Assembly: GCA_964530075.1 (NCBI GenBank)
Contig: CAZGXU010000005.1
Location: 1-61,469, forward strand
Source of the DNA: an uncultured Thermotogae bacterium
GTDB lineage: Bacteria > Bipolaricaulota > Bipolaricaulia > UBA7950 > UBA9294
Reading direction: 5' to 3'
Length of the DNA: 61,469 bases
In this document: piece after piece, positions 1-61,469 of the stretch
How positions within the stretch are numbered: the stretch's first letter is position 1
How the letters are laid out: every line of letters starts with the position of its first letter
Made by a program: the position numbers and the translations under genes
Notes under the pieces: model-generated
Database searches by the model: none
Told to the model about the DNA's origin: nothing
Seen by the model: only the letters and a program-made list of their open reading frames with translations

Positions 1-30
1 CCGGACACGGACGCCCACGGTGCCTCGCTC

Positions 31-1506
31 TCAGGAATGCTGGGCGAAGCTCCTGCGGAAGTGGTATCCGTAGATGGCGAGCGTGACCGCAAGGGGAAAA
101 GCCCTGGGGCGGCGGAGGACGGCCCACGCCAGGAGCTTCCAGTACTCCAGCCTGCCTCTGTCGAGGACGCCCAGACGGTACACGGAGCGGAAGAACGCGA
201 GGATATGCTGGAGATCGAGATGGATCCGGTTTCTCCGGAGCTCATACTGCCGCAGGAAGGTCCTGATGCGTCGGTAGTGCATCCGAGGCGTGTAGATCGT
301 CTGCACGATCCGTCGGTATCCCGCTTGCAGCGTCTCGGCATCCATTCGCGGGACGATGTTCGTCGTCCCGTCCACGTTGTCGCCTGACACCTGCGATCGC
401 AGGCGCCTCTCTCGCCTGAGACGCTCGTACAGCTTCGTCCCGGGGATCGCCTGGAGCAGCCCGACCATCGCGGTGACGATCCCGCTTTCCTGGATGAAAT
501 CGATCACGCGCTGAAAGGTCGCGGGCGTGTCGTGGTCGAACCCGACGATGAACCCGCCCTGCACTTGCAGGCCGGCCCGCTGGATCCGCTTGACGTCGGC
601 GATCATGTCGCGGTTCGTGTTCAGGCTTTTCCCGCATTCGGCCAAGCTGGCCTCATCCGGTGTCTCGATCCCGACGAAGACCGTCGTGAACCCCGCTTGG
701 ACCATCTTCCGCATCAGCTCTTCGTCGTCCGCCAGATTGATGGAGACCTCGGTGGCAAACTGCATGCCGGCCTTGTCCTTTCGCCATTCGATCAGCGCCG
801 GCAGGAGCTCGTCCTTGAGATAGCGCTTGTTGCCGATGAGGTTGTCGTCGCCGGAGAAGATCGGACCGTGCCACCCCAGTTCGTGGAGCTTGTCGAGCTC
901 GCCGATGATCTGATCGACCGCCTTGACGCGGGTTCGGTGGCCGAACAGTTCGGTCACACTGCAGAACTCACAGTTGTAGGGGCAACCTCTGGAGAACTGC
1001 ACGATCATCGACGAGTACTGGCGCATGTCGACCAGATCCCACAAGGGCGCCGGGCTCTGCCGGATGTCGGCGAACTCGGTGGTGGAGTAGATCCTCCTGG
1101 CCCGTCCTTGAGCCAGATCGGCAAGAAACAGCGGGAGCGTCAACTCGCCTTCGTTCAGAACGAAGTGGTCGACCTCGGCGAACGGGTCCCGTTCGATGGT
1201 GAACATCGGGCCGCCGGCGACGACGAGGAGGCCCGCCTTCTTGCACCGCGCGATGATCCGACGTGCCGACTCCCTCTGGATGGTCATGCCGCTGATGAAC
1301 GCGCAGTCCGCCCATTCCATGTCGCTTCGCGTGAGCGCCGAGACGTTGGTGTCCACCAACCGCTTCCCCCATTCCGCCGGCAGCATCGCGGCGACGGTCA
1401 GAAGGCCCAGCGGCGGCGAGAAGGCGCGCTTTCGAATGAACCGAAGGGCGTGCTGGAAGCTCCAGAAGGTATCCGGGAACCGGGGGTAGATCAGCAGGAC
1501 GTTCAT
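31..1506 (-). CDS. B12-binding-domain radical SAM protein (class B, DUF4070-type C-terminus)
   Basis: 491-aa ORF. N-terminal cobalamin-binding Rossmann-like region (GLLVVAGGP), radical SAM cluster motif CPYNCEFC, and a long helical C-terminal extension typical of DUF4070 rSAM proteins. Confidence 0.85.
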   Translation of the reverse strand: MNVLLIYPRFPDTFWSFQHALRFIRKRAFSPPLGLLTVAAMLPAEWGKRLVDTNVSALTRSDMEWADCAFISGMTIQRESARRIIARCKKAGLLVVAGGPMFTIERDPFAEVDHFVLNEGELTLPLFLADLAQGRARRIYSTTEFADIRQSPAPLWDLVDMRQYSSMIVQFSRGCPYNCEFCSVTELFGHRTRVKAVDQIIGELDKLHELGWHGPIFSGDDNLIGNKRYLKDELLPALIEWRKDKAGMQFATEVSINLADDEELMRKMVQAGFTTVFVGIETPDEASLAECGKSLNTNRDMIADVKRIQRAGLQVQGGFIVGFDHDTPATFQRVIDFIQESGIVTAMVGLLQAIPGTKLYERLRRERRLRSQVSGDNVDGTTNIVPRMDAETLQAGYRRIVQTIYTPRMHYRRIRTFLRQYELRRNRIHLDLQHILAFFRSVYRLGVLDRGRLEYWKLLAWAVLRRPRAFPLAVTLAIYGYHFRRSFAQHS

Positions 1507-1894
1507 CGGGCTCCTTCGCCAGCGTATCGCGCCTCTCGCTCGTCACGGTCCGCCACGACGTGCAGGCCCTCGAGGCAGGACGATTGTAGGACGATCGAGA
1601 TCGGTTTCAAAGCCGCGATCGAGACGCAAGAGGAGCGCAATGCCTATCCAGGCGGGAAGTCCGAGCAGTATCTCCTGAGGCCATCCGGCGCAACCGATCG
1701 GTCGTGACGCGCGTCGCCGCGGCGAGGGGAGCGCGTCGTGAGCGGAGGCTTCGACATCATGGCGCGACCGGGGGAGACCGGGTATACTCGGAGCAGTTTC
1801 GTAAGCAATTCACTCGCATACCGACCCAACGCGAATTGCAGTCAACCCGAGCTGAGCGTGCGACTTGGCTCAACGGAGCCAAGGAGTGTTTCTC

Positions 1895-3121
1895 TTGAGT
1901 TTCGAACGATTCTTGCTTGACCGGCGGATTGCCGCCGGCGTGAAGTCCGTCGGCTACACGGTTCCCACACCGATCCAGCAGAAGGTGATCCCGGCCATCC
2001 TCCGGGGGCGCGATGTGCTCGGCCTTGCCCAGACGGGAACAGGGAAGACGGCCGCCTTCGTGCTCCCGATTCTCCAGCGCCTGAGCAATGGACCGCGAGG
2101 AGGAGTGCGCGCCCTGATCGTGGCGCCGACTCGCGAACTGGCGGAGCAGATCCACCAGGAGATCGTCAAGTTGGGCCGCGAAACGACGGTTCGCAGCGTC
2201 ACAATCTACGGCGGCGTGAGCAAAGGGCCCCAGCTCGCGGCATTGCGCCGGGGGGTTGAGATCGTCGTCGCTTGTCCAGGACGGCTGCTGGATCACGTCG
2301 ATGCCGGCGCGATCGATCTCTCGCGCGTGGAGGTCCTGGTTCTCGATGAGGCGGACCGCATGTGCGACATGGGTTTCCTCCCCGACATCCGCCGAATCCT
2401 CCGCGAGGTGCCGGAGAAGCGACAGACGCTCTTCTTCTCCGCAACCATGCCCAAGGACATCCGCGCGCTTGCCGACGGAATCCTTGCGGATCCGGAGACG
2501 GTGCAGATCGGAGCGAATGCGCCCGCGTGCACGGTCTCTCACGCCCTCTACCCGGTGCCCGATCAGCGCCGGGACGAGCTTCTCATCGCGATGCTCCGCC
2601 GGATGTCGACGGGTCGCGTTCTCGTGTTCACGCGGACCAAGCACCGTGCCCGAAGGCTTGCGGCCAACCTGAAGAAGCACGGCCATCGTGCGGCAGCGCT
2701 TCAAGGGGACATGAGCCAAAGCCAGCGACTGCAGGCGATCCATGGATTCCGTCATGGGAAGATCGACGTGCTGGTCGCCACTGACATCGCGGCCCGCGGG
2801 ATCGATGTGTTGGAGATCTCCCACGTGGTCAACTTCGACATGCCCCACACCGTCGATGCGTACACTCACAGGATCGGACGGACCGGCCGTGCCGAGCGAA
2901 CGGGCGAGGCATTCACGCTTGCCGTTCGGGGAGACGGTCTGATGATCCGCCAGATCGAGCGGGTGCTCGGAGCCTCGCTGGAACGACGCCGGTGTCCGGA
3001 CTTCGACTACGGTGAGGGCTTCGACCCCAAGAACCAGTTCCCGCGCGGAGGTTCAAAACCGATGACCCGCTCTCGTTCCTCCTTCAGGGGGCGCAGCTTC
3101 CGCCCGAGAATCGGCCGCTAA
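1895..3121 (+). CDS. DEAD-box ATP-dependent RNA helicase (RhlE-like)
   Basis: Motifs AQTGTGKT, PTRELA, VLDEADRM (DEAD), FSATMP (SAT), HRIGRTGR, plus a basic R/S-rich tail. Start placed at TTG 1895, 8 nt after AAGGAG (1881-1886); the ORF-track start is an in-frame TTG at 1865. Confidence 0.9.
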   Translation: MSFERFLLDRRIAAGVKSVGYTVPTPIQQKVIPAILRGRDVLGLAQTGTGKTAAFVLPILQRLSNGPRGGVRALIVAPTRELAEQIHQEIVKLGRETTVRSVTIYGGVSKGPQLAALRRGVEIVVACPGRLLDHVDAGAIDLSRVEVLVLDEADRMCDMGFLPDIRRILREVPEKRQTLFFSATMPKDIRALADGILADPETVQIGANAPACTVSHALYPVPDQRRDELLIAMLRRMSTGRVLVFTRTKHRARRLAANLKKHGHRAAALQGDMSQSQRLQAIHGFRHGKIDVLVATDIAARGIDVLEISHVVNFDMPHTVDAYTHRIGRTGRAERTGEAFTLAVRGDGLMIRQIERVLGASLERRRCPDFDYGEGFDPKNQFPRGGSKPMTRSRSSFRGRSFRPRIGR

Positions 3122-3131
3122 GAGCGCTCCC

Positions 3132-3168
3132 GATCCCCGGCGTGCCAATCGGTGAAGAGCCGGGGATC
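3132..3168 (+). terminator. Possible stem-loop terminator after the helicase
   Basis: 10-bp perfect inverted repeat GATCCCCGGC (3132-3141) / GCCGGGGATC (3159-3168), 11 nt after the TAA stop. There is no T-tract, so this is weak. Confidence 0.3.
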
Positions 3169-3228
3169 CGAGAGGAGATCGGGGAACGCAGACTCCAACT
3201 CTTCGCACCGAGAAGCCGCGGGCGGCTT

Positions 3229-3410
3229 GTCCCGTTTCTCACCTCACACTACCGTCTCCGCTCGTCATGGCGGATCCTGTTGGCTCTTCAACCCCCTTGC
3301 CGTGGAAGCGGACGGCGCTCCTCTTCGTCGGGCATCTGCTCAACGGCGGGTTCGCCAGCTTCTTCGCGCCATTGCTACCGCTGTTGATCGATCGGCTCGA
3401 TCTGTCGCCC
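3229..3410 (+). pseudogene. Truncated 5' fragment of an MFS transporter gene (copy A of a 3-copy repeat)
   Basis: ATG at 3267 followed by MADPVGSSTPLPWKRTALLFVGHLLNGGFASFFAPLLPLLIDRLDLS, near-identical to the N-terminus of the intact MFS gene at 8581. Similarity also covers about 40 nt upstream of the ATG and is lost after about 3410. Confidence 0.65.
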
Positions 3411-3548
3411 GGCCACGCCTGCGATGACCTCCTTTCCCACGGAGCGCGGCGAGAAGTCGGGGCAGCAATACCGCAAGAGCAGACTCGATGCTCATACAAC
3501 CGAAAAGCCGGTGGAGACGGTTTGCTGCGGCATGAGCCGCCTGGATGC

Positions 3549-5165
3549 TCAGCTTGCGCGGTACCCGTACTCTGTCATCAGTCTGTCGAGCCTGCCGGCT
3601 ATCCGCTGCTCAGTCGAGAACTCCTGTTTCGCCGCCTGCTCGAGGATCGCCCAGTGACGTCTGACCTTGTCCGCCGGGTTCCTCTCGATGAATTCGAGGG
3701 CAAATGCCATCGCATCAAGCGCTGACTCATTGCATTCCCTGATCAAGTCGCTGATCGCCGCTGCGTATCGTGCGGCATCGTAGCTACTCTCATCAAGCTT
3801 GCTCAGCAGCAGCGCGTCAAACTTCGCGAACCGCAAGCGCTCCACAAGGCCGGAATCGTCGAAATTCCGGAAATTGAAAGCCTGCGAGTAGTAGAGCTGG
3901 AGAAGGTCCAGCTTCGGGTCAAGGAGACGGTAGTCGGGATGGGACAGGGAGCCTGTCAGCCGACTCTCTTGCCGGAGCCGAGCCTGGACGGCCGTGCCCG
4001 CGTACGGCGACATCTTACAGAAATGTACAAGTGCGTCGCCTTGTGCAGCAACGTGTCTGAGAAACTGAATGTTCTCTCGCACGGTCTCGAAGCTGCTGTC
4101 TGGAGTGAAGAGCATGAACCCAAACTCGTGTGGGATCCCTAGCTGGTGAAGGCGATCGACTGCCTCGTATACGGCTCCAGCACTGTAGCCCTTGTTCATC
4201 GCCTTGAGTTCCGAGTCGCTGGCAGACTCGATCCCCACGTAAGTGGTGGCAAGGCCGGCATCGCTCATCCGTTTCAGGTACTCGCTGTCCAGGTCGTCAA
4301 CGCGACACGAGATGCGCCAGAGGATCTCCTTGCCCATCCTTGATGCGTCCAATTCAGCCAGGAAGTCGTCCAGCCATCGCCTGGGTTCCGAGCCCTGCGT
4401 GTAAATGTCATCGTCCTGAAAGATGAAGACCCGCGTGTCGAACCGCGCCCGGAGGGCCGCCATCTCTCGCACAACATTCTCCGGAGAGCGAGCCCTACGC
4501 GCGGGGCCTGGTGGGTCTCGATAGAACGCGTTGATGCTGCAGAAAGAGCAATTGTAGTAACATCCCCGGCTCGCCGAGATCGATCGAAAATCCACGCCGC
4601 GAGTGGCTTTGCTCTGAGAACGGCGTACCGGGAACGGGAGATCGTCCAGGTTCCCAATCAACGGCCGAGGAGGATTCGACTTGACGTGTCCGTCGGTTCT
4701 GTAGGCCAGTCCGAGAATATCAGCCCACGAATCGGGAGCATCGACTCCCCTGACAAGCTCCAGCAGCGTCTCCTCTCCCTCATAGCGAACGACCGTATCC
4801 AAGCCGGGGGTCGAGGAAAGGATCTCTTCGTAGGCGAAGGTGGGGAAGTGTCCCCCCATTGTGAAGTGGGCCGTCACGCCTTCCTCGCGGAGGAAGGCGA
4901 TCAGATCGGCGAAGAGGCCCAGCATGCGCTGGAAGATGAGCGAGAACCCAACAAGCCGAGGCCGATCGGACTGGATGCGCTCCAGGATCTGCTCTTTCGT
5001 GACACCCTGCATCGGTTGGATATGCGCGATGTAGCCCTCTTGTTCGAGGAAGGCCGCAAGTGAACGCATTCCGAGGTTCTCCTGAGATTCGAATCCGACC
5101 AGGAGAGCGTCACAAGCTCTATGCCGTTCGCTCACTGCACCAGTACCATTGAGATACCCAACCAA
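3549..5165 (-). CDS. B12-binding-domain radical SAM protein (class B)
   Basis: 538-aa ORF (TTG start). N-terminal B12-binding-like domain (RLVGFSLIF...TMGGHFPT) and rSAM motif CYYNCSFC. G+C is visibly lower (48% and 57% in two hand-counted 60-nt lines) than neighbouring genes. Confidence 0.85.
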   Translation of the reverse strand: MVGYLNGTGAVSERHRACDALLVGFESQENLGMRSLAAFLEQEGYIAHIQPMQGVTKEQILERIQSDRPRLVGFSLIFQRMLGLFADLIAFLREEGVTAHFTMGGHFPTFAYEEILSSTPGLDTVVRYEGEETLLELVRGVDAPDSWADILGLAYRTDGHVKSNPPRPLIGNLDDLPFPVRRSQSKATRGVDFRSISASRGCYYNCSFCSINAFYRDPPGPARRARSPENVVREMAALRARFDTRVFIFQDDDIYTQGSEPRRWLDDFLAELDASRMGKEILWRISCRVDDLDSEYLKRMSDAGLATTYVGIESASDSELKAMNKGYSAGAVYEAVDRLHQLGIPHEFGFMLFTPDSSFETVRENIQFLRHVAAQGDALVHFCKMSPYAGTAVQARLRQESRLTGSLSHPDYRLLDPKLDLLQLYYSQAFNFRNFDDSGLVERLRFAKFDALLLSKLDESSYDAARYAAAISDLIRECNESALDAMAFALEFIERNPADKVRRHWAILEQAAKQEFSTEQRIAGRLDRLMTEYGYRAS

Positions 5166-5223
5166 GCCCGCAGGCCAGGGCGACCGCTGAGGGCTTCGCC
5201 GTCGACGGCACGGCGAACCGATG

Positions 5224-5424
5224 CTACCCGACCTTGTACTGCTCTCTCAGAGCATCGAGTGCTATCTTCGATGCCTCGAGCTGCATTTCCAGCAGTTTGA
5301 TCTGCGTCTCAAGTTGTACGACCTTGATCCGCGCCACGAGGTGTTTGTCCAACAGCATTTCGATACCAGGGTCGGCGACGTACCCGAGTCTAGCTCGGAT
5401 GATGTCCTCGTTGAGTTGGTACAT
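5224..5424 (-). CDS. Small hypothetical coiled-coil protein (66 aa)
   Basis: ATG 5424 preceded by a strong SD (GGAAAGGAGGAGAG). Sequence MYQLNEDIIRARLGYVADPGIEMLL...KLLEMQLEASKIALDALREQYKVG has a heptad-like pattern. It lies 58 nt upstream of, and co-directional with, the rSAM gene. About 53% G+C. Confidence 0.5.
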   Translation of the reverse strand: MYQLNEDIIRARLGYVADPGIEMLLDKHLVARIKVVQLETQIKLLEMQLEASKIALDALREQYKVG

Positions 5425-5736
5425 CTCTCCTCCTTTCCGGTATGCCTCCAGATCAGTGCGCCTTGCAACCTGTAAGCACATCGAATTCGTGAATGATTAT
5501 GCGTACGAACGGGTACTCAGTCAATGCGAGACAGCTTCTACAGCGTATTCACCTTCACCGTGAGTTCCGTGGACCGCTACTCCTGCATGATAGGACCCAT
5601 TAGGCATGGTCGAGCCGTGCGAACGCCAGCATACGGACCACGGCGCTTTCCAGCCCGATCCGGGACGCGCCCGCCGGGGTGGAGTAGGATCAGCGGACGC
5701 ATGCCCGATTCGGCGGCCTCCAACAGCGACGGCTCG

Positions 5737-5815
5737 CTTGTGCTCCTTGTCCAGGACAACTACCATCTTCCCTCGCCATGGCGGATCCTGCGGTTCCTTT
5801 GACCTCACCCGCGAG
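5737..5815 (+). pseudogene. Second truncated copy of the MFS promoter-proximal/5' region (copy B)
   Basis: CTTGTGCTCCTTGTCCAGGACAACTACCATCTTCCCTCGCCATGGCGGATCCTGCGGTTCCTTTGACCTCACCC aligns base-for-base, with few mismatches, to 8538-8612 upstream of and into the intact MFS gene. Confidence 0.6.
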
Positions 5816-5953
5816 GACGGCGAGCAGTTCATGGAAATCGCCGTGCGCGTCCCGATCGAGACCGCAGTCACTCCGTTCCCGCTCGAAGGGGCGAACGAAG
5901 CGTTGAACGCGCTCCGCGAAGGGAGTATCGAAGGCGCGGCGGTGTTGGAAGTC
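5813..5953 (+). pseudogene. C-terminal remnant of a Zn-dependent (MDR-family) alcohol dehydrogenase
   Basis: Translates to EDGEQFMEIAVRVPIETAVTPFPLEGANEALNALREGSIEGAAVLEV, the characteristic last ~45 residues of MDR alcohol dehydrogenases. No upstream catalytic or NAD domain is present, and the fragment abuts MFS fragment B. Confidence 0.55.
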
Positions 5954-6241
5954 CAGGCCTCGCGGTTGTCTACGAGCTCCGGAGCCCTATTCCAAGACAC
6001 CCCCCCGCGGTGTGACTCCTGACTGGGACCGATGAGGAGTCCGCATCCTCCGCACTCAGCCAGCATGGGAACGATGTTCCTGTCTACAATTGCGAGCCAG
6101 AATCCCAGGCTCTCCAGCGTATGACCGCTGCATCGGATTCCCGGCTAGCACGCCACTGGCGTGCCGCACGTGAGGGCGTCGGCTGCCCGGGTTCCGAGGC
6201 TCGGCGTACAGATGGCCGACCTCAAGGCGCGAATCGCTCAG

Positions 6242-6979
6242 CTACAAGATCCACTTCGCTCGGATGTTCCGCAGGCTGAGAACGAACAGGCCGATACAGA
6301 AGGCCGCGAGAATCGGGAGATCAACGGCAAGCGGCAGGGATCGAGTGCCGATGACTGCGCCCCGCATCGCGTCCACCCCGTATGTGAGGGGCAGCGCGTA
6401 GGACAGAGGTCGGATCGCCCAAGGCAGCCTCTCGATCGGGAAGAAGAGCCCGCAGAGAAAGATCATCGGAAACCGAAAGAAGTTCGAGAAAGTCTGCGCC
6501 TCGAACACCTCTCTGACCGCTACAGCGACGAACAGACCGACGAAGGTGGACGACAAAGCGAGGAGGACCACGGTCGGCACGAGGACGGCCCAGGCAACGC
6601 CGGACAGATCAACGAGGAACGCCGCCATCCCGACCGGGACGAACGCGTTGGCGATTCCGAAGAGGACTGCGCCCGCCGTCTTGGCGAGCATCAAGAGGTC
6701 GAGCGGGATCGGGGCAAGCAGAAGCCGCTCGAAAGATCGGCCCTTCTTTTCAAACGTGATCGTCACAGCCAGCATCGACGTCGTCCCGAACAGGATCGAG
6801 ATCGCCATCACGCCCGGAAGGAGCGACAACACGTCGCCGGCCGATCCGCCGGAACGAATCAGGAACATTCCGGTCCACGCGAACGGGAAGATCAGCCCCC
6901 AGCTGATGTTGGGCGGCTTGAGGTAGTACGATCGCATGTCCTTGGCGAGGATGTTCCAGAAAGCAATCCAGCGCTTCAC
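6242..6979 (-). CDS. ABC-2 type exporter permease
   Basis: 245-aa, six predicted TM segments, ABC-2 family N-terminus (FWNILAKDMRSYYLKPPN). Start overlaps the stop of the upstream ATPase gene. Confidence 0.85.
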   Translation of the reverse strand: MKRWIAFWNILAKDMRSYYLKPPNISWGLIFPFAWTGMFLIRSGGSAGDVLSLLPGVMAISILFGTTSMLAVTITFEKKGRSFERLLLAPIPLDLLMLAKTAGAVLFGIANAFVPVGMAAFLVDLSGVAWAVLVPTVVLLALSSTFVGLFVAVAVREVFEAQTFSNFFRFPMIFLCGLFFPIERLPWAIRPLSYALPLTYGVDAMRGAVIGTRSLPLAVDLPILAAFCIGLFVLSLRNIRAKWIL

Positions 6980-7944
6980 TCGCTTTTCCCTACCCTCTCC
7001 TTCTCGCGGCGCATCGCGTCGGCCTCGATTCCGGTAACCTCGACGAAGACATCCTCCAACGATGGGCGCACGCGCCGCGCTTCGGACACTTCTATCCCCG
7101 CCTCTTCGAGAAGGCGCACAATCGGACCGACGGCCAGGGGCTCCTTGGACTCTACACGAAGCTGCCCGGTCCGGAGCATCTCGAATCGATCGTCGGGAAA
7201 CGCTGAGATCAGCGGTTCGATCTCGATCGGGGCGGGCTCCGACAGGTCGATGACCGCAACGTGGCGTTCGTGCAGCGGCTGCAGGAGATTGGGCACCGCG
7301 TCCACGCGCACGATGCGTCCGCGCACGATGAACGCAATCCGCCCGCAGAGCCGCTCCGCCTCCTCGATATAGTGGGTCGTCAGCAGGATCGTCGCCCCGT
7401 CCTCGTTGAGCGCCGCGATCAGCTGGCGGATCTGCCGAGCGCTGGCGACGTCGATCCCGGTAGTCGGCTCGTCGAGAAACAGAATCGGCGGTCGATGGAT
7501 GATCCCCGCCGCGATCGTCAGCTTCCGCTTCATCCCTTTCGAGTACCCGCCGAACTTGCGATTCGCTGCATCCGAAAGCCCGAAGTCCCCCAACAGTTGA
7601 CGCGCTCGCTTCGTGCGCTCGCGCTTCCGGATCCCGTAGAGGGAGGCACAGAACGTGAGGTTCTCCATCCCGGTCAGCTCGGGATACAGGTTGCTCTCGT
7701 CCGGGACCACGCCGATCAAATGCTGCGCCGCCTTCACGTTCTCAGCGCCATCGATTTCGCCGATGACAATCGATCCGCTGTCAGGGCGTGCCAGGCCCGT
7801 CAGCATGTTGATCGTCGTGGTCTTGCCGGCGCCGTTGGGTCCCAGCAAACCGAACAGCTCTCCTTCGGAGACTTCAAAGGAGACGTCGGCGACAGCCTGA
7901 ACGTCGTCGAACGCCTTGGAGAGGCCCGAGACCCGGATCGCCAT
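6976..7944 (-). CDS. ABC transporter ATP-binding protein (DrrA/ABC-2 type)
   Basis: Walker A GPNGAGKTT, signature YSKGMKRKL, Walker B LFLDEPTTGID, H-loop TTHYIEEA, and a C-terminal DrrA-like domain. Confidence 0.9.
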   Translation of the reverse strand: MAIRVSGLSKAFDDVQAVADVSFEVSEGELFGLLGPNGAGKTTTINMLTGLARPDSGSIVIGEIDGAENVKAAQHLIGVVPDESNLYPELTGMENLTFCASLYGIRKRERTKRARQLLGDFGLSDAANRKFGGYSKGMKRKLTIAAGIIHRPPILFLDEPTTGIDVASARQIRQLIAALNEDGATILLTTHYIEEAERLCGRIAFIVRGRIVRVDAVPNLLQPLHERHVAVIDLSEPAPIEIEPLISAFPDDRFEMLRTGQLRVESKEPLAVGPIVRLLEEAGIEVSEARRVRPSLEDVFVEVTGIEADAMRREKERVGKSE

Positions 7945-7947
7945 CGA

Positions 7948-8454
7948 CTAGTCGCCTTCCCCCTCGGACGCGCAGTGACGATCCCCTTCGGATCCGTGGC
8001 ACTCCCGGATCCGTTCCGGTGGGCAATCGCCCGGACTCACGCTCCGCCCCTCTCGAAAGCGGTCGCCCTTTTCCTTCTCACACGGTTCCTCCTCGTGCTT
8101 CGCATACCGTTTGGGCTTCTCCCCGTCCGTGGTCCCTTCACCGCCCTGTCCCGCTTGGAACAGCCCGAGCAGCTCATCGATCGCGTCTCGCCATTGGGCG
8201 AGGTGCTCCGCGTTCACTCGGTAGTGGACGTAGTACCCATCGCGCTCTGCCGTCACGAGACCGGCATCCCGCAGGATCTTCAGATGCTGAGAAACGGCAC
8301 CTTGCGTCAACCCGAGCCGACAGGCCAGCGCCCCGACACATAGATTGCGCTCTCTAAGCAACATCAGCATTCGCATCCTGGTTTCGACCGATAGAACCCT
8401 CAGTCGTCGAGAAACATCAGCGATACGAGCGTCGCGCCGTGCCGTGGCATCCAT
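7948..8454 (-). CDS. ArsR/SmtB-family transcriptional regulator with Cys/His-rich acidic C-terminal tail
   Basis: wHTH core RMRMLMLLRERNLCVGALACRLGLTQGAVSQHLKILRDAGLV. Tail ...EEPCEKEKGD...GDCPPERIRECHGSEGDRHCASEGEGD. Start set at ATG 8454 (MDATARR); the ORF-track start 8562 would overlap the divergent MFS gene (start 8581, reaching its promoter-proximal region). Confidence 0.85.
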   Translation of the reverse strand: MDATARRDARIADVSRRLRVLSVETRMRMLMLLRERNLCVGALACRLGLTQGAVSQHLKILRDAGLVTAERDGYYVHYRVNAEHLAQWRDAIDELLGLFQAGQGGEGTTDGEKPKRYAKHEEEPCEKEKGDRFREGRSVSPGDCPPERIRECHGSEGDRHCASEGEGD

Positions 8455-8580
8455 ATTCGTCGTGGCTAATATACCGTGGCGCGACGTCACCGGCAAGAGC
8501 GAAGGACACAAGTTCGGAGGATCTGGCACGTTCGCGATGCTTGTGCTCCTTCTCCGGGACAACTACCATCTCCCCTCGTC

Positions 8581-9759
8581 ATGGTGGATCCTGCGATTCC
8601 TTCGACTTCACCCCCGTGGAAGAGAACGGCGCTCCTCTTCGTCGGGCATCTGCTCAACGACGGGTTCGCCAGCTTCTTCGCGCCGCTGCTCCCGCTGTTG
8701 ATCGATCGGCTCGATCTGTCGCTCGCCCTCGCCGGAGCGCTCGGGACGATCCGGATCGTCACCAACTCGCTGCTGCAGCCAGTGCTCGGCCACTTGGTCG
8801 ACCGCGTCCAGCGCCCGTGGCTGGTCGTCACCGGCCCGTTCCTCACGGTGCTGGCGATGTCGCTGATCGGCCGGGCCGGGGGCTTCACCCAGCTACTGGT
8901 CATCATGCTGATCGCCGGCGTGGGGACGGCGCTCTTCCACCCCGCCGCCGCGGCGCTCGTGGCGGCCGATCGTCCTCAGCGGCACGGGATGCTGATGGCG
9001 TTCTTCTCGGCGGGTGGATCGCTCGGCGGGGCGGCCGCACCGATCGTGATCGTCGCGTTCGTGGAGCGCTTCTCGATCTTTCGCACGCCGTGGCTGATCG
9101 CTCCGGGGCTCCTCATCCTGGCGGCGTTCGCGATCCCGCTGCGTCGAGCCCTCCCGTCGATCGTGCGGAAGGACGTCCGACTCGCTCGGTTCCGCGAGCT
9201 CCCGTCCCGACTGGTGCTGCTGTGGTTCGCGATCGTGTTGTCCTCGATGTGCTCGACGGCGTTCGCCACGTTCCTCGCGGTCCTCGTCACGGATCGGGGC
9301 GGGTCGGCGTTCATCGGCGGGGCCGCGATCAGCGTCTTCCTGCTCACCGGCGCCGTGGCCGGGTTCCTCGCCGGGAACCTCTCGGATCGGGTCGGCCGGA
9401 AGCGCGTAATCCTCGGGTCGCTCGCGCTGGCGACGCCGTTCTACATTCTCTTCCTGTACGGCCCGGTCTCGGCCGCCCTTCCGTTCATCGCCGCGGCCGG
9501 CATGTTCGGCGTCTCAATGACGCCCGTCGGCGTGGTCGCGGCGCAGGAATGCCTCCCGGGGCGGACCGGGCTCGTCTCCGGTCTGGTGATGGGGCTGGCG
9601 TGGGGCGTCGGCGGCCTGGCGCTCACCCCGATCGGCTGGCTGGCCGACCGCTTCGGCCTGATCGCGGTGATGACCGTCGTGTCGTTCCTCCCCCTCGCCG
9701 CGGCCGGCTTGATGGCCCTGTATCGCGAGCCGCTCCCGCCGCAACCCGAGGCGGCGTAG
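8581..9759 (+). CDS. MFS transporter (intact copy)
   Basis: About 392 aa with 12 hydrophobic segments. N-terminus MVDPAIPSTSPPWKRTALLFVGHLLNDGFASFF and MFS loop motif GHLVDRVQRP. Divergent from the ArsR gene. Confidence 0.85.
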   Translation: MVDPAIPSTSPPWKRTALLFVGHLLNDGFASFFAPLLPLLIDRLDLSLALAGALGTIRIVTNSLLQPVLGHLVDRVQRPWLVVTGPFLTVLAMSLIGRAGGFTQLLVIMLIAGVGTALFHPAAAALVAADRPQRHGMLMAFFSAGGSLGGAAAPIVIVAFVERFSIFRTPWLIAPGLLILAAFAIPLRRALPSIVRKDVRLARFRELPSRLVLLWFAIVLSSMCSTAFATFLAVLVTDRGGSAFIGGAAISVFLLTGAVAGFLAGNLSDRVGRKRVILGSLALATPFYILFLYGPVSAALPFIAAAGMFGVSMTPVGVVAAQECLPGRTGLVSGLVMGLAWGVGGLALTPIGWLADRFGLIAVMTVVSFLPLAAAGLMALYREPLPPQPEAA

Positions 9760-9999
9760 ATCGCCTCGATCCTGTCGCCGTGAGAGTGGAAGCCGCACGC
9801 CGCTGTCAATCGACGTGCTCCGACGACTCACGAACCAGTCCACCACGCCTGCTCGTGGGGATTCCGAGCTCTTGAACTGTGCAGGCATATTCAGAGAGCA
9901 GGATTTCAGATCCCATTCGAAATGCGATATAACCATCATGGCGGCAACCCACAGTCTGGAAGGAGGTGACGGGTCGTCGACAGGTGAAGGAGGATTGCG

Positions 10000-10422
10000 A
10001 TGTCGGTAGAACAGAACAAGGCCTTGGCTCGCCGCTGGCTGGAGGAAGTGTGGGGGAAAGGAAGCGCGGCCGCGGTGGATGAGCTTGCGGGAGACGATTT
10101 CGTCTGGCATTGGGCTCCTCCCGGAATGGGAAACGATCGCGAGGGGTACAAGCAGTTCCTGAGGATGGACTTCGAAGCCTTCGCCGACGTCAGCTGCACC
10201 ACCGACGACATCGTTGCGGAGGGAGACAGAGTCGCCAGCCGCTGGACGTGGCGCGGGACCCACAAAGGTGAGTTCATGGGCGTCGCCCCGACGGGCAAGC
10301 AGGTGGCACTGACCGGTATGTGCATCAACCGCTTTGCGAACGGAAAGGTCGTCGAGGAGTGGGGCGAGATGGACATGATGGGCATGATGCAGCAGCTCGG
10401 CGCGATCCCGCCGCCGGGCTGA
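10000..10422 (+). CDS. SnoaL-like / predicted ester cyclase family protein
   Basis: 140 aa. N-terminus NKALARRWLEEVWGKG..., ...GDRVASRWTWRGTHKGEFMGVAPTGKQVALTGMCINRFANGKVVEEWGEMD is the canonical ester-cyclase (NTF2-like) pattern. SD GAAGGAGG lies upstream. Confidence 0.8.
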   Translation: MSVEQNKALARRWLEEVWGKGSAAAVDELAGDDFVWHWAPPGMGNDREGYKQFLRMDFEAFADVSCTTDDIVAEGDRVASRWTWRGTHKGEFMGVAPTGKQVALTGMCINRFANGKVVEEWGEMDMMGMMQQLGAIPPPG

Positions 10423-10643
10423 GCATTCTGCCGATCTTCACCGGTCTCGCGCGGAAATCCGAAGAGGTAGGCCGGAGACAGGTTCGGCCCGTCGCTGGCG
10501 CTTCCGCTGAAGGGGTTGCCGCCTTCATCCAAGGGAAGACAGATCGAAGCCTTGAGGACTCGATCTCGCGCAGGTTCGGCAATCACGATCGCCGCGGCGT
10601 GGGCGATCTATTCGAAGAGGCCCACCCCGTCCGATCTGTGTCC

Positions 10644-11767
10644 CTAACGTACCGTTCGATACGTGGTCTCGCCAGCGACTCCCAGGAAGCGCCCCAGATC
10701 TTCGACCTCCGCCTCGATCCGCGTACGAAGGGTCGGGGAGAACCGGTGGAAAGGATCGACCGTCACTGCCATTCGCTTTCCCCGCCGTCGGGAAGACCAT
10801 GTGCCGCACACCCGGCCCCGATTCAGCACGACCGGGGACAACCATCCCGCCTTGCGAAAGACTCTCCGGGAGTGCTGTCGATCGACCAGGTGTCCCTTTT
10901 CCCGGTGGCCCAGCAAATAGGGATCGAAGCTCGGCAAGAGTCGAACGGCCGAGCCGTCCGACTCCTTTGCCGGGACGTGCTTGAGATCTTGTCGCAGCAG
11001 CAACGTAGTACGCGACCCCCTATGACGACCTCAACGAGCTCGTCCGTCAGACGCTCGCGAATCGAACGGGCTTCCTTCACGGCTTGGCCGGACCATCGGG
11101 CGTAATCCTGAAGAGTCGCTGGGCCGTACCCCTGTAGATATCGGCGGAAAAGCGCTTCACCGGCCTGTTCTTCGTGCATTCCGTGAAACCCGGGGAGGTG
11201 TTGGTCCAGACGCACGAAGGTGACCTCCACCCCTCGGTTCGGGCCGAAGCAGACGTGTCCCTGCAGAGCGGCCTGCTTCACGACGCCACCCCAACTGTGC
11301 TCCACCCACGGCCTGACCCGCTCTCCGAGCCGGGAGACGAGGCGTTCCGCCAGCTCCTTGCGGGTGAGTAGCCCGGAGGAGAGTGCTTCAGGGATCGCCC
11401 CTGCCAGGGTGTCGGCCTCCTTGGCATCGATTCCTTTGTGGGAGAGCCACCGTTGAACCTCGCGCGCGCCGCTTTGCTTGAGAGCGCCGACATACATGGG
11501 CAGCTCGTCCGCCGGAACCAGATGGACGGTGCCTCGCATAGCCCAGGTCTTGACGAGCCTACGGGTCTCGCACAGAGCGCGCTCCACGTCCTCTCGGTCG
11601 AGGTCTTGCACTCGTGCCCACAACGCGATTTGGGCGGCGGCCATGACCTGAGCTTGGACACCGCATCGATCTCTTACCACCGTGACAAGCGAATCAGCCG
11701 GAGCGCGCTGGAGAAGATGATGGCGTAGCAACCGAAAGGAGGAGACTTGCCCCTGCCGCAGTTCCAC
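10644..11767 (-). pseudogene. Winged-helix DNA glycosylase AlkZ-like (DUF1006) gene with a -1 nt frameshift
   Basis: The N-terminal 3/4 (FRLLRHHLLQRAP...KTWAMRGTVHLVP...) lies in the frame of ORF 10823..11941. The conserved C-terminus (RLLPSFDPYLLGH...VVLNRGRVCGTW...) lies in the frame of ORF 10644..11003. The frames meet at a C5/G5 homopolymer (11016-11020); adding one G restores a continuous protein. Confidence 0.6.
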
Positions 11768-12025
11768 GTGTGCCTCCACGGATGACCGCCTCCTCGATCC
11801 AGTCACCCAAGATTGTACCGCTGGCAAGTCGAGATCCAGGTCTGTCGTTCCATCTGGATCTCGCGTGGATGCTGGTGGGCGTGTCTTCGGTCTCGGTGTT
11901 CCGGGGCCGTCCGACCAATCCGCAGCAGCCGACGTACGCACGCACAGCGCTCGATAGGCTGCAGTACGCCTCTGGTTTACTCACCGTGCTATCATTGCTC
12001 GACACCTGTGTAGGAGGGGCTGGGA

Positions 12026-13483
12026 ATGCTTGAGCTGCTGAAGAAGGTCCGACTGTTCTGCGAGCTGGACGAGGCGGCCCTGTCCGCGCTGCAAGAGGCG
12101 CTTCGGCCGGCGACGTTCGCGGCGGGGGAGGACCTCTGCCGCGAGGGCGAGGCCGGAGACCGGATGTTCATCATCGAGTCCGGCGAAGTCGCGGTCCTCA
12201 AGGAGGTCAAGGGGGAGGAGCCGATCGAGGTCACGGTCCTCAAAGCCGGCGATGTCGCCGGCGAGATGGGCCTGTTCGGTCAGGAGACGCGCTCGGCCAC
12301 CCTGCGCGCGCTCAGCGAGTGCAGGGTCTGGACGCTCGGCTACGACACGTTCGAGCGGTTGCTCGAGAGCAGTCGGTGCGTGGCGAAGGGCCTCCTCTCC
12401 TACATGTCCGGGCACCTGGTTCGCGAGACGTCGACCGTCGCGCGGTTGCTCGCGAGGGACATCGAGCGCGGGCTCCGCGTCGCCTTCTACCACGCCAGTC
12501 CCTACCGGAACGAGCTATACCGGCAGAAGAACCGGCACGGCTTCGCGATGCGCTTCTTCACCCCGCGCCTGGAGCTGGACACCGTCCCCCTGGCGGCCAA
12601 CTCCCCGGTGATCGTGATCAGCGCCAACGACTGCGCCGACGCGGACGTCATCAAGGGATTGAGCGCGCTCGGCGTCGAGATGATCGCGCTCCGATGCGCC
12701 GGGTACAACAACGTCGACCTCGAGGCGTGCGAGCGGTTCGGGATCAGCGTCGCGCGGGTCCCGGCCTACTCGCCGTACGCCGTGGCCGAGCACGCCGTCG
12801 CGCTGATGATGGCGCTCAACCGGAAGACCCACCGCGCGCACGCCCGGGTCCGCGACGGCAACTTCTCCCTGAACGGCCTCGTCGGATTCGACATGCACGG
12901 TCGGACGGCCGGCGTGATCGGGACCGGGAAAATCGGCGCCTGCCTGCTGAGCATCCTCCACGGGTTCGGCTGCCGGTTGCTCGCCCACAGCCGGACGCCG
13001 AAGCAAGAGCTGGTCGACCGGTACGGGGTCCGCTACGTCGAGCTCGACGAGCTACTCGCCGAATCGGACGTCATCAGCCTCCATGCGCCGCTGAGCCCGG
13101 AGACCCACCATCTGATCGACGCCGGTGCGATCGAGAAGATGAAGACGGGGGTCATGCTGATCAACACCGCTCGCGGAGGGCTGATCGACACCGAGGCGCT
13201 GATCGACGGATTGAAGCGCGGGAAGGTCGGGTACGCCGGTCTGGACGTCTACGAGGAGGAGGCCGAGTACTTCTACAAGGACCTCTCCGACAGCGTGATC
13301 ACCGACGACGCGCTCGCCCGCCTGACCACGTTCAACAACGTGATGGTCACCGGCCATCAGGGGTCGCTGACCGACGTGGCGCAGACGAACATCGCGGAGA
13401 CGACGATCGAGAACATCCGCGAGTACGAGCTCGGGAAGCGCGAGAGCGAGCTGGCGAACGCCGTCCGGCCCAGCGGCCCGTGA
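12026..13483 (+). CDS. Cyclic-nucleotide-binding domain fused to D-lactate/D-2-hydroxyacid dehydrogenase
   Basis: Residues about 1-130 are a cNMP-binding (CAP effector) domain (FCELDEAAL...GEAGDRMFIIESGEVAV...GEMGLF...RSATLRA). The remainder is LdhA-like (RCAGYNNVDLEA, RVPAYSPYAVAEHAVALMMALNRK, GVIGTGKIG, LINTARGGLID, DVYEEE, TGHQG). Confidence 0.85.
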   Translation: MLELLKKVRLFCELDEAALSALQEALRPATFAAGEDLCREGEAGDRMFIIESGEVAVLKEVKGEEPIEVTVLKAGDVAGEMGLFGQETRSATLRALSECRVWTLGYDTFERLLESSRCVAKGLLSYMSGHLVRETSTVARLLARDIERGLRVAFYHASPYRNELYRQKNRHGFAMRFFTPRLELDTVPLAANSPVIVISANDCADADVIKGLSALGVEMIALRCAGYNNVDLEACERFGISVARVPAYSPYAVAEHAVALMMALNRKTHRAHARVRDGNFSLNGLVGFDMHGRTAGVIGTGKIGACLLSILHGFGCRLLAHSRTPKQELVDRYGVRYVELDELLAESDVISLHAPLSPETHHLIDAGAIEKMKTGVMLINTARGGLIDTEALIDGLKRGKVGYAGLDVYEEEAEYFYKDLSDSVITDDALARLTTFNNVMVTGHQGSLTDVAQTNIAETTIENIREYELGKRESELANAVRPSGP

Positions 13484-13550
13484 GCGGGCTGCGGTCGCGC
13501 CCCCAAGTTCGGCGCTGCGTGACAGCTTCGTCGGCGCTGCGCGCCAGGCG

Positions 13551-14417
13551 CTAAAAGAAGATCAGCAGCCCGATCGATAGCCAGGGAACGCCGACGGTGT
13601 CGAGCGTGGCGCCGAGGTCGAAGTAGAGGGATCGACCGAGCCGGAAGAGCAGGCCGCCGCCGACGTGGGGGATGATGAACGCGTCGGTCCCCAGCTGGAC
13701 GTAGGGGAGGAGGAACGGCGTCGCCTCCAGGCGCGTCTCCTCGAGAAGCGTATCGCCGTCGCCGATCCCTTCGCCGACGAGCCGCTCGGCCATCCGCTCG
13801 ACCCAATCGACGGAGGGCGAGAAGTAGAGCCGTCCGACCAGCCCGAACAGGATCGCGTTGACCCCGATCGTGAACCGCGGGATCTCGAACCCGTTCTTCA
13901 TCGAGAACCCGAGCTGAAGCCCCGAATCGATTCCGATCGTCAACGAGCCGGACCGCGCGTCGTACGCGTCGACGACGGATTGAACCATCGCCGCCGAGCC
14001 CGACGGGACGGCCGGCTGAACCGGCTCCGGCGCGGGCGCGCTCACGGGCGCAACGGGCGGCTCGAATCGGATCTCGACGATGCCGTCCACGCTGATCGAC
14101 TGGACGTCGCCGCCCTCCGTCCGCAGGCCGAAGACGTCGCTGATCCCGCCGAGCGTCCCGACAATGATGTTCCCGTCGAACGTCTCAACGGTCACCTGGC
14201 GGTCTTCCCCGAAGCGGATGTGCTTCATGTTCGCCCGCTGCACGGTGAACACGTCGCCCGTCTCCGATGTGACGCTGACCGTCGCCGGCAGGCCCGTCTC
14301 GATCGTGCCGGTCAGGACCGAGCCGCCGGACGTGATGATCGTCTCTGCACCGCATGCGCCGAGCACCAGCCCGATCGACGCGGCAAGTACTACAGCTCCA
14401 ATCGCAATCCTGCGCAT
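13551..14417 (-). CDS. Hypothetical lipoprotein with C-terminal beta-barrel-like domain
   Basis: Signal peptide plus lipobox (MRRIAIGAVVLAASIGLVLGAC). The C-terminal ~150 aa show alternating hydrophobic strands and end in ...LLIFF (terminal Phe as in outer-membrane proteins). Start chosen at the second ATG (14417) after GGAGGG. Confidence 0.55.
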   Translation of the reverse strand: MRRIAIGAVVLAASIGLVLGACGAETIITSGGSVLTGTIETGLPATVSVTSETGDVFTVQRANMKHIRFGEDRQVTVETFDGNIIVGTLGGISDVFGLRTEGGDVQSISVDGIVEIRFEPPVAPVSAPAPEPVQPAVPSGSAAMVQSVVDAYDARSGSLTIGIDSGLQLGFSMKNGFEIPRFTIGVNAILFGLVGRLYFSPSVDWVERMAERLVGEGIGDGDTLLEETRLEATPFLLPYVQLGTDAFIIPHVGGGLLFRLGRSLYFDLGATLDTVGVPWLSIGLLIFF

Positions 14418-14548
14418 GATTCCCTCCATCCCCCGCTTTCAGTTCCGGACTCGCGGACCATCATACAGGAAGGACGATGCGAGAGAAACGGGAGAAGGTG
14501 TTCGGTCCGCATCGATCCGATGAAAGGGGCCGAGCGGATCGGTGCCCC

Positions 14549-15190
14549 TCACGGAGCCGGCCCGCCGGGCGCCGAAGCGGCCCCGAGGGGACGGTCGGCG
14601 TCCTCGGAGGAGATCCGCTTCTGGCCGGAGACGACGTGATCCTGCATGTCGCGATAGAAGTCGAACGCCCGCTTCTCGAGGATCCGGATGATCCTCATGT
14701 TGCCGGGCTGGAACTCGGCGACGACACGCCCCACGCCCCACGCGTGCGCGAGCCGGAGACAGCAGTCGGTGAACGCACTTCCGAGTCCCTTGCTCTGCCA
14801 CGGATCGGCGACGAGGACGGCGTACTCGGCGGCTTCGTGCGCCGGATCGGCGAGAAGCTGCGCGACCCCGAGTAGCGCGGACGAGCCGTCCACGTGGGCT
14901 TCGGCGACGACCGTGAGCTCCGCCTCGAGATTCGGACAACAGAGGCGACTCGCCAGCGCGCTCGCCGGTTCTTGAACCACGCGCTCGTATCGGGAGTAGA
15001 GGCTCTTCGGACTGCACGAGGAGAGCATCGCGCTGCACGCCGGAACGTCGGTCGGCCCGATCAGCCGGAAACACACCTCCGTGCCGTCCCGCAGCTGGCA
15101 ATGCCCGTCCCGCTCGCAGACGACCCGCAGCGTGTCCCCCATCCCGCTTGACCGCACCGCAGCCGACGAATCGCTATCGACGTGCCCCAT
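14549..15190 (-). CDS. GNAT-family N-acetyltransferase
   Basis: 213 aa from ATG 15190. Acetyl-CoA motif region YAVLVADPWQSKGLGSAFTDCCLRLA and a layout resembling the GNAT domain of Pat-type protein acetyltransferases. The longer ORF-track version (to 15592) has no supporting features. Confidence 0.7.
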   Translation of the reverse strand: MGHVDSDSSAAVRSSGMGDTLRVVCERDGHCQLRDGTEVCFRLIGPTDVPACSAMLSSCSPKSLYSRYERVVQEPASALASRLCCPNLEAELTVVAEAHVDGSSALLGVAQLLADPAHEAAEYAVLVADPWQSKGLGSAFTDCCLRLAHAWGVGRVVAEFQPGNMRIIRILEKRAFDFYRDMQDHVVSGQKRISSEDADRPLGAASAPGGPAP

Positions 15191-15265
15191 GGTACCAATA
15201 TAGGCGAGAACGCTCTTCAGGTCTAGTCCTGGGGCGTTCGGATCCGCGCCGAGTCTTCTTCGGGT

Positions 15266-15877
15266 ATGATCGATCGGGCCCCGGAGAGCGGAACTCGCCC
15301 GGAGGAGGTCCGGATGGATGAATCGCCCGCAGCGCTGCAACTCGCCTACCAGATCAGCGGAGCGCGTCTCGGGAGGCGACGGCTGGCGCATCGGACCGGC
15401 CTCACGGAGATGTCCGTTCGGACCGAGTTGGATCGGCTGCGCGATCGGAAGCTCGTCAGGCTGCAGCGCGCGGGCGTCGACCTGACCCCCGCGGGGCGGA
15501 GGCGCTTCGCCCGACTCCTCGATCCGATCCGGTCGGTCGCGCAGGTCGAGTTGACCTCCCTCCGACTCGACACCGTCGGCCTTGCCGCCCACCTCGCAGC
15601 GAGAGAGGCGGACCCGGCCTGGGCGCTGCGCGACGAGGCGATCCGCGAAGGTGCGACCGGCCTTCTACTCCTCCGATTCGGTCACGCTAGCTGGTCCTTC
15701 GCGCACGATGGCGAGCCGATCGCCCCCGACAACCCCGAGGACGCCCGGACGATCGAGGCGGCCTTCCCAGGACCGTCGGCCGGGGACCTCCTGCTCATCG
15801 CGTCCGGACCGGACCTCAAGCGCGCCGGGCTCGGGCTCTGGCGCGCGGTTCTCGCGGTGCTGGAGGGGAACTCCTAG
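15266..15877 (+). CDS. Hypothetical winged-helix DNA-binding protein
   Basis: 203-aa ORF. wHTH-like segment RRRLAHRTGLTEMSVRTELDRLRDRKLVRLQRAG followed by an uncharacterised ~110-aa domain (possibly DUF4443-like). Start uncertain (alternative ATG about 15314). Confidence 0.45.
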   Translation: MIDRAPESGTRPEEVRMDESPAALQLAYQISGARLGRRRLAHRTGLTEMSVRTELDRLRDRKLVRLQRAGVDLTPAGRRRFARLLDPIRSVAQVELTSLRLDTVGLAAHLAAREADPAWALRDEAIREGATGLLLLRFGHASWSFAHDGEPIAPDNPEDARTIEAAFPGPSAGDLLLIASGPDLKRAGLGLWRAVLAVLEGNS

Positions 15878-15962
15878 TCTTCGCGTTGCAGACGTTCTCA
15901 ACTGCTGCTACGATCAGCGCACCTTGTGGGATGTGACATCCCACTACAAGGAGGAGCTCCTC

Positions 15963-16832
15963 ATGAGAAGCATCCCGATCCTCGTCGGGCTCGTCGCCGC
16001 CCTCACATCGGCGGCGATTGCCCAGCCGTTCCCCGTCGCGGTGACCGACGACCGCGGAGAACGGGTCACCATCGAGTCGATGCCCCAACGGATCGTCGCC
16101 GTCGGCGCCCTCTACGCGGAGATCGTCGTCGGCCTCGGGGCCATCGACCGGCTGATCGCCGTCGCCGACTCGCCGGACAACCCTCCGTCCACGGCCGGCC
16201 TGCCGTCGGTCGGCCCAACGTACGCCCCGAACGTCGAGCTGATCCTCTCCAACGAGCCGGACCTCGTCCTCGGAGCGACCGACTGGGGCGGCGAGCGTCC
16301 CGCGCTCGAGGCGGCGGGGGTGACCGTTCTCACCACACCCCTGCTGACGAGCATCGCCTCGATCTTCGAATCGATCCGGACCCTGGGCACGGCGATTGGG
16401 GCGTCGCAGCAGAGCGTCCTGTTGGCAGGGAGCATCGCCGCGGAGATCGTCGAGGAGGAGGCCCTCGTCCTCGGGCGCCGGCCCGTACCTGCGGCGTTCC
16501 TCTACGCCGCTTCGGCGGACGACCCGCCGTATGCGGCAGGCTCCGGCTCGCTCGAGAACGAACTCATCTTTCGGGCGGGGGGGACGAACGTGTTCGCCGA
16601 CATCGACGGGTTCCCGCAAGTCGGGTTCGAGGAGATCATCGCGCGGGATCCCGAGGTGATCTTCACCGCGCCGTCCCAGATCTCGAACATCACCGGCAAC
16701 GCGCTGCTCCGCGGCGTCTCCGCCGTCGCGCACGGCAGGGTCGTCGGCATCCGAGCGAGCGTCGTCACGTCGACCCGCGTCGCCGAGGCCCTCGGGGCGA
16801 TGATCGAGGCGCTGCACGGGATCGAGCCGTAG
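15963..16832 (+). CDS. ABC substrate-binding protein, cluster A-II (BtuF/FhuD-like; cobalamin or Fe-siderophore)
   Basis: Signal peptide MRSIPILVGLVAALTSAAIA, then PQRIVAVGALYAEIVVGLGAIDRLIAV and EPDLVL, characteristic of periplasmic-binding-protein family 2. SD AAGGAGGAG lies upstream of ATG 15963. Confidence 0.85.
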   Translation: MRSIPILVGLVAALTSAAIAQPFPVAVTDDRGERVTIESMPQRIVAVGALYAEIVVGLGAIDRLIAVADSPDNPPSTAGLPSVGPTYAPNVELILSNEPDLVLGATDWGGERPALEAAGVTVLTTPLLTSIASIFESIRTLGTAIGASQQSVLLAGSIAAEIVEEEALVLGRRPVPAAFLYAASADDPPYAAGSGSLENELIFRAGGTNVFADIDGFPQVGFEEIIARDPEVIFTAPSQISNITGNALLRGVSAVAHGRVVGIRASVVTSTRVAEALGAMIEALHGIEP

Positions 16833-16833
16833 T

Positions 16834-17853
16834 ATGGCCGCCTCACAACGACGGATCGGACGCTGGTTCGTCTGGGGACTCGTCGTCCTCGTCGCCGCGT
16901 CGCTGTTCGCCGGACTCGTCGTCGGACCGGTGCCAATCCCCGTCCGCGCCGTCTGGGCGAGCCTGGTCGGCCGCGCGGCCGAATCCGTCTCGCCCGTCCA
17001 CCGCGTGATCGTCTCGGAATTGCGGCTTCCCCGCGTCTTGCTCGGCTTGCTCGTCGGCTCGGCGCTCGCCGTCTCGGGCGTCGCGATGCAGGGGCTGTTC
17101 CGAAACCCGCTCGCCAGTCCGTACGTCCTCGGGATCGCCAGCGGCGCATCGACCGGCGCGGCTCTGGCGATCCTGTTCGCAGCCGGGTCGGTCCTCGTCC
17201 TGCCGCTGGGGGCGTTCGTGGGGGGTGCGGCCGCCGTCTCGATCGTCTACGGGCTGGCCCGCGGTCGCGATCGGCGGACGTCGATCTTTACGCTCATCCT
17301 GTCCGGGGTCGCCGTCGGGTCGCTGTTCTCCGCCGTGACCAGCTTCCTCATCTTTCTCAGCTCCGGCGGCGAGAAGCTGTCCGACGTGCTGTTCTGGATC
17401 ATGGGAGGGCTGGGGCGCGCAAGCTGGACGGCCGTCGCCGTCCTCGGGCCGATCGCACTCGTCGGCATCGGAGCCGTGTTCTTCTTCGCCCGCGATCTGA
17501 ACGCGCTCGCGCTGGGCGAGGAGGGAGCGTTCCACGTCGGCGTCCACCCGGACTCGCTCTATCGGTGGCTTCTCGGCCTGACGACGGTGCTGACCGGCGC
17601 GGCAGTCGCGATGGCCGGGACCATCGGATTCGTCGGACTGATCATCCCCCACGCCATGCGCTTGTGGGTCGGCCCGGACCACCGTCGCTTGATCCCCGTC
17701 TCCGCGTTGGCAGGCGGCTGCTTCCTCGTCTGGTCGGACATGGCCGCACGGACGGTGTTCGCGCCGGCCGAGCTGCCTGTCGGGGTGATCACCGCCTTCC
17801 TCGGAGCGCCGTTCTTCCTCTACCTGTTGAAGACGAGAGGGGCGCGACTGTGA
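16834..17853 (+). CDS. FecCD-family ABC permease (BtuC-like)
   Basis: 339 aa, about 9-10 TM segments. FecCD signatures (RLPRVLLGLLVGSALAVSGVAMQGLFRNPLASPYVLGI..., GTIGFVGLIIPH...). Confidence 0.9.
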   Translation: MAASQRRIGRWFVWGLVVLVAASLFAGLVVGPVPIPVRAVWASLVGRAAESVSPVHRVIVSELRLPRVLLGLLVGSALAVSGVAMQGLFRNPLASPYVLGIASGASTGAALAILFAAGSVLVLPLGAFVGGAAAVSIVYGLARGRDRRTSIFTLILSGVAVGSLFSAVTSFLIFLSSGGEKLSDVLFWIMGGLGRASWTAVAVLGPIALVGIGAVFFFARDLNALALGEEGAFHVGVHPDSLYRWLLGLTTVLTGAAVAMAGTIGFVGLIIPHAMRLWVGPDHRRLIPVSALAGGCFLVWSDMAARTVFAPAELPVGVITAFLGAPFFLYLLKTRGARL

Positions 17854-18704
17854 TGCGGATCCGCACGGAAGGCGTCTCGTTCGCCTACGACGCCGCGACG
17901 CCCGCCCTGCGCGGCGTCGATCTCGAAGTGGACGACGGCCAGTCGCTAGCGCTGGTCGGGCCGAACGGCTCCGGCAAGAGCACACTCCTCAAGATCCTGT
18001 CCGGGGTCCTACGACCGGACGGCGGGGCGGTTCTCCTCGACGGCACGCCGCTCCGCGCGCTCTCTGCCAGGCAGATCGCGCGGCGTGTGGGGATGGTCGA
18101 GCAAGAGCGCTCGATGGGGTTCGATTTCACCGTCCGCGAAGTCGTGGCGATGGGGCGGATTCCTCACCGTGGGCGGTTCGCGAGAGAGTCGGCGGCCGAT
18201 CGATCCGCGATCGATCGCGCGATGGACCTCTCCGACGTTCTCAGGCTCGGCCAACGGTCGATCCGCGCCGTTTCGGGGGGCGAACGCCAGCGGGTCTATC
18301 TGGCCATGGCGCTCGCGCAGCGGCCCGACGTCCTCCTCCTCGACGAGCCGACGACCCACCTCGACTTGCGCCACCAAGTGCAGTTCATGGAGATCGTGCG
18401 CGAGCGCGCACGAGACGGGATCGCCGTGCTGATCGCGATTCACGACCTTACCCTCGCTGCGCAAGCGTCCGACCGGATCGCGCTCCTGCGAGAAGGTCAG
18501 ATCGTGGTAGCGGGGGCGCCCGATAAAGTGCTCACGCGATCGAACGTGCGCCGCGTGTTCGACGTCGAGGCACTCGTCGGCCGGCATCCGGAGCGGGGGA
18601 CGATCTATGTCCTCCCGACGCTCGTCCGTCGGCCGCAGCCCTCGAACGCAGCATCGCCGGAAACGGACGATCACCCCGGAGGAAGTGGAATCTGCCCAAC
18701 GTAG
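17853..18704 (+). CDS. ABC ATP-binding protein (BtuD/FepC-like)
   Basis: ATG overlaps the permease stop (TGATG). Walker A GPNGSGKST, signature SGGERQRV, Walker B LLLDEPTTHLD, H-loop IHDL. Confidence 0.9.
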   Translation: MRIRTEGVSFAYDAATPALRGVDLEVDDGQSLALVGPNGSGKSTLLKILSGVLRPDGGAVLLDGTPLRALSARQIARRVGMVEQERSMGFDFTVREVVAMGRIPHRGRFARESAADRSAIDRAMDLSDVLRLGQRSIRAVSGGERQRVYLAMALAQRPDVLLLDEPTTHLDLRHQVQFMEIVRERARDGIAVLIAIHDLTLAAQASDRIALLREGQIVVAGAPDKVLTRSNVRRVFDVEALVGRHPERGTIYVLPTLVRRPQPSNAASPETDDHPGGSGICPT

Positions 18705-20506
18705 AGGTCGGCGAACCGCTCGTCGGCCGACAGCTCGATGTACTCCACCGCCCGCGCGATCCGCACGGCGTCCTCGCGAAGGCCGCGGTCCAGCAGGGCG
18801 CGCCTCGCCCCGTGCCCGGCCGTGTTCCCGACGACGTGGACCCGCGATGGGTCGATCCTCGGCAGAAAGCCGGTCGAGACGAGGTGCTCGCCGGACAAGC
18901 CGACCGAGAACGCGCCGGCGATCAGCACGCGGTCGACTTCTCGCGGGTCCAGGGCCGCGTGCTGGAGAAGGATCTCGATCCCCGTCCGAACGGCCGCCTT
19001 GGCAAGCTGGAACTGGCGGACGTCCCCCTGATGAAGGTGCACCGGTTTCTCACCGTCCGTCAGTCGAAACCGCCGTTCCTTCCCCTCCCCTTCCAGCCGG
19101 CGCGACAGCGGCGATGCCACGTCGGAGAACCGTCCCGACGACTCGATGACCCCCGCCGCATGGAGCTCGGCGACCGCGGAGACGAGGCCGGTTCCGCAGA
19201 GTCCGGCCGGCGATGACCCGCCGATGACCGCGCACTCGATCCGGCCGTCCTGAACGCGGACGGACTCGATCGCCCCGTCGAGCGCCGCCATCCCCTGGAC
19301 GATCGACGCACCCTCGAACGCCGGCCCCGCCGCCGTCGAACAGGCGACCAGCCGACCTCCCTGGGCGAGAACGATCTCGCCGTTCGTCCCTACGTCGAGG
19401 AAGAGGGTGCACCCTTCGCTCCGCGAGAGATCCGTCGCCAGAATCCCCGCCACGATGTCCGCGCCGACATAGGCGGAGATCGCGGGAAGCGTTTCGACGA
19501 CCCCGCGCGGATGCATGCGCAGCCCCACGTCCTTCCCCCGGCACCGGACCGCCCCGCCGAAGACCGGAGCGTACGGACTGACGTCGATCCCCCGCGGATC
19601 GACGCCGAGAAACAGGTGAAGCATCGTCGGGTTACCCACGACCGTCGCCGCATAGATCGACTCGGCCGGGACCCCGCTGTCGGCGATCGACCGCTCGACC
19701 AGCCCATTCAGACCGTCAATCACCGCCGAGTGGAGCTCCGCGAGGCCCGGATCGCCCCGGCGCCGGACGTGCGCGATCCGCGCGATCACGTCGCCGCCGA
19801 ACCGACGCTGCGGGTTCCGCGACGCCACCGCGCCGATCTGCTTCCCCGCCGAGAGGTCGAGCAGGTATGCCGCCAGCGTGGTCGTGCCGACATCAAGCGC
19901 CAGGCCGTAGAGCCCGGTCGCGGATCCGGCTCGGATGTCCACGATCTCGCCCTGCCCCTCGGCGACCGAGACGATCGCAGCGACCCCCTGCGAGGCGATC
20001 CCCAGACGCCGCAGCGCCGAGAGCGGCACGCGCACCCCGACGCCGAGCGCTCCGCGCAGCCGGACGACCGCGGGGCGTGGATCCTCGCGCGATGGCGGAT
20101 CGAAGCGGACCTCGCGCGACGTCACCATCGGGGCGAACCTGCCCCCGAGAGCGGCCATGTCGGCCCGCGCTTTGTGGTCGAGTTCGCCGGCCGCGAGCCG
20201 AACCTCGATCGTCGTCGTCCCCGCCAGGAGATGAGCGCACGCGAGCCGCCATCCATCGGCGAGCTCCGACGCCTCGAGCTGCGCCCGATCCGCGGGCACC
20301 GGCCTCGGCGCGCCGTCGAGGAAGCGGATCCGACACTCGCCGCATGTCCCCTGCCCGCCGCAGGATCCCGGGATCCGGATCCCCTCCTCCTGCAAGGCGT
20401 CGAGGACCGTCTGGCCCGGCTGCCCTCGGATCACCCGCCCCTCGGGCATGAGCACGAGCTGGACCACGGCTTCCTGCGACCCGTCGTCGCTCCTTCTAGA
20501 TCCCAC
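18671..20506 (-). CDS. Corrinoid reductive activator (RACE / RamA- / AcsV-like): [2Fe-2S] ferredoxin fused to ASKHA ATPase (DUF4445)
   Basis: N-terminal plant-type ferredoxin motif CGGQGTCGECRI...ACH, then ASKHA phosphate-binding motifs (GLALDVGTTT, LFLDVGTNGEIVL, ...CGTGL). Alternative GTG start at 20467. The 3' end overlaps the convergent ABC ATPase by 34 nt. Confidence 0.85.
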   Translation of the reverse strand: MGSRRSDDGSQEAVVQLVLMPEGRVIRGQPGQTVLDALQEEGIRIPGSCGGQGTCGECRIRFLDGAPRPVPADRAQLEASELADGWRLACAHLLAGTTTIEVRLAAGELDHKARADMAALGGRFAPMVTSREVRFDPPSREDPRPAVVRLRGALGVGVRVPLSALRRLGIASQGVAAIVSVAEGQGEIVDIRAGSATGLYGLALDVGTTTLAAYLLDLSAGKQIGAVASRNPQRRFGGDVIARIAHVRRRGDPGLAELHSAVIDGLNGLVERSIADSGVPAESIYAATVVGNPTMLHLFLGVDPRGIDVSPYAPVFGGAVRCRGKDVGLRMHPRGVVETLPAISAYVGADIVAGILATDLSRSEGCTLFLDVGTNGEIVLAQGGRLVACSTAAGPAFEGASIVQGMAALDGAIESVRVQDGRIECAVIGGSSPAGLCGTGLVSAVAELHAAGVIESSGRFSDVASPLSRRLEGEGKERRFRLTDGEKPVHLHQGDVRQFQLAKAAVRTGIEILLQHAALDPREVDRVLIAGAFSVGLSGEHLVSTGFLPRIDPSRVHVVGNTAGHGARRALLDRGLREDAVRIARAVEYIELSADERFADLYVGQIPLPPG

Positions 20507-20546
20507 GATCCCCCCGCTTGCGCTTTCCCATCCGGCGTCTCGACGG

Positions 20547-21344
20547 CTAGCGGCGCTCGCGCGCTCGATGGTGCCGGATGTACTCCATGCAGTACTCGTC
20601 GTTGCCGAGGAGCGCCCGCGCCGCGCAGACCGTCTCCGCGATCCCCGGATCGGTCGGATCGAGGATCGCTCCCTCGAGTCCGGCCTCGAGCAGCATCGCG
20701 AGGAACACGCGGTTGAGCAGCCGCCGGTCCGGCAATCCGAACGAGACGTTGCTCACCGCAGCGAGCGGTTTGACCCCGAGCTCGTCCTTGACGCGGCGGA
20801 TCGCCCCGAGGACCTCCCGCCCCTGCTCCGGCGAGCTCGCGACCGACATGCAGATCAGATCGACATACAGCCGATCGCGCGTCACGCCCGCCGTCTCGCA
20901 CTTCTCGACGAGCGCCGCCGCCTCTCGGACCCGGTCGTCGGCCGACTTCGGCATTCCGGCCTCGCCCATCGCCAGGCCGATCACCTCGCATCCGCGCTCC
21001 GCCGCGATCTCGATCAGCGCCGCCTTCGAGGGCTCGTTGCTGATCGAGTTCATCAGCGGCGCCCCGGAGCACCGGCGGATCGCCTCGGCCATCACGTCCG
21101 GATCGGACGTGTCGATTCCCAACCGTACATCGGGGCCCGATTCGTCCTCCACCACGCCGATCAGCCAGACGAGGTCGTCCAGCTCGCGATCCATCGACTG
21201 TCCCGCGTTCAGGTCGATGACGTCCGCTCCCGCCTCGAGCTGCCTCCGCGCGAGCCCGCGGATGTGCGTTTCGTCTCGATCCGCGATCGCACGGCCGACC
21301 CGCTTCCGCGTGGAGTTGATCAACTCGCCCACAATCAAGAACAT
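20547..21344 (-). CDS. Pterin-binding methyltetrahydrofolate:corrinoid methyltransferase (MeTr/AcsE/MtvA-like)
   Basis: 265 aa. Starts FLIVGELINSTRK..., with VIDLNAG, GIDTSDP, PLMNSIS, VSNVSFGLP: the dihydropteroate-synthase-like pterin-binding barrel pattern of MetH/AcsE-type methyltransferases. Confidence 0.85.
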   Translation of the reverse strand: MFLIVGELINSTRKRVGRAIADRDETHIRGLARRQLEAGADVIDLNAGQSMDRELDDLVWLIGVVEDESGPDVRLGIDTSDPDVMAEAIRRCSGAPLMNSISNEPSKAALIEIAAERGCEVIGLAMGEAGMPKSADDRVREAAALVEKCETAGVTRDRLYVDLICMSVASSPEQGREVLGAIRRVKDELGVKPLAAVSNVSFGLPDRRLLNRVFLAMLLEAGLEGAILDPTDPGIAETVCAARALLGNDEYCMEYIRHHRARERR

Positions 21345-21413
21345 GCCCGTCCTCCCTCGGCGGATGATCCGCCAATCCTAGGTTCGGGCGCCCCTCGAGG
21401 CAAGGCTCGCGCC

Positions 21414-23231
21414 CTATTCGTAGTAGCCCTTGTGGTTGAGGGTCCGCGCCCACATCTCCATCCGCGGTCGAAGCAGCATGGCGATCGCGCGCGGTTCCCA
21501 GATCCCATCCGTCGTCAGCCCCTGGTAGATCGGGTACTCCTTCAACGTCTGGTAGACGTCGAGCAGCTTGTCGTCTCGAACCTTCATCAGCGCCCTGGCC
21601 CCTCCGCCCGCTTCGAGCGCCGCTTCCACGTCCTTCGCCGAGCGCGCGTACTCGTCGATCATCGCCAGGATCACGAGCCCATCTCGCACGCGCACCAGCT
21701 CCTCGCTCGGATCGTTTCCACACGCGCTCTCGAACGCGTCGCGCGCCGCAAGCAGGTCCCCGCGATCGCGCCGGTGCCAATACGATTCGATCCGCTCGAT
21801 CCCCTGGGCAACCGTCCGGCGATCCTCCGCGGTGGAGGTCAGATAGCCCGCAGCGGCGTCGACGAGCTGCTCCCGCGCGACGGCCGGATCCCACGCCATG
21901 CGCATGAATGCGAAGTCGGACAGGAACCGGCCCGGCGGCGCGAGCCGATACGAGCACACCCCGCTCGCAGGAAGCCTTCCGGTGTACTCGAACTCGTCGA
22001 TCGTGTGGTCGAGATACGGTTTGGGGAACAGGCTGAGTCGATCGAGCATCCCGAACTCCTTGTCCATGTAGAAGAAAAAGTTCCTCGACCGGAAGCCGCG
22101 TTTCGCGGCGACCTCGAGGATCTCGATCGAATCCGAACGTGTCAGGCGCGGCCCGAACTCCTGGTCCTTCGTCAACTGGTTCACGCTCAGATCCATGAAC
22201 ACGACATCGGACGGCATGCCCCGAAGCAGTTGATCTTGGATCTCGTCGACGTTCTCGATCGCCGTCGTCGGGGGGTAGATCCCCCGAAGCGCCCCGAAGA
22301 ACCCCGACAACCAGTTCCAGAAGACGACCTCTCCTTCGGGGTTCCGCTCCTTCAGGGCCCCGCCGATCTCGCGGACGGCGTCCAGCCAGACCGCCGCTGT
22401 ATCCGGCCTGCAGCGCTCACAAAGACACCACCCGAGCGGCTCCGTCACCATGATCTCGATCCCGTCGAGGCCCTCGAGGAAGTCGAGCGAGTACCGGTGG
22501 TACTTCATGATGACGTCCTTCGCCTTCGACCAACACAGGGCGAGCCCGAAGTAACCACGGAGGGCGTCCGTCCGCAGCTCCGGGTGATCCCAGAACACCT
22601 GCGTCGGCACGTGGTTGTACGCCGCCATGACGTTCACTTTCATGCCCTGTTCGTGTGCGTACGCGATCGCCTGCCGCTGCACCTCCAGTCGCCACTTCCC
22701 CTTGTGGGTGGAAGGCACTTCGGGGTGGTACGGAAAGAGGCCGAGGATCGACAGCCGATTGACATTGAACCCGCGAACGAAGTCGATGTACGTCTTCCAC
22801 TCGTCGAACGTCCACATGTCCGGCGTCATCTTCGTCATGCCCATCGCGTACGACGCCACCCCGACACGTCGATCGGGCCAGCGCGGCGTCGACACGGAGT
22901 CCCAGGTTGCAGAGAACGGAGCGCGGATCTGCTCCGTCCTGATCCGCATAAGCAGGCCGTAGATGCCGTTCGCGGCGCCCGCATCGGAGTTGGCGGCGAT
23001 CTCGATTCGAGCCGGCAAAGACGAGCGGATCGCGTACCCCTCGTCCCCCAGACCGGGGACCGGCGGCGTTTGCACGCCCGCCAGGATTTCCGCGTCGAGC
23101 GGGACGTCGCACCACGTCCGAAGCCCCGCCGAAAGCCGCGCCGCCGCATGATCTACCTGCGAGTGGAACCCGGACCCGACGCGGCCGGTCGTTCCTCCCG
23201 GCGCGATCCGAAGCACCCTTCGCTCAGTCAC
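21414..23231 (-). CDS. Hypothetical cytoplasmic glycoside-hydrolase-like protein (paralogue 1)
   Basis: N-terminal module GYAIRSS..ARIEIAANSDAGAANGIYGLL resembles the GH20b/GH67-N type domain preceding TIM barrels. The central region has alternating beta/alpha character. No signal peptide. Clearly paralogous to 42480..44372 along the full length. Start set at GTG 23231 after AGGAGGAGGG (ORF-track start 23300). Confidence 0.5.
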   Translation of the reverse strand: MTERRVLRIAPGGTTGRVGSGFHSQVDHAAARLSAGLRTWCDVPLDAEILAGVQTPPVPGLGDEGYAIRSSLPARIEIAANSDAGAANGIYGLLMRIRTEQIRAPFSATWDSVSTPRWPDRRVGVASYAMGMTKMTPDMWTFDEWKTYIDFVRGFNVNRLSILGLFPYHPEVPSTHKGKWRLEVQRQAIAYAHEQGMKVNVMAAYNHVPTQVFWDHPELRTDALRGYFGLALCWSKAKDVIMKYHRYSLDFLEGLDGIEIMVTEPLGWCLCERCRPDTAAVWLDAVREIGGALKERNPEGEVVFWNWLSGFFGALRGIYPPTTAIENVDEIQDQLLRGMPSDVVFMDLSVNQLTKDQEFGPRLTRSDSIEILEVAAKRGFRSRNFFFYMDKEFGMLDRLSLFPKPYLDHTIDEFEYTGRLPASGVCSYRLAPPGRFLSDFAFMRMAWDPAVAREQLVDAAAGYLTSTAEDRRTVAQGIERIESYWHRRDRGDLLAARDAFESACGNDPSEELVRVRDGLVILAMIDEYARSAKDVEAALEAGGGARALMKVRDDKLLDVYQTLKEYPIYQGLTTDGIWEPRAIAMLLRPRMEMWARTLNHKGYYE

Positions 23232-23433
23232 TTCCCTCCTCCTGTCCGTGACGCCATGGGACACGGGGAGAGGCTGGATCCTGGCTGAGTCAACCGACAC
23301 TGACAGCGTGGAGTCTACGGGAGAGCTCGGATCGGATCAACCGCGCCCCGGCCTTGCGACGCCGGATGCTCGATCCCATCTCGTTCGCAGGACGCCGCCC
23401 AGCCTCCCCTTGCCGCGAAGCGAGCCCGGTGGA

Positions 23434-23461
23434 TTGCTTGACGGAGGCCGCCGCGTATACT
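23434..23461 (+). promoter_or_regulatory. Candidate sigma70-type promoter for the first URO-D-family gene
   Basis: TTGCTT (23434-23439), 16-nt spacer, TATACT (23456-23461), in the 280-nt divergent intergenic region. By-eye match only. Confidence 0.3.
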
Positions 23462-23580
23462 GTGCGACGCCAGAGCATAGCCTTCCATGATCCACCTAGT
23501 CACTCCGCTCTGACCCGACAGGCGGCCAACGCACAATCGCCCGAAGTTGGCGGGGCGAGCACACGACGGCGCAGAGAGGA

Positions 23581-24708
23581 GTGATCGAGATGATGTTTGA
23601 ACCGAATCCGGATTTCGGGAGACTTCGCCGTACCCTACTGTGTCAGGAGCCGGACCGCGTTCCGACTGCCGAGCTGTACGTCGATCGCCCGGCGAAGGAA
23701 GGGTTCTTCGGAGAGCCGGTCGACAGTCTGTCGAAGAGTATCGAGTTCTATCGCGCGGCCGGATACGACTACTACGGGCTCCGGTTCAGCTACGCGGACG
23801 ACTTCCACGTTGGGGATTTCAGCAAGTCCGGCCGCGGCAACGCGACCTATACGAAGACCGCCTACGGAGACGAGGGAACGAGGAAGCGCCATTGGGTCAG
23901 AGGCAAAGACCACTACATCAGCACCCTGGTGGACTTCGAAGCGTTCGAGTGGCCGGTCGCGGAGACGGACAAGGTTGCCGGAGAGGCGGACATCGACGCC
24001 ATGCCCGCCGAGGAAGCGCTCGACATCGTCCGCGAGCACCTGCCGAAGGGGATGAAGGTGATCGCCTGGTGCTCGGGGATCTTCGAGTACGTGAGCTGGC
24101 TCATGGGCTTCGAGAAGTTCTGCGAGGCGCTGTACGACGATCGCGAGCTCATCGGGCGGATGTTCGAGCGGGTCGGCGGCCTGTTCGCCAGCCTGTTCGA
24201 GTACATGGCCTCGATCGACATCGTCGGGGCGCTCTGGTACGCGGACGACGTCGCCTACGCCCAGGGGCTCCTCTGGTCTCCGAACCTGATGCGCAGATAC
24301 CTGTTCCCCTGGTACGAGGAGCTCGGGTCCATCGCGCGCCGCAACGACCTGCCGCTGATCCTGCACTCGGACGGCGACCTGTCCAAGATCCTCGAGGACT
24401 ACATCGCGTTCGGGTGGAATGCGATTCAACCGGTCGAGCCGAAGGCGATGGACATCCGGGAGCTGAAGCGCCAGTACGGGAAGAAGCTCTGCTTCATCGG
24501 GAACGTCGACCTGAGCTACACGTTGACGCGTGGAACCCCCGCGGAGGTCGACGAAGAGGTGAGAGGCCTGATCCGCGACGTTGCGCCAGGCGGTGGGTTC
24601 TGCGTCGGATCGTCCAACACGATCACCGACTACGTGCCGGCGGAGAACTACCGCGCCCTGCTCGAAGCGACGTTCCGCTACGGCGAGTATCCGATCCGTC
24701 TGCCCTAG
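23581..24708 (+). CDS. URO-D/MT2-family methyltransferase paralogue 1 (lacks the His-x-Cys motif)
   Basis: 375 aa. URO-D family N-terminus (LLCQEPDRVPTAELY) and C-terminal barrel LILHSDGDLSKILEDYI...NAIQPVEP...LCFIGNVD...PGGGFCVGSSNTI. Where the other paralogues have H-[ST]-C-G-N, this one has H-S-D-G-D. Start could be ATG 23590/23593. Confidence 0.85.
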   Translation: MIEMMFEPNPDFGRLRRTLLCQEPDRVPTAELYVDRPAKEGFFGEPVDSLSKSIEFYRAAGYDYYGLRFSYADDFHVGDFSKSGRGNATYTKTAYGDEGTRKRHWVRGKDHYISTLVDFEAFEWPVAETDKVAGEADIDAMPAEEALDIVREHLPKGMKVIAWCSGIFEYVSWLMGFEKFCEALYDDRELIGRMFERVGGLFASLFEYMASIDIVGALWYADDVAYAQGLLWSPNLMRRYLFPWYEELGSIARRNDLPLILHSDGDLSKILEDYIAFGWNAIQPVEPKAMDIRELKRQYGKKLCFIGNVDLSYTLTRGTPAEVDEEVRGLIRDVAPGGGFCVGSSNTITDYVPAENYRALLEATFRYGEYPIRLP

Positions 24709-24820
24709 TCGGATGCGTTGCGGGCCTCGGCTGCGCACCGCAATCGCGTAGAGTCGAACGGGAGTACAGCCCGGCTCACCCTCCCTTTGCTTGACATCGG
24801 AGCGGAACTGTGGTAGCGTA

Positions 24821-24842
24821 TAAACGTTTACGTAAACGTTTA
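24821..24842. promoter_or_regulatory. Perfect 22-bp palindrome: candidate LacI-family operator
   Basis: TAAACGTTTACGTAAACGTTTA equals its own reverse complement. It contains two TAAACGTTTA sub-palindromes with central CG, as in LacI/GalR operators, and sits immediately 5' of the LacI-family gene. Confidence 0.55.
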
Positions 24843-24856
24843 ACCAGGAGGGGCTC

Positions 24857-25897
24857 ATCTCCACGATCAAGGACGTCGCGAAGGACGCGGGGGTCTCCAT
24901 CGCAACCGTCTCCCACGTGGTGAACGGCACCCGACACGTCAGTGAGGAGCTGACGGAGCGCGTCCGGGAGAGCATGACCAGGCTCGACTACCACCCGGAC
25001 CGGGTCGCCCGAAGCCTGCGAACTCAGAGGACCCACTCGATCGGCCTGATCGTCTCCGATATCTCGAACCCGTTCTTCTCGGTGCTCGTCCGCGGCGCGG
25101 AGGACGCCGCGGCCGAGCGGGAGTACAGCGTCATCATCTCGAACACCGACGAGGACTTGGAGAAGGAGCGTCTCTACGTCAACGTCCTCCGTCAGCGCCG
25201 GATCGACGGCATGTTGATCGCCCCCACCGGCCAGCTCGACGAAGATCTTCAGTTCTTGACGACTTCGGGGATCCCGTTCGTCTTCGTCGATCGGAAGATC
25301 GAGGGCGTCGCGGCACCGGCTGTCCTCTCGGACAACATCGACGGTGCCTTCGCCGCGACGCGACATCTGATCGAATTCGGCCACACGAGAATTGGAATCA
25401 TCCTCGGCCTGAAGGGCGTCTCCACGAGCGAAGAGCGGTACCTCGGATACCAACAGGCGCTGCGGGCCGGGGGGTTGACCGAGGAAAGCGACCTCGTCGT
25501 CCGAGGAGATCTCCGCATCCCCGGAGGAATACGCGCTTGCAACGAGCTCCTCGATCTCACCTCGCCGCCGACGGCCATCTTCAGCTTGAACAACCTGACG
25601 GCGATCGGCGTGCTTTGCGCCATCCGGGAGCGCGGCCTGAAGTACCCGGCGGACATCTCGGTGATCAGCTTCGACAGCCCGTGGTGGATGGACCGCGTCC
25701 TGTCGCCGCGGTTGACCTACGTCCGCCAGGATCCCTACGAGATCGGACAGAGAGCGCTGAGCATGTTGATCGCGCGGATCGAGGCTGCCACTTCGCAGGA
25801 AGAGCAAGCGGCGCCGGACATCGTCCGCATCCCCACCGAGCTGATGCTGGGCGAGTCCGTGCAACTCCTTCGCGAGTCGCGGGAGGCACATGGATAA
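24857..25897 (+). CDS. LacI-family transcriptional regulator
   Basis: HTH TIKDVAKDAGVSIATVSHVVNG plus periplasmic-binding-fold sugar sensor domain (IGLIVSDISNPFF..., ...FSLNNLTAIGVL...ISVISFD). The ORF-track GTG 24917 would delete the HTH. There is no ATG/GTG/TTG between the in-frame TAA (24833-24835) and the HTH, so I place the start at ATC 24857 after CAGGAGGGG (uncertain). Confidence 0.8.
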   Translation: MSTIKDVAKDAGVSIATVSHVVNGTRHVSEELTERVRESMTRLDYHPDRVARSLRTQRTHSIGLIVSDISNPFFSVLVRGAEDAAAEREYSVIISNTDEDLEKERLYVNVLRQRRIDGMLIAPTGQLDEDLQFLTTSGIPFVFVDRKIEGVAAPAVLSDNIDGAFAATRHLIEFGHTRIGIILGLKGVSTSEERYLGYQQALRAGGLTEESDLVVRGDLRIPGGIRACNELLDLTSPPTAIFSLNNLTAIGVLCAIRERGLKYPADISVISFDSPWWMDRVLSPRLTYVRQDPYEIGQRALSMLIARIEAATSQEEQAAPDIVRIPTELMLGESVQLLRESREAHG

Positions 25898-26034
25898 AGG
25901 GAAGCAGCTTTCGGGCCTATGGAACGCCTCTCCGCTGGGTCCCGAACACGCTTCGAGGAGGTGGTAGGGGAGAGGATGACTGGGAGGATCTGAGGAGGCA
26001 CTGGCACCGACCTGGGATCTAAGGAGGCGTGAGG

Positions 26035-27978
26035 ATGAGAACTTGGCGCAGCATCTTGGCATCTGCGCTTCTTGTTGTGGTGGTCGCCATCACGGCGGTC
26101 GCCTACCAAGAAGCGCCGATGTTCGAGAGACTCGTGGCAGAAGGGAAGCTACCACCTGTGGAGGAGCGCCTTCCCGAGAACCCGCGCGTTCTCGAACCGC
26201 TCAGCATCGGGCGGTACGGCGGAACGGCGCACGTCTACACCAATTCGCAGTTCTGGCTTTGGAGCGGAGAGATCGTCGGCTTCGATTGGCTCCTGACAAT
26301 CGACGCCAACTACGATTGGGGAATCCCGAACATCCTCGAAAGCTACGAGTTCAATGAAGACGCCACGGCCGTGACGTTGCACCTTCGCAAGGGACTGAAG
26401 TATAGCGACGGCGTCGAATTCACGACCGAGGACTTCCTCTTCAACTGGGAGTACGTCTATCAGAACACCGATCTGTTCGCTGAGATTCCCTATTTCATGG
26501 TGGTCAACGGAGAGCCGCTCGTCATGACGGCAGTCGATGACTATACCCTGCTCATCGAGTTTGCGGCTCCGAATGCCCTGTTCCTGAACCTGCTATCGGG
26601 AGCGGGCGCCACGCAGACGTGGCAATGGTGGTACGGGTTGTTCATGCCGGCACACTACTGCAAGCAGTTCCATCCCGCCTTCGTCGGCCAGGACACGGTC
26701 GACGCTGCGGCGGAGGCCGCCGGCTTGGCGAGCTGGGTGGACTACTTCTGGACCAACGCGGGAGGGTACTTCGGCATCCAAGAGCAGCCGTACACGGAAA
26801 TGAGTCCCGTCCTGACGCCCTATATCTGCGTCGAGCGGACACCGGAGCGTGCGGTCTGGGAGCGAAACGCGTACTACTGGAAGGTCGACACGGAGGGGAA
26901 CCAGCTTCCGTACATCGACCGGGTGATTCTCCACTTCGTGGAGTCGACCGACGTCGTCGACGGGAAGATCATCTCCGGCGAGGTCGATGCCGAGTGGCTT
27001 CTGGCCGGCCTCGACTCGCTTCCGGTCTACATCGACAACCAGGACATCGGCGGGTACGAGGTGCGGCTCTACGATACGCCGGCGATGGGCGCCCTCTCAC
27101 TGAACCTGACCCATCCGGATCCCGTGATCCGTGCGATCTTCAACGACCTGCGGTTCCGTCAGGCGCTCTCCCTGGCGCTCAACCGCGACGAGCTGAACGA
27201 GGCGACATCGCTCGGCCTGGCAACACCGCGTTCGATGTCCGTTCCGAAGGAATCTCCGTACTACGTGGAGGGAGGCGACACCGCGTACATCGAGTACGAC
27301 CCGACCGAGGCCGAGCGACTTCTCGATGAAATGGGCCTCGACCAGAAGGACGCGGACGGCTTCCGCCTCCGTCCGGACGGCGAGCGGCTCCGGCTGACGA
27401 TCGAAGCGGCCGAAGTGGACGCGGGCCTTGAGCTTATCCGCGAGTACTGGCGTGCCGTGGGCATCGACGTCGAAGTGAAGGCGCAGACGCAGGATCTCCT
27501 CAACGAGCGCGTCGCGGCGAACCTGATCGACATCATGCCGGTTGGCGTTGAGTTCAACATCGAGCCGGCCTTCTCCATGCTTCCGCAGTTCTACGTGCCG
27601 CTGACGTACACGTGGCCGGGACTGTGGGCCAACCAGTGGTCGCTCTACAACATCACGAGCGGGACGCAGGGCGAGCAGCCGCCGGAGAAGATCCAGCAGC
27701 TCATCGACTGGTACGGGGAGATCATGACAGCGCAGACGGTCGAAGACCGGATCGAGCCGGCGCAGAACATCATGGCGTCGCACCGGGACAACCTCTGGCA
27801 GATCGGGACGCTCGGCGGGGCGCCTTGGCCGGTCATCGTCAAGAACGATCTGATGAACGTCCCCGAGACGGGTTTGATGACGTGGGATCTCAACCGCATG
27901 CTGCCGTACGAGCCTTGCACCTGGTACTTCCTGGGCCGGGCTGCCATTCTGGAGCCTTGGCCGGGGCGGTTCGAGTAG
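26035..27978 (+). CDS. ABC substrate-binding protein, family 5 (oligosaccharide/oligopeptide type)
   Basis: About 647 aa. N-terminal membrane anchor/signal, then LVAEGKLPPVEERLPENPRVLEP...GRYGG, typical of large family-5 SBPs. ATG 26035 lies 7 nt after AAGGAGG. Confidence 0.9.
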   Translation: MRTWRSILASALLVVVVAITAVAYQEAPMFERLVAEGKLPPVEERLPENPRVLEPLSIGRYGGTAHVYTNSQFWLWSGEIVGFDWLLTIDANYDWGIPNILESYEFNEDATAVTLHLRKGLKYSDGVEFTTEDFLFNWEYVYQNTDLFAEIPYFMVVNGEPLVMTAVDDYTLLIEFAAPNALFLNLLSGAGATQTWQWWYGLFMPAHYCKQFHPAFVGQDTVDAAAEAAGLASWVDYFWTNAGGYFGIQEQPYTEMSPVLTPYICVERTPERAVWERNAYYWKVDTEGNQLPYIDRVILHFVESTDVVDGKIISGEVDAEWLLAGLDSLPVYIDNQDIGGYEVRLYDTPAMGALSLNLTHPDPVIRAIFNDLRFRQALSLALNRDELNEATSLGLATPRSMSVPKESPYYVEGGDTAYIEYDPTEAERLLDEMGLDQKDADGFRLRPDGERLRLTIEAAEVDAGLELIREYWRAVGIDVEVKAQTQDLLNERVAANLIDIMPVGVEFNIEPAFSMLPQFYVPLTYTWPGLWANQWSLYNITSGTQGEQPPEKIQQLIDWYGEIMTAQTVEDRIEPAQNIMASHRDNLWQIGTLGGAPWPVIVKNDLMNVPETGLMTWDLNRMLPYEPCTWYFLGRAAILEPWPGRFE

Positions 27979-28064
27979 GATCGGGTTCTCAATCGCGTGA
28001 GGGCTTCCGCTCCGCGTGAGCGGGGGCCCTCGCATCCTCATCGCCGAGGCGGAGAAGGGAAGGC

Positions 28065-29048
28065 ATGGGCAGCTATCTCCTGGGGCGTGCCGTGTACGCG
28101 CTCGTCGCGATCTTCATCATCTCCGTCGTTTCCTTCGTGTTGATTCAGGCTCCACCCGGGGACTACCTCACGTCTCAGCTCACGCGACTGCAGGCGTCGG
28201 GGCGGAGGTTGGACGACGCCACAGTCGAGAGAATGAAGGAGCAGTACGGTTTGGACAAGCCGATCTACGTCCAGTACGGCAGGTGGATCGCCCAGATGTT
28301 CCGCGGAAACTTCGGTCAATCCTTGTACTACAACTACTCGGTGCTCCGTCTCCTCGGGGACTACATGCCCATGACGATCATCCTCGCCCTGATCACGCTC
28401 GTGTTCATCTACGTCCTCTCGATCCCGATCGGGATCTTCACCGCGGTGAAGCAGTACTCCGTCTTCGACTACCTGTTCACCGTACTCGGCTTCATCGGCC
28501 TTTCGGTCCCGAACTTCGTGCTCGCGCTCGTCGTCATGTTCTTCTTCTACAAGACGTTCGGGATCAGCATCGGCGGCCTCTTCTCCCTCGAGTACGCGGA
28601 CGCGGCGTGGAGCTGGGCGAAGTTCGTCGACCTCGTCCACCACCTGTGGGCTCCGGTCATCGTCGTCGGGATCGCCGGCACAGCGGGAATCATCCGCGTT
28701 ATTCGGGCCGCGATGCTCGACGAGCTCGGGAAGGACTACATGCAGGTCGCGCGAGCGAAGGGGCTTTCGGAGTTCCGACTGCTCATGAAGTACCCGGTCC
28801 GGGTCGCGCTGAACCCGATCCTGAGCACGGTCGGATGGCAGCTCCCGAACATCATCGGCGGTTTCGTCATCGCGGGGATCGTCCTGAACCTGCCGATCAT
28901 CGGCCCGGTGCTGCTCAACGCCCTGACGGCCCAGGACATGTATCTGGCCGGTGCCATCGTCCTCCTACTGAGCGTTATGACGGTGCTGGGAACGATCCTC
29001 TCGGACGTCACGCTGGCGATCGCGGATCCGCGGATTCGCTACTACTGA
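28065..29048 (+). CDS. ABC permease (DppB/OppB-like)
   Basis: 327 aa. MGSYLLGRAVYALVAIFIISVVSFVLIQAPPGDY N-terminus and EAA-loop region ...YMQVARAKGLSEFRLLMKY. Confidence 0.9.
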   Translation: MGSYLLGRAVYALVAIFIISVVSFVLIQAPPGDYLTSQLTRLQASGRRLDDATVERMKEQYGLDKPIYVQYGRWIAQMFRGNFGQSLYYNYSVLRLLGDYMPMTIILALITLVFIYVLSIPIGIFTAVKQYSVFDYLFTVLGFIGLSVPNFVLALVVMFFFYKTFGISIGGLFSLEYADAAWSWAKFVDLVHHLWAPVIVVGIAGTAGIIRVIRAAMLDELGKDYMQVARAKGLSEFRLLMKYPVRVALNPILSTVGWQLPNIIGGFVIAGIVLNLPIIGPVLLNALTAQDMYLAGAIVLLLSVMTVLGTILSDVTLAIADPRIRYY

Positions 29049-29061
29049 GAGCGAGGAAACG

Positions 29062-30177
29062 GTGCGACGCAAGAAACGAGACGGACGAGAACGGAAAAGC
29101 CTTTCCCATCGACAGTTGGTGTGGAGGCACTTCAAGCGGCATCGCCCGGCCTTGGTCGGGCTGGTGATCCTGACCCTGCTGTACGTGATGATCGCCCTCG
29201 CCGGGTTCGTCGCCCCGAACAATCCGACCGAACGTTTCTCCGGCCGGCGGTACAGCCCGCCGCAACCGATCCACTTCGTCGACGCCGACGGGCGGTTTCA
29301 CATCGTGCCGTTCGTCTACCGCGTGAGCGGCGAACTGAATCGAACCACGTTCCAGTACGAGTACGTGGAGGACACGAGTCGGATCTACCCGATTCACTTG
29401 TTCGTCCGAGGGGCGGAGTACAGGCTCTTCGGCCTGTTCACGACGAACGTCCATCTCTTCGGCGTCGGGACGGAGATCCCGTTCCTCCCCTTGGGAACGG
29501 ACCAGCTCGGACGATGCCTGCTCAGCCGGATCATCTTCGGATCGAGGATCTCGTTGACGATCGGTTTCCTCGGGACCGCCATCAGCCTCTTCCTTGGACT
29601 CCTCCTCGGTGGGGTCTCCGGCTACTACGGTGGTGTGCTCGACACGACCATCCAGCGGTTCACGGAGATCGTGCGATCGATCCCGACGCTTCCGCTCTGG
29701 ATGGCGCTGTCCGCCGCCCTTCCGCAGACCTGGTCGACAGTGACCACCTTCTTTGCGCTGGTGGCGATCCTGTCCCTGTTGGGCTGGACGGAGCTGGCAC
29801 GCGTCGTTCGCGGCAAGTTCATCTCGCTTCGGGAAGAGGATTTCGTGATGGCCGCGAAGGCGTGCGGCGCCTCCGAGACGAGGATCATCGCGTTCCACCT
29901 CGTTCCGAACTTCATGAGCTACGTGCTGGTCAGCATCACACTCTCCATCCCGGCGATGATCCTCGGAGAGACCGCGCTCAGCTTCCTCGGAATCGGCCTG
30001 CGGCCTCCGGTGATCAGCTGGGGCGTCCTCCTCCAGCAGGCGCAGAATTTCCAGACGGTGGCTCTCTACCCGTGGCTCCTCCTGCCGAGCCTGTTCGTCG
30101 TCGTCGCGGTGTTGGCGTTCAACGTCGTCGGAGACGGCCTGCGGGACGCGGCGGACCCGCATTCGATCCGAAGATGA
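29062..30177 (+). CDS. ABC permease (DppC/OppC-like)
   Basis: 371 aa. Binding-protein-dependent transport inner-membrane component pattern (PLGTDQLGRCLLSRIIFGSRISL..., EDFVMAAKACGASETRIIAFHLVPN). Confidence 0.9.
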   Translation: MRRKKRDGRERKSLSHRQLVWRHFKRHRPALVGLVILTLLYVMIALAGFVAPNNPTERFSGRRYSPPQPIHFVDADGRFHIVPFVYRVSGELNRTTFQYEYVEDTSRIYPIHLFVRGAEYRLFGLFTTNVHLFGVGTEIPFLPLGTDQLGRCLLSRIIFGSRISLTIGFLGTAISLFLGLLLGGVSGYYGGVLDTTIQRFTEIVRSIPTLPLWMALSAALPQTWSTVTTFFALVAILSLLGWTELARVVRGKFISLREEDFVMAAKACGASETRIIAFHLVPNFMSYVLVSITLSIPAMILGETALSFLGIGLRPPVISWGVLLQQAQNFQTVALYPWLLLPSLFVVVAVLAFNVVGDGLRDAADPHSIRR

Positions 30178-30212
30178 GCATGCTTCAGAAGGGATACGGA
30201 AAGGGTTGCACG

Positions 30213-31232
30213 ATGAACAGCAAAGAGCGCGTGATCGCGACGATCGAGTGCACCGGGCCGGATCGTCTGCCGTATCTCCCGGTCGTCGACGTCCGCCGGT
30301 TCATGCAGGATCGCCCCGAGGACGTACAGAGGGTCCTCGAAGTGATCCGGTCGGCACGAAACGACATCGTGATCGTGGAGAACAACGCTCCGCCCGGGTC
30401 GGAACCAACCTCGAGCTACCGTGCGATGGCGGAGGACGGGATCGACCAATGGGGAACGATCTGGAAGTCGGCCTACGCGTCGACGCACCCTCTCGCCGAC
30501 AACGACTTCGACCTCGACTCCTACGAGTTCCCAGATCCGAAGGCCGACGGCATCTTCCGGATCGCAGACGAGATGATGGCGGAGAACCCCGACAAGTACA
30601 TTGTGGCGCAGGTCTGGTGGACCCTGTTCGAGCGGATGCACCTCCTGCGTGGGTTCGAGAACGCGCTCATCGACTACTTGCAGTATCCGGAGAGATTCAA
30701 GCGGCTCCAGAAGATGGTCTTCGACTACGCCATGGCGCTTCTCGATCACTGGGTCGACACGGAAGTCGACGGGATCTACTTCAGCGACGACTGGGGCGAC
30801 AACAAGGACCTGCTGATCGATCCGGGCACGTGGCGGAAGCTCTGGAAGCCGCTGTACCGGGAGCTGTTCGGGCGGGTTCGAGAGGCCGGGATGCACGTGT
30901 GGCTCCACAGCTGCGGCAACGTCACGAAGATCGTTCCGGATCTGGTCGAGCTCGGGCTGAATGTGCTCAATCCGGTCCAGCCGCGCGCCCTCGACGTCGA
31001 GCGGCTTGCCAGGAAGTTCGGCGGGAAGCTCTGCTTCTACGGCGGAGTCGACTGCCAGCACACCCTGCCGCACGGCACGCCGGAGGACGTCCGCAAGGAG
31101 GTCAAGTACTACATCGACACCTTCGGACGGTTCAACGGCGGCTACATCGGCGGCGTCTCGCACACCGTCATCAGCGACGTCCCGTTGGAGAACATCGTCG
31201 CCTTGTACGAGGCGTTCGAGGAGTACTCGTAG
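30213..31232 (+). CDS. URO-D/MT2-family methyltransferase paralogue 2
   Basis: 339 aa. SKERVIATIECTGPDRLPY N-terminus, ...VWLHSCGNVTKIVPDLVELGLNVLNPVQP..., LCFYGGVDCQ. H-S-C-G-N motif present. ATG 30213 is in frame within the longer artefactual ORF 29121..31232. Confidence 0.85.
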   Translation: MNSKERVIATIECTGPDRLPYLPVVDVRRFMQDRPEDVQRVLEVIRSARNDIVIVENNAPPGSEPTSSYRAMAEDGIDQWGTIWKSAYASTHPLADNDFDLDSYEFPDPKADGIFRIADEMMAENPDKYIVAQVWWTLFERMHLLRGFENALIDYLQYPERFKRLQKMVFDYAMALLDHWVDTEVDGIYFSDDWGDNKDLLIDPGTWRKLWKPLYRELFGRVREAGMHVWLHSCGNVTKIVPDLVELGLNVLNPVQPRALDVERLARKFGGKLCFYGGVDCQHTLPHGTPEDVRKEVKYYIDTFGRFNGGYIGGVSHTVISDVPLENIVALYEAFEEYS

Positions 31233-31254
31233 ACGTGAGAAAGGCGGACGGATC

Positions 31255-32466
31255 GTGAACGCGAGGGAGCGGCTTCTGACCGTTCTTCGGCGAGACGGAA
31301 CACCCGATCGGGTCCCGTGGGCCCCTCTGATCGACGGCTACTACATGAGCGCCCGGCCGCCCGGAACCGACATCCTCGATGCGTTTCGCGAAGTCGAGGC
31401 CGACATCATGGAGCGCCACGTCTGGACCTACCGGGTCAACATGAACCTCCCGAGGGAGCCCGGGGCGATCGAGCGATTCCAGTCGGAGGGGGAGGTCACC
31501 TTCGAAGAGGAGGGCGTTGTCGTCCACCTGAAGATGGAGCCGCGTCCGAAGGGCATGCTGCTGACGAAGAGCTACGAGATTCCCGGGAGAACGCTGACCG
31601 AATCGGGGCTGTTCACCGAGCAATCGCCCTACCTCCCCTTCCCGGTCGAGCCGTTGCTCAAGTCCGTCGCAGACATGGAGGCGTACGAATATGTCATCAA
31701 GCGACGCCGGTTCGAGCCCAACTACGACGCGTTCATCCGGGAGGATGAGCGGATCGGCGCGGAGGGCATCGCGACCGACTCGGGTCTGACCTCGCCGATT
31801 CAGGAGCTGCTTCAGCATTCGATCGGCATCGAAGCCTTCTACACCACGTTCTACACCGAGCATCGTGCCGAGCTGGAATCCCTGATGAAGACGATGCACG
31901 AGAGCAACCTGCAAGCGTACGAGGTGATGGCGGACTCGCCGGCCGAGGTCGTGATCGGCTACGAGAACACGTCCACCAGCTTCATCTCCCCCGCCATCCA
32001 CAGGGAATTCGTGTCGCCCTGCATCAACGACTACGCCGACCTCCTGCACGAGAAGGACAAGATCTACCTGACCCATCGGTGCGGGACGCTCAGGGCGCTA
32101 GTCGACGCGATCCGAGACGAGCGGGACGACGGGGTGGTCGACATCAGTCCGGCGCCGACCGGCGACCTCCCGTTGTGGGAAGCGAAGGCGGCGTGGCCGG
32201 ACAAAATCGTTCTCGGGGGGTTCGACGCGACCTTTCTGACGAGTTGGACGCCGGACAGGATCCGCGACTACGCCGCGGAGATCCTCGAGAAGTCCGGTGG
32301 AATCGACCGGTTGATTCTTGGTAGCGCCGACGCCGTGCCGAAGACGGCGCGCGTCGAGAACCTCAGGGCCGTCGGTGAGTTCGTGAAGGAGCGAGCGACG
32401 GCAGAAATCGAAGGCAGGCCCGGCCCGAGCGCTGGGCGCGGAAGAAAGGACACGGAGGCAGAATGA
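31255..32466 (+). CDS. URO-D/MT2-family methyltransferase paralogue 3 (divergent)
   Basis: About 403 aa from GTG 31255. ARERLLTVLRRDGTPDRVPWAPL N-terminus, ...IYLTHRCGTLRALVDAI..., IVLGGFD. H-R-C-G in place of H-S-C-G. Basic/acidic low-complexity tail. Confidence 0.75.
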   Translation: MNARERLLTVLRRDGTPDRVPWAPLIDGYYMSARPPGTDILDAFREVEADIMERHVWTYRVNMNLPREPGAIERFQSEGEVTFEEEGVVVHLKMEPRPKGMLLTKSYEIPGRTLTESGLFTEQSPYLPFPVEPLLKSVADMEAYEYVIKRRRFEPNYDAFIREDERIGAEGIATDSGLTSPIQELLQHSIGIEAFYTTFYTEHRAELESLMKTMHESNLQAYEVMADSPAEVVIGYENTSTSFISPAIHREFVSPCINDYADLLHEKDKIYLTHRCGTLRALVDAIRDERDDGVVDISPAPTGDLPLWEAKAAWPDKIVLGGFDATFLTSWTPDRIRDYAAEILEKSGGIDRLILGSADAVPKTARVENLRAVGEFVKERATAEIEGRPGPSAGRGRKDTEAE

Positions 32467-33095
32467 GCGTACTGAAGGAAATCGGTGAGAGCGTCCTCTC
32501 GTACCAGCCGAAGAAGGCGGAGGAATTGACAAGGCGGGCCCTCGACGAAGGGAAGTCGGCGGCCGAGATCCTCAACGAGGGTCTCATCCCGGCGATGGAC
32601 ACCGTCGGCAAGAAGTACGAAGGCGGCGAGATCTACGTCCCGGAGATGCTGATGGCGGCGAAGTCGATGAAGGCGGCGCTGGCGATTCTTCGGCCGATCC
32701 TCGCGGAGACCGGGGTGGAGTCGAAGGGGAAGGTCGTGATCGGAACGGTCGAAGGCGACCTGCACGACATCGGACAGAACCTGGTCTCCATCATGCTCGA
32801 GGGCGCCGGCTACGACGTTCACAACCTGGGCATCGACAACACGGCCGACGCGTTCGTCGAAGCGGTGAAGGAGACGTCGCCCGACGTCGTGGCCATGTCT
32901 GCCCTCCTGACGACGACGATGATCCAGATGCCCGGAGTGATCGAGGGACTCAAGGAAGCCGGTCTTCGAGACGGGGTCAAGATCATCATCGGCGGCGCAC
33001 CGGTCACGGAGGAGTACGCGAATCAGATCGGCGCCGACGGCTACGCGAAGGACGCCGCGGCCGCGGTGACGTTGGTCAGGGACCTGCTCAAGTAG
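32463..33095 (+). CDS. Corrinoid protein (B12-binding, MtaC/MtbC/MtvC-like)
   Basis: 210 aa. N-terminal helical cap (B12-binding_2), then the cobalamin lower-ligand motif GTVEGDLHDIGQNLV (D-x-H-x-x-G), ...MSALLTTT..., GGAP. ATG overlaps the upstream stop (ATGA). Confidence 0.9.
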   Translation: MSVLKEIGESVLSYQPKKAEELTRRALDEGKSAAEILNEGLIPAMDTVGKKYEGGEIYVPEMLMAAKSMKAALAILRPILAETGVESKGKVVIGTVEGDLHDIGQNLVSIMLEGAGYDVHNLGIDNTADAFVEAVKETSPDVVAMSALLTTTMIQMPGVIEGLKEAGLRDGVKIIIGGAPVTEEYANQIGADGYAKDAAAAVTLVRDLLK

Positions 33096-33116
33096 GAGGA
33101 CGAGTCAGGAGGAGAC

Positions 33117-34346
33117 GTGGGCAGTTTTCCGTTGAAGGACCCGAAGCCGGACTTCGAGGCGCTCGAAGCCGTGGTGCTCGGACGGGCCGAGCCGAAGCGC
33201 GTTCACTTCGTCGAGGAGTTCGCCGACGTCGAGGTCATCGACTACATCGTACAGAACATGATGGAGGAGGACTTCCCGTCGCTCGACGAGACGTGGGCCT
33301 CCGCCGGGAGCGATTCGCACCTTCTCGCGAAGGCACAGAAGCTTCTCTCAGGCGGCGCGTTCAAAATGATCGACGGCGAGCCCGACGAGATTCGCATCAA
33401 GCGCGACATCGCCTTCTACCACCGGATGGGATTCGACTACCTCCCGGACCTCGCGCCGTGGCACATGATGTGTGCCATGTTCGGGACCCTGGCGACCGAG
33501 CAGGGATTGGCGAGTTCCTTCGAGAGTCACAGCGCTCCCGACACGGCGGACGAGAGCCTGTCCAGAGGGATGCGAAACTGGATGGAGGAGAAGATCGGCT
33601 TCGTTTCGTCCTGGGAGGACTTCGAGAGAATCCCGTGGGAGCGCGTCGACCTCGACATGCTCGGCATCGACGAGTACTACGCGTTCATGGCAAAGCACCT
33701 CCCCGACGGAATGAAAGTGACCGCGCTCGGCTGTACGTTCGGACCGGTAGTGACCACGCTCGGGTTCGAGACGATGTGCACCCTGCTCTACGAGGACCCG
33801 GACCTGGTCCGAGCCGTCGCGGAGAAGTGGGGGCGCTTAAACCTCGAGTTGTACGAACGGATGCTTTCCCACGAGTGCGTCGGCTTCGCGTGGCAGGCCG
33901 ACGACCTCGGGTACAAGACCCAGACGCTCCTCAGTCCGGCGCACCTGCGCGAGTACGTCCTTCCCTGGTTTGCACAGTACGCCGACCTCGCCCATCGCCA
34001 CGGCAAGATGCTCTGGCTCCATTCGTGCGGGAACATCTACGCAATCATGGAGGACCTGATCGAGGACGTCGGGATCGACGCGCAGCAATCGTTTCAGGAC
34101 GAGATCATGCCGATCACCGACTTCATGGACACCTACGGAGGCCGGATCGCCGGACTCGGAGGCGTGGACATGGACAAGCTCTGTCGCCTTCCGAAGCCGG
34201 AGCTGAGTGCGTATTGCCGCTCGATCCTCGACCACTGCATGCCCAAGGGCCGCTACGCCTACGGGACGGGCAACAGCGTCGCGAACTACGTCCCGCTCGA
34301 CAATTACCTTGCGATGATGGACGAGGGGTATCGGTACCGCGGATGA
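33117..34346 (+). CDS. URO-D/MT2-family methyltransferase paralogue 4
   Basis: 409 aa. C-terminal barrel LWLHSCGNIYAIMEDLIEDVGIDAQQSF...GLGGVDMDKLC...GTGNSVANYVP. First unit of a three-gene tandem array. Confidence 0.85.
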   Translation: MGSFPLKDPKPDFEALEAVVLGRAEPKRVHFVEEFADVEVIDYIVQNMMEEDFPSLDETWASAGSDSHLLAKAQKLLSGGAFKMIDGEPDEIRIKRDIAFYHRMGFDYLPDLAPWHMMCAMFGTLATEQGLASSFESHSAPDTADESLSRGMRNWMEEKIGFVSSWEDFERIPWERVDLDMLGIDEYYAFMAKHLPDGMKVTALGCTFGPVVTTLGFETMCTLLYEDPDLVRAVAEKWGRLNLELYERMLSHECVGFAWQADDLGYKTQTLLSPAHLREYVLPWFAQYADLAHRHGKMLWLHSCGNIYAIMEDLIEDVGIDAQQSFQDEIMPITDFMDTYGGRIAGLGGVDMDKLCRLPKPELSAYCRSILDHCMPKGRYAYGTGNSVANYVPLDNYLAMMDEGYRYRG

Positions 34347-34385
34347 GGGAGATCGAGCAGGCAGAATGAGAAAGGAATCGAAGGG

Positions 34386-35615
34386 ATGAGCACGTTCCCG
34401 CTGAAGGATCCGAAACCGGACTTCGAGGAACTGGAGAAGGTGCTGCTCGGACGAGCCGAGCCGAAACGCGTCCACTTCGTCGAGGAGTTCGCCGACGTCG
34501 AGGTGGTGGACTACATCGTACAGAACATGATGGAGGAGGACTTCCCTTCGCTCGACGAGACGTGGGCCTCCGCCGGGAGCGACTCGCACCTTCTGGCGAA
34601 GGTGCAGAAGTTCCTCTCCGGAAGCGCGCTGAAGCTGATCGACGGCGAACCGGACGAGATCCGCATCCGGCGCGACATCGCCTTCTACCATCGAATGGGG
34701 CTCGACTACCTCCCGGATCTCGCGCCGTGGTTTCTCATGGGCGTGTCGCTCGGCGCGCTGATGCGTCAGGCCGGTCTCTCGGGCGGCGGATCCCGAAACG
34801 CCCCGGACACAGCGGCCCAGGACGTGTCTCGAGGAGCGCGCAACTGGCAGGAGGAGACGTCGGGTCTGATTCGCTCCTGGGACGACTACGAGAAGGTCCC
34901 GTGGGATCGCGTCGACCTCGACATGCTCAACATCGACGAGTACTACCGGTTCGTCTCCGAGCACCTGCCGGACGGCATGACCGTCTCAGGCGTCGGATGC
35001 GTCTTCGATCCCGGACTCATCGGCACGTTCTTCGGGTTCGAGGACTTCTGCCTGCTCCTCTACGAGAACCCGGAGCTGATCCGCGCCGTGGCCGACCAGT
35101 GGGGACAGCTGAACCTGGAGCTCTACGAGCGGATCATGCCGCACGCGTGCGTCGGGTTCATGTGGCACGCCGACGACCTCGGCTACAAGACCCAGACGAT
35201 CATCAGCCCCGGCCATCTGCGGGAGTACGTCCTGCCGTGGCTGAAGAAGTACGCCGCCGTCGCCCATCGGCACGACAAGATGGTCTGGCTCCACTCGTGC
35301 GGGAACATCTACGCGATCATGGAGGACCTGATCGAGGACGTCCGGATCGACGCCAAGCAGTCGTTCGAGGACGCGATCCTGCCGATCACCGAGTTCATGG
35401 ACGTCTACGGGGACCGCGTCGCCGGCCTCGGCGGCGTCGACATGGACAAGCTCTGTCGGCTCGACGAGCCGGCGCTGCGAGCGTACTGCCGCTCGATCCT
35501 CGATCACTGCATGCCGAAGGGACGGTTCGCATTCGGGACGGGAAACACGGTCGCCAACTATGTCCCGATCGACAACTACCTGATCATGATGGAAGAGGGG
35601 CATCGATACCGGTAG
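34386..35615 (+). CDS. URO-D/MT2-family methyltransferase paralogue 5 (tandem duplicate of paralogue 4)
   Basis: 409 aa, same length as paralogue 4. The first ~75 residues are nearly identical, and about 34452-34609 is almost identical at nucleotide level to 33183-33340. H-S-C-G-N motif present. Confidence 0.85.
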   Translation: MSTFPLKDPKPDFEELEKVLLGRAEPKRVHFVEEFADVEVVDYIVQNMMEEDFPSLDETWASAGSDSHLLAKVQKFLSGSALKLIDGEPDEIRIRRDIAFYHRMGLDYLPDLAPWFLMGVSLGALMRQAGLSGGGSRNAPDTAAQDVSRGARNWQEETSGLIRSWDDYEKVPWDRVDLDMLNIDEYYRFVSEHLPDGMTVSGVGCVFDPGLIGTFFGFEDFCLLLYENPELIRAVADQWGQLNLELYERIMPHACVGFMWHADDLGYKTQTIISPGHLREYVLPWLKKYAAVAHRHDKMVWLHSCGNIYAIMEDLIEDVRIDAKQSFEDAILPITEFMDVYGDRVAGLGGVDMDKLCRLDEPALRAYCRSILDHCMPKGRFAFGTGNTVANYVPIDNYLIMMEEGHRYR

Positions 35616-35655
35616 GCTCCGACGGCCCGGAGGTCGGAAGAGACAGGAGGGCAGC

Positions 35656-36762
35656 ATGGACGTACCGCTGAAGCACCCGAGGCCGGACATCGACCGGTTC
35701 GTGGCCGTGATCACCGGGCGGGAGCCCCCCGATCGCGTCCGCTTTGCCGAGCTGTTCCTCGACAACGAGACGATGCAGGCCATCTCCGAAGCCTACTTGG
35801 ACCGCGAGTGGGTCGCGCCGGACCTCGCGAACCCGGCGACGTTCCTTCCCTACTTCGACAACGTGATCGAGTGCTGGTATCGGCTCGGCTACGACTACGT
35901 CTGGGCCGGCGGCTGGCAGGAGATCCTGTTCCAAGGGAAGTACCGACTGGGAAGCGACACGGCCGAACGGGCCAAAGCGACGCGCATCTGGATGGAGGAG
36001 TCGGAAGGGATCATCGGGACGTGGGAGGACTTCGAGGCCTATTCGTGGCCGGATGCCGACGCGGTGTCGCTGGCCGCCTACGAATACGCCTCGCAGCGCC
36101 TCCCCGCAGGAATGGGGATGTTCGTCTGCTTCGGTCAGGGTACGCTGGAGAACGTGATGAACGTCCTCGTCGGCCTCGAGCCGCTCTCGTACATGCTGTA
36201 CGAACAGCCGGATCTCGTCGAGGCGATCTTCGAGAAGGTCGGACAGACCTTGTATCGGTTGAGCGAGCGGATCATCGGTCTGCCGAAGCTCGCCGGCTTC
36301 TTCCAAGGCGACGACATGGGCTACCAGAGCGCGACGCTGATCTCCCCCGGCCACATCCGCAAGTACGTCCTCCCGTGGCACAAGAAGATCGCGAAGCTCG
36401 CGCACGACAACGGGCTCCTCTATATCCTCCATACCTGCGGGAACGTCGACGAGATCATGGAGGACCTGATCGAAGACGTCCGGATCGACGCCAAGCACTC
36501 CTTCCAGGACAAGATCCTCACCGTCGGAGACTTCAAGGAGAAGTACGGCGATCGGGTCGGGGTCCTCGGAGGCGTCGACGTCGACAAGATGTGCCGGTCC
36601 ACGGAAGAGGAGATCCGGCAGTACGTGCGCGAGATTCTCGATCGTTGCATGCCCGGTGGGAGGTACGCCCTCGGTACGGGAAACAGCGTCGCCAACTACA
36701 TCCCGATCGAGAACTACCTCGCGATGCTCGACGAGGGGATTCGCTGGAAACGGGGCACGTAG
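35656..36762 (+). CDS. URO-D/MT2-family methyltransferase paralogue 6
   Basis: 368 aa. LYILHTCGNVDEIMEDLIEDVRIDAKHSFQD...GGVDVDKMC...GTGNSVANYIP is clearly related to paralogues 4/5 in the C-terminal half. Has H-T-C-G-N. Confidence 0.85.
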   Translation: MDVPLKHPRPDIDRFVAVITGREPPDRVRFAELFLDNETMQAISEAYLDREWVAPDLANPATFLPYFDNVIECWYRLGYDYVWAGGWQEILFQGKYRLGSDTAERAKATRIWMEESEGIIGTWEDFEAYSWPDADAVSLAAYEYASQRLPAGMGMFVCFGQGTLENVMNVLVGLEPLSYMLYEQPDLVEAIFEKVGQTLYRLSERIIGLPKLAGFFQGDDMGYQSATLISPGHIRKYVLPWHKKIAKLAHDNGLLYILHTCGNVDEIMEDLIEDVRIDAKHSFQDKILTVGDFKEKYGDRVGVLGGVDVDKMCRSTEEEIRQYVREILDRCMPGGRYALGTGNSVANYIPIENYLAMLDEGIRWKRGT

Positions 36763-36781
36763 CGAGCAGTGAGGAGGAAGC

Positions 36782-37858
36782 ATGATGACGGAAGGGCAGA
36801 GCAGCTTCGGCTCCGGCACGCTTCGGAGTCTGCCGCGAATCCGCAACGTGAAGCGGAGGCGCGAGTCGAGCTGGGACCGCACCGGAGCGAACAACGACTT
36901 CGTCACGATTCGGCCGGGAGAGACGCACGTCCTCGCATCGATCGAAGGCGCCGGATGCATCACGCACATCTGGACGACCCTTCGCTCCAACGACGTGAAC
37001 TACCTTCGGAACAACGTCCTGCGCGCGTATTGGGACGGCGAGAAGAACCCGAGCATCGAGGTGCCGATCGGCGACTTCTTCGGGATGGGGCACGGCCTGA
37101 CGAAGAACTTCGTCTCCGCCCCGCTCGCGATGAGTCCCGAGCACGGCAAGGGCCTCAACTGCTTCTTCGTCATGCCGTTCGCACGAGGCGCCCGGATCGA
37201 GGTGACCAACGAGAACCCCGCGGACGAGCTGATCCTCTACCACTACGTCGACTACGAGACGTTCGACGAGCTCGAGGAGGGTCTCGGACGCTTCCACGCG
37301 CAGTGGCGGCGCCAGAACCCGTGCCAGGGAATCGATCAAGGCGATATGGACAACTTCGAGTTTCAGGGGGTCTGGCACCACGCGGGCACGTCGAAGAACC
37401 TCGACGGAGCGAACAACTACGTGATCCTCGAAGCCGAAGGCCGCGGACACTACGTCGGCTGCAACCTCAACATCCGCAATCTCCGCCGGACGAACGAGTG
37501 GAACTGGTACGGAGAGGGTGACGACATGATCTTCATCGACGACGACGAGTGGCCGCCGACCCTGCATGGCACCGGGACCGAGGATTACTTCAACACCGCG
37601 TGGTGCCCGACGCAGGAGTACTGCGCCCCGTATCACGGCGTCATCCTCTCCGGTGGACCGAACTGGGCCGATCGGGTCACGCTGTACCGGTACCACATCG
37701 AGGATCCGATCCACTTCTCACAGCGGATCCGCGTGACGATCGAGCACGGACATGCCAACCACCGCTCGGACGACTACTCGAGCACCGCCTACTGGTATCA
37801 GACCGAACCTCACAAGAGATTCCCGAAGCTGCCCTCGGCCCGAAAGCGGTTGCCGTGA
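36782..37858 (+). CDS. DUF2961 / glycoside hydrolase family 172-like protein
   Basis: 358 aa. RESSWDRTGANNDF...IEGAGCITHIWTT...PIGDFFG...NCFFVMPF...YHYVDYE...WYGEGDDMIFIDD...HGTGTEDYFN...YRYHIEDPI.F matches the conserved DUF2961 blocks. Confidence 0.85.
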   Translation: MMTEGQSSFGSGTLRSLPRIRNVKRRRESSWDRTGANNDFVTIRPGETHVLASIEGAGCITHIWTTLRSNDVNYLRNNVLRAYWDGEKNPSIEVPIGDFFGMGHGLTKNFVSAPLAMSPEHGKGLNCFFVMPFARGARIEVTNENPADELILYHYVDYETFDELEEGLGRFHAQWRRQNPCQGIDQGDMDNFEFQGVWHHAGTSKNLDGANNYVILEAEGRGHYVGCNLNIRNLRRTNEWNWYGEGDDMIFIDDDEWPPTLHGTGTEDYFNTAWCPTQEYCAPYHGVILSGGPNWADRVTLYRYHIEDPIHFSQRIRVTIEHGHANHRSDDYSSTAYWYQTEPHKRFPKLPSARKRLP

Positions 37859-37895
37859 AGAGGGACGGACCGACGCGAAGAAAGGAGAACGAACG

Positions 37896-39320
37896 ATGGC
37901 CCCACGCAAGGTAGGGATCCTTACATTCTCGGACGGCAGGGTCGCGGTGCACCGCGACCTGGAGCCGCTGAACCGGAAGTACCAGAGCCGGCTCGCCGAG
38001 GCGCTCCGCGCGACCGGCGAAGTGGAGCCGGTCGAAGCGGAGGAGATCGTCTGGACCAGCGAGATCGCGAAGAAGGAGGCGATCCGACTCGCGAACGCCG
38101 GCTGCGAGCTGACGATCTTCAACTACGCCGTGTGGGCCTTCCCCCATCTTGCGGCCGTCGCGTCCCGGTTCGCCCCGGGCCCCTTCCTGCTGTTCTCCAA
38201 CATCAACCCCGAATACCCGGGGATGGTCGGGATGCTCGCTTCAGCCGGCGCCCTCGACCAGGTGGGGACGTTCCACGGCCGCGTCTCGGGCGACATCGGA
38301 GACGCCGATGTTCTTCGCCGCGTGATGGCGTTCGTCCGAGGCGCGTCGGCCGTCCGACGTCTGAAGGGCGAGACGTTCGGTCTGTTCGGAGGGCGTCCGA
38401 TGGGAATGTACACCGCGGTGGCGAACAGCGACCAGTGGATGCGGCTGTTCGGGATCGACGTCGAGCACATCGATCAATCCGAGATCGTCCGCCGCTCGGC
38501 CGAGGCGCCGGACGACGAGGTCGAGCGCGCGTTCGAGTGGTTGTCGTCGAAGGTCGGGAAGATCCGCTACGACGGGAAGCAGCTGACGCCGGAGAAGCTG
38601 AAGCTTCAGGTTCGGAGCTACATCGCGGTCCGGCAGATGATCGAGGAGATGAACCTCGACTTCGTCGGATTCAAGGCGCAGCCGGAGCTGACCGATCACT
38701 TCGTCACGATGGACGTAACCGAGGCGTTCCTGAACGACCCGTACGACTGGAACGGCCCGAAGGAGCCGATCGTCGCCGCAACGGAGGCCGACATGGACGG
38801 CGCGCTGACGATGGAGATCCTCAAGCACATCACGTCGGAGCCGGTCTTGTTCGCCGATCTGCGCCACTACGACGCGGAACTGGGGGTCTTCGACCTCTGC
38901 AATTCCGGGACCCATCCGACGTACTTCGCCGGACGCTCGACCGATCCGGACGTCAACCTGCCGAGCGTCGAGTTCTACCCGCAGGGCTTCTACTTCCCAG
39001 CCGGCGGGGCGTCGGTCCGCCACTTCGCCGCGCCGGGCGAAGTGACCCTCGCGCGGCTGGCGAGGCGAAACGGCGAGTACTGGCTGGCGATCCTCCCGGC
39101 GGAGTTCATCGAACTTCCGAAAAGGACGGCAGAGAAGAAGGCCGGCGAGGTTCAGATCGACTGGCCGCACGCTTACGCACGGTTTCGCGTCTCGCCGGAC
39201 GTCTTCCTGTCCGAGTACGACTCGAACCACATCCACGGCGCTTACGGGAATTGGGTCGAGGATCTCGTCTGGGCCGCGAAGACGCTCGGCATCGAGTACC
39301 GGATCTTCGACGACGGATGA
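37896..39320 (+). CDS. L-fucose isomerase-family sugar isomerase
   Basis: 474 aa from ATG 37896 (after AAAGGAG). KVGILTFSDGR N-terminus, ...GETFGLFGGRPMGMYT..., ATEADMDGALTM, ...FADLRHYD...DLCNSG, ...DSNHIHGAYGNW: FucI/AraA-superfamily layout. Confidence 0.8.
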   Translation: MAPRKVGILTFSDGRVAVHRDLEPLNRKYQSRLAEALRATGEVEPVEAEEIVWTSEIAKKEAIRLANAGCELTIFNYAVWAFPHLAAVASRFAPGPFLLFSNINPEYPGMVGMLASAGALDQVGTFHGRVSGDIGDADVLRRVMAFVRGASAVRRLKGETFGLFGGRPMGMYTAVANSDQWMRLFGIDVEHIDQSEIVRRSAEAPDDEVERAFEWLSSKVGKIRYDGKQLTPEKLKLQVRSYIAVRQMIEEMNLDFVGFKAQPELTDHFVTMDVTEAFLNDPYDWNGPKEPIVAATEADMDGALTMEILKHITSEPVLFADLRHYDAELGVFDLCNSGTHPTYFAGRSTDPDVNLPSVEFYPQGFYFPAGGASVRHFAAPGEVTLARLARRNGEYWLAILPAEFIELPKRTAEKKAGEVQIDWPHAYARFRVSPDVFLSEYDSNHIHGAYGNWVEDLVWAAKTLGIEYRIFDDG

Positions 39321-39330
39321 GGGAGGCCAA

Positions 39331-40920
39331 GTGACCTCACGTTATCTGCTCGGCTCTGACATCGGGACGACGCTGACGAAGACCGTCCTGGTCGATCTCG
39401 ACGGGAGAGAGGTCGCCGCGGCCCGTTCGGAGTACGGGGTTCTCCACCCGCACCCGCTGTGGGCCGAGCAGTGGCCCGACGTCTGGTTCGACGCCTTCGT
39501 GGCGACGGTCCGCGACGTGCTCGCACAGGCGAGCGTCCGACCGGACGAGATCGGGGGCGTGGGGATCAGCGGACTCTACGGAGGCTCCGGCGTCCCCGTC
39601 GATGAGAAGACGGACCCGATCCGACCGTGCATCATCTGGATGGATCGCCGCGCCGTGCAGGAGGTCGAGTGGATCCGATCGCACGTCGACCTGGACGAGC
39701 TGTTCGAGATCACCGGCAATGGCGTCGACACCTACCACGGGTTCACGAAGATCCTCTGGATCCAACGCAACGAGCCGGACAATTGGAAGAGGATTCACAA
39801 GCTCCTCACGCCGCACGGCTATGCGATCCAGCGGCTGACCGGCGAGACGGCGATCGACCAGTCGTCCGCCGGGAACATCGGCGGTGTCTTCGACCTGAAG
39901 GCGCGGACGTGGTCGGAGCGCAGCTGCGAGTCGCTCGGGATCCCCGTCGGGCTGCTGCCGGAACGGATCGTCGATTCGAGCGAGATCGTGGGAGAACTGA
40001 CGGCCGAGGCGGCTCGATTCACGGGCCTCGCTCCCGGAACGCCGGTCGTCTCCGGGGGGATCGACGCCGCGGTCGCGACGCTCAGCGCGGGTGCATTCGA
40101 CGAGGGAAACCACGTCGCGATGATCGGGACATCGATGTGCTGGGGCGTCGTCCACGAGGGAGAGTCCGTCTCCCCTCAGCTTGTCAGCATGCCCTACGTC
40201 GCCTACGCGGCGGACAAGGTTTACACGTTCGGCGGCGCGGCGACCGCCGGGGCCCTCCCACGATGGTTCCGCGACCAGTTCGGACAGCCAGAGGTCGCAC
40301 GAGGGGAGCGGGAAGGCCTCGATGCCTATGCCCTGCTGGATGAAGAGGCAGCCAGGATACCGCCCGGCTCCGATCGACTCGTCGTCCTTCCGTACTTCAT
40401 GGGCGAGCGAAGCCCGATCTGGGACAGCGACGCGAAGGGAACGATCCTCGGGCTCACGCTCTCCCACACCCGCGCGCATGTCTACCGCGCGCTGCTGGAG
40501 GGCGTCGCGTTCGCCCTCCGTCACAACATGGAGGCGGGCGAGGAGATCGGCCTCCGCCTGGACGAGACGTGCACGCTCGTCGGCGGGGCAGCCAAGTCGC
40601 CGCTCTGGCGCCAGATCCTGAGCGACGTGACCGGGTATCGCCTCGCCGCGACGCGAGGCTCGGAGGCGGCGCTCGGAGACGCCTTGCTGGCCGGGATCGG
40701 AATCGGCGCCGTCGATCGTTTCGAGTCGATCCGCGACTGGCTGACCTTCGAAGAGCCGACGACCCCGAACGCGGCGAACAGAGAGACCTACGACCGCCTG
40801 TACTCGGTGTACAAGGGCGCCTATCCGAGCCTGCGAGAGCTGATGAGTGCGCTGTCGTCGCACGACGCGACGAGGAGCGGGACGCCGGAGAGCCATGAAG
40901 CCAAGGAGGATCTGAGATGA
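39331..40920 (+). CDS. FGGY-family carbohydrate kinase (xylulokinase-like)
   Basis: 529 aa (GTG start). YLLGSDIGTTLTKTVLVD, IWMDRRA, ...GGIDAAVATLSAG..., LVGGAAKSPLWRQILSDV motifs. Confidence 0.9.
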   Translation: MTSRYLLGSDIGTTLTKTVLVDLDGREVAAARSEYGVLHPHPLWAEQWPDVWFDAFVATVRDVLAQASVRPDEIGGVGISGLYGGSGVPVDEKTDPIRPCIIWMDRRAVQEVEWIRSHVDLDELFEITGNGVDTYHGFTKILWIQRNEPDNWKRIHKLLTPHGYAIQRLTGETAIDQSSAGNIGGVFDLKARTWSERSCESLGIPVGLLPERIVDSSEIVGELTAEAARFTGLAPGTPVVSGGIDAAVATLSAGAFDEGNHVAMIGTSMCWGVVHEGESVSPQLVSMPYVAYAADKVYTFGGAATAGALPRWFRDQFGQPEVARGEREGLDAYALLDEEAARIPPGSDRLVVLPYFMGERSPIWDSDAKGTILGLTLSHTRAHVYRALLEGVAFALRHNMEAGEEIGLRLDETCTLVGGAAKSPLWRQILSDVTGYRLAATRGSEAALGDALLAGIGIGAVDRFESIRDWLTFEEPTTPNAANRETYDRLYSVYKGAYPSLRELMSALSSHDATRSGTPESHEAKEDLR

Positions 40921-42449
40921 CGGACACCAAGGTTGCGCTCGCGTTCTACTACCCGCTGCGGCGCGAAGAGAAGCCGGGCTTGGTCGTGCAGGACCCGGAC
41001 TACAGCTACGAGGACCGAGCCGAGGAGCTCAGCGATGCCCTTGTGGCCGGCTGCCCCGGGATCGAGTTCTCGACCGTCGTACTCCACGAGCAAGAGGACG
41101 TCGTTGCTCTGGCTGAGCGGAGCAGTGAATTCGACGGCTTCGTCGTCTACGCGCTCGGGGTGGAGTACATGCGCGTCATCTACGAGGGGCCGCTCGCCGA
41201 GACGGGAACTCCTCTCGTGATCGTCGATGACTTCCTGGAGAACTACGGATTCCACAACTACGTCGCGATGCGGAGGGCCGGCCTTCCGGTCCTCTGGACG
41301 GCGTCATCGAAGATCGAGGACGTGATCGAGAAAGTGAAGTTGCTCCGCGTCGTCCACCAGGTGCGAGACGCGAGGATGATGGTGCTTCACGCCGAGTGGC
41401 GACAGACCGAGATCTTCGGGCAGCCGCTCAAGACCTTCGAAGACGCGCTCGGAGAGGTTCTCGGATCGAGCCTCGTCCGCATGACGAAGAAGGAGTTCAT
41501 GGAGGACTTCTACCCGAACGTCTCCGAGGCCGAGGCGAAGGCGGTCGCCGAGCGATGGATCGACGAGGCGGACGCGATCATCGAGCCGGATCCTGCCGAG
41601 CTCGTCACGTCGGCCAAGGTCTACCTCGCCCTGAAGCAGGCCATCGAAGACAAGGACGTCCAAGCCTTCACCACCGACATCGCCGGGCACGTCTACCACG
41701 ACTGGCCGGACGACGTCTTCGCTGCCCTCAGCCCCGGCATCGATCCCCAGAACCGCGGTGAGTACCCCTACAAGCTTCCCACGTTTCCGTGCATGGCGTT
41801 CATGCAGCTGCAGTCGGACGGGTTCCCGGCGACCGGCGAGATGAACATGCACACGCTGCTGAACGTCATGGTGATGCACTACCTGACCGAGCAGATCGCC
41901 GGCGAAGCGCGGGCCGGGTTCTCCGGCGGTCGTCTCTTCGATCTCAGTCGCGACGCCGTTGTCTACCACCTCTGCTGCGGGCCGAGGAAGTTCTTCGGAG
42001 CGAGCGGCCCGGCCGCTCCGTATACGATCCGCACGGAGCAGGAGACGGGGAAGAGCTGCTGCGCGTCCGCCACGATGCCGGTCGACGAGCCGGTGACGGC
42101 CGTCTCGATCCATCCGGAGAGCCGGTCGGTGATCGTGCACGGCGGGACATCGCTCGGAAGCGTGAAGAGCGAGCGGCGATGCCGGAACAAGCTCGCTGTC
42201 CGCGTCAACATGGAGAACTTCATCGAGAACAACCTGCAACCGGAGTGGCCGATGGGGCACTTCCGGACCGTCTTCTTCGGCGATTGGCGCCCGTACGTGA
42301 AGGACCTCACCGTCCTCCTCGGAATGGACTTCTACGACGAGGATGGACACTACGGATGGGTGCCCCGCCGCTCGGCGGCGGGTGAAGAGATCGACCACCC
42401 GTGGCGCGGGAATCGGAATATCCTGAGTCGGAAGCGGAACGTGGAGTAG
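40917..42449 (+). CDS. Hypothetical protein, distant FucI/AraA-like architecture
   Basis: 510 aa, start overlaps the kinase stop. Segment order mirrors 37896..39320 (N-terminal flavodoxin-like region, AKVYLALKQAIEDKDVQAFTTD versus VRSYIAVRQMIEEMNLDFVGFK, acidic metal-site-like segment GEMNMHTLL), but identity is low. Several Cys pairs (HLCCGP, KSCCAS). Confidence 0.4.
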   Translation: MTDTKVALAFYYPLRREEKPGLVVQDPDYSYEDRAEELSDALVAGCPGIEFSTVVLHEQEDVVALAERSSEFDGFVVYALGVEYMRVIYEGPLAETGTPLVIVDDFLENYGFHNYVAMRRAGLPVLWTASSKIEDVIEKVKLLRVVHQVRDARMMVLHAEWRQTEIFGQPLKTFEDALGEVLGSSLVRMTKKEFMEDFYPNVSEAEAKAVAERWIDEADAIIEPDPAELVTSAKVYLALKQAIEDKDVQAFTTDIAGHVYHDWPDDVFAALSPGIDPQNRGEYPYKLPTFPCMAFMQLQSDGFPATGEMNMHTLLNVMVMHYLTEQIAGEARAGFSGGRLFDLSRDAVVYHLCCGPRKFFGASGPAAPYTIRTEQETGKSCCASATMPVDEPVTAVSIHPESRSVIVHGGTSLGSVKSERRCRNKLAVRVNMENFIENNLQPEWPMGHFRTVFFGDWRPYVKDLTVLLGMDFYDEDGHYGWVPRRSAAGEEIDHPWRGNRNILSRKRNVE

Positions 42450-42479
42450 GCCGAACCACCGGAGGAAAGGAGCCCACGA

Positions 42480-44372
42480 ATGCCCATCTCGATCTACGCG
42501 CAGGCTCCGGGCCCCGTCCACCACGCGGCACACAAGCTGTCGGACCACACCGGGATTCCGTTGGGAACGGACGATGAGGGTGGTCAGCCGCTGCAAATCG
42601 AGCGGAACGTGGAGCGAGATCCGGCGATCTCCGAGCAGGGCTACGTCATCCGAACGGGCGACGATGGAACCCTCCGGATCTCGGGAAACGACGACGAGGG
42701 CGTCGCCAACGGGGTCTACACCCTATTGCGGACCCTGATGGTCGAGCATCGCACCGATCCGTTCTCGCGAACGTGGGAGATCGTGGAGACGCCCCAGTTT
42801 CGGATTCGAGGGATGTACGTCGCTCCCTATCGGTTCGGGGGCTCGTACGGTTTCGCCGTCCTCAGCCCGGATCGTTGGTCGCTCGACGAGTGGATCGAAT
42901 ACATCGACCTGATGCGCCTCTGCAATCAGACGACGCTGACCCTCGTCCCCGCCGGGCGCCTCTACCATCCTGACGTGCCGCAGACGGAGAGAGAAGCCTG
43001 GCGCTACGAGGTCTGGCGGAACGTAATGGCCTACTGCCACCAGGTCGGGATGAAGTTCAACTGGCTCACCACGCCGAACTACGTCCCCCCGCAGACCTTC
43101 TGGGAGAACCCGTCGCTCCGCGCCGAGCATCAGGAGGTAGGCGGCTACTACGGTTGCGGCCTCGTCTGGAACAAGGCGAAGGACCTGATCCTCGACGTCA
43201 ACCGATACACCTTCGAGTACTTCAAGGAGCTCGACGGGCTGGAGATGATCTACAGCGAGACCGGCCTCTCGTTCGACGAGGAGACGGCCGCTGATCCGGC
43301 CGGCTACTTCGCCGACGCGACCCACGCGTACCGCAAGCTCCTGCGAGAGTGCGGGAACGACGCCGATTACATCTTCTGGAACTGGGTCTTCGACCTGTGG
43401 TCCCGCGTGGTGATTCCGCAAGCGCTTCTCGAGCGGTGTCCGAAGTTCCGGACCATCCTCGACGACCTCCTCCCGCTTCTCCCCAAGGACATCGGCTGGA
43501 CGGACGCGTCGATGCTCAGCGTGGCGCAGATGTTCGGACCCGAGATCCGTGCGCGCGGGAATCCGGCGATGAGAGAGGGTGTCCTGCTCGGGAAGAAGTG
43601 GGGGTTCGATCCGGTGATCAACTGCTTCTGGTACATGAACCCCGAGTACGCACTGAACATGCTCCCGCACCCCTATCTCACAAGAGCCGTCCAAGAGGCG
43701 GCCTATTCGAGGGACGAGCTCCGTCCGGACGGCGTCCAAGGGTATCGGCTCGCCCCACCCTGCCGGTTCCTCGGGGACTACACCTTCTTCCGTCTCGCCT
43801 TCAATCCGTCTCTAGCGCAGGAGGAGTTGATCGAGGAGATGGCGTCGCTTCTCTGCGAGGAGCCCGTCCATCGAGCCGCCGTCGCCGAAGGGATCGGCCT
43901 CCTGGAGGCGTTCTGGCTCGATCACGATCCGCAGCTCCTCGAGCGGGCCGAGAGCCTCTTTGCCGAGGCGGTGAAGGCCGAGCCGTCGAAGCACCTCGCC
44001 CGCGTCGGCGGAGGGACGACCTTCCTCCTCCACATCGTGCGGATGGCACAGCCGAACGTCTCTCCGGAGGCGCGAAAGGCGATGCGCTGGGAGCTCTACC
44101 GGATCCTGAAGACGCTCGACGTCTTCCAAGGAATCACGTCGAACATCGTCTGGCAGCCGGAGTCGTACGCATTCTTCTGCTGGCAGGTCGATCTGATGGT
44201 GCGACAATACGAGTGGTTCCGAGCGAGCCGCCCGGACCGGATCGACCGAAACATCTATCCGGAAGCAACGGCCGACTTCGCGGCACTTCGATGGCCCGAG
44301 GACATCGACACGCCGGACCCGTCCACGGACCGCCCGCGGGGCGAGATGCCCGGGCCGCTCACCTATGATTAA
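42480..44372 (+). CDS. Hypothetical cytoplasmic glycoside-hydrolase-like protein (paralogue 2)
   Basis: 630 aa. GYVIRTGDDGTLRISGNDDEGVANGVYTLL N-domain, then a barrel-like core. Collinear with 21414..23231 (shared blocks W..DEW..YIDL, H..GMK.N, CW.KAKD, GYRLAPP.RFL.D..F.R.A.NP). No signal peptide. Confidence 0.5.
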   Translation: MPISIYAQAPGPVHHAAHKLSDHTGIPLGTDDEGGQPLQIERNVERDPAISEQGYVIRTGDDGTLRISGNDDEGVANGVYTLLRTLMVEHRTDPFSRTWEIVETPQFRIRGMYVAPYRFGGSYGFAVLSPDRWSLDEWIEYIDLMRLCNQTTLTLVPAGRLYHPDVPQTEREAWRYEVWRNVMAYCHQVGMKFNWLTTPNYVPPQTFWENPSLRAEHQEVGGYYGCGLVWNKAKDLILDVNRYTFEYFKELDGLEMIYSETGLSFDEETAADPAGYFADATHAYRKLLRECGNDADYIFWNWVFDLWSRVVIPQALLERCPKFRTILDDLLPLLPKDIGWTDASMLSVAQMFGPEIRARGNPAMREGVLLGKKWGFDPVINCFWYMNPEYALNMLPHPYLTRAVQEAAYSRDELRPDGVQGYRLAPPCRFLGDYTFFRLAFNPSLAQEELIEEMASLLCEEPVHRAAVAEGIGLLEAFWLDHDPQLLERAESLFAEAVKAEPSKHLARVGGGTTFLLHIVRMAQPNVSPEARKAMRWELYRILKTLDVFQGITSNIVWQPESYAFFCWQVDLMVRQYEWFRASRPDRIDRNIYPEATADFAALRWPEDIDTPDPSTDRPRGEMPGPLTYD

Positions 44373-44405
44373 CGGGAGTGAAGAGGTGCGGAAAGGGAGC
44401 ATCGC

Positions 44406-45287
44406 ATGATCGAGAAGAAACGGTTCGGTCGAACGGAGCACGAGAGCACGCGGGTCATCTTCGGCGCAGCCGCCTTCTTCGACGCGACGCCCGCCGATGC
44501 CGACCGCATGCTCGACGTCCTCCTGGAGCACGGGATCAACCACATCGACACCGCCGCCGACTACGGGAAGTCGGAGAAGCTGCTCGGCCGCTGGATCGGC
44601 CGCCATCGGGCCGACTTCTTCCTCGCGACCAAGACCGCGGCACGCGACCGCGCCGGAGCCAAGGCGTCGATCGAGCGTTCCCTGGAGCGCATGCGCATTG
44701 ACCACGTCGACCTCTTCCAGCTCCACTGTCTGATCGAGCCCGATGGGTGGGAGCAGGCGATGGGACCCGACGGGGCACTCGAAGCGGCCGTCGAGGCGAA
44801 GGAGGCGGGGCTCACGCGGTTCCTCGGCGTGACGGCGCACGAGACGGTCGCGCCCGCGGTGCTGATGCGAAGCCTCGATCGCTTCGAATTCGACTCCGTC
44901 CTTCTCCCGTACAACTATCCGATGATGCAGAACGCCGAGTACGCGGCCGGCTTCGAGAAGCTGGCGTCGATGTGTGCGGAGCGGGACGTGCCGATGCAGA
45001 CGATCAAGGCGATCGCGCGACGCCTGCGCCGCGACGAGTCGAAGGCGTACAGCACGTGGTACGAACCGCTGCAATCCCAGGAGGACATCGACCCCGCCGT
45101 GCACTGGGTTCTTGCGCGGCCGGACGTCTTCCTCAACAGCGTCGGGGACGTGAACATCGCTCCGAGGATCTTCGACGCCGCCGAGCGATTCGACCGGACG
45201 AGTGCGCTCTCGGACGAGGAGATGCGCCGACTCGTGGCGGAGGCGGGCCTCGAGCCCCTCTTCCCCGTTCCGGAGAACACCCATTGA
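44406..45287 (+). CDS. Aldo/keto reductase
   Basis: 293 aa. INHIDTAADYGKSEKLLG, ...SLERMRIDHVDLFQLH..., ...RFLGVTAH... AKR family blocks. Confidence 0.85.
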   Translation: MIEKKRFGRTEHESTRVIFGAAAFFDATPADADRMLDVLLEHGINHIDTAADYGKSEKLLGRWIGRHRADFFLATKTAARDRAGAKASIERSLERMRIDHVDLFQLHCLIEPDGWEQAMGPDGALEAAVEAKEAGLTRFLGVTAHETVAPAVLMRSLDRFEFDSVLLPYNYPMMQNAEYAAGFEKLASMCAERDVPMQTIKAIARRLRRDESKAYSTWYEPLQSQEDIDPAVHWVLARPDVFLNSVGDVNIAPRIFDAAERFDRTSALSDEEMRRLVAEAGLEPLFPVPENTH

Positions 45288-46441
45288 TGAGAAAGGGCTT
45301 CATCGCGGCGGCACTCGCTCTTGCGATCGCGCTGCCGGTCCTGGGAGGGGACACCGTGAAACGAATCAACGACGACGGGTTCGGCAACCCGAACAACATC
45401 GGCATCGTCCACATGGAGGTACATGAAGGACGGCTGTACGCCGGGACGTGGAATCCGACCGATGGTTGCCTCGTCTACGCATCGGGCGACGGCGAGGCGT
45501 GGGAGCCGGTCAATGCGCCGGGGTTCGGCGACGTGGGGAATCAAGCGGTCGTGCGGATGCGGTCCGTCGGGGAGTACCTCTACGTCGGAACGTGGAACAA
45601 CCGAACCGGGGGGCAGCTTTGGCGAGCGAGGCAGCCGGGCGCGTCTTCAGACTGGGAACAGATTACGGGAGACGGGTTCGGGAACCCCGCGAATCTCACG
45701 CTCTGTTCGATCCGGCCGTTCGGCGAGTGGCTGTACGTCGGCCTGTTCAACCCGAGCCAAGGCGAAGAGGTCTGGCGCAGCCACGACGGGACCCGCGGTT
45801 CCTTCGTAAAATCGTTCGATAAAGGCCTGGGGATCACCGGAGCGACCGACGCGAGCGTGCTGTACGTGTGGAAGGACCACCTGTATCTCGGCACGGAGTC
45901 GGCCCAGCCGCCGTATCCCGGGTGCGACGTCTGGCGGACGGCCGGACCGGACGAATCCAGCGAGGAGACGTGGATCCGCGTCGGGCAATCGGGCTTCGGC
46001 GACACCAAGTCGTTCAACGCGTTCCGCATGATCGAGTTCCGCGGCGATCTCTACGTCGGGACGTGGGGCTTCGGCGTCTCGTCGTTCACGCCCCACCTCG
46101 GCCCGAAGGGGACGACCGTCTGGCGCACGAGCGGAGAGGGCAAAGGCCCCTTCACCGACTGGGAGCAGGTGAACGAGGACGGGTTCGGCAACGTCGGATA
46201 CGACTGCACGCTCGCGATGGAGGTCGTCGGCGGCACCCTCTACGTCGGTGGATTCGGCAATCACGGATTCCTGTTCGCTACGGAGGACGGCACCACGTGG
46301 CGAGAGATCACCGAGGACGGATTCCTGGAGACGTCCGAGTTCGGAATCCACGCGTTGGAAGAGCTGAACGGCGACCTCTACATCGGGATTCAGAACTGGA
46401 CCAAGCCAGCGGAGCTCTGGGTACTGCGAGGAGCGCAGTGA
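45287..46441 (+). CDS. Secreted repeat (beta-propeller-like) protein
   Basis: Signal peptide MRKGFIAAALALAIALPVLGG. About seven ~50-aa repeats of the form DGFGN(x)n...G.LYVGT.N...G.EVWR. ATG shares its first base with the last base of the upstream TGA. Confidence 0.6.
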   Translation: MRKGFIAAALALAIALPVLGGDTVKRINDDGFGNPNNIGIVHMEVHEGRLYAGTWNPTDGCLVYASGDGEAWEPVNAPGFGDVGNQAVVRMRSVGEYLYVGTWNNRTGGQLWRARQPGASSDWEQITGDGFGNPANLTLCSIRPFGEWLYVGLFNPSQGEEVWRSHDGTRGSFVKSFDKGLGITGATDASVLYVWKDHLYLGTESAQPPYPGCDVWRTAGPDESSEETWIRVGQSGFGDTKSFNAFRMIEFRGDLYVGTWGFGVSSFTPHLGPKGTTVWRTSGEGKGPFTDWEQVNEDGFGNVGYDCTLAMEVVGGTLYVGGFGNHGFLFATEDGTTWREITEDGFLETSEFGIHALEELNGDLYIGIQNWTKPAELWVLRGAQ

Positions 46442-47178
46442 CCGCGGATCGCCGAGGAGACACGAACGGAACACGCGCGGGGATCCTCGTCGACCGGTTC
46501 GATCTGGACGGGGTCGACATCGAGCTCGCCTCGGAATCGCTTTGGCCTGTGCTGGAACGCGGCGGTTTCTCGCGCTCCGACGCGGTAAGGACCCGGGTCG
46601 ATGAGCTGCTGCCGCTCGGCGCATCCCTTCTCCGTCCCCGAGCCATGGGACGGTTGTACGATGTGGGTGCGGCCGCGGAGCCGGAGCGAGCGACGCTGCC
46701 CGATCCGATCCGCGAAGCGGAGTTCCTCTGCTTCGGCCTCTGCACCGCCGGGCGGGCGATCGACGACCGCGCACGGGCGCTCTGCGAGGAAGGGGAGCTA
46801 ATCGACTCGATGATCCTCGACGCGATCGCGATGACCGGCCTCTCGCTCATCGGCGATCGACTCGGTCGAACGATCTTCGGCTGGGCCGAGGAGCGCGACC
46901 TGTCCGCGAGTCGCGCGTTCTCGCCGGGCGCTGGCGCGAGCCACTGGGGCTTGGAGCACCAGCGCTTCCTGTTCGACCACCTACCGGAGAGGCCGCTCGA
47001 CGTGGAGCTGACCGACCGGTTCCTGATGAAGCCGTCGAAGAGCGTGTCGTTCGTCATCGGGATTGGCGAACGGATCAACCGGGCGAAGAACCCGTTTTCG
47101 TGCGAGGGGTGCGATCGGTTCGATTGCGCCTATCGCCACATTCCGGAAAGCGAAACGGTCTGTCCGGAAACCGGTTAG
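46438..47178 (+). CDS. Stand-alone methionine-synthase activation-domain-like protein (Met_synt_B12-like)
   Basis: About 246 aa from GTG 46438. ...MILDAIAMTGLSLIGDRL..., RAFSPGAGASHWGLEHQRFLFDHLPERPLDVELTDRFLMKPSKSVSFVIGIG resembles the MetH reactivation (AdoMet-binding) module. C-terminal CEGCDRFDCAYRH Cys motif. Confidence 0.6.
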   Translation: MTADRRGDTNGTRAGILVDRFDLDGVDIELASESLWPVLERGGFSRSDAVRTRVDELLPLGASLLRPRAMGRLYDVGAAAEPERATLPDPIREAEFLCFGLCTAGRAIDDRARALCEEGELIDSMILDAIAMTGLSLIGDRLGRTIFGWAEERDLSASRAFSPGAGASHWGLEHQRFLFDHLPERPLDVELTDRFLMKPSKSVSFVIGIGERINRAKNPFSCEGCDRFDCAYRHIPESETVCPETG

Positions 47179-47204
47179 GCGGGCTCTTCGCAGGAGGAGA
47201 GGAC

Positions 47205-48311
47205 ATGAACGAAGCACACGAGGCGGTGTATCGTCGACTGGCCGAGCACCTCGATACGTTGCCGGACGGGTATCCTCCGAGCACGAGCGGCGCCGAACTG
47301 CGCGTGCTGGAACGGCTGTTCACGCCCGAGGAGGCCGAGCTGGCCGTCCATCTGACCCTCGATCGGGAGACGGCGCAGACCATCGGCGCTCGTGCGGGCC
47401 TCTCCGTCGAAGAGGCCGCACCGCGGCTTGACGGGATGGCGAGGAAGGGGCTGATCCTCTCGGTCGAACGGGAAGGTGAGCCCACGCTGTACCAGGCCGT
47501 TCCGTTCGTCGTGGGGATCTTCGAGTTTCAGGTCAACGACCTCACGCCCGAATTCCTGGGCGATCTCGTGGAGTACGCGGAGACACGCGGCGAGTTTCCA
47601 AAGGTGAAGAGCATTCCCCAGCTCCGCACGGTCCCCGTCGGGGTCAGCCTCGCGTCGCACACCGAGGCGCTTCCGTACGAGCGGGTGGAGGAGCTCGTCC
47701 ACACGCACGATCGATTCGCCGTCGCCCCGTGCCTGTGTCGTACGATCGCCGGCATGGCCGGAACCGCCTGCGACGCGCCGGTCGAGACGTGCCTCTTCTT
47801 CGGCGACTGGGCCGACTTCTACGTGAACACCGGTCGCGGCCGGAGGATCGAGCGAGAAGAGGTTTTCCGCCTTCTCGAGCAGGCCAACGAGGCGAACCTC
47901 GTCCTGCAGTCGAGCAACTCGAAGGAGACATCCGTGATCTGCTGCTGCTGCGGTTGCTGCTGCGGCGTGCTGACACCGCTCAAGGCGCTGGAGAATCCGG
48001 CAGACGAGGTCGCCAGTGCGTTCACCGCGGCGTACGACGAATCCGCTTGTGTCGGTTGCCACAAGTGCCTGACCAGGTGCCAGATGGACGCGATCTCACG
48101 CGACGGGGATCGGATCGCTCTGGCCCGCAACCGCTGCATCGGATGCGGACTGTGCGTCGCGACCTGTCCGAGCGGGGCGCTGCGACTCGTTCGCCGCGAG
48201 GGGGCCGACGACGCACCGCCGCCCGACGACGTCAACGCGATGTGGAAGGTCATGCGCAAGGCGCAGGTGGGTGGAAGCCACGACGGAGACGATCTCCCGA
48301 TTGGAGGTTGA
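47205..48311 (+). CDS. Poly-cysteine / 2x[4Fe-4S] ferredoxin-domain protein with N-terminal wHTH-like domain
   Basis: 368 aa after AGGAGGAGAGG. Run CCCCGCCC (47940-47963), then CVGCHKCLTRC and CIGCGLCVATCP ferredoxin motifs. Confidence 0.75.
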   Translation: MNEAHEAVYRRLAEHLDTLPDGYPPSTSGAELRVLERLFTPEEAELAVHLTLDRETAQTIGARAGLSVEEAAPRLDGMARKGLILSVEREGEPTLYQAVPFVVGIFEFQVNDLTPEFLGDLVEYAETRGEFPKVKSIPQLRTVPVGVSLASHTEALPYERVEELVHTHDRFAVAPCLCRTIAGMAGTACDAPVETCLFFGDWADFYVNTGRGRRIEREEVFRLLEQANEANLVLQSSNSKETSVICCCCGCCCGVLTPLKALENPADEVASAFTAAYDESACVGCHKCLTRCQMDAISRDGDRIALARNRCIGCGLCVATCPSGALRLVRREGADDAPPPDDVNAMWKVMRKAQVGGSHDGDDLPIGG

Positions 48312-48387
48312 ACGAGCCGATGTCCGTCATCGCCGATCCGACGACCAGCAAGGTCGGCCCCCCTCCGTATCGCGCTCGGGAGCCCGT

Positions 48388-49179
48388 ATGAAGCCGAGGA
48401 TCGAAACGGCGAAGGACTACGACGACCTCAGCGCGCGAGCCGCTCGTTTTCTGTGCGATTTCATCCGATCGACTCCTCGCGCTGTGATCGCGTTGCCGAC
48501 CGGCCGGACTCCCGTCGAAGCGTATCGGCAGACGGTCGAGCGACTTCGCGCCAATTCGTCGGATTGCTCGAGGCTGTTCCTCGTCGACATCGATGAGATT
48601 GCCGGCCTTCCTCCGGATCATCCCGCAAGCTGCGCTCAGACGCTGCGCCGGCAGCTCCTCGATCGGCATCCGGTCTCGATGGCCTCCTGTCGCCTACTCG
48701 ACGGTGCGGCGGACGACCTGACCGCGGAGGCCGCGTGTCACGAGAAGGCGATCCGGGACCGTGGAGGCCTCGATCTGGCGGTCCTCGGCATCGGCGTGAA
48801 CGGCCACATCGCGCTCAACGAACCCGGCACGCCCTTCGACTCAGGAGCCCACGTGTCCCCGCTCACGAGCTCGACGATCGAGAGGCTCCCGCTGCCCGGC
48901 GGATCCGACGGGATGACACCGACGCTCGGCTTGACGTTGGGAATCGGAACCATCCTTCGAGCACGGAGGATCCTGCTGCTTGCGAGCGGCGACGACAAAG
49001 CCGACGTCCTCAACGCTGCGCTGAACGGCGACGTGACCGAGCGGATCCCTGCTACCGCGCTCCAGATGCACCCGGGGCTTCACGTCATCGCCGACGAGCC
49101 GGCCTTGACCCTGTGGAGGCCTCAGCAGGAACGGGCAGGATCACGAAAGCGGAGGGGAAGATGCCTGCGAGGTCCTTGA
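48388..49179 (+). CDS. Glucosamine-6-phosphate deaminase/isomerase family protein (NagB-like)
   Basis: IALPTGRTP, ...DLAVLGIGVNGHIALNEPG..., ...ILLLASGDDKA... blocks of the NagB/6-phosphogluconolactonase family. The 3' end overlaps the next gene by 19 nt. Confidence 0.8.
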   Translation: MKPRIETAKDYDDLSARAARFLCDFIRSTPRAVIALPTGRTPVEAYRQTVERLRANSSDCSRLFLVDIDEIAGLPPDHPASCAQTLRRQLLDRHPVSMASCRLLDGAADDLTAEAACHEKAIRDRGGLDLAVLGIGVNGHIALNEPGTPFDSGAHVSPLTSSTIERLPLPGGSDGMTPTLGLTLGIGTILRARRILLLASGDDKADVLNAALNGDVTERIPATALQMHPGLHVIADEPALTLWRPQQERAGSRKRRGRCLRGP

Positions 49180-50432
49180 AGGTCTGCGTGATCGGGGGCG
49201 GAAGCACCTACACGCCGGAGCTGATCGACGGCCTCATCGATCTGGGTCGCTCGCTTCCCATCGAGGAAGTGGCGTTGATGGACGTCGATGCGGGAAGGCT
49301 CGAAACGCTCGGCGCACTGGCCCGGAGGATGGTGGCCGCCGCCCATCGTGAGATTGCGGTCCGGACGACGTGCGATCGACTGGACGCGCTTCGCGATGCC
49401 GACTACGTGGTGACGCAGATCCGCGTCGGTGGGACGAAGGCCCGGATCCAGGACGAGCGGATCCCCCTCAGGCACGGGGTCATCGGCCAGGAAACCACCG
49501 GTCCCGGCGGCTTCGCCAACGCCCTGCGAACCATTCCCGTGATGCTCGACATCGCGGCGGACACGGCCCGGGTTGCCCCGAGGGCCCGTCTCATCAACTT
49601 CACCAATCCGTCCGGCAGCGTCACCGAAGCGCTGGCCAAACACTCGGAGGTCGAGCCTATCGGACTGTGCAACGGCCCCATCGGAGCTCGACGGGCCATC
49701 GCAGAGCTGCTGGACGCGGATCCCGAGCGGATCTTCATGGACTGGGTCGGGCTCAACCACTTGAGTTGGGTCCGCGGCGTCACGCTGGACGGGCGGGAGA
49801 TCATCGGTGACGTCATCGAGCGGGCGATCTCCAGTGGGCTCGTTTCTCAGTTTTCGCCGGCCTTGCTGAGAGGGCTTGAGATGCTGCCGAGCTACTACCT
49901 CGACTACTACTACAACACGAACCGCGTCCTTTCCGAACAGCGAGCCGCCGAGCGGACCCGCGGCGAGGAGGTGCTCGAGATGGAACGGCGGCTCCTCGAC
50001 AGCTACGCGGATCCTGCACTCGCCACCAAGCCGGCGGAACTGGGGAAGCGTGGTGGGGCCTACTACTCCACGGCCGCCGTGTCCCTCATCCGTGCGCTCG
50101 AAGGTGAGGACGGCATCCACATCGTGAACGTGCCCAACCGCGGGGCCATGGCGGAGCTTCCCGGAAACGTCGCGGTGGAGGTTCCGTGCTCCATCGAGAG
50201 CGGCACGGTGCGGCCTTTGCCCTGTTCGCCTCTTCCTGCGACGATTCGCGGGCTCGTGCAGTCCGTGAAGTCGTACGAGGAGCTGACCATCCAGGCGAGT
50301 GTGGAGGGCGACGAGGACGCCGCCGTTCTGGCGCTCCTTGCCCACCCGCTCGTCCCCGGCTTCGATGTCGCCGAGAAGATCTGGGAGGACATCAAGAGGA
50401 TCCATGCGCGATACTTGCCGCAGTTCGTGTGA
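49161..50432 (+). CDS. Glycoside hydrolase family 4 (6-phospho-beta-glucosidase, CelF/ChbF-like)
   Basis: 423 aa. NAD-binding N-terminus KVCVIGGGSTYTPELIDGL, ...QIRVGG...DE..P...G.IGQETTGPGG..., INFTNPSG, CNGP, GLNHLSW: canonical GH4 blocks. Confidence 0.85.
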   Translation: MPARSLKVCVIGGGSTYTPELIDGLIDLGRSLPIEEVALMDVDAGRLETLGALARRMVAAAHREIAVRTTCDRLDALRDADYVVTQIRVGGTKARIQDERIPLRHGVIGQETTGPGGFANALRTIPVMLDIAADTARVAPRARLINFTNPSGSVTEALAKHSEVEPIGLCNGPIGARRAIAELLDADPERIFMDWVGLNHLSWVRGVTLDGREIIGDVIERAISSGLVSQFSPALLRGLEMLPSYYLDYYYNTNRVLSEQRAAERTRGEEVLEMERRLLDSYADPALATKPAELGKRGGAYYSTAAVSLIRALEGEDGIHIVNVPNRGAMAELPGNVAVEVPCSIESGTVRPLPCSPLPATIRGLVQSVKSYEELTIQASVEGDEDAAVLALLAHPLVPGFDVAEKIWEDIKRIHARYLPQFV

Positions 50433-50456
50433 GAGCGGCGAACGGAGAAAGCGCTC

Positions 50457-51461
50457 GTGGAGCATGTGCTCGGCGTAGACGGAGGCAATTCCAAGACGTT
50501 CGCGTTGATCGTCGACGTCGAGGGACACGCGCTCGGCTTCGCGCGAGCCGAGGGCAGCAACCACGAGCGAATCGGCTTTGCCGAAGCCGAGCTCGTTCTC
50601 GAGCGGGTCGCGCGCGAGGGCCTTGCGCAAGCGGGAATCGACGCACCCGCCGACTTCGGATTCTGGGGTCTCGCCGGAGCGGACGTACCTTCCGACTTCG
50701 AGGCGCTGGACGCCATCGTCGCGCGAATCGGCGCCGCGAGGAAGAACACGGTGAAGAACGATCTGGCCGCCGCCATGGGTGCAGGACTGTCGCGAGGGTG
50801 GGGCGTCGGAATCGTCTTCGGGGCCGGGTTCAGCGCCGGAGGACTCGCGCCGGACGGCCGCGAGATCAAGTTGCCCTCCATGGGGGCCACGACCGGGGAT
50901 TGGGGCGGCGCAGGCGTCCTGGCCATAGAGGTGCTTCGGCTGGCTCACCGCAGCTACGACCGCCGCGGCGACAGGTCGCTGCTCGAGAAGCGGGTGCCCG
51001 CCGTCTTGGGGATCTCCTCGTTCGAAGAGCTCCCCGCGAGACTCCGCGACGAAACCATCGATTGGGAAGCCGCCTTCGCCGAACTGCCGCCACTGCTGTT
51101 CGAGGTGGCCGCTGCCGGAGACGGGGTCGCTCGCGGCCTGGTCGCCCGTGTCGGAGAGGAAGTCGGCACGACCACAGCCGCGCTGATCGAGCGGCTGGGA
51201 TTGCGAGAGACGGACGTCGAAGTGGTGCTCGGCGGCTCCGTCTTCCGCGGTGAGGGATCGCTTCTTCTCGAAACGGTGCGGACGGCGATCAGGCCGTTCG
51301 CACCGCGGGCGCGCATCGTCCTCCCCGAGTTCCACCCCGTCGTGGGCGCTGCCTTCCAGGCAATGCGGGAACTCGGAATCGATGTGGACGATCGAATCCG
51401 AAGGAACATGCGAGCCAGCCTCCCTGCCGAGCTGCTGGAACCGAGAGCGGAGCGTGGGTAG
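50457..51461 (+). CDS. BadF/BadG/BcrA/BcrD-type ATPase (N-acetylglucosamine-kinase-like)
   Basis: 334 aa (GTG start). VLGVDGGNSKTFALI, ...GLAGAD..., ...GDWGGAG..., ...VVLGGSVF... ASKHA sugar-kinase pattern. Confidence 0.8.
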   Translation: MEHVLGVDGGNSKTFALIVDVEGHALGFARAEGSNHERIGFAEAELVLERVAREGLAQAGIDAPADFGFWGLAGADVPSDFEALDAIVARIGAARKNTVKNDLAAAMGAGLSRGWGVGIVFGAGFSAGGLAPDGREIKLPSMGATTGDWGGAGVLAIEVLRLAHRSYDRRGDRSLLEKRVPAVLGISSFEELPARLRDETIDWEAAFAELPPLLFEVAAAGDGVARGLVARVGEEVGTTTAALIERLGLRETDVEVVLGGSVFRGEGSLLLETVRTAIRPFAPRARIVLPEFHPVVGAAFQAMRELGIDVDDRIRRNMRASLPAELLEPRAERG

Positions 51462-51535
51462 CGGGAATCGAAGCCGTTTCGCGGAAGGGGAATCCCCCCT
51501 CCGTCTGCGACGCCGAGCCGACGGACCGCGATACG

Positions 51536-52402
51536 CTACAACCCAGCGGCCTCCAGCACTTCGGGGACCCGCTTCTCCCAGCCGAGCGGCATGATGTGGA
51601 CCCCTTGACAGACGTCCACGATCTCGCCGATCAACCGCGCGGCGATCTCGACCGACTTCGCCGGGCGGTCCTCCGCGTTCGCCATCTCCTGGATCAGCGC
51701 ATCGGGGACGTGCACGCCGGCGACGTTCTTGTTCATGAACCGCGCCATGCCGGGCGACTTGAGGAGGATGATCCCGGCCATCACGGGCACGCCGAACCGC
51801 TCCGCCTCCTCCATGAACCGCGCGAACGCCTCCGCGTCGAAGACCGCCTGGGTCTGGAAGAACGCGGCACCCGCGGCGATCTTCTTCTCCATCTTGATCA
51901 GCTGCGGCTCGACGGGATCGGCTCCCGGTGTGACGACGGCCCCGAGGCAGAAGTCGGGGCTCCCGTCGAGCTCGTTGCCGCCCATGTCGTTTCCTTGATT
52001 GAGCCCTTTCGCCGCGGCGAGGAGCGACACCGAGTCGAGGTCGAAGACGGCCTTCGCGTCGGGGAAGTCGCCGAGCGCGACGTGATCGCCGGTCAAACAG
52101 AGGACGTTCTCGATCCCGAGCGCCCACGCGGAGAGCAGATCGGACTGCAGCGCGATCCGGTTCCGGTCGCGACACGTCACCTGGAAGACGGGTTCGATCC
52201 CGCGCTCCTTCAGCATCCGCGACGCAGCGAGCGACCCGAGGCGCATCACCGAAGACTGCTGATCGGTGATGTTGATCGCGTCGACGCGCGGATTCAGCCG
52301 CTCCGCGTTCTCGATCATCTCCGCGGTGTCGGTCCCCTTCGGCGGGGCGACCTCGGAGGTGATGACGAACTTGCCGGCACGGAACAGATCGGTCAGTTTC
52401 AT
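51536..52402 (-). CDS. metF: Methylenetetrahydrofolate reductase, acetogen/MetF type
   Basis: 288 aa from ATG 52402. FVITSEVAPPKG, INITDQ, ...QVTCRDRNR.ALQSDLL.A...GIENVLCLTGD..., FFQTQAVFD MTHFR blocks. Embedded in the artefactual 547-aa ORF 51536..53179. Confidence 0.9.
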   Translation of the reverse strand: MKLTDLFRAGKFVITSEVAPPKGTDTAEMIENAERLNPRVDAINITDQQSSVMRLGSLAASRMLKERGIEPVFQVTCRDRNRIALQSDLLSAWALGIENVLCLTGDHVALGDFPDAKAVFDLDSVSLLAAAKGLNQGNDMGGNELDGSPDFCLGAVVTPGADPVEPQLIKMEKKIAAGAAFFQTQAVFDAEAFARFMEEAERFGVPVMAGIILLKSPGMARFMNKNVAGVHVPDALIQEMANAEDRPAKSVEIAARLIGEIVDVCQGVHIMPLGWEKRVPEVLEAAGL

Positions 52403-53094
52403 CGGGTCACGTCCTCCGTCGTCTTCATGTCGATCGCCCACGTGCGGGTCCCTCGGATCGCGCTCGGCGGACGCATCTGCGCGTGGTCCTTGACTTGCAG
52501 CGGACTGCGGCGCAGCAGGTCGAGCCGCCCCTGCTTCTCGAGGCGCTCGTAGATGACGTCCCACGCGCACCGCCGAACCTCCGGCTCGACCTCGCACCGC
52601 CCGTCCTTCGCGCCGCCGCACGGCCCGTTGACCAACTGCTTCGCACAGGCGGTCAACGGACAGACGCCGGCGGTGAACTCGAGGAAGCACTGCCCGCACT
52701 CGGCGCAGCGCTCCTCCCCCTGCCATTCGCCGCGTATCCCGCCGAGGGAGATCGTGTTGCAGGCAGGATGGACGGCCTTGTCGATCACCGTCGCCGACGC
52801 TTGGATCCCGATCCCGCATGTCGAGACGACGACCGAGTCCGCGCGCTCCAGTGCCTCGGCGAACGGCCGGAGCCCGGTCCGGATCAGCGCCTTCTGGCAA
52901 AGGAAATCGACGACCTTCCAACCGACGACCTCCAGCCCGCGTCCCTCCAACTCGGCCTTCAACGCCTGGATCTCCGGTCCCCCACCCGTTCCGGAGGCGG
53001 CCGCACATCCGTCGCAGCCGAGGAGGAAGACCGCACGCTCTCCGGCGAGGAACCCCATGATCTCGTCGATGGGCTTCCGTACTGTTACGAGCAT
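52399..53094 (-). CDS. metV: MetV: MTHFR C-terminal-domain Fe-S/zinc-ribbon subunit
   Basis: 231 aa. Cys-rich blocks LLGCDGCAA, STCGIG, CAECGQCFLEFTAGVCPLTACAKQLVNGPCGGAKDGRCEV, typical of the small subunit encoded next to metF in acetogens. ATGA overlap with metF. Confidence 0.8.
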   Translation of the reverse strand: MLVTVRKPIDEIMGFLAGERAVFLLGCDGCAAASGTGGGPEIQALKAELEGRGLEVVGWKVVDFLCQKALIRTGLRPFAEALERADSVVVSTCGIGIQASATVIDKAVHPACNTISLGGIRGEWQGEERCAECGQCFLEFTAGVCPLTACAKQLVNGPCGGAKDGRCEVEPEVRRCAWDVIYERLEKQGRLDLLRRSPLQVKDHAQMRPPSAIRGTRTWAIDMKTTEDVTR

Positions 53095-53541
53095 TTATCG
53101 CCTCCTGAGTTCCTGTTGAACGATCTCGACGACCCGAGGAACGGAACGGCGGACGACGGTCGACAGGTCGAGCCCCCACTCGATCTTCTCCGGCTCGACC
53201 CCGATCACGACGACTTCCGGGGCCTCCCCCGGCGGGCTGAGCGCGCGGAGCGTCTCCAGCAAGCCCACGTCGTGGCTCGCCCGTCGGACACCGGCGGGAT
53301 CGGGTTCGACCCCGTCGCCGAACCGATATACCGTGCCCGGCGCCTCCCCGCCGCGGACCGTGTCGACGACGATCACGCGATCGAGCCCGTCGAGGTCGAA
53401 CGCGACGTCCGGGTCGGTCCCCGCGTCGATCACCAGTACCCCTTCGGGAAGCTCCGCGTCGGCCAGCGCGCGGGCGACGTGAACGCCGACCCCCTCGTCC
53501 CTCATCAGTCCGTTCCCGATCCCGACGATCGCCGTTCTCAT
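53095..53541 (-). CDS. [NiFe]-hydrogenase maturation endopeptidase (HyaD/HybD/HoxM family)
   Basis: 148 aa from ATG 53541. AIVGIGNGLMRDEGVGVHV...VIDAGT...VIVVD...G.PGTVYRF...SHD.GL... family pattern. Its stop abuts the metV start with no spacer. Confidence 0.85.
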   Translation of the reverse strand: MRTAIVGIGNGLMRDEGVGVHVARALADAELPEGVLVIDAGTDPDVAFDLDGLDRVIVVDTVRGGEAPGTVYRFGDGVEPDPAGVRRASHDVGLLETLRALSPPGEAPEVVVIGVEPEKIEWGLDLSTVVRRSVPRVVEIVQQELRRR

Positions 53542-53549
53542 CGCGCCTC

Positions 53550-55085
53550 CTAGCTCACCACGTACCGCCCCAACGATCTGCCGCGGGGCGTGTTCAGGTG
53601 GACGGCGCAGGCCAGACACGGATCGAACGAGCGGACGATCCGGACGATCTCGAACGGGTTCTCATCGTCCCGGATCGGCGTGCCGACGATCGCCTGCTCG
53701 ACCGGACCCGGGTTCCCCTGTTCGTCCTTCGGCGAAGCGTTCCACGTCGTCGGGACGACGCACTGGTAGTGGTCGATGACTCCGTTCTTCAGTCGGACCC
53801 AGTGGCCGAGCGCCCCTCGCGGAGCGGCGGTCAGCCCGGCCCCTTCTCCTTCGTCGGGGATCTCGTACGGCGCGTAGACCTCACCGCCCGGCACGAGGTC
53901 GAGGACCCAGTCGGCCATCGCGTCGGCGACGAGCTTGCATTCGATCGCACGGGCCGCGTGGCGTCCGAGAACCGAGTTCAGTGCCGCCGGTTCGGCGTCG
54001 AGCGCGCTGAGAACGTGGTCGATCAACCCCTTGACCTTCTCGTTTCCGCGACCGTAGTTCACGAGCATCCGCGCCAGCGGGCCGCCCTCGTAGACGCGGC
54101 CGTCGTAGCGGGGTGACTTCAGCCACGAGTATCCCTCCTCCTTCGTCGGGGCCGGCTCCGTCTTCCCCGCCGTCGGATGCCGGGATTCCCCGTCGTCCGA
54201 ATACCAGGAGTGGGCGACCGACTCGGTGATCTTCCCGACGTCGAGCTCCTGGGGAGCGAGGTCCATCGAGGTCGTGCCCGAGTCGAGGAAGCGGCCGCTC
54301 TCGAGACGGAATCCCCCGTAGCTGATGAAGCTTCCGCATCCGCCGCCGATCTCGGTGTAGTCGCCGTAAGCGCGCGCGACCTCAAGGACGTCGGGGACGT
54401 AGACGTGGTCGATGAAGTGGCGGATCTCGTTCAGCCGCCAGAGGAAACCGGCGATCGTGTCGACCTCGGGGATCTGTGTGACGCCGCCGGGGACGATCCC
54501 GACGTTGTGCGGCATCTTCCCGCCGAATACCGCCAGGAGCTCGTGCGCCTTCCGCCGGACGTCGAACGCCTGCACGTAGTGTGACGCGAGGAGCTGCGCG
54601 ACGTCGGTCGGGAATCGATAATCCCCTTCGTACCGCGGGACGAACGGGCCGAGCTCGCCGCGGCCGAGGAACGCCTTCGCTGCAAGCAGGCCCGGATCCG
54701 AGCCCTCGTAGGTCGCGACCTCCGTCACGTCGACGTAGTCGAGCGCCGCCAGATGGTAGAAGTGCAGGACGTGGGACTGGATGTAGTTGCAGCCGAGGAT
54801 GAGGTTTCGGATGACCCGACCGTTCGTCGGGATCCGATCGGCGATCCCGAACGCCTCGTCGAGCGCGAACGTCGACGCCGTCGCGTGCGCCGTCGGGCAG
54901 ACGCCGCAGATCCGCTGCGTGATCCGGGGCGCGTCGCGAGGGTCCCGCCCCCGAAGGATCAGCTCGATCCCTCGGAACAGCGTCCCCGTGCTTCGCGCCT
55001 CCACGACGACGCCGTCGTCGACGGTCGCTTCGATCTTCAGGTGCCCCTCGATCCGCGTGACGGGATCGATGACGACCGTTCGCAT
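53550..55085 (-). CDS. [NiFe]-hydrogenase large subunit
   Basis: 511 aa. IDPVTRIEGHLKIE, L1 motif RICGVCPTAH, C-terminal L2 motif DPCLACAVH followed by a 16-residue extension (LNTPRGRSLGRYVVS-type cleavable tail). Confidence 0.9.
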   Translation of the reverse strand: MRTVVIDPVTRIEGHLKIEATVDDGVVVEARSTGTLFRGIELILRGRDPRDAPRITQRICGVCPTAHATASTFALDEAFGIADRIPTNGRVIRNLILGCNYIQSHVLHFYHLAALDYVDVTEVATYEGSDPGLLAAKAFLGRGELGPFVPRYEGDYRFPTDVAQLLASHYVQAFDVRRKAHELLAVFGGKMPHNVGIVPGGVTQIPEVDTIAGFLWRLNEIRHFIDHVYVPDVLEVARAYGDYTEIGGGCGSFISYGGFRLESGRFLDSGTTSMDLAPQELDVGKITESVAHSWYSDDGESRHPTAGKTEPAPTKEEGYSWLKSPRYDGRVYEGGPLARMLVNYGRGNEKVKGLIDHVLSALDAEPAALNSVLGRHAARAIECKLVADAMADWVLDLVPGGEVYAPYEIPDEGEGAGLTAAPRGALGHWVRLKNGVIDHYQCVVPTTWNASPKDEQGNPGPVEQAIVGTPIRDDENPFEIVRIVRSFDPCLACAVHLNTPRGRSLGRYVVS

Positions 55086-55087
55086 GG

Positions 55088-55948
55088 TCAGGACTCCTTC
55101 CTCGGCACCAGAAGGGCCTCTTCCGGAAGCCTCTCGTAGAACGGTGAGATCAGGTCCGGGAACTCCGGCTCGACGCAGCCGTTGCACGGCGCGCCGCTGC
55201 CGATCACCCAGTTGGTTCCGTTGTTCCAGCGCCGCAACGGGCAGTCGGCGTGGGCGATCGTTCCCTTGCAGCCCAGCTTGTACAGGCAGCCCTCGTCGCT
55301 GAGGTGCTGCGCGAACTTCCCCTCATCGAAGTACGCGCGGCGTGGGCAGTTCTCGTGTATCAACCGGCCGAAGAACCGGGTCGGCCGTCCGAGCTCGTCG
55401 ACCTCCACCGCGGACAGCCCGCCGACCAGGATGGTCGCGATCGTTCCGATGAACCAGTCCGGGTGCGGCGGGCACCCGGGGACGTTGATCAGCGGCGCGT
55501 CGATCCCCTTCTCCTTGAGGAGGGCTCCGACGCTGACGCAGCCCCCCGGATTGGGATCGGCGGCGAAGATCCCGCCGAACGATGCGCAGGTTCCGAGCCC
55601 GACGATCGCCATGGCGTTCTTGGCCAGCGCGACCACGCGATCGACCATCGGCTCCTCGCCGAGCGTACCGTAGACGCCGCCGTCCCTCGTCGGAATCGAT
55701 CCCTCGACGACCAGCACGTACGAACCGGGATCGCCCTTCGCGGCCGCGTCGAGGACCTCGACGACCGGCTCGCCGGATCCAGCCATCACCGTGGCCTGGA
55801 ACCGGAGGTTGACGTGGCGCCCCGGAATCACCTCGCTGAGGAGGACGTCCGTGATCTTCGGCGCGGCCGAGTTGAGCACGGACACAGAACAACCGCTGCA
55901 CGTGGCGGCCTGGATCCAAACCACCGGAATCTCTCGGGTTTCTGGCAT
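55088..55948 (-). CDS. [NiFe]-hydrogenase small subunit, no Tat signal
   Basis: 286 aa. Proximal-cluster Cys (ATCSGCSVS, GTCASFGG, GCPP) and distal/medial cluster region HENCPRR...GCLYKLGCKG...C...PCNGCVEPEF. The N-terminus MPETREIPVVWIQ lacks an RRxFxK twin-arginine leader. Confidence 0.9.
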   Translation of the reverse strand: MPETREIPVVWIQAATCSGCSVSVLNSAAPKITDVLLSEVIPGRHVNLRFQATVMAGSGEPVVEVLDAAAKGDPGSYVLVVEGSIPTRDGGVYGTLGEEPMVDRVVALAKNAMAIVGLGTCASFGGIFAADPNPGGCVSVGALLKEKGIDAPLINVPGCPPHPDWFIGTIATILVGGLSAVEVDELGRPTRFFGRLIHENCPRRAYFDEGKFAQHLSDEGCLYKLGCKGTIAHADCPLRRWNNGTNWVIGSGAPCNGCVEPEFPDLISPFYERLPEEALLVPRKES

Positions 55949-56011
55949 CGTCTCACCCTCCCTCGGGGCGAATGCTTGCGCCGTTTGATCTGCAGAAAAA
56001 CGCGACGAACT

Positions 56012-56040
56012 ACTATACGAAAACTCAGTCGGGAAGTGAA
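56012..56040 (-). promoter_or_regulatory. Candidate sigma70-type promoter of the hydrogenase-metVF operon
   Basis: On the minus strand: TTCACT (56040-56035), 17-nt spacer, TATAGT (56017-56012), in an unusually AT-rich patch about 65 nt upstream of the small-subunit ATG. By-eye match only. Confidence 0.3.
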
Positions 56041-56205
56041 ATCCGGTCGGCTACGATCTGCAGTCGTCCGGTCGATGGGGAGACGATCACCGGACGCGAC
56101 GTCCCGTCTTCCAGCCCGGAGTTCGCGCGCCGGCCCATCCGGAAGGCGAAACCGAGAGGAGGGAGGCGCGTGCCTCTCTTCTCTCGGCTCGCAGAACCTG
56201 AATCT

Positions 56206-57159
56206 CTAGAGCGTTATCGGTTCTGTCTGGACCCCCCATTCGAATTCGCCGTAGCGCGTCCACAGGAAGTACGCGTGGATTTGATCGATCTCGGGCTCAA
56301 TCCCCTGGGGATGATCGAGCGACGTCGTGACCGCGGCACCCTCGTCGGGCATGCAGTCCGTCGGTCCCAGAAAATCGCCGAGGACCGAACTCAGGTTCGT
56401 GACGCCGTCATCGCCTCCGAGATCGGCGAGAGGGATCGTCAGTGTGAGCGCGCTCCCTGAGACGGCGGGCGCCGCATCTCCCACATCCACCAGGGTCGTT
56501 GCCGAGATGACGTCGTAGTTCCCCGCCGCATTCCGCTGGAACAGCGAGACGAATAGATCGGACCCGATGGCGGAGATCGGAGTACACGGACAGTACGTCG
56601 CGTTCGCCGACGCGAATCCCGTGGTGCTCGACTCATCGACATCGAAGTCGATGAATCCCGCCAAGTCACCCGGTCCAGCCACGGCATTCGCGGCCGGTAG
56701 CACCGGAGGCGTAGCCGAGTCGAACAGCACGGTGATGGTCAACGCCGTGGACGTCCTTGCCGTCGAGATACTGACGACATCGAAGGTCGCAGGACCGAAC
56801 ATGTCGCCAACTGCGTCGACGATCTCCGCGGTCGCAGACGGGACGAGCGTCACCACCGCCGAGCCGGTGCTCACAGCAACGTCCGTGTACGTGGCCCTGA
56901 TCGTCACTGTCGTGACCGCCGTGACGGTCGCCGGGGCCGTGTACACGCCAGCAGCCGAGATCGTGCCTGGCCCCGCGTCGACGGTCCACGTCACCGTCAC
57001 GGGATTGCCAAACTGATCTGTCGCAGCAAAGGCCACGGTCTCCCCTGCCTCCACAATTGCCGAGAGTGGAACGACGGTCAGTGTCTGAACGCGCATGCAG
57101 CCAGCCAGCAGAACCAGGGCCAGGACCAGAACCGGTCCCACAAGATGCGTTCGTTTCAT
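56206..57159 (-). CDS. Lipoprotein with Ig-like (Big_2-type) domain
   Basis: ATG 57159 after AGGAGAG. Signal plus lipobox MKRTHLVGPVLVLALVLLAGC. Ig-like segment LTVVPLSAIVEAGETVAFAATDQFGNPVTVTWTVDAGPGTISAAGVYTAP. The remainder is uncharacterised. Confidence 0.6.
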   Translation of the reverse strand: MKRTHLVGPVLVLALVLLAGCMRVQTLTVVPLSAIVEAGETVAFAATDQFGNPVTVTWTVDAGPGTISAAGVYTAPATVTAVTTVTIRATYTDVAVSTGSAVVTLVPSATAEIVDAVGDMFGPATFDVVSISTARTSTALTITVLFDSATPPVLPAANAVAGPGDLAGFIDFDVDESSTTGFASANATYCPCTPISAIGSDLFVSLFQRNAAGNYDVISATTLVDVGDAAPAVSGSALTLTIPLADLGGDDGVTNLSSVLGDFLGPTDCMPDEGAAVTTSLDHPQGIEPEIDQIHAYFLWTRYGEFEWGVQTEPITL

Positions 57160-57535
57160 TGCACTCTCCTCTGACACGGTCTCATCAAGCGACCTGACGA
57201 ACGGATCGAGAATACCTCCGATTCGTCGCGCTCCGGAGGATAGCAGGGAGCCCGACAGGGGAAATACGTTCCCTCCGCACAGCACCATACCGACCAAAAC
57301 GATGCCGCGTGCGCACCGCGAAATGGACGTGCGCGACGCCGCGCGTGTCCCTCGGCCACGAGTCTCTTGTCCTCCCCGAGCCGGTTCGCTCCGTCTAGTG
57401 TGAGGACGGGCGAACCACACAGAGACGAGTCCGCTTGGGGCGCTGCGATTTGACCTGTTCGACCTCCGTCGCAGCGCCCTTCGCCATATCGATGTCACGT
57501 GAGACGCCCTTCCCCGGGGCGCGTATACTCCCACC

Positions 57536-58252
57536 ATGCGCCGCTACGAGAAAGAGGGGAAGCTGATCACGCAGATCGGATCGCTCCCGTTCGCCGACGT
57601 GGATCGCGCGGTCGCCTACAGCCTGGACCACGACATCCCGTTCCTCCCCGAGCTGACCGCGCTCGGCGACGCGATGCTTCACTACATCAAGGAACCGGGG
57701 CACCTCAGCTGCCTCGACGCGTTCAAGCGCCACCGGTTCGACACGGTGAAGATCCAGTGCATCGGTCCGGCGACCCTGCTGCAGAACGGCTACGACGAGG
57801 ACGACGCGATCTCGCGCGTCTACGCGCACATCGAGGCGATCCTCGACGGCCTCGCGGCCGACGAGACGATCCTCTTCCTCGATGAGCCGGCCCTCGGTTA
57901 CGCCGGGTTCGACTACCGGCGGCTGTGGGTCCCGTTGTTCGAGAGCTTCCCCGTCGTCCGCGGCGTGCACGTCTGCGGAAACATGCAGTGGGACCAGCTC
58001 TTCGACGCCGAGATCGACATCATCAGCTTCGATGCCTCGAAGTACGACATCACCAAGTACTACCAGCAATCGCGAAACGAGAAGCGGATCGCGTGGGGAA
58101 TCGAGCGCCTCGAGCACGTCGCCGACTACCGCCCCGGGGATCTGATCACCCTCCCCTGCGGGATGCCGCATCGCGCCCACACCGAGGCTCAGGCCAAGGA
58201 GCAGTTCGGCATGCTCCGCGACGTCGCGGAGTCGATCCGGAAGATCCGCTGA
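57536..58252 (+). CDS. Hypothetical protein, possibly a minimal UROD/MetE-like TIM barrel
   Basis: 238 aa. GSLPFADVDRAV near the N-terminus, and VRGVHVCGNMQWDQLFDAEIDIISFDA echoes the H-x-C-G-N strand of the URO-D paralogues. Assignment is weak. Confidence 0.35.
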   Translation: MRRYEKEGKLITQIGSLPFADVDRAVAYSLDHDIPFLPELTALGDAMLHYIKEPGHLSCLDAFKRHRFDTVKIQCIGPATLLQNGYDEDDAISRVYAHIEAILDGLAADETILFLDEPALGYAGFDYRRLWVPLFESFPVVRGVHVCGNMQWDQLFDAEIDIISFDASKYDITKYYQQSRNEKRIAWGIERLEHVADYRPGDLITLPCGMPHRAHTEAQAKEQFGMLRDVAESIRKIR

Positions 58253-58652
58253 GCAGGCAAGCAACGACTCCCTCGCCCCAACTTCCGGCCGTGGCTTACC
58301 GCGTCGATGACGGGAACCATATGGCCGTCCTCGTCGAAGTCACCGGCTCTGCAGTCACGAGGTTTCACAATCTGCAAACGGACGTCGACCAGGGCATTGC
58401 TGTCGATAACGACGGAGTGGGCAATCCCACCGCAGATCGTCGGATCGAGTTACATCCGATCTTCGAAGCACTCGTCACTGCCGAGATCCGAAGCTCCGAA
58501 CGGATCGGCATGATCCTGTGGAGTCCATAACATCACGCTGTGTTGATACTAGCGGGTCGCAAGTCACAGCGCCTTCTGAAACGAACGCGAGACGAAGGGG
58601 GAGAAGTATAGCAACGTAACGCTGTTCTTAAAGTCTGCCTGGGAGGAGGACG

Positions 58653-59813
58653 ATGTCAACGAAACCTGCAGTCCGAGTCGGCGGCAGCGGCGCCTACACC
58701 ACGATGTGGGAGTGGCATCTCGAGGGGACGAATCACGAGATCGGTCGGGACTTGGCGACGTGGGGCCGCGATCAGCTCGGAGCAGCCCCGCTGCCCTGTC
58801 CGGACGAGAGACGGATCGCATCTCAGCGGCGGTTCTTCCAGAGGTTCTACCCGCCCCACTACCAGCGGATGCGCGGGGTCGCAGAGGCATTTGGGCTTTC
58901 CATCGACGAGGGGTCGAGCGACGTCTCGTCCCTCTGGTTCGACATCGGGCTTCCCGGCTGTACCGCGGCGTTCGTCCCGGGCGCCCGTATGGAGACGGGC
59001 GGTCCTCACGTCCTTCGAAACATGGACTTCGGAATCGACCTGTCGCCGCAGGCCGCGGTCCGCCCGGCCTCTCGCCTGGTCGTGCTCGGCCTCCGACCGG
59101 ATGAAGGGTACGAATCCCTCGGGATCGTCGTGTTCGATCTGCTCGGCGCGATGGACGGGATCAACGAGAAGGGGCTCGTCGTCGTCTGCAACGCGCATGC
59201 CGACTACAGGCTCGATCCGGCCTACAGGTTCGAGCGGGTCGAGCATCCCGAGGCCGGGCTGAACGAACTCCAGGTCGTCCGCTGTCTCCTCGACCTGTGC
59301 TCGGACGTCAAGGAAGCGAAGGACGCCCTGTTGTCGCTCCGGTGGTACTACGGGTACACACCCTGCCTGTATCTCGTTGCCGACGTGCAGGGGCGAGCCT
59401 TCGTCTGCGAGAAGTCCCCGTCCGGAAACCGCATCCGCTTCACCGAGCGAGACGGCGAACCCCTCGTCATGACCAACTTCGGCCTCACCCGCTTCCCGAC
59501 TGATGCCGCCCTGCCCACGGACGACGGACCCGACAAGGGGTTCGCCTACACGCGGTATCGCCTGGTCAACGCCGCACTCGCGCCCTGCGATGGCCCCCTC
59601 GGCACGGAGGAACTCGCGTCGATCGCTGCGCGCGCCTCGTTCGATGCGCTTTCCGGACCGAAGCGGGACGGGAACGAGCACCCCGACCGCACGATCTGGA
59701 CCAGCCTCTACGACATCGAGGCCCGCCGGATGCTCGTCTCGTGCTATCTCAGCGAGGAGGATCGGACGAATCGATCGGAGTTCGTCGAGATCGCGCTCGA
59801 CACCACTCCGTGA
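58653..59813 (+). CDS. Peptidase C45 / acyl-CoA:6-APA acyltransferase-like Ntn hydrolase
   Basis: 386 aa after GGGAGGAGGA. Candidate nucleophile context LPGCTAAF, ...LRNMDF..., ...GINEKGLVV..., ...TNFGL... blocks reminiscent of C45/choloylglycine-type Ntn hydrolases. Confidence 0.65.
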   Translation: MSTKPAVRVGGSGAYTTMWEWHLEGTNHEIGRDLATWGRDQLGAAPLPCPDERRIASQRRFFQRFYPPHYQRMRGVAEAFGLSIDEGSSDVSSLWFDIGLPGCTAAFVPGARMETGGPHVLRNMDFGIDLSPQAAVRPASRLVVLGLRPDEGYESLGIVVFDLLGAMDGINEKGLVVVCNAHADYRLDPAYRFERVEHPEAGLNELQVVRCLLDLCSDVKEAKDALLSLRWYYGYTPCLYLVADVQGRAFVCEKSPSGNRIRFTERDGEPLVMTNFGLTRFPTDAALPTDDGPDKGFAYTRYRLVNAALAPCDGPLGTEELASIAARASFDALSGPKRDGNEHPDRTIWTSLYDIEARRMLVSCYLSEEDRTNRSEFVEIALDTTP

Positions 59814-60134
59814 GATCGCAGGACTCCCCAGTCTTGTCCGCTGTCGCGATCGTCGGCGTCGTCAGGGCTCTGTTCCCCGAGGGAATAGGCCTTCACCTCT
59901 TCCTGTGGTGCCACGAGCTCAGCTCCGCAGGCGTAGGAGCCCCTCACGACGCGGCCGCAGGCGAGGCGCACCGAGCCAGCCTCGACGGATGAACCGAGCC
60001 GTCCCGGAGCGGCACGAACGGATGATGGATCGGTCCGAGGAGCGCCTTCCTGATCCGAGTGGCTCGCCCTGCGGGAAGCCCGTCGAAGGAAGCGCTGGTC
60101 GGTCGACTGCCAAGGAGGATGGAAGGAGGATGGG

Positions 60135-60929
60135 ATGACACATGCGGACGTGGAGTCGGGTCGAACGGAGCTCAGGCTGGAAGTGTCCCCGGGAGTGAAG
60201 CTTCACTTCGTCATCTGGCCGGGCGAGGGGCCGGTGATCCTTCTCGAATCCGGTGGCGGCGAGGACCTCACGCAGTGGGGCGACATTCCCCGGGACGTCG
60301 TCTCCAGGACCGGCGCAACGGTCGTCACCTACTCCCGCGCAGGCTTCGGCGAGAGCGACCTTCCGGACACCCCGTACGACATGAAAGAGGAAGTCGACTG
60401 GCTCCTCGCGGGGCTCCGGCAGATACACCTCGATCGCGACCTGGTCCTCGTCGGGCATTCCTACGGCGGATGGCTCATCCGGCTGATCGCGCACGAGGCT
60501 CCGGACCGCGTGATCGGAATGGTCTTCGTCGATCCCTTCTCGCATGAGCTGGTAGCGCGCGTCGGTGCGGAGGCAATGGACCAGATGTCCAACGCCGAGA
60601 GCATCGAGGCGATTCCCGAATCGGAGCGTACGAAAGCGCAGCGGGCGGACGTTCGGATGATGAAGGGGGGGATCGCGCCGAAGGCCGAGCTGATGGAGCA
60701 AACCGTCTTCCCGCAGGATCTTCCGTACCGGGTGATCACATGCGGCCAGACCGATTGGCTCGGGCCCGCCGGCGAGATGTGGCGCTCGGTGCACGAAGAG
60801 CTTGCAGCCAAGACCGGTCACGGCAAGCTGCTCATCGCAGAGGGCGCCCGGCACATGATTCCTGCCGATGCGCCGCAGACCATCGTCGCTGCCGTCGAGG
60901 CGGTAGTCGGCGAGGCCCAGCGAGTGTGA
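60135..60929 (+). CDS. Alpha/beta-fold hydrolase
   Basis: 264 aa. Oxyanion region VILLESGGG, nucleophile elbow VGHSYGG, C-terminal ...EGARHMIP (catalytic His). Confidence 0.85.
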   Translation: MTHADVESGRTELRLEVSPGVKLHFVIWPGEGPVILLESGGGEDLTQWGDIPRDVVSRTGATVVTYSRAGFGESDLPDTPYDMKEEVDWLLAGLRQIHLDRDLVLVGHSYGGWLIRLIAHEAPDRVIGMVFVDPFSHELVARVGAEAMDQMSNAESIEAIPESERTKAQRADVRMMKGGIAPKAELMEQTVFPQDLPYRVITCGQTDWLGPAGEMWRSVHEELAAKTGHGKLLIAEGARHMIPADAPQTIVAAVEAVVGEAQRV

Positions 60930-61203
60930 TATCCCGGACCGCATGACTCCAAGATCTCCCAAGCACCTGAGTCATCGCGGCAGCTTCGTCCGGCGGACAG
61001 CGTCCGCGAGCGCAAGTCCCTTTCGAAGCCGAAGCCCGGGAAGCTGCTTGCGCACCTTCGGCAGCAGAACGCCAGACGCGCGGTCTCGTCGCTGTTCACC
61101 TTCCGCAGCTCACCTACCGCGAGCTTCGCCGACGGCAGTTCCCGCCGCGTGTGGCAATCGGATAGGATTCTCGGGGGAATCACTACCAGGGTGGGTTGGG
61201 TGA

Positions 61204-61469
61204 GGGGCCTTACCGATATCAACGGTCGTCGCTGCACTGATCGCTGGCTGTGGAGCCGGTGCCGTCACGGGCTTGATCGGGGCGAGCGCCGTCACGTTCG
61301 CTGTTCCGGTGCTCGTGCTGTTCGCGTGCGTTTCCGCCTACCAAGCCATCGGAGTCAGCTTGCTGACGGATGTCGTGGCATCGCTCGTCGCCGTTGTACA
61401 GTTGGGAGGCACACCGGCGGAGGCCGATGCCAAGGGGTATGGGTTTTCGGGGATGAGAGGGTGCGCACA
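61204..61469 (+). CDS. Partial (5') TauE/SafE-like membrane protein, runs off the window
   Basis: Open frame after TGA 61201-61203 reads ...STVVAALIAGCGAGAVTGLIGASAVTFAVPVLVLFACVSAYQAIGVSLLTDVVASLVA, resembling the first two TM helices of sulfite-exporter TauE family proteins. Start codon not identified. Confidence 0.35.

Follow-up and report, generated by a model that had tools for sequence, protein, structure and literature searches.

Gene content and layout of the locus

The window (the whole stretch of DNA analysed, 61,469 nt) comes from an uncultured anaerobe of the Bipolaricaulota (Acetothermia), and its corrinoid methyl-transfer genes are interspersed with a sugar operon of about 21 genes under LacI control. 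From 26029 to 51461, 21 genes lie on the + strand, separated by no more than 86 nt or overlapping by 1-19 nt, many of them preceded by GGAGG ribosome-binding sites; the first-pass annotation gave this one-strand run as 22 genes from 26035 with gaps of at most 77 nt. At 24793-24843 (+), a promoter (TTGACA ... TATAAA) and an overlapping tandem LacI-type operator (TAAACGTTTAC GTAAACGTTTA) were found, the latter with two exact copies of a 10-mer against 0.03 expected by chance, and this operator is kept upstream of lacI in the relatives L001, L002 and L013. The LacI-family repressor (24857-25897, +; Peripla_BP_1/3/4 in Pfam, HTH sequence) apparently starts with ATC, and its L013 orthologue with ATG.

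Oligosaccharide ABC uptake is encoded at 26029-30177 (+) by a family-5 solute-binding protein (SBP; 26029-27978, SBP_bac_5, 201 bits) and two permeases (28065-29048 and 29062-30177; BPD_transp_1, OppC_N), with no ATPase genes for this uptake within the locus. In PDB the SBP matches 5ipw (uncharacterised, 334 bits), SPH1118, which binds pectin oligosaccharides (262 bits), and AgpA, which binds alpha-galactosides (81 bits); the last two are its best characterised relatives, and it falls within the carbohydrate branch of family 5. The catabolic genes, all on the + strand, encode a GH172 (DUF2961) glycoside hydrolase (36782-37858; DUF2961, 300 bits; PDB matches 4kq7, 284 bits, alphaFFase1 7v1v, 266 bits, D. 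gadei 8ah3, 257 bits, and the exo-alpha-D-arabinofuranosidase 8ic8, 168 bits), a FucI/D-arabinose-isomerase-like isomerase (37896-39320; Fucose_iso_N1/N2/C; D-arabinose isomerase 3a9r, 76 bits), an FGGY sugar kinase (39331-40920; FGGY_N/C) and an aldo/keto reductase (44406-45287; Aldo_ket_red, 92 bits), which also occurs alongside URO-D, GH172 and GH-like genes in L202, L180 and L177. They end with a NagB/6-phosphogluconolactonase-like protein (48388-49179; Glucosamine_iso, 76 bits), a GH4 enzyme (49161-50432; Glyco_hydro_4 and 4C) and a BadF/GlcNAc-kinase-like ATPase (50457-51461; BcrAD_BadFG), a module (48388-51461) that varies among relatives and is missing from L179. These families confirm the interleaving of corrinoid genes with LacI, SBP, permease, GH172, FGGY, aldo/keto reductase and NagB/GH4/kinase genes that had been noticed initially. 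A second FucI-like isomerase, proposed at the same time for 40917-42449 (+), was not confirmed (weak collinear match to the FucI-like protein; BLASTP E 0.16, hhalign probability 2.6%): this conserved 510-aa protein, kept in L001, L002, L013 and L195-L201, has no significant match in Pfam, NCBIfam or PDB (AraA_central at chance level, E 0.26).

Two GH-like paralogues, recognised as such from the start, lie at 21414-23300 (-; start codon uncertain) and 42480-44372 (+), with 34% identity (E 3e-97). The first gave no Pfam, NCBIfam or PDB sequence matches; the second, a cytoplasmic protein without signal peptide, has 112 homologues, all unnamed. Its AF2 model (pLDDT 89, pTM 0.91) predicts three domains, a zincin-like one at the N-terminus, a TIM barrel and one that is helical, and Foldseek retrieved GH20, GH138, GH67, GH84 and GH115 enzymes (TM 0.47-0.58, 10-14% identity). 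The paralogues belong to a new, undescribed GH20/67/84/115/138-like family.

Between the reductase and the NagB-like gene (+ strand) lie a secreted or lipoprotein-like repeat protein (45287-46441; signal-peptide-like N-terminus, propeller-like 'GDGFGN...LYVGTWN' motifs), conserved in relatives and with no family matches, and two further genes. One encodes a protein like the methionine-synthase activation domain Met_synt_B12 with a C-terminal Cys motif (46438-47178; weak PF02965, E 0.2), of which a 42% identical homologue (PF02965 E 0.0096) is located between corrinoid-protein and MttB genes in L108; it is taken as an accessory protein of corrinoid systems. The other encodes an Fe-S protein (47205-48311; Fer4 families) with a winged-helix-like N-terminus, a CCCCGCCCG motif and a 2x[4Fe-4S] ferredoxin domain, a possible electron donor; related proteins adjoin URO-D genes in L090, L202 and L203, and the wider family has generic gene contexts. 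Convergent to the operon (51536-55948, -) are the methylene-THF reductase MetF (about 51536-52400; MTHFR, 134 bits), MetV (52399-53094; DUF5981, 103 bits), the protease HycI and the large and small subunits of a NiFe hydrogenase (NiFeSe_Hases, 518 bits; NiFe_hyd_SSU_C). The first-pass annotation mentioned neither the Met_synt_B12-like gene, the Fe-S protein and these downstream genes, nor the two kinds of URO-D genes described below.

Corrinoid methyl-transfer genes and URO-D paralogues

Searches of Pfam, NCBIfam and PDB bore out the earlier view that no component of a corrinoid methyltransferase system is missing. The corrinoid protein, or methyl carrier (32463-33095, +; B12-binding_2 and B12-binding, GDLHDIG motif), scores 206 bits to Moorella 1y80 and is MtgC-like (234 bits, NCBIfam). 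The pterin-binding methyl-corrinoid:tetrahydrofolate methyltransferase (MT-II; 20547-21344, -; Pterin_bind, 93 bits) matches 4o0q, the D. hafniense O-demethylase MT-II (143 bits), and about equally MeTr (2yci/2e7f, 138 bits), and reaches 253.9 bits to PRK07535 (cut-off 259). The RACo-type ATP-dependent reductive activator of corrinoid proteins (18671-20506, -; [2Fe-2S] and ASKHA; Fer2, RACo_linker, Raco_middle, RACo_C_ter) matches AcsV with 374 bits (NCBIfam). A BtuFCD-like ABC importer (15963-18704, +) comprises a binding protein (15963-16832; Peripla_BP_2, 82 bits), a permease (16834-17853; FecCD, 322 bits) and an ATPase (17853-18704; ABC_tran, 115 bits); its orthologues (56-73% identity) adjoin corrinoid-protein genes in L103 and L197, and its B12 specificity is put forward as probable only, since a search upstream found no cobalamin riboswitch.

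Six proteins of the URO-D superfamily, all on the + strand, score 47-83 bits to PF01208: UROD1 (23581-24708; 72.6 bits, MtaA_Meth 54.7 bits), UROD2 (30213-31232; 83 bits), UROD3 (31255-32466; 50 bits), UROD4 (33117-34346), UROD5 (34386-35615) and UROD6 (35656-36762), the last three at 47-61 bits. UROD2 and UROD3 have MtaA/CmuA as best NCBIfam families, and UROD3 shows translational coupling with the corrinoid protein. Identity as HemE, a rival raised in the first-pass annotation, was rejected for all six: hemE scores do not exceed 16.6 bits and the best family matches are MtaA/CmuA-type methyltransferases. The best PDB match is MtaA (4ay7), whose Zn-binding 'LHICGN' aligns with the URO-D 'LHSCGN'. 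In alignments UROD1 has H-S-D in place of H-x-C; UROD2 has an 'NPVQP' motif and a residue His343, both shared by URO-D genes adjoining corrinoid proteins in other phyla; and UROD4-6, here called the UROD6 clade, have H-x-C and a conserved Cys331. The AF2 model of this clade (pLDDT 90) matches the UroD and MtaA folds about equally. Its members occur in more than 550 genomes (>558 genome hits), including the cultured aerobe Candidatus Fervidibacter sacchari PD1, and in other lineages the +-10 kb around its members holds no gene for a corrinoid protein, a pterin methyltransferase or RACo at any of 79 sampled loci. The genes are of two kinds, UROD1-3 resembling URO-D genes that adjoin corrinoid proteins elsewhere and UROD4-6 forming a separate clade. 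Six URO-D proteins do exist as first described, but to call all of them substrate:corrinoid methyltransferases was an over-reading, given the partnerless loci of the UROD4-6 clade in other lineages.

Conservation of the arrangement

At least three related genomes (L001, L002, L013) and several metagenome contigs, L197 and L200 among them, carry this cluster at 60-95% identity, so that its linkage is not unique to this contig, a point raised for checking at the outset, and an assembly chimera is ruled out. The UROD3 stop and corrinoid-protein start overlap by 4 nt, and 21 nt separate the latter gene from UROD4; these junctions, with the arrangement kept in relatives, make the corrinoid module truly part of the carbohydrate locus. 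In another phylum, a Terriglobia MAG (contig JAIQFN010000007) carries two GH-like genes, a sugar transporter, GH172, a UROD2-like URO-D, a corrinoid protein and RACo, adjoined by MtaB, DUF1638 and a homocysteine S-methyltransferase domain.

Demethylation of carbohydrates as a candidate function

The reading that fits best, held tentatively at somewhat under even odds, is that methyl-ether sugars are demethylated onto THF. It is supported by the four well-scoring parts of the corrinoid system, the operator conserved in three relatives, the Met_synt_B12-like gene in the operon, MetF/MetV and hydrogenase downstream, the place of the SBP among carbohydrate binders, the Terriglobia module, the tight junctions and the MtaA/CmuA-type URO-D matches; in other lineages, GH-like genes have URO-D within reach at 10 of 36 loci and GH172 at 17. 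The UroD superfamily also includes the O-demethylase MT-I proteins MtvB, OdmB, VdmB and MtoB, some with Zn (PMC13222342).

Against it, URO-D scores to characterised methyltransferases are all far under family cut-offs, the third Zn cysteine of MtaA is not conserved in the paralogues, and CdmB, the only solved MT-I, matches them weakly (15-25 bits). Corrinoid partners are also missing from the 79 loci of the UROD4-6 clade sampled in other lineages. The RACo and pterin methyltransferase genes lie on the opposite strand with no LacI operator. Relatives of the corrinoid protein usually stand in PterinMT-CoP-RACo modules, with sugar genes in 0 of 78 neighbourhoods (L108, the single one annotated by Pfam, holds MttB-type methyltransferases). 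The locus has no known methyl-sugar-specific gene, and no published precedent was found. Co(I) cleavage of an aliphatic methyl ether is not known to have a biochemical precedent except methanol. Methoxylated phenolic (aromatic) glycosides are a less likely kind of substrate, a poor fit to GH172 and the GH20/67/115-like hydrolase, which are the core partners that are conserved.

We infer from gene context the sugar O-methyl donor, the direction of methyl flow and which paralogues use the corrinoid protein. Under demethylation of methyl-ether sugars, a methylated oligosaccharide would enter through the SBP and two permeases and be cleaved in the cytoplasm by GH172, the two GH20/67/115-like family members and GH4. 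At least one URO-D enzyme whose metal motif resembles that of MtaA (H-x-C with His or Cys), most likely UROD2 or UROD3 and possibly UROD4-6, would activate the methyl ether of the sugar, in a manner similar to that of Zn with methanol in MtaB, and hand the methyl group to the Co(I) of the corrinoid protein. The pterin-binding methyltransferase would pass it to tetrahydrofolate, and methyl-THF would enter C1 metabolism, likely by way of the adjoining MetFV/hydrogenase genes, or acetyl-CoA synthesis. RACo would re-reduce accidentally oxidised Co(II), perhaps helped by the Met_synt_B12-like and Fe-S proteins, with corrinoid supplied by the BtuFCD-like system, and the demethylated sugar would undergo FucI-like isomerisation, FGGY phosphorylation and, where needed, reduction by the aldo/keto reductase. 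The locus would then be a LacI-repressed oligosaccharide-use operon of an anaerobic bacterium with a built-in corrinoid-dependent demethylation step, and its complete B12 methyl-transfer set within a sugar operon suggests an oxygen-free removal of methyl groups from carbohydrates.

Gene content, regulation and corrinoid module

Since the high G+C content of the window (62-70%) makes raw ORF lists noisy, genes were called by third-position G+C and the calls were then checked against Pfam, NCBIfam and PDB sequences. All the components of the corrinoid methyl-transfer system listed in the first-pass annotation (a corrinoid protein, six URO-D-superfamily proteins, a pterin-binding methyltransferase, an activator and an importer) were found in this way. 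Its reading of the sugar genes was borne out for a LacI regulator, a family 5 solute-binding protein (SBP_bac_5) with two permeases, a DUF2961/GH172 protein, a FucI-like isomerase, an FGGY kinase, an aldo-keto reductase (AKR), a NagB-like protein and a GH4 protein, the sugar kinase of the last module being of the BadF type by family match. The two proteins that it called GH-like paralogues (GH-like1, 21414-23300, minus strand; GH-like2, 42480-44372, plus strand) are 34% identical (E 3e-97). The co-directional run, described there as 22 genes separated by no more than 77 nt, is essentially right; 21 genes were counted here on one strand between positions 26029 and 51461, with gaps of at most 86 nt or overlaps of 1-19 nt, and with GGAGG ribosome-binding sites at many of them. 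The second FucI-like isomerase proposed at 40917-42449, a 510-aa protein, was not supported: the match is collinear, but it reached E 0.16 with BLASTP and a probability of 2.6% with hhalign. A search of PDB sequences gave no match for this protein.

The interval from the AKR to the NagB-like gene holds three genes that the first-pass annotation had left unresolved. Within it, the region 45287-47178 was considered as a frameshifted GH-like paralogue, and proved to hold two separate genes instead. One of them (45287-46441, plus strand) encodes a secreted protein in which the motif 'GDGFGN...LYVGTWN' is repeated about seven times; it matches no family, is kept inside the operon in all relatives and may be a surface glycan-binding propeller. 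The other encodes a protein of 246 aa that weakly matches the methionine-synthase activation domain (Met_synt_B12) and matches nothing among PDB sequences; since a homologue with 42% identity is flanked by a corrinoid protein and by MttB methyltransferases in another Bipolaricaulota-like genome, it was considered as an accessory protein of corrinoid systems. The third gene (47205-48311) encodes an Fe-S protein, which carries an unusual run, CCCCGCCCG, ahead of a 2x[4Fe-4S] domain. Its family comprises more than 3900 proteins, loosely annotated as 'RnfB' or ferredoxin, and the genomic contexts of this family were uninformative; homologues adjoin URO-D genes in three loci (L090, L202 and L203) and are solitary elsewhere.

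Immediately downstream of the operon, a convergent gene set (51536-55948, minus strand) encodes MetF (MTHFR), MetV (DUF5981), a HycI protease and the large and small subunits of a NiFe hydrogenase. It resembles the methylene-THF reductase/hydrogenase unit typical of acetogen-like C1 metabolism, and is a plausible sink for methyl-THF. Elsewhere on the contig, a B12-binding radical SAM protein (31-1506, minus strand; B12-binding, Radical_SAM and DUF4070 domains) is a second, unrelated cobalamin user, and a cyclic-nucleotide-binding domain is fused to a D-2-hydroxyacid dehydrogenase (12026-13483, plus strand).

Upstream of lacI, tandem palindromic operator sites (TAAACGTTTAC GTAAACGTTTA) overlap a TTGACA/TATAAA promoter. 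The 10-mer of this operator occurs twice against 0.03 occurrences expected, and the operator is conserved upstream of lacI in three relatives. No further copies of the operator were found in the window, and a search for LacI operators in the divergent promoter of UROD1 and GH-like1 gave none. The lacI start (24857) may be a non-canonical start codon: it reads ATC in the window and ATA in the related locus L001 (position ~1684), with ATG at the same position in L013 (~404).

The corrinoid protein (CoP, 32463-33095) contains B12-binding_2 and B12-binding domains (Pfam, 79 and 97 bits) with the His-on motif GDLHDIG (DxHxxG), which was aligned to the Moorella cobalamin-binding protein 1y80. The latter is its best solved relative (206 bits), followed by MttC and by the corrinoid protein of a D. 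hafniense O-demethylase (4jgi, 134 bits). For the pterin-binding methyltransferase (MT-II, 20547-21344) the best solved relative is the methyl-THF-forming MT-II of a D. hafniense O-demethylase (4o0q, 143 bits), about equalled by MeTr/AcsE (138 bits). The activase (RACo, 18671-20506) is full-length with all four domains, and scores 374 bits with the AcsV model, below its equivalog cut-off of 800 bits. The adjacent importer (15963-18704) is composed of Peripla_BP_2, FecCD and ABC_tran proteins, the families of type II ABC importers, and no cobalamin riboswitch was found upstream of it or elsewhere. Its orthologues co-localise with corrinoid-protein genes in two other loci (L103 and L197), in the second of which a Btu-like importer again adjoins the cluster, on the opposite side. 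On this predicted parts list, the module belongs among the corrinoid three/four-component methyltransferase systems of the O-demethylase type.

The six URO-D paralogues

All six URO-D proteins (UROD1-6, starting at 23581, 30213, 31255, 33117, 34386 and 35656) match PF01208, and UROD3 overlaps the CoP start. They might have been HemE enzymes, a possibility that the first-pass annotation had put forward as a check and that was rejected for all six: the HemE model TIGR01464, which has a cut-off of 303, gave no more than 16.6 bits, and that with UROD2 alone, and a profile of the six paralogues compared with solved structures scored best with MtaA (4ay7, 38 bits), ahead of HemE (27 bits) and CdmB (25 bits). 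CdmB, the sole characterised substrate methyltransferase (MT-I) compared, scored 15 bits with UROD2. The best NCBIfam matches of all six are MtaA/CmuA/methylcobalamin:CoM families, at 20-55 bits against cut-offs of 235-600. The 'LHSCGN' of the profile aligns with the Zn-binding 'LHICGN' of MtaA, and H-x-C is kept in five of the six paralogues, UROD1 having H-S-D. At the position of the third Zn-binding cysteine of MtaA stand His in proteins of the UROD2 type, Asn in UROD4-6 (with an alternative Cys331), Asn in UROD1 and Asp in UROD3. This replacement and the scores under the cut-offs place the six proteins outside the MtaA/MtbA (MT2) family. An AlphaFold model of UROD6 (pLDDT 90) matched the UroD and MtaA folds equally, the fold being non-discriminating. 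The MT-I candidates are demonstrable members of no characterised MT-I, MT2 or HemE family.

Two kinds of paralogue can be distinguished. UROD4-6 fall in a large clade, hereafter the UROD6 clade. A homology search returned 3817 proteins at E <= 1e-10, a number that may include other URO-D clades, and a clade-specific scan had more than 558 matches in genomes at species level, spread over many phyla (Hydrogenedentota, Omnitrophota, Armatimonadota, Planctomycetota, Anaerolineae, Latescibacterota and others). Candidatus Fervidibacter sacchari PD1, for which a complete chromosome record is available, carries a gene of this clade. His259, Cys261 and Cys331 are invariant in the clade. CoP, RACo or pterin methyltransferase genes were found within 10 kb in none of 79 sampled loci of the clade in other lineages, where the neighbours are sugar transporters and hydrolases (MFS/ABC sugar transporters, GH38, MGH1-like GH, GH172, AKR and GH-like genes). 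Contig L202 combines five URO-D genes with GH172, AKR, Fe-S protein and GH-like genes and lacks a CoP over its 12 kb. Arrays that pack six to eight URO-D paralogues into 20 kb, without a nearby CoP, were also observed in Latescibacterota (L046) and in Chloroflexi HGW-1 (L018).

Loci anchored on relatives of CoP (n=78) contain a pterin methyltransferase in 32 cases and RACo in 26, commonly in the pattern PterinMT-CoP-RACo, and none of the 78 contains a GH172 or GH-like gene; in L108, the one neighbourhood annotated by Pfam, CoP is paired with MttB-type methyltransferases. A URO-D neighbour occurs in 12 of these loci, and in an NJ tree all of these URO-D proteins, which come from other phyla, fall outside the UROD6 clade and with UROD1-3. 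UROD2 and the CoP-linked URO-D proteins share an 'NPVQP' motif and a His (H343) at the position of the third Zn-binding cysteine of MtaA, whereas the UROD6 clade has C331, N343 and 'HSFxD'. Because of this grouping, of the shared motifs and of the lack of CoP in the 79 UROD6-clade loci, UROD2 and UROD3 are likely partners of CoP, and UROD1 less surely so. The earlier proposal of six substrate:corrinoid methyltransferases can thus be kept for these paralogues at these strengths, but not extended in the same way to UROD4-6.

These distributions would also fit a more restrictive explanation, in which only UROD2 and UROD3 (perhaps UROD1) are corrinoid methyltransferases, UROD4-6 form a separate, widespread family of Zn-dependent TIM-barrel proteins acting in another sugar reaction or in a methyl transfer without a dedicated CoP, and the B12 module is a lineage-specific addition to an older URO-D/GH172/GH-like locus. 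However, UROD4 begins 21 nt after the CoP gene, UROD4-6 being found there in all relatives; the CoP may be encoded elsewhere in a genome, and one Armatimonadia MAG has both on separate contigs (L051 and L134); and the UROD6 clade keeps the MtaA-like H-x-C, its best family matches being methylcobalamin methyltransferases. On balance this explanation was considered as unlikely, though serious.

Conservation of the locus and its glycan genes

The linkage of the corrinoid and sugar genes might have been peculiar to this contig, as the first-pass annotation had cautioned, but it is kept in relatives, and an assembly chimera was rejected, since at least three genomes show synteny, as do several metagenome contigs. 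Among named homologues, those of Candidatus Bipolaricaulota are the closest. Two GTDB genomes (L001 and L002) and a Logan contig (L013), with 60-95% amino acid identity across the cluster, keep the order UROD1, LacI, SBP, two permeases, UROD2, UROD3, CoP, UROD4-6, GH172, FucI-like isomerase, FGGY kinase, 510-aa protein, GH-like and AKR. L013 has one UROD4-6 paralogue fewer, and in it the AKR and a DUF3795 gene precede the gene for the 510-aa protein. In L002, the FGGY gene (16350-17101) aligns over 43 residues and UROD5 (11270-12596) was recovered as two tblastn pieces, which may reflect gene decay or assembly frameshifts. Metagenome contigs L195-L201 extend the synteny to the repeat protein, the Met_synt_B12-like protein and the Fe-S protein. 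Among the relatives, the NagB/GH4/BadF module is present in L198 and absent from L179, and was therefore considered as peripheral.

A search with the GH-like family retrieved a Terriglobia MAG contig (JAIQFN010000007) that encodes two GH-like proteins, two unknown proteins of 713-714 aa and a sugar transporter, together with GH172 (43% identical), a UROD2-like URO-D protein (32%), CoP (49%) and RACo (41%), which indicates that two phyla have evolved or retained a linkage between this GH set and a module for corrinoid methyl transfer. On the other strand, MtaB, DUF1638 and homocysteine S-methyltransferase domain genes adjoin (L177/L185, 4674-7728, minus strand). The methyl acceptor in this locus would likely be homocysteine rather than THF, which also points to substrate demethylation. 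In this soil acidobacterium, the DUF1638/MtaB/homocysteine S-methyltransferase set resembles a split methionine synthase with methanol or methoxy groups as its methyl source. Of 36 loci in other lineages that are anchored on GH-like genes and span 8 kb or more, 10 contain URO-D genes, 17 contain GH172 and two contain CoP with RACo, both of the latter being the same Terriglobia contig. In another locus (L176, ENA ERZ27256499 k141_4001872, 10001-21929), six tandem GH-like paralogues lie directly downstream of a TonB-dependent receptor gene.

The AlphaFold model of GH-like2 (pLDDT 89, pTM 0.91) matched GH20, GH138, GH67, GH84 and GH115 structures at TM 0.47-0.58 and 10-14% identity. In sequence searches the family matched the GH20b/GH67N N-domain weakly (E 3e-4 and 0.015), and matched no catalytic-domain family and no PDB sequence, and the 112 database homologues of GH-like2 are all unnamed. 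The GH-like proteins are thus predicted to have a GH20/67/84/115/138 architecture and represent an undescribed family, lying outside those families by sequence. The DUF2961 protein is assigned to GH172 from its scores with PF11175 (300 bits) and with four structures (168-284 bits, including 7v1v at 266, 8ah3 at 257 and 8ic8 at 168), which include enzymes of loci for difructose dianhydride and D-arabinan (alphaFFase1, 7v1v; the D. gadei enzyme, 8ah3; exo-alpha-D-arabinofuranosidase, 8ic8). GH172 relatives of known activity are alpha-D-fructofuranosidase/DFA enzymes and exo-alpha-D-arabinofuranosidases. We know of no described GH172 locus with URO-D or corrinoid genes.

The best PDB relatives of the SBP are 5ipw (an uncharacterised Thermotoga-type 'oligopeptide' binder), SPH1118 (pectin-oligosaccharide, 262 bits) and AgpA (alpha-galactoside), and its relatedness to the last two places it in the carbohydrate branch of family 5. 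Since no OppD/F-type ATPase genes for the SBP/permease set (26029-30177) were found anywhere in the locus, this transporter has to rely on ATPases from outside it. D-arabinose/L-fucose isomerases are the closest relatives of the isomerase. Together, furanosidase, aldose-ketose isomerase and FGGY kinase would make a coherent route for a released pentose or deoxyhexose, and the last two would fit the catabolism of a pentose or ketose released by GH172. GH-like2 and GH172 are without signal peptide, so that oligosaccharides are probably cleaved after uptake. The window sequence names no particular methylated sugar.

Candidate methyl donors and relation to known systems

The first-pass annotation had read the locus as an anaerobic demethylase pathway for methylated sugars or glycosides. 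The functional link of the corrinoid module to the sugar locus is well supported and probably real, and an O-methyl sugar as the methyl donor is plausible, the best of the readings considered here although slightly less likely than not. Known O-demethylases (MtvABC of Moorella, Odm/Vdm of Acetobacterium, Dhaf4610-4612 of Desulfitobacterium, MtoABCD of archaea) are made of the same parts, namely a UroD-superfamily MT-I, a DxHxxG corrinoid protein, a pterin-binding MT-II leading to methyl-THF and a RACo-type activase, and the MT-II and CoP described here score well against the Desulfitobacterium and Moorella structures. They act on phenyl methyl ethers in C1/aromatic contexts, whereas the present genes belong to a glycan operon under LacI control, which also encodes GH172 and a new GH family, and its URO-D proteins, six genes in two clades, are remote from characterised MT-I (15-55 bits).

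Alternatively, plant glycosides of lignin or flavonoid origin could donate the methyl groups from their methoxylated aromatic aglycones, the sugar genes serving the glycone only and the URO-D proteins being ordinary aryl O-demethylase MT-I. All characterised UroD-superfamily O-demethylases use phenyl methyl ethers (PMC13222342), and both MT-II, most similar to that of D. hafniense, and CoP resemble O-demethylase proteins. This proposal is nevertheless improbable, as the partners that recur across phyla are GH172, an alpha-D-furanosidase family, and the GH20/67/115-like enzyme rather than GH1/GH3 beta-glucosidases; genes of aromatic ring metabolism are absent; the URO-D proteins have very little similarity to CdmB, which alone among relatives of the aryl O-demethylases has been solved; and the UROD6 clade occurs in purely glycan contexts in many saccharolytic phyla.

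S-methyl or N-methyl sugars (5-methylthio-pentoses, N-methyl amino sugars), demethylated by thiol/Zn chemistry of the MtaA/MtsA type, would agree with the kept H-x-C and with the closest solved relative, MtaA, a Zn enzyme acting on a thiol. The NagB-like and GlcNAc-kinase-like genes hint at amino sugars, and GH172 includes D-arabinofuranosidases of actinobacterial cell-wall glycans; these cell-wall glycans carry methylthio-xylose caps. But the NagB/GH4/BadF genes, missing from one syntenic relative, are non-core, and sulfur-handling genes are absent, so that such donors seem very improbable. A reverse flow, in which methyl-THF supplied by the adjacent MetFV would serve to methylate a sugar or glycan through CoP and URO-D (biosynthetic or modifying O-methylation), is the least probable of these alternatives: corrinoid methyl transfers are reported to be reversible in vitro (shuttle catalysis, D. 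hafniense MT-I), but the surrounding genes point to catabolism (LacI repressor, uptake transporter, hydrolases, isomerase, kinase), glycosyltransferase and export genes are absent, and sugar O-methylation as known uses SAM.

Two further corrinoid systems bear on the identity of the URO-D proteins. In CdmABC, the chloromethane dehalogenase/methyltransferase of Acetobacterium dehalogenans (PDB 9rui), a UroD-superfamily MT-I uses a non-aromatic donor within the same CoP/MT-II/activase framework (PMC13222342). CdmB lacks a metal and uses hydrophobic channels for haloalkanes (PMC13222342), whereas the URO-D proteins described here have the MtaA-like H-x-C and match CdmB weakly. In the methanol:CoM system MtaABC, MtaA provides the best solved sequence match, with an aligned Zn-binding H-x-C, but it moves methyl from the corrinoid to coenzyme M, and its third Zn-binding cysteine is not conserved here. 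We know of no occurrence of coenzyme M in these bacteria. No MtaB was found in the window, and one is present in the Terriglobia locus.

If the donor is an O-methyl sugar, a methylated oligosaccharide would be taken up and hydrolysed in the cytoplasm, and the methyl ether would be activated by a Lewis-acid metal inside the URO-D barrel for SN2 attack by Co(I) of CoP. The pterin methyltransferase would then pass the methyl group to THF, with RACo repairing Co(II); methyl-THF would enter C1 metabolism via MetFV, and the freed sugar would be catabolised. In MtaB, methanol is activated by Zn for attack by Co(I), to our knowledge the only precedent for such an attack on an aliphatic C-O methyl. The main chemical reservation concerns the leaving group, an aliphatic sugar ether being a harder one than phenolate. 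Partial chemical precedent is provided by some UroD-superfamily aryl O-demethylase MT-I enzymes, which contain Zn (PMC13222342).

The only carbohydrate demethylase retrieved from the literature is the P450 that demethylates 6-O-methyl-D-galactose in marine porphyran degraders (PMC6292453). It is likewise embedded in a polysaccharide utilisation locus and opens methylated sugars to catabolism, but it consists of unrelated proteins, depends on O2 and releases the methyl group as formaldehyde (PMC6292453), whereas the proposed system would be anoxic and keep it as methyl-THF. Full-text literature searches, which were not exhaustive, returned no corrinoid- or B12-dependent sugar demethylation, no B12 genes in GH172 loci, and no precedent for corrinoid demethylation in Bipolaricaulota or for URO-D in Fervidibacter. 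A link to the 'mlp' gene clusters (Kountz and Balskus) was considered and rejected, sugar context being absent from that paper. The present locus would place a known enzymatic framework in a new metabolic setting, probably with a new substrate class, and it also takes in an undescribed GH-like family and a very large uncharacterised URO-D clade.

It is doubtful that the URO-D paralogues, including the UROD6 clade with its more than 550 genomes, constitute a new class of corrinoid-dependent sugar O-demethylases, that is, of carbohydrate-active enzymes. If they did, removal of glycan methyl ethers by Co(I) would be widespread among glycan degraders, and polysaccharide methyl groups would be routed directly into THF-bound C1 metabolism, acetogenesis or methionine synthesis. 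Methyl-ether sugars, such as 4-O-methyl-glucuronate, 2-O-methyl-fucose and -xylose, 3-O- and 6-O-methyl-hexoses and the methylated sugars of algal and bacterial exopolysaccharides, block normal sugar catabolism, and a glycan operon with an integrated corrinoid system would explain how anaerobes handle them. The locus supplies a concrete set of soluble proteins for testing. Such a system would extend the B12 methyltransferases by a substrate class, establish one or more new GH families, assign a function to a very large clade of 'URO-D family proteins', and show that in sediments and the subsurface the methyl groups of polysaccharides feed acetogenic C1 metabolism, a flow so far unrecognised.

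Follow-up and report, generated by a model that had tools for sequence, protein, structure and literature searches.

Within the window, i.e. the whole analysed stretch of 61,469 nucleotides from a Bipolaricaulota bacterium of a plant-rich salt marsh, the genes around a single corrinoid protein are predicted to form a complete four-component methyl-transfer system of the O-demethylase type, placed within a LacI-controlled operon for sugar import and catabolism. On balance, we favour the view that this locus is a candidate for removing O-methyl groups from methylated sugars by an anaerobic, corrinoid-dependent route, in which tetrahydrofolate and then the Wood-Ljungdahl pathway receive the methyl group. 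Direct observations concern the gene content, the fold, the degree to which the locus is conserved and the genes that accompany its relatives in other phyla.

Gene content of the locus

ORF and family scans confirmed six URO-D-fold genes and, among them, one gene for a corrinoid protein, all on the forward strand. Paralogue 1 (23581..24708, 375 aa; PF01208 3.8e-20) is followed by a LacI-family sugar regulator (24836..25897, forward strand; Pfam LacI, Peripla_BP_1/3). Just upstream of the regulator gene, two tandem TAAACGTTTA palindromes at 24821..24842 constitute a candidate LacI-type operator (2 matches observed, 0.03 expected by chance). The ABC importer on the same strand (26029..30177) consists of a family-5 solute-binding protein (26029-27978) and permeases at 28065-29048 and 29062-30177, recognised by Pfam SBP_bac_5 (3.6e-59), BPD_transp_1 and OppC_N. 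It is succeeded by paralogue 2 (30213-31232, 339 aa; NCBIfam MtaA_Meth 7.8e-15, mtaA_cmuA 6.9e-14), which lies in the frame of ORF 29121-31232, and by paralogue 3 (31255..32466, 403 aa; PF01208 2.5e-13). The stop codon of the latter overlaps the start of the corrinoid-protein gene (ATGA). The corrinoid protein (32463..33095, 210 aa) matches Pfam B12-binding (1.2e-27) and B12-binding_2 (3.1e-22) as well as TIGR02370 (1.3e-61), and its DLHDIG corresponds to the DxHxxG cobalt-ligand motif. Paralogues 4 (33117..34346, 409 aa; PF01208 2.8e-13), 5 (34386..35615, 409 aa; 2e-12) and 6 (35656..36762, 368 aa; 1.1e-16) precede, again on the forward strand, a glycoside hydrolase of the DUF2961 family, which is labelled GH172 (36782..37858; Pfam DUF2961 1.3e-89), an L-fucose-isomerase-like sugar isomerase (37752..39320; Pfam Fucose_iso_C, N1, N2) and an FGGY-family sugar kinase (39331..40920; Pfam FGGY_N 5e-60, FGGY_C 1e-33). 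From the LacI gene through the importer, GH172 and the isomerase to the kinase, neighbouring genes either overlap or lie only 19-40 nt apart.

A divergent operon on the reverse strand is led by a GH-like protein of 628 aa (21414..23300), for which Pfam and NCBIfam scans returned no match. It shares 34% identity with a second GH-like protein of 630 aa on the forward strand (42480..44372), whose AF2 model (pLDDT 90) has its nearest folds in GH138, GH20, GH67, GH84 and GH115 (E 1e-14 to 1e-11, TM about 0.5). The reverse strand also encodes a pterin-binding methyltransferase (20547..21344; Pfam Pterin_bind 3.2e-26), the candidate MT II for methyl transfer from the methyl-corrinoid to tetrahydrofolate, and directly downstream of it a RACo-type reductive activator of corrinoid proteins (AE; 18671..20506, 611 aa; Pfam RACo_C_ter 9.5e-70, Raco_middle 4.4e-53, Fer2 2e-13). 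Hence all four component types (URO-D-fold protein, corrinoid protein, Pterin_bind methyltransferase and RACo) lie within 18 kb. The preliminary description of this DNA had correctly identified the URO-D and corrinoid genes, but MT II, the activator and the sugar operon had escaped it.

Subfamilies and active site of the URO-D paralogues

The paralogues had been regarded as a six-fold expansion, and recent duplication had been suggested as one option; neither notion is borne out. Identity among paralogues 1, 2, 3 and the 4-6 group is only 20-31%; according to this sequence comparison, the six copies represent four old subfamilies. Paralogues 4 and 5 share 74% identity, and paralogue 6 shares 44% with each of them. 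With paralogue 5 placed by a phylogenetic tree, the 4/5 pair is the only lineage-level duplication, and it is older than the split of three related species. The near-identical 5' patch of the two genes (33177..33340 in paralogue 4 and 34446-34609 in paralogue 5, forward strand; 93-95% nucleotide identity) is the result of local gene conversion: its dS between the two paralogues is 0.29, whereas this segment has a dS of 0.7 in L003 and L004, and values elsewhere are at least 0.76. For the slightly narrower interval reported as almost identical (33183-33340 versus 34452-34609), the similarity holds, but at 147 of 158 nucleotides (93%) the wording was a little too strong. The starts of paralogues 4, 5 and 6 are indeed 1269 and 1270 bp apart. 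This spacing arises because two genes of equal length (1230 bp) are joined to spacers of 39 and 40 nt; paralogue 6 is shorter by 41 aa, and the array therefore has no true three-unit period. An assembly artefact is excluded, since two further MAGs of Bipolaricaulota (L003, L004) show the entire gene order, and since independent Logan contigs of even depth cross both junctions, 4-to-5 as well as 5-to-6; Logan contigs break at the conversion patch. Orthologues are under purifying selection.

The zinc-strand motifs read HSDGD (paralogue 1), HSCGN (2, 4 and 5), HRCGT (3) and HTCGN (6), as described before. However, the assumption of zinc ligands as in MtaA fails, because the complete His-Cys-Cys triad is found in none of the six copies. 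The third ligand, Cys in MtaA, is replaced throughout, i.e. by Asn in paralogues 1 and 4-6, by His in paralogue 2 and by Asp in paralogue 3, which gives the triads His-Asp-Asn (1), His-Cys-His (2), His-Cys-Asp (3) and His-Cys-Asn (4-6). Invariant polar residues include D142, T143, R153, E158, D262 and D263; in the alignment, a DD motif is shared by five paralogues and absent from paralogue 3. We infer that the His-Cys/Asp-Asn/His/Asp site is a Lewis-acid metal site which activates the ether oxygen. The AF2 model of paralogue 4 (pLDDT 96) finds its best PDB fold match in MtaA (4ay7; Foldseek E 1e-11, TM 0.61/0.72). Sequence relationships to characterised methyltransferases are very distant (paralogue 2 and the 4-6 profile reach MtaA 4ay7 at E 0.013-0.024), and the NCBIfam scores of 17-55 bits are far below cut-offs of 235-600. 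Both points, like the incomplete zinc triad, count against the favoured reading.

The expected difference of paralogue 1 is confirmed, but not as a one-off loss of Cys: FHSDG is invariant in 72 relatives, and the Asp is a fixed trait of the subfamily. In three distant genomes, members of this subfamily adjoin genes for PfkB kinases, transaldolase or transketolase, and a corrinoid gene is absent from the vicinity. It may be that paralogue 1 (HxD...N) differs in function and acts in the metabolism of sugar phosphates independently of a corrinoid. The same neighbours, together with the invariant Asn in place of the third Cys ligand and the corrinoid gene missing nearby at most distant loci of the 4-6 family (none was found within 4.5 kb), would also suit a wider proposal, namely that some or all paralogues are no corrinoid methyltransferases but a new catalytic class with sugars or sugar phosphates as direct substrates, e.g. 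for decarboxylation, isomerisation or hydrolysis, and that cooperation with the B12 protein is limited to one or two paralogues (2 and 3, flanking the corrinoid gene). UROD, the founding member of the superfamily and one of the fold matches, is a cofactor-free decarboxylase. We nevertheless consider this proposal unlikely: paralogues 4-6 follow directly 3' of the corrinoid gene in a tight string, here and in two sister species, the HxCGN motif aligns to LHICGN of MtaA, and a corrinoid protein and/or RACo adjoins relatives in at least five other phyla.

The segment that strongly differs between paralogues 4 and 5 was recovered at residues of about 111-140 (33447..33536, forward strand, in paralogue 4; about 34716-34802 in paralogue 5), with nucleotide identity of 44-57% and amino-acid identity of 32-47%. 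Although it had been called hypervariable, each paralogue has its own version, which orthologues strongly conserve: comparison of paralogues gives a dN of 0.4-0.6, whereas dN/dS between orthologues is 0-0.13, indicating strong purifying selection. In the model of paralogue 4, the segment lies in the beta2-beta3 extension and has reduced pLDDT. In CdmB, a solved MT I, extensions between the first three strands build the substrate tunnel and the dimer interface (PMC13222342). Both the dN/dS contrast and the position matching the CdmB tunnel region support the earlier suggestion of a substrate-recognition element, and a role in specificity is plausible.

Relatives in other phyla and the probable substrate

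For relatives of paralogues 4-6 in other phyla, we tallied the Pfam families of 242 neighbouring ORFs, spread over about 40 loci. The counts were 13 for URO-D, 11 for Alpha_L_fucosidase and 11 for GHL6; FucI, FGGY, LacI, sugar ABC components, GH42M, GH35 and B12-binding were also present. Fucosidase/FucI operons of other phyla contain relatives of paralogue 6 with 47-55% identity. For paralogues 4-6, relatives adjoined by a corrinoid protein and/or RACo occur in Bacillota, Clostridia, Chloroflexi, Spirochaetota, Bathyarchaeota and Jordarchaeia, and two of these loci (L026, L063) also contain GH172. In three genomes with a fucosidase-type operon, a corrinoid protein of about 210 aa is part of a LacI-FGGY-CP-URO-D locus. 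A stand-alone corrinoid protein of this size is present in all 20 genomes with relatives; a B12-binding_2 match is also found in 9 of 14 control genomes, owing to MetH, so that co-occurrence at the genome level is weak evidence. The idea of a shared corrinoid carrier agrees with one corrinoid protein among several substrate-side methyltransferases, and with a sister genome in which a second URO-D/ABC locus without its own corrinoid gene lies 25 kb from the first. No RNA run containing the locus was found.

These neighbours also bear on the nature of the methyl donor. The MTI-CP-MTII-AE layout agrees with the Odm, Vdm, Mtv, Mto and Cdm systems, it is established for aryl methyl ether demethylation, and acetogens possess many parallel MT I genes (PMC13222342). 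Together with the plant-rich habitat and the Wood-Ljungdahl pathway, this would fit a panel of aromatic O-demethylases, whose substrates would be plant phenolic glycosides (e.g. those of methoxylated flavonoids or monolignols) that are imported and deglycosylated before the aglycone is demethylated; this would account for the sugar genes. Yet none of the six proteins comes close to the characterised aromatic/haloalkane MT I clade, MtaA outscores CdmB (paralogue 2 matches CdmB at E 0.07 and the paralogue-1 profile at 1.9e-5, while the 4-6 profile gives no match at E up to 1), and it is GH29 fucosidases, GHL6, fucose isomerase and FGGY kinase that recur as neighbours across phyla rather than enzymes for aromatic rings. 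We therefore regard aromatic donors as improbable, slightly more so than a new catalytic class.

Proposed pathway and comparison with known systems

According to the favoured model, the family-5 ABC system would import a methylated oligosaccharide or sugar, which cytoplasmic glycosidases (GH172 and the two GH-like proteins) would trim. The URO-D-fold paralogues would act as substrate-specific MT I enzymes, each for a particular methylated sugar or ring position, and pass the O-methyl group to the one corrinoid protein in its Co(I) state. MT II would transfer it to tetrahydrofolate, and RACo would re-reduce corrinoid protein oxidised to Co(II). Methyl-THF would then enter the Wood-Ljungdahl pathway and MetVF one-carbon metabolism, and the demethylated sugar would proceed to the FucI-like isomerase and the FGGY kinase. 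Methyl transfer, its direction and a sugar methyl ether as donor are deduced from this context. Because AcsB is encoded in the genome and the Wood-Ljungdahl pathway is present, a methyl sink exists. As leaving groups, sugar alkoxides are far inferior to phenolates; the reaction would therefore be harder than in known O-demethylases, which counts against sugar substrates.

The known three/four-component, corrinoid-dependent O-demethylases of anaerobes, i.e. OdmB/VdmB of Acetobacterium dehalogenans, MtvB of Moorella thermoacetica, the Dhaf O-demethylase and the archaeal MtoABCD, resemble the locus in their UroD-superfamily MT I, small corrinoid protein (cap and B12-binding domains), pterin-binding MT II and RACo-type activator, in H4folate and then the Wood-Ljungdahl pathway as the expected methyl destination, and in several MT I genes per organism (PMC13222342). 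Their known substrates are aryl methyl ethers, whereas the MT I genes described here lie inside a LacI/ABC/glycosidase/isomerase/kinase operon, belong to uncharacterised subfamilies linked to fucosidase and fucose-catabolic genes across phyla, and have a marginal sequence relation to the O-demethylase clade. The chloromethane dehalogenase/methyltransferase CdmBCA of A. dehalogenans (PDB 9rui; PMC13222342) likewise combines a UroD-fold MT I with CP and a pterin-type MT II; its substrate path involves the same first-three-strand region as the paralogue-specific segment, and neither system has an MtaA-type zinc site. However, CdmB is metal-free and accepts haloalkanes through a hydrophobic tunnel (PMC13222342), while the locus proteins have an invariant His-x-Cys or His-x-Asp plus Asn/His/Asp and many polar invariants. 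The methylcobamide:coenzyme M methyltransferases MtaA/MtbA (PDB 4ay7; TIGR01463) are the best structural match, with LHICGN aligning to HxCGN, but differ in about 13% fold-search identity, in the third zinc ligand and in context: the host is a bacterium with an adjacent candidate H4folate methyltransferase and no sign of a coenzyme M context.

Since MtaA-type enzymes move methyl groups from a corrinoid to an acceptor, the locus could also work in the biosynthetic direction, methylating sugars or thiols, or in the metabolism of methyl-sulfur or methyl-selenium compounds. The latter role was proposed for type 1 mlp clusters, in which many anaerobes unite several UroD-superfamily methyltransferase-like genes, a corrinoid protein and a RACE/RACo activator (Kountz and Balskus, PMC10418091). 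No H4folate methyltransferase belongs to those clusters, and Mlps share about 30% identity with coenzyme M methyltransferases (PMC10418091). The present locus matches neither trait: it includes a pterin-binding methyltransferase, and identity to MtaA in the fold search is about 13%. The context here is catabolic (importer, glycosidases, isomerase, kinase, LacI). Moreover, thermodynamics disfavours the methylation of an alcohol oxygen by methyl-THF. We consider such roles very improbable.

A functional analogue of sugar O-demethylation before catabolism would be the cytochrome P450 that Reisky et al. reportedly described in 2018, a 6-O-methyl-D-galactose demethylase from a glycan-utilisation locus of marine Bacteroidetes, said to be an oxygen-dependent monooxygenase that releases formaldehyde. 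It belongs to an unrelated, corrinoid-free family, whereas the system proposed here would be oxygen-independent and conserve the methyl group as methyl-THF. In the literature, we found no published enzyme for the oxygen-free demethylation of methylated sugars. The genes for MT II and RACo, taken together with the sugar operon, indicate the purpose of the system. If the favoured model is true, this system, with its six different substrate-side enzymes, would remove methyl groups from sugars without oxygen, by means of vitamin-B12 chemistry.

Gene content and integrity of the locus

The map of the locus is based on reading frames chosen by third-position GC and then scanned against Pfam and NCBIfam; the G+C content of the window is 62-70%, and the names of its homologs point to Candidatus Bipolaricaulota. 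Three minus-strand genes form one operon, namely a GH-like protein of 628 aa (21414-23300), a pterin-binding methyltransferase as candidate MT II (20547-21344) and a RACo-type corrinoid activator, AE (18671-20506). The plus-strand genes form one tight string: URO-D paralogue 1 (23581-24708), a LacI regulator (ending at 25897), an oligosaccharide-type ABC importer with a family-5 solute-binding protein and two permeases (26029-30177), paralogues 2 (30213-31232) and 3 (31255-32466), the corrinoid protein, CP (32463-33095), paralogues 4 (33117-34346), 5 (34386-35615) and 6 (35656-36762), and a GH172/DUF2961 protein (36782-37858). A fucose-isomerase-like protein, an FGGY kinase and a second isomerase-like protein lie 3' of GH172 in this order and on the same strand; a second GH-like protein of 630 aa (42480-44372) is followed by more sugar genes. 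Intergenic gaps in the methyltransferase block measure 19-40 nt, and the stop of paralogue 3 overlaps the start of the corrinoid-protein gene.

Two adjacent perfect TAAACGTTTA palindromes (24821-24842) are situated directly upstream of the LacI reading frame, and no further copies occur in the window when one mismatch is allowed. The pair is preceded by TTGACA at about 24791. An Rfam scan of the window, cobalamin riboswitches included, returned no match, and the promoter and terminator scan gave matches no better than chance. A search for RNA-seq runs covering the locus yielded none.

The two GH-like proteins are 34% identical to each other and match no catalytic domain in Pfam. Their AF2 fold consists of a GH20b-like N-domain, a TIM barrel and a helical bundle, with GH138 (RG-II), GH20, GH67, GH84 and GH115 as fold neighbors. 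The pair may represent an unclassified glycoside hydrolase family; about 110 homologs were found, most of them unnamed. The two proteins showed no homology to the GHL6/GH42M protein encoded in the fucosidase-type operons discussed below.

Paralogues 4-6 (409, 409 and 368 aa) form a tandem array, whose coordinates, lengths and distances between starts (1269 and 1270 bp) are as given in the preliminary description. The spacing had been read there as an exact periodicity, a significance that it does not have: it simply results from spacers of 39 and 40 nt behind two genes of the same length. The array itself is real. L003 and L004, two MAGs of other Bipolaricaulota, share the full gene order, with orthologs 82-95% identical, and independently assembled Logan contigs run across both junctions, 4-to-5 and 5-to-6, with even depth and break only at a patch shared by paralogues 4 and 5. 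Synteny and junction coverage together rule out an assembly artefact or collapse. An apparent fusion of paralogues 5 and 6 in L004 (825-aa ORF, about 12300-12400) is an artefact of a run of N. Salt-marsh metagenomes hold DNA near-identical to the window.

History of the URO-D paralogues

The six genes had been regarded as a six-fold expansion, which as a recent event is not borne out: paralogues 1, 2, 3 and the 4-6 group are mutually only 20-31% identical. Within the array, paralogue 6 shares 44% identity with paralogues 4 and 5, and these two share 74%. In the phylogenetic tree, paralogue 4 forms a well-supported, long-stemmed clade beside paralogue-5-type sequences, and both types belong to a clade of 409-aa proteins centred on Bipolaricaulota. 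Paralogue 6 occupies a long separate branch, and its nearest relatives are found in other phyla at 47-55% identity. The identity matrix, the tree and the ortholog comparison described next rule out a recent triplication.

What had been taken for a sign of recent duplication or gene conversion is the near-identity of 33183-33340 and 34452-34609, which we find to be 93%. Orthologs were compared between the window, L003, L004 and L001, a complete Bipolaricaulota chromosome. Sequences cluster by paralogue in the central part as well as in the variable segment, with nucleotide identities of 0.80-0.91 between orthologs versus 0.55-0.75 between paralogues; in residues 21-75, paralogues 4 and 5 of the window reach 0.93, equal to ortholog-level likeness. 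The patch has a synonymous divergence of 0.29 in the window; in L003 and L004 the corresponding value is about 0.7, and elsewhere it is 0.76 or higher. Because of this difference, the comparison identifies the patch as the product of local gene conversion and not of recent duplication. One Logan contig (run X3) links 33278 to 34548 via the conversion patch, omitting exactly 1269 bp; it either comes from a strain that has one hybrid gene or is an assembler route across the repeat.

The strongly diverged stretch is present as described, at residues about 111-140, and dN/dS was calculated per segment. Since the segment is stable in each ortholog group (dN/dS 0-0.13, with zero non-synonymous change between paralogue 4 of the window and of L003), the alignments mark it as a fixed, paralogue-specific feature, as expected of a specificity determinant. 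The earlier suggestion of a recognition segment thus gains from its paralogue-specificity and its conservation among orthologs; the label 'hypervariable' does not hold.

In L001 (Bipolaricaulota bin446, CP070725.1, 9105-11689), the gene of the paralogue-5 type is intact, and on either side of it lie fragments: one of the paralogue-4 type, truncated or frame-broken, and one of the paralogue-6 type, 143 aa long. The neighbors are housekeeping genes, no corrinoid gene is nearby, and this locus looks like what is left of a decaying array.

Fold, active site and relation to known methyltransferase systems

A substrate-side methyltransferase (MT I) of the URO-D superfamily, a small CP, a pterin-binding MT II and RACo constitute the architecture of anaerobic O-demethylases and of CdmBCA (PMC13222342). 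All four components are present at the locus, and methyl transfer itself is predicted. PF01208 is matched by paralogues 1 and 3-6, and NCBIfam MtaA/CmuA models by all six. The CP carries the cap domain B12-binding_2, the Rossmann domain B12-binding and DLHDIG for the DxHxxG motif, and scores 207 bits against TIGR02370, slightly below the 215-bit cut-off. Pterin_bind is matched by the candidate MT II at 3.2e-26 (reading frame 20547-21377), and RACo_C_ter, Raco_middle and the 2Fe-2S domain Fer2 by the activator. Parallel MT I genes with common carriers are ordinary in acetogens; for A. dehalogenans, 26 systems are reported (PMC13222342).

Assignment to a described family is a different matter. 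The MtaA/MtbA/CmuA models (TIGR01463, NF040654, NF041608) give at best 17-55 bits versus cut-offs of 235-600, and HemE (TIGR01464) is matched by paralogue 2 alone, with 16.6 bits versus a cut-off of 303. The paralogues show no clear relationship to the clade of aromatic O-demethylases and haloalkane enzymes (OdmB, VdmB, MtvB, MtoB, CdmB): CdmB (9rui) is found with E 0.07 by paralogue 2 and 1.9e-5 by the paralogue-1 profile, is not found by the paralogue 4-6 profile at E up to 1, and is outscored by MtaA in every comparison. These results speak against methoxylated aromatic glycosides as the true substrates, a possibility that we consider unlikely. Known O-demethylases act on phenolate leaving groups; the alkyl methyl ether of a sugar would be a harder leaving group. 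The window also differs from the type 1 mlp clusters of Kountz and Balskus, whose Mlps resemble MtaA far more (about 30% identity to coenzyme M methyltransferases) and which lack an H4folate methyltransferase (PMC10418091); here, identity to MtaA is about 13% and a Pterin_bind methyltransferase adjoins.

The AF2 model of paralogue 4 (95-sequence alignment, pLDDT 96.1) is nearest to MtaA (4ay7; E 1e-11, TM 0.61/0.72, about 13% identity in the fold search), uroporphyrinogen decarboxylases and MetE. A single-sequence search of the PDB with paralogue 4 gave no match, and the paralogue 4-6 profile retrieved 4ay7 as its sole match (E 0.024), with HsCGN aligned to LHICGN of MtaA; by sequence, this family is remote. 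The motifs HSDGD (paralogue 1), HSCGN (2, 4, 5), HRCGT (3) and HTCGN (6) are all present, i.e. His-x-Cys in paralogues 2-6 and His-x-Asp in paralogue 1. The third ligand was assigned by aligning paralogue 2 and the paralogue-1 profile to 4ay7, together with a six-paralogue alignment: the Cys position of MtaA PGCGI holds an invariant Asn in paralogues 1 and 4-6, His in 2 and Asp in 3. Hence, none of the six paralogues has the His-x-Cys...Cys zinc site of the MtaA/MtbA/CmuA type. Likewise, no His-Cys-Cys triad occurs among the URO-D copies of 82 related loci, which contain His-Cys-Asn, His-Cys-His, His-Asp-Asn, His-Cys-Asp and similar triads.

Paralogue 1 had been thought to have lost its Cys; as FHSDG is invariant in 72 relatives, the alignment shows that the Asp characterizes the subfamily and is no lesion. 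Another possible third zinc ligand, Cys374, which does not vary in the 4-6 family, seems an unlikely one: according to the model topology, it closes helix 360-377 at the C-terminal side, immediately ahead of strand beta8, and would point to the non-catalytic end of the barrel.

The paralogue-specific segment was placed by model topology and analogy to CdmB. It follows strand beta2 (residues 107-110) and comprises a helix (113-128) and a loop of lower pLDDT; the subsequent hairpin bears the invariant residues D142, T143, R153, W155 and E158. In the solved structure of CdmB, both the substrate tunnel and the dimer interface are made up of the extensions that lie between its first three strands (PMC13222342), an analogy that supports a putative recognition role of the segment.

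Sugar association and proposed function

The unusual part, compared with known MTI-CP-MTII-AE systems, is the sugar-operon setting: the methyltransferase genes are interleaved with LacI, the ABC importer, GH172, both GH-like and both isomerase-like proteins and the FGGY kinase. Homologs of paralogues 4-6 are numerous (424 representatives of 50%-identity clusters at E <=1e-30, 3382 at E <=1e-10) and occur in Spirochaetota, Aerophobetes, Bathyarchaeia, Clostridia, Verrucomicrobiota, Planctomycetota, Chloroflexota, Jordarchaeia and others. In an unbiased count over 242 ORFs within 4.5 kb of such relatives, from about 40 loci in other phyla, the most frequent Pfam families are URO-D (13), Alpha_L_fucosidase (11) and GHL6 (11); sugar-binding proteins, GH42M, FucI, FGGY, LacI, GH35 and B12-binding follow. 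A recurrent operon contains a GH29 fucosidase, an SDR, two URO-D genes, GHL6/GH42M, FucI and LacI. In a batch of 120 ORFs near paralogue 4-6 relatives, we noticed three MTTB-family (trimethylamine/glycine-betaine type) and five Cyclase-family proteins.

Some or all of the paralogues could be sugar enzymes that work independently of corrinoid. Relatives of paralogue 1 with His-x-Asp adjoin a PfkB-family kinase in all three loci examined (L083, L084 and L085, from Planctomycetes and two other MAGs), two of which also hold transaldolase or transketolase genes, and no corrinoid gene lies nearby in these three distant genomes; the paralogue 1 subfamily may act in sugar-phosphate metabolism. For the 4-6 family, CP and/or RACo adjoins relatives in Bacillota (L019), Clostridia (L026), Chloroflexi (L063), Spirochaetota (L056), Bathyarchaeota (L009) and Jordarchaeia (L040, L050, L053). 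GH172 is also present at L026 and L063, so that the three-way association of the window is seen again in distant phyla. All of the 20 genomes tested encode a stand-alone corrinoid protein (about 210 aa), which is weak evidence because MetH gives matches to the same family in 9 of 14 control genomes. In three genomes with the fucosidase-type operon, however, the sole gene for this protein is part of a LacI-FGGY-CP-URO-D locus. On balance, we judge corrinoid-independence improbable, if somewhat less so than aromatic substrates.

In the host's genome bin (2.02 Mb, 84.7% complete; the window is one of its contigs, C5), only one more URO-D-like gene (on C18, 29% identical to paralogue 2) and one more corrinoid protein (on C19, 58%) are found outside the window. 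A second pair of pterin-binding methyltransferase and RACo, next to AcsB on C48, is presumably the Wood-Ljungdahl set. About 25 kb away on the L003 contig, a further locus (L006) of this sister genome combines LacI and an ABC importer of family 5 with a GH172-like gene and with URO-D genes related to paralogues 2, 3 and 5 at 60-63% identity. No corrinoid gene lies between its URO-D genes, which fits with the single carrier of the main locus being common to both.

Glycans of plants, algae and microbes contain methylated sugars, among them O-methyl-fucose, O-methyl-rhamnose, O-methyl-xylose, O-methyl-galactose and 4-O-methyl-glucuronate, whose methyl group prevents the normal breakdown of the sugar. 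To our knowledge, the sole sugar demethylase described so far is a P450, which needs oxygen; a full-text literature search for corrinoid- or cobalamin-dependent sugar demethylation found no report. We propose that the locus is an as yet unproven variant of the known MTI-CP-MTII-AE systems. The most far-reaching interpretation, to which we give a little less than even odds, is that the URO-D paralogues are the first corrinoid-dependent carbohydrate O-demethylases: a panel specific by sugar or position, in which a non-MtaA metal site activates an alkyl methyl ether, so that methylated fucose-type sugars are unblocked for glycolysis and their methyl groups harvested for acetogenesis. The candidate metal sites, as read from the alignments, would be His-Cys-Asn, His-Cys-His and His-Cys-Asp. 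A biosynthetic or methyl-sulfur role appears very improbable beside the importer and the glycosidases.

Gene content, fold, conservation and co-localization are established by the analysis; beyond these, we propose the following steps of a demethylation. A methylated oligosaccharide would be imported and then trimmed. Each MT I would bind its own kind of methylated sugar and polarize the ether oxygen by means of a metal or acid site, comparable to the zinc of MtaB, which polarizes methanol. Co(I) of the carrier would attack the methyl group; MT II would restore Co(I) and yield methyl-THF, RACo would repair Co(II), and the freed sugar would be isomerized and phosphorylated. Acetyl-CoA synthase is present in the genome; therefore, a sink for methyl-THF exists. 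On account of the GH29/FucI/FGGY association, O-methylated 6-deoxyhexoses, e.g. methyl-fucose, are our best guess for the substrate, and 4-O-methyl-glucuronate or 2-O-methyl-xylose are possible.

The fate of methylated sugars in anoxic sediments and guts is the question touched here. The locus is an unusually complete candidate, with importer, glycosidases, six MT I candidates, carrier, folate methyltransferase, activator and sugar enzymes in one regulon of a host with the Wood-Ljungdahl pathway; as all components can be expressed from one locus, the hypothesis is directly testable. If it is true, B12-dependent methyl transfer would gain a new substrate class, acetogenesis a new source of methyl groups, and a large branch of the URO-D superfamily, so far unannotated, a function. 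The breadth of the family, with hundreds to thousands of 50%-identity clusters in bacteria and archaea, would then imply a widespread, unrecognized step in anoxic glycan turnover.

Follow-up and report, generated by a model that had tools for sequence, protein, structure and literature searches.

An operon of five genes in the window (the whole 61,469-nucleotide stretch of DNA analysed here) is rather likely to encode a soluble, cytoplasmic H2:methylene-THF oxidoreductase, in which the [NiFe]-hydrogenase HydSL would itself be the redox partner of the methylene-THF reductase MetVF. Because the hydrogenase–metVF pairing recurs in at least 85 genomes of uncultivated anaerobes, the direct electron donor (or sink) long sought for the MetVF step is probably H2 in these lineages, and the best reading of the proposed complex is as a fifth partner type for MetVF. 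If this is true, H2 feeds, or drains, the MetVF step of carbon fixation directly in these organisms. The idea is not wholly new, since one sentence of a metagenome paper from 2024 reports the adjacency and draws the same inference for two Bipolaricaulia populations represented by MAGs (PMC11287216); the breadth of the pairing, its correlation with the Tat leader and its variants appear to be undescribed.

In the proposed mechanism, H2 would be split at the Ni–Fe site of HydL, which retains the Ni–Fe ligands and a protease-processed C-terminal tail, and the electrons would travel along the proximal, medial and distal Fe–S clusters of HydS to those of MetV, which would occupy the docking site that cytochrome c3 or b uses in periplasmic relatives. 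MetV would then pass them to the flavin of MetF, which would reduce methylene-THF to methyl-THF within the Wood–Ljungdahl pathway's methyl branch, making a soluble carrier (NADH, ferredoxin) unnecessary. A preliminary description of this DNA had already suggested the hydrogenase as the partner of MetVF; comparative genomics lends the suggestion support, and nothing found in silico overturned it.

Layout of the five-gene unit

The features considered are the following, the families of all five operon genes being confirmed by Pfam and NCBIfam:

55088..55948, minus strand: hydS, [NiFe]-hydrogenase small subunit, 286 aa (PF01058 and PF14720; ATG start)
53550..55085, minus strand: hydL, [NiFe]-hydrogenase large subunit, 511 aa (PF00374, E 4e-155)
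53095..53541, minus strand: hydD, hydrogenase maturation endopeptidase of the HycI family, 148 aa (PF01750)
52399..53094, minus strand: metV, Fe–S/Zn subunit of a MetVF-type methylene-THF reductase, 231 aa (PF12225)
51536..52402, minus strand: metF, catalytic flavoprotein subunit of methylene-THF reductase, 288 aa (PF02219)
56012..56040, minus strand: sigma-70-like promoter candidate, TTCACT-17-TATAGT, located 64 nt before the hydS start codon, from a consensus match alone
51483..51502, minus strand: 8-bp G+C-rich hairpin about 35 nt past the metF stop, a weak candidate for the operon end
57536..58252, plus strand: conserved 238-aa neighbour with a MetE/URO-D-like TIM barrel (AF2 and Foldseek)

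The order hydS, hydL, hydD, metV, metF runs from 55948 to 51536 on the minus strand, as read directly from the sequence and from the ORF listing. The junctions measure 2 nt between hydS and hydL (TGA-CC-ATG), 8 nt between hydL and hydD (TAG-GAGGCGCG-ATG) and 0 nt between hydD and metV (TAA-ATG), while metF starts inside the metV stop in a 4-nt overlap (ATGA); every gap and overlap that the preliminary description gave for these tightly packed genes is exact to the base. A GGAGG-like Shine–Dalgarno sequence lies 4–9 nt ahead of each of the five start codons, and the same five products were called independently on a public 10-kb contig of identical sequence. The only promoter-like site between 51200 and 56400 is the candidate upstream of hydS (0.2 expected from shuffles), and the scan for promoters and terminators found none between the five genes, including the hydD–metV junction. 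The hairpin past metF appears in both the MFE and the centroid folds; its region has no excess structure over shuffles (z = -1.0), and it lacks a U-run. By their layout, the five genes form one tightly coupled unit of transcription and translation. Such packing is ordinary for operons, and goes beyond chance here because the arrangement is conserved elsewhere.

Upstream of the operon, a minus-strand gene (56206-57159) encodes a lipoprotein-like product with no family match. At its other end the operon converges, as described before, on a sugar-gene cluster, whose last gene (50457-51461, plus strand) encodes a BadF/BcrAD-type ATPase. At least eight Bipolaricaulota loci have the gene for the 238-aa neighbour upstream of hydS, on the opposite strand; the protein has no match in Pfam or NCBIfam, and its AF2 model (pLDDT 93) gives weak Foldseek matches to MetE (E 2e-4) and URO-D. 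Its invariant residues include H145-x-C147 and C208, and a tie between this protein and the operon is uncertain.

The predicted hydrogenase and the adjoining reductase

The best PDB match of HydS is the small subunit of the D. vulgaris [NiFeSe] enzyme (E 4e-71), to which the ligand positions of all three Fe–S clusters align: C17, C20, C121 and C159 for the proximal cluster, H198, C201, C221 and C227 for the distal one, and C236, C255 and C258 for the medial one. With only three ligands and Val at the fourth position, the medial cluster would be of the [3Fe-4S] type, whereas 52 related loci have four Cys there. Inspection of HydS revealed neither a Tat leader with its RRxF motif nor a C-terminal membrane anchor. 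The first cluster motif, C17-x2-C20, is preceded by just 16 residues, which leaves no twin-arginine leader, and a longer N-terminus is ruled out by an in-frame stop upstream of the ATG; the cytoplasmic location predicted earlier is therefore well founded.

HydL exceeds the cut-off of NCBIfam NF033181 (688 bits against 600), and its best PDB matches are periplasmic group 1 [NiFeSe]/[NiFe] enzymes (E 1e-127). It carries the Ni–Fe ligand motifs RICGVC and DPCLACAVH, with Cys instead of Sec, followed by a 15-aa C-terminal extension, and HydD scores 130 bits against TIGR00072 (cut-off 47). By sequence, the hydrogenase belongs to group 1 (1a/1b-like), nearest the periplasmic Desulfovibrio [NiFe]/[NiFeSe] enzymes, an assignment made from PDB, Pfam and NCBIfam matches, the NJ tree spanning this clade alone. 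HydDB class 1a has been given to Bipolaricaulia homologues adjoining MetVF (PMC11287216). Two group 1 traits are missing: HydS has no Tat signal peptide, and neither the operon nor its flanks encode a cytochrome (c3 or b) or another respiratory acceptor. A group 3c, Mvh-type enzyme was rejected, as the similarity of Mvh/Vhu large subunits to HydL is confined to its N-terminal ~118 residues (E 1e-30 to 1e-38) and MvhD and Hdr are absent.

Regulatory hydrogenases likewise lack Tat leaders, so the enzyme could be imagined as an H2 sensor (group 2b-like) controlling metVF expression, and the clusters of ~26 Chloroflexota loci do contain a cNMP-domain histidine kinase and two response regulators. 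However, the sequence groups with catalytic 1a/1b enzymes, and the HydL extension and dedicated protease are kept, neither of which regulatory hydrogenases possess. No kinase or regulator occurs in the window operon or in Bipolaricaulota loci, and metVF is universal in the clade while the kinase is not. A sensory role is thus most improbable and largely refuted.

MetF matches PF02219 over its full length (E 9e-40) and methylene-THF reductases in the PDB (E 3e-12), and its gene overlaps by 4 nt that of the Cys-rich MetV, which matches PF12225 at residues 110-203 (E 5e-30). Together they are predicted to form a methylene-THF reductase of the MetVF type. The 12 Cys of MetV that are invariant among 49 homologues are compatible with Fe–S and Zn sites. 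No solved structure was found for any MetV relative; the AF2 model has a Rossmann-like N-domain, in which no similarity was detected to MvhD, known as the adaptor that joins a [NiFe] small subunit to its reductase, an observation that weighs against the main reading.

MetVF requires an outside partner, as the preliminary description had stated, and the physiological donor of type II enzymes is unresolved (PMC8760232). Two known partner types were considered and rejected, namely type IV (MetFV-HdrABC-MvhD), since neither the operon nor the remainder of the 61-kb contig contains hdrA, hdrBC or mvhD, and type III (RnfC2-MetVF), since the operon has no gene with an RnfC/Complex1_51K domain. The earlier observation that the operon brings no other electron-transfer partner also holds, with cytochrome b, diaphorase, HdrA, MvhD and FrhB absent in and beside it.

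Conservation, variants and direction of electron flow

A survey from the hydrogenase side covered 80 loci (HydL identity 59–93%), in which metV was sought within 6 kb. HydS lacks a Tat leader in 71 of them, and metV lies downstream in 66 of these 71; the other five are on truncated contigs, three of which still show metF or an upstream metV. Usually metV follows hydL or hydD by 20–570 nt and is itself followed by metF, and in an Anaerolineae variant it lies ~3.8 kb downstream. From the MetV side, hydrogenase genes lie upstream in 19 of 19 relatives with at least 51% identity, and one relative at 32% identity has none. Both surveys thus bear out the adjacency on which the preliminary description had built. 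Moreover, the four loci devoid of metVF form one subclade, the only related one to lack these genes, and its small subunits either carry a Tat leader, are missing or are not determined. This is informative, in that the absence of the Tat leader appears to track metVF. Since RRxF[LI] Tat leaders and hydrophobic C-terminal anchors are present in the nearest small-subunit clusters (50% identity) outside the clade, HydS has evidently lost both features of its nearest relatives.

According to the record labels, the pairing spans Bipolaricaulota, Dehalococcoidia, Anaerolineae, Caldilineae, Armatimonadota, Poribacteria, Latescibacterota, Desulfobacteraceae, Desulfatiglandales and Thermodesulfobacteriota, and gene order indicates that hydSL-(hydD)-metV-metF has been passed on as one block in several phyla. 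The divergence of MetV parallels that of HydS as tightly as HydS and HydL parallel each other (distance-matrix correlations of r 0.94 and 0.92); a mirror-tree correlation of this kind would also arise from co-inheritance in an operon alone. MetF has been exchanged between two lineages (~65–90% vs ~40% identity), so that the block is not rigid.

These data bear on a simpler possibility, in which electrons from the hydrogenase reach MetVF and other enzymes through a soluble carrier (ferredoxin, flavodoxin or similar), with no physical complex, and the genes are merely co-regulated. Operon membership does not prove contact; yet neither the metV adjacency nor the co-divergence of MetV is expected for a general-purpose hydrogenase, and the block has no conserved carrier gene. 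In addition, a non-bifurcating [NiFe]-hydrogenase cannot appreciably reduce ferredoxin at environmental H2 levels. Even though type II MetVF accepts reduced ferredoxin in vitro (PMC8760232), we give this possibility little credence.

The neighbourhoods of relatives are rich in Wood–Ljungdahl genes, namely AcsC/CdhD-like (18 loci), CooC (15), DUF3786 (14), FolD (13), AcsE-like (12) and CdhA-type CODH (10). Most Bipolaricaulota and Dehalococcoidia loci consist, like the window operon, of the five genes only. In the Bipolaricaulota relative L008, a second metVF lies beside a GltD/NfnB-like-Fer4-MvhD fusion ~4 kb downstream of the hydrogenase-linked metF, and in relative L062 a second metVF lies beside HdrA-like genes and MvhD. 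These second copies would work with an NAD(P)H/MvhD-type module, and the gene adjoining metVF would thus track the electron-input module. In the Anaerolineae variant (at least 13 loci), the genes around the hydrogenase encode a 1489-aa HdrA/GltD-like multi-flavin protein and HdrCB-like proteins and include an extra metV and metF, so there may be more to the system than the minimal four-subunit enzyme.

It is conceivable from such loci, and from the L008 fusion, that HydSL-MetVF is the core of a larger flavin-based enzyme in which two H2 reduce methylene-THF together with ferredoxin or NAD(P)+, the additional HdrA/GltD-like flavoprotein module being encoded elsewhere in the genome. Bifurcation by methylene-THF reductases has long been postulated (PMC8760232, PMC5736913), but purified MetVF enzymes have shown none (PMC8760232). 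In the five-gene loci MetF would be the sole flavoprotein, and the 61-kb contig contains no Hdr/MvhD or HdrA/GltD-like module. Hence, bifurcation in the window enzyme is quite unlikely.

Returning to the direct H2:methylene-THF oxidoreductase, potentials (E0') of -414 and -200 mV, quoted in PMC9586279, give by arithmetic -41 kJ/mol at standard H2 and about -13 to -18 kJ/mol at 1–10 Pa H2, so that direct coupling would waste little at sediment-like H2. At high H2, this non-energy-conserving reaction would be wasteful, which counts against the main reading. The reaction should be reversible at very low H2 or at a high methyl-THF/methylene-THF ratio. Reversibility could matter on this contig, where a corrinoid methyltransferase system forms methyl-THF: six URO-D/MtaA-family genes and a corrinoid protein at 23.6–36.8 kb, a pterin-binding methyltransferase (20547-21344) and the corrinoid activator RACo (18671-20506). 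CODH/ACS genes are absent from the contig, a further observation against the main reading.

The complex might run in reverse, oxidizing methyl-THF from corrinoid demethylation or acetate oxidation and venting the electrons as H2, and would thereby give the most difficult reaction of the oxidative methyl branch an outlet through syntrophy or H2 cycling. The methyl-THF-forming system is complete on the contig, the [NiFeSe]/[NiFe] group 1a/1b enzymes nearest in structure are good H2 producers, and the habitats of Bipolaricaulota and Dehalococcoidia keep H2 very low. Nevertheless, this direction costs +41 kJ/mol at standard conditions (-200 vs -414 mV) and, by arithmetic, becomes feasible only near 0.006 Pa H2, or ~0.6 Pa at a methyl-/methylene-THF ratio of 100:1. 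The methyltransferase cluster lies 15–30 kb away, on the other strand or convergent, and is not conserved beside the operon in relatives, whose CODH/ACS-pathway neighbours fit either direction. Reverse operation as the main role is, on balance, unlikely.

Comparison with known systems

The published scheme of types I–IV contains no hydrogenase-linked type (PMC8760232). The proposed HydSL-MetVF complex resembles type IV, MetFV-HdrABC-MvhD of Moorella thermoacetica and Sporomusa ovata, in joining a MetV-MetF core and an input module in one cluster, in drawing that module from hydrogenase or heterodisulfide-reductase parts and in its Wood–Ljungdahl role (PMC8760232, PMC5736913). It differs in that genes for HdrA, HdrB, HdrC and MvhD are absent and the input module is a complete catalytic [NiFe]-hydrogenase, and the donor would therefore be H2, not NADH. 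H2-dependent methylene-THF reduction in S. ovata proceeds through periplasmic, Tat-exported, cytochrome b-linked hydrogenases and quinone, unlike the predicted cytoplasmic hydrogenase here (PMC9430772). The same MetVF core occurs in type III (RnfC2-MetVF of Acetobacterium woodii) and in type II (MetVF alone, in Clostridium ljungdahlii and Thermoanaerobacter kivui), where, as proposed here, the gene next to metVF sets donor specificity; however, RnfC2 is absent from this operon, and unlike in type II a candidate donor enzyme sits within it.

The closest solved structures are those of the periplasmic group 1a/1b enzymes (Desulfovibrio vulgaris Hys; D. gigas and D. fructosovorans Hyn), which share with HydSL the Ni–Fe ligands, the three-cluster wire and protease-dependent C-terminal processing. 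In contrast to them, HydSL has no Tat leader, membrane anchor or cytochrome partner, is predicted to be cytoplasmic, has the three-ligand medial cluster of this clade and is fixed beside metVF, and it differs from the [NiFeSe] relatives in having Cys instead of Sec in the HydL active site. MvhAGD-HdrABC of methanogens (group 3c) is likewise a cytoplasmic [NiFe]-hydrogenase docked to the reductase it feeds, a docking only proposed here, although the hydrogenase group is different and the MvhD adaptor and bifurcating HdrA are absent from the operon. Finally, HDCR of Acetobacterium woodii unites an [FeFe]-hydrogenase and a formate dehydrogenase and uses H2 without soluble carriers. Its proteins are non-homologous and act at another step of the pathway, but the proposed complex would share its concept, that is, a hydrogenase wired via Fe–S subunits to a Wood–Ljungdahl reductase.

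Operon anatomy and class of the hydrogenase

The hydrogenase and methylene-THF reductase (MTHFR) genes form a compact set of five minus-strand genes, all of which were assigned to families by Pfam and NCBIfam searches. Both the ORF list and direct reading of the sequence give coordinates identical to those of the preliminary description.

Genes of the hydrogenase–metVF operon and its candidate promoter
56040-56012, minus strand: sigma-70-like site upstream of hydS, the single candidate in a promoter/terminator scan
55948-55088, minus strand: hydS, [NiFe]-hydrogenase small subunit, 286 aa, Pfam Oxidored_q6 and NiFe_hyd_SSU_C
55085-53550, minus strand: hydL, large subunit, 511 aa, Pfam NiFeSe_Hases
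53541-53095, minus strand: hydD, maturation protease, 148 aa, HycI family
53094-52399, minus strand: metV, 231 aa, PF12225
52402-51536, minus strand: metF, 288 aa, MTHFR family

As previously claimed, hydS and hydL are 2 nt apart and hydL and hydD 8 nt apart, hydD and metV abut with 0 nt between them (TAA-ATG), and metV and metF share 4 nt (ATGA); a GGAGG-type Shine-Dalgarno sequence is read 4–9 nt before every one of the five starts. The Logan assembly of run SRR9710561 includes an identical 10-kb contig, on which a separate gene call yielded the same five products. The promoter/terminator scan of the operon returned no internal element of either kind among the five genes, so that no such element separates the hydrogenase genes from metVF. 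An 8-bp hairpin located ~35 nt past the metF stop is statistically unremarkable, and the 3' end of the operon faces the last gene of a sugar-utilisation cluster, in line with the convergence noted earlier.

HydL carries the motifs RICGVC and DPCLACAVH, with Cys in place of selenocysteine; the 15 residues after the second motif form the tail on which the HydD protease acts. Of the enzymes with solved structures, HydL best matches the periplasmic [NiFeSe] and [NiFe] hydrogenases from Desulfovibrio and relatives (E ~1e-127), the group 2a, 1h and group 3 enzymes being far poorer matches, and it scores above the threshold for the NCBIfam equivalog NF033181. HydS aligns over its full length to the mature D. 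vulgaris small subunit, and this alignment identifies ligands for a proximal [4Fe–4S] cluster, a medial cluster with three ligands and a distal His/Cys3 cluster. Val occupies the fourth medial-cluster ligand position (HydS residue 245, ~55216-55214) in the 10 loci of the Bipolaricaulota clade (L001-L010), for which a medial [3Fe–4S] cluster is predicted; a further 52 loci have Cys there and a predicted [4Fe–4S] cluster, as in [NiFeSe] enzymes. This difference could represent a tuning of the electron wire. A sensory (group 2b) hydrogenase, which had been considered as a reading that would speak against the proposed link, is essentially excluded by the group 1 affiliation of the sequence, the C-terminal extension and the presence of a protease gene. 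An Mvh-like hydrogenase is likewise ruled out, since the alignment is limited to the N-terminal ~118 residues and MvhD is missing.

Regarding cellular location, only 16 residues precede the first HydS cluster motif and the frame is closed by a stop codon further upstream, which makes a twin-arginine (Tat) leader impossible and bears out the earlier claim of a Tat-less small subunit. Moreover, the protein ends 28 residues past the last cluster motif and, thus, lacks a membrane anchor. Among 1.8 billion representative proteins searched, the HydS clusters nearest to it beyond its own clade (47–57% identity) bear RRxF[LI] leaders, most of them together with a C-terminal hydrophobic helix. The affinities of both subunits, combined with the lack of leader and anchor, argue that the window enzyme is a group 1-type hydrogenase moved into the cytoplasm.

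Conservation of the linkage with metVF

A HydL scan of one genome per species (GTDB) yielded 315 relatives, of which the best 80 (59–93% identity) were examined by tblastn with the five window proteins, using a flank of up to 10 kb per locus. The order hydS-hydL-(hydD)-metV-metF is kept in almost all of these best 80 loci. A Tat-less HydS lies directly upstream of HydL in 71 of the best 80, and metV follows at ≤6 kb downstream in 66 of these 71, mostly 20–570 nt past hydL or hydD; the other five comprise three incomplete contigs of the Anaerolineae variant described below, in which metF and the upstream metV are visible, and two contigs that end within ~200 nt of hydL. The reciprocal scan from MetV recovered 20 loci, with hydrogenase genes immediately upstream in all 19 at ≥51% identity; the lone remaining match, at 32% identity in a Thermoplasmatota archaeon, has no hydrogenase genes upstream. 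The adjacency, whose absence from every related genome would have told against the link, is therefore recovered from both directions.

The closest relatives of the window are metagenome-assembled genomes (MAGs) labelled Candidatus Bipolaricaulota/Bipolaricaulia or 'uncultured Thermotogae', and the Bipolaricaulota set as used here takes in the records with the latter label that cluster with Bipolaricaulota. The block is also found in records labelled Dehalococcoidia, Anaerolineae, Caldilineae, Armatimonadota, Poribacteria, Latescibacterota, Desulfobacteraceae, Desulfatiglandales and Thermodesulfobacteriota; since all block-bearing genomes are MAGs, single taxon labels may be wrong.

Pairwise-distance matrices computed from 45 complete loci correlate with r = 0.92 for HydL and HydS, an established binding pair, and with r = 0.94 for HydS and MetV; the latter value is supportive and not decisive, since co-inheritance in a single operon could alone yield it. 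By MetF, the loci divide into two lineages of 25 and 20, with a good distance correlation only inside a lineage. Thus, MetV has stayed with the hydrogenase all along, while MetF has been exchanged on one or more occasions. The rival explanation is that the genes are only co-regulated and that the two enzymes communicate via a soluble carrier; the conserved adjacency and the HydS–MetV co-divergence point to the hydrogenase itself as the MetVF partner. This central proposal of the preliminary description is a hypothesis that comparative genomics supports.

Among the best 80 of the 315 relatives, the only loci with enough flank and no metVF (L033, L036, L057 and L066) constitute one subclade, sister by large subunit in a neighbour-joining tree (64–66% identity). 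The small subunit is located downstream of hydL in L033 and L066, and that of L033 bears a Tat motif (TRRDFLK); L036 and L057 contain an orphan hydL with no adjoining small subunit. The orphan hydL of L036 adjoins a second, Tat/cytochrome b-linked hydrogenase, and that of L057 a group of Tat formate-dehydrogenase-like genes together with a cytochrome b-like gene.

Variants, neighbours and other genes of the window

Clustering of all ORFs around the 80 loci revealed recurrent Wood-Ljungdahl neighbours, namely a corrinoid Fe–S protein subunit (18 loci), CooC (15), DUF3786 (14), FolD (13), an AcsE-like pterin methyltransferase (12) and an archaeal-type CODH alpha subunit (10), and HypD and HypE are also recurrent. 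Relatives often have a second, distant metVF beside an input module of another kind; such copies (32–42% identity) lie a few kb from the hydrogenase-linked one in three loci (L008, 16696-20320; L092, 6310-7964; L062, 17369-21523). In L008, from Bipolaricaulota, the copy adjoins a 718-aa GltD/NfnB-like-Fer4-MvhD fusion and, in L062, from Dehalococcoidia, two HdrA-like genes and MvhD. Judging from these neighbours, such organisms seem to possess two MTHFR systems, each with a donor of its own.

A more elaborate variant is present in Anaerolineae (L014, 3221-18600; also L011-L013, L015, L017, L019, L021, L026, L027 and L032). It comprises a 1489-aa HdrA/GltD-like multi-flavin protein, metV', hydS, hydL and a histidine kinase with a cNMP domain, followed by metF', two response regulators, metV, metF, FolD or HdrCB-like genes, and hydD. 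These genes may encode a hydrogenase–Hdr–MetVF super-complex, and it is this variant that suggests the alternative of a larger bifurcating complex. In Chloroflexota versions (~26 loci; L016, L020, L044, L048, L062 and others), a histidine kinase with an N-terminal cyclic-nucleotide-binding domain and two stand-alone receivers are placed between metV and metF or after hydL; none of these genes is found in the window.

The window spans the whole of its 61,469-bp contig, and no CODH/ACS genes are present on it. Nevertheless, it contains a complete corrinoid methyl-transfer system (18671-36762), which makes methyl-THF a likely metabolite of the host.

Main genes of the corrinoid island and the gene upstream of hydS
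18671-20506, minus strand: RACo
20547-21344, minus strand: methyl-THF:corrinoid methyltransferase homologue
21414-23300, minus strand: 628-aa gene
23581-24708, 30961-32466, 33117-34346, 34386-35615, 35656-36762 and others (23.6-36.8 kb): six URO-D/MtaA-family genes
32463-33095: B12-binding corrinoid protein
57536-58252, plus strand: 238-aa protein upstream of hydS on the opposite strand, with no Pfam/NCBIfam match

Interspersed among the genes of the island are those for a LacI-type regulator and for a peptide/sugar ABC transporter. Methylated sugars may be the substrate of the island, since sugar genes adjoin it. In the sugar cluster, a 403-aa protein (47100-48311, plus strand) matches a 2x[4Fe–4S] ferredoxin domain at residues 310–365, and its N-terminal 300 residues gave no family match. 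The 238-aa protein family is Bipolaricaulota-specific (66–84% identity) and is placed in the same way in at least eight related loci. Its AF2 model is a TIM-barrel (pLDDT 93), which Foldseek matches weakly to cobalamin-independent methionine synthase and to URO-D, and an invariant H145-x-C147...C208 resembles the Zn site of the methionine synthase/URO-D methyltransferase superfamily. The contig also encodes an unusual fusion of a cyclic-nucleotide-binding domain and a D-2-hydroxyacid dehydrogenase (12026-13483, plus strand) and two B12-binding radical-SAM proteins (31-1506 and 3549-5165, both minus strand), one with DUF4070; a corrinoid/iron ABC transporter (15582-17853) near both radical-SAM genes adds to its cobamide-rich character.

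Proposed electron transfer, energetics and comparison with known MetVF systems

The best-supported reading is that HydSL–MetVF is a soluble H2:methylene-THF oxidoreductase. How the genes are arranged, the location of the enzyme in the cytoplasm, its cofactor ligands and its conservation are shown by the data above, and we infer the HydS–MetV contact and the activity. H2 would be split at the Ni–Fe site of HydL, and the electrons would pass through the three HydS clusters to those of MetV and on to the flavin of MetF, which would reduce methylene-THF. The MetV N-domain was also considered as an MvhD-like adaptor and rejected, as hhalign of the MetV profile against the MvhD of L062 gave a probability of 0.7%. 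The AF2 model of MetV (pLDDT 77.5; N-domain >90) has no match in the PDB at E ≤ 1e-3, only generic Rossmann/periplasmic-binding-protein lobes and no MvhD being returned, and at the sequence level MetV has no match in the PDB.

From the potentials of −414 and −200 mV quoted in PMC9586279, we calculate a free energy of −41 kJ/mol at standard H2, about −18 kJ/mol at 10 Pa and about −13 kJ/mol at 1 Pa. Equilibrium would be reached at ~0.006 Pa H2, or at ~0.6 Pa if the methyl-/methylene-THF ratio is 100:1, and the reverse physiological direction, a rival reading, is conceivable only under strong H2 removal. At low H2, neither NAD+ nor ferredoxin can be reduced by H2 without bifurcation. The small free-energy yield makes direct coupling sensible for organisms living under such conditions.

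Putting these lines together, HydSL–MetVF would be a fifth, hydrogenase-linked MTHFR class, i.e., a soluble, carrier-free and reversible H2:methylene-THF oxidoreductase that would derive from a group 1 uptake hydrogenase through loss of the export signal and anchor and the gain of MetV as acceptor. For Wood-Ljungdahl anaerobes that are widespread and uncultivated (Bipolaricaulota, Dehalococcoidia, Anaerolineae and some Desulfobacterota), it would be the main link between H2 and the methyl branch, and in Anaerolineae it would have grown into an HdrA-containing, possibly bifurcating, super-complex. We regard the chances of this joint reading as evenly balanced. The ATP balance of the whole Wood-Ljungdahl pathway hangs on the donor of MetVF, an open point in acetogenesis bioenergetics for which four partner types are recognised (PMC8760232). 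If true, the proposal would add a fifth type and give a concrete, testable answer for several abundant uncultivated subsurface lineages, the five-gene set being compact enough for heterologous expression. It would also mean that a periplasmic respiratory hydrogenase is convertible to a cytoplasmic module of a carbon-fixation enzyme, and would make sense of hydrogenases that metagenome surveys annotate as 'group 1a', whose routine interpretation as periplasmic respiratory uptake enzymes would be wrong for these genomes.

The core idea has been published before, as a suggestion of a single sentence in PMC11287216, and every carrier of the block is uncultivated. Among ~8.3 million full texts, that sentence is the sole description found of the arrangement, and the enzyme is otherwise undescribed in this literature (subscription-only papers lay outside its scope). 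Neither there nor elsewhere in the searched full texts are the missing Tat signal, the cross-phylum spread or the reciprocal exclusivity remarked on, and the same applies to the Tat-bearing sister clade without metVF, the two MetF lineages and the Hdr-containing variant. Papers on Oman Acetothermia, deep-sea Chloroflexi, Hakuba Actinobacteria, Lost City, serpentinite lithotrophs and the Chloroflexi supergroup report MetVF only as Hdr/MvhD-linked or unlinked.

Comparative genomics supports the operon as a fifth MetVF partner module and a cytoplasmic offshoot of group 1 hydrogenases, a type with no counterpart in the published scheme of MTHFR types I–IV (PMC8760232). In types III and IV, the gene adjoining metVF specifies the donor (PMC8760232), a modular pattern into which the second metVF copies of the relatives fit. 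In contrast to the soluble system proposed here, H2-driven methylene-THF reduction in Sporomusa ovata proceeds via periplasmic, Tat-exported, cytochrome b-linked hydrogenases, quinone and a MetVF–HdrABC–MvhD complex.
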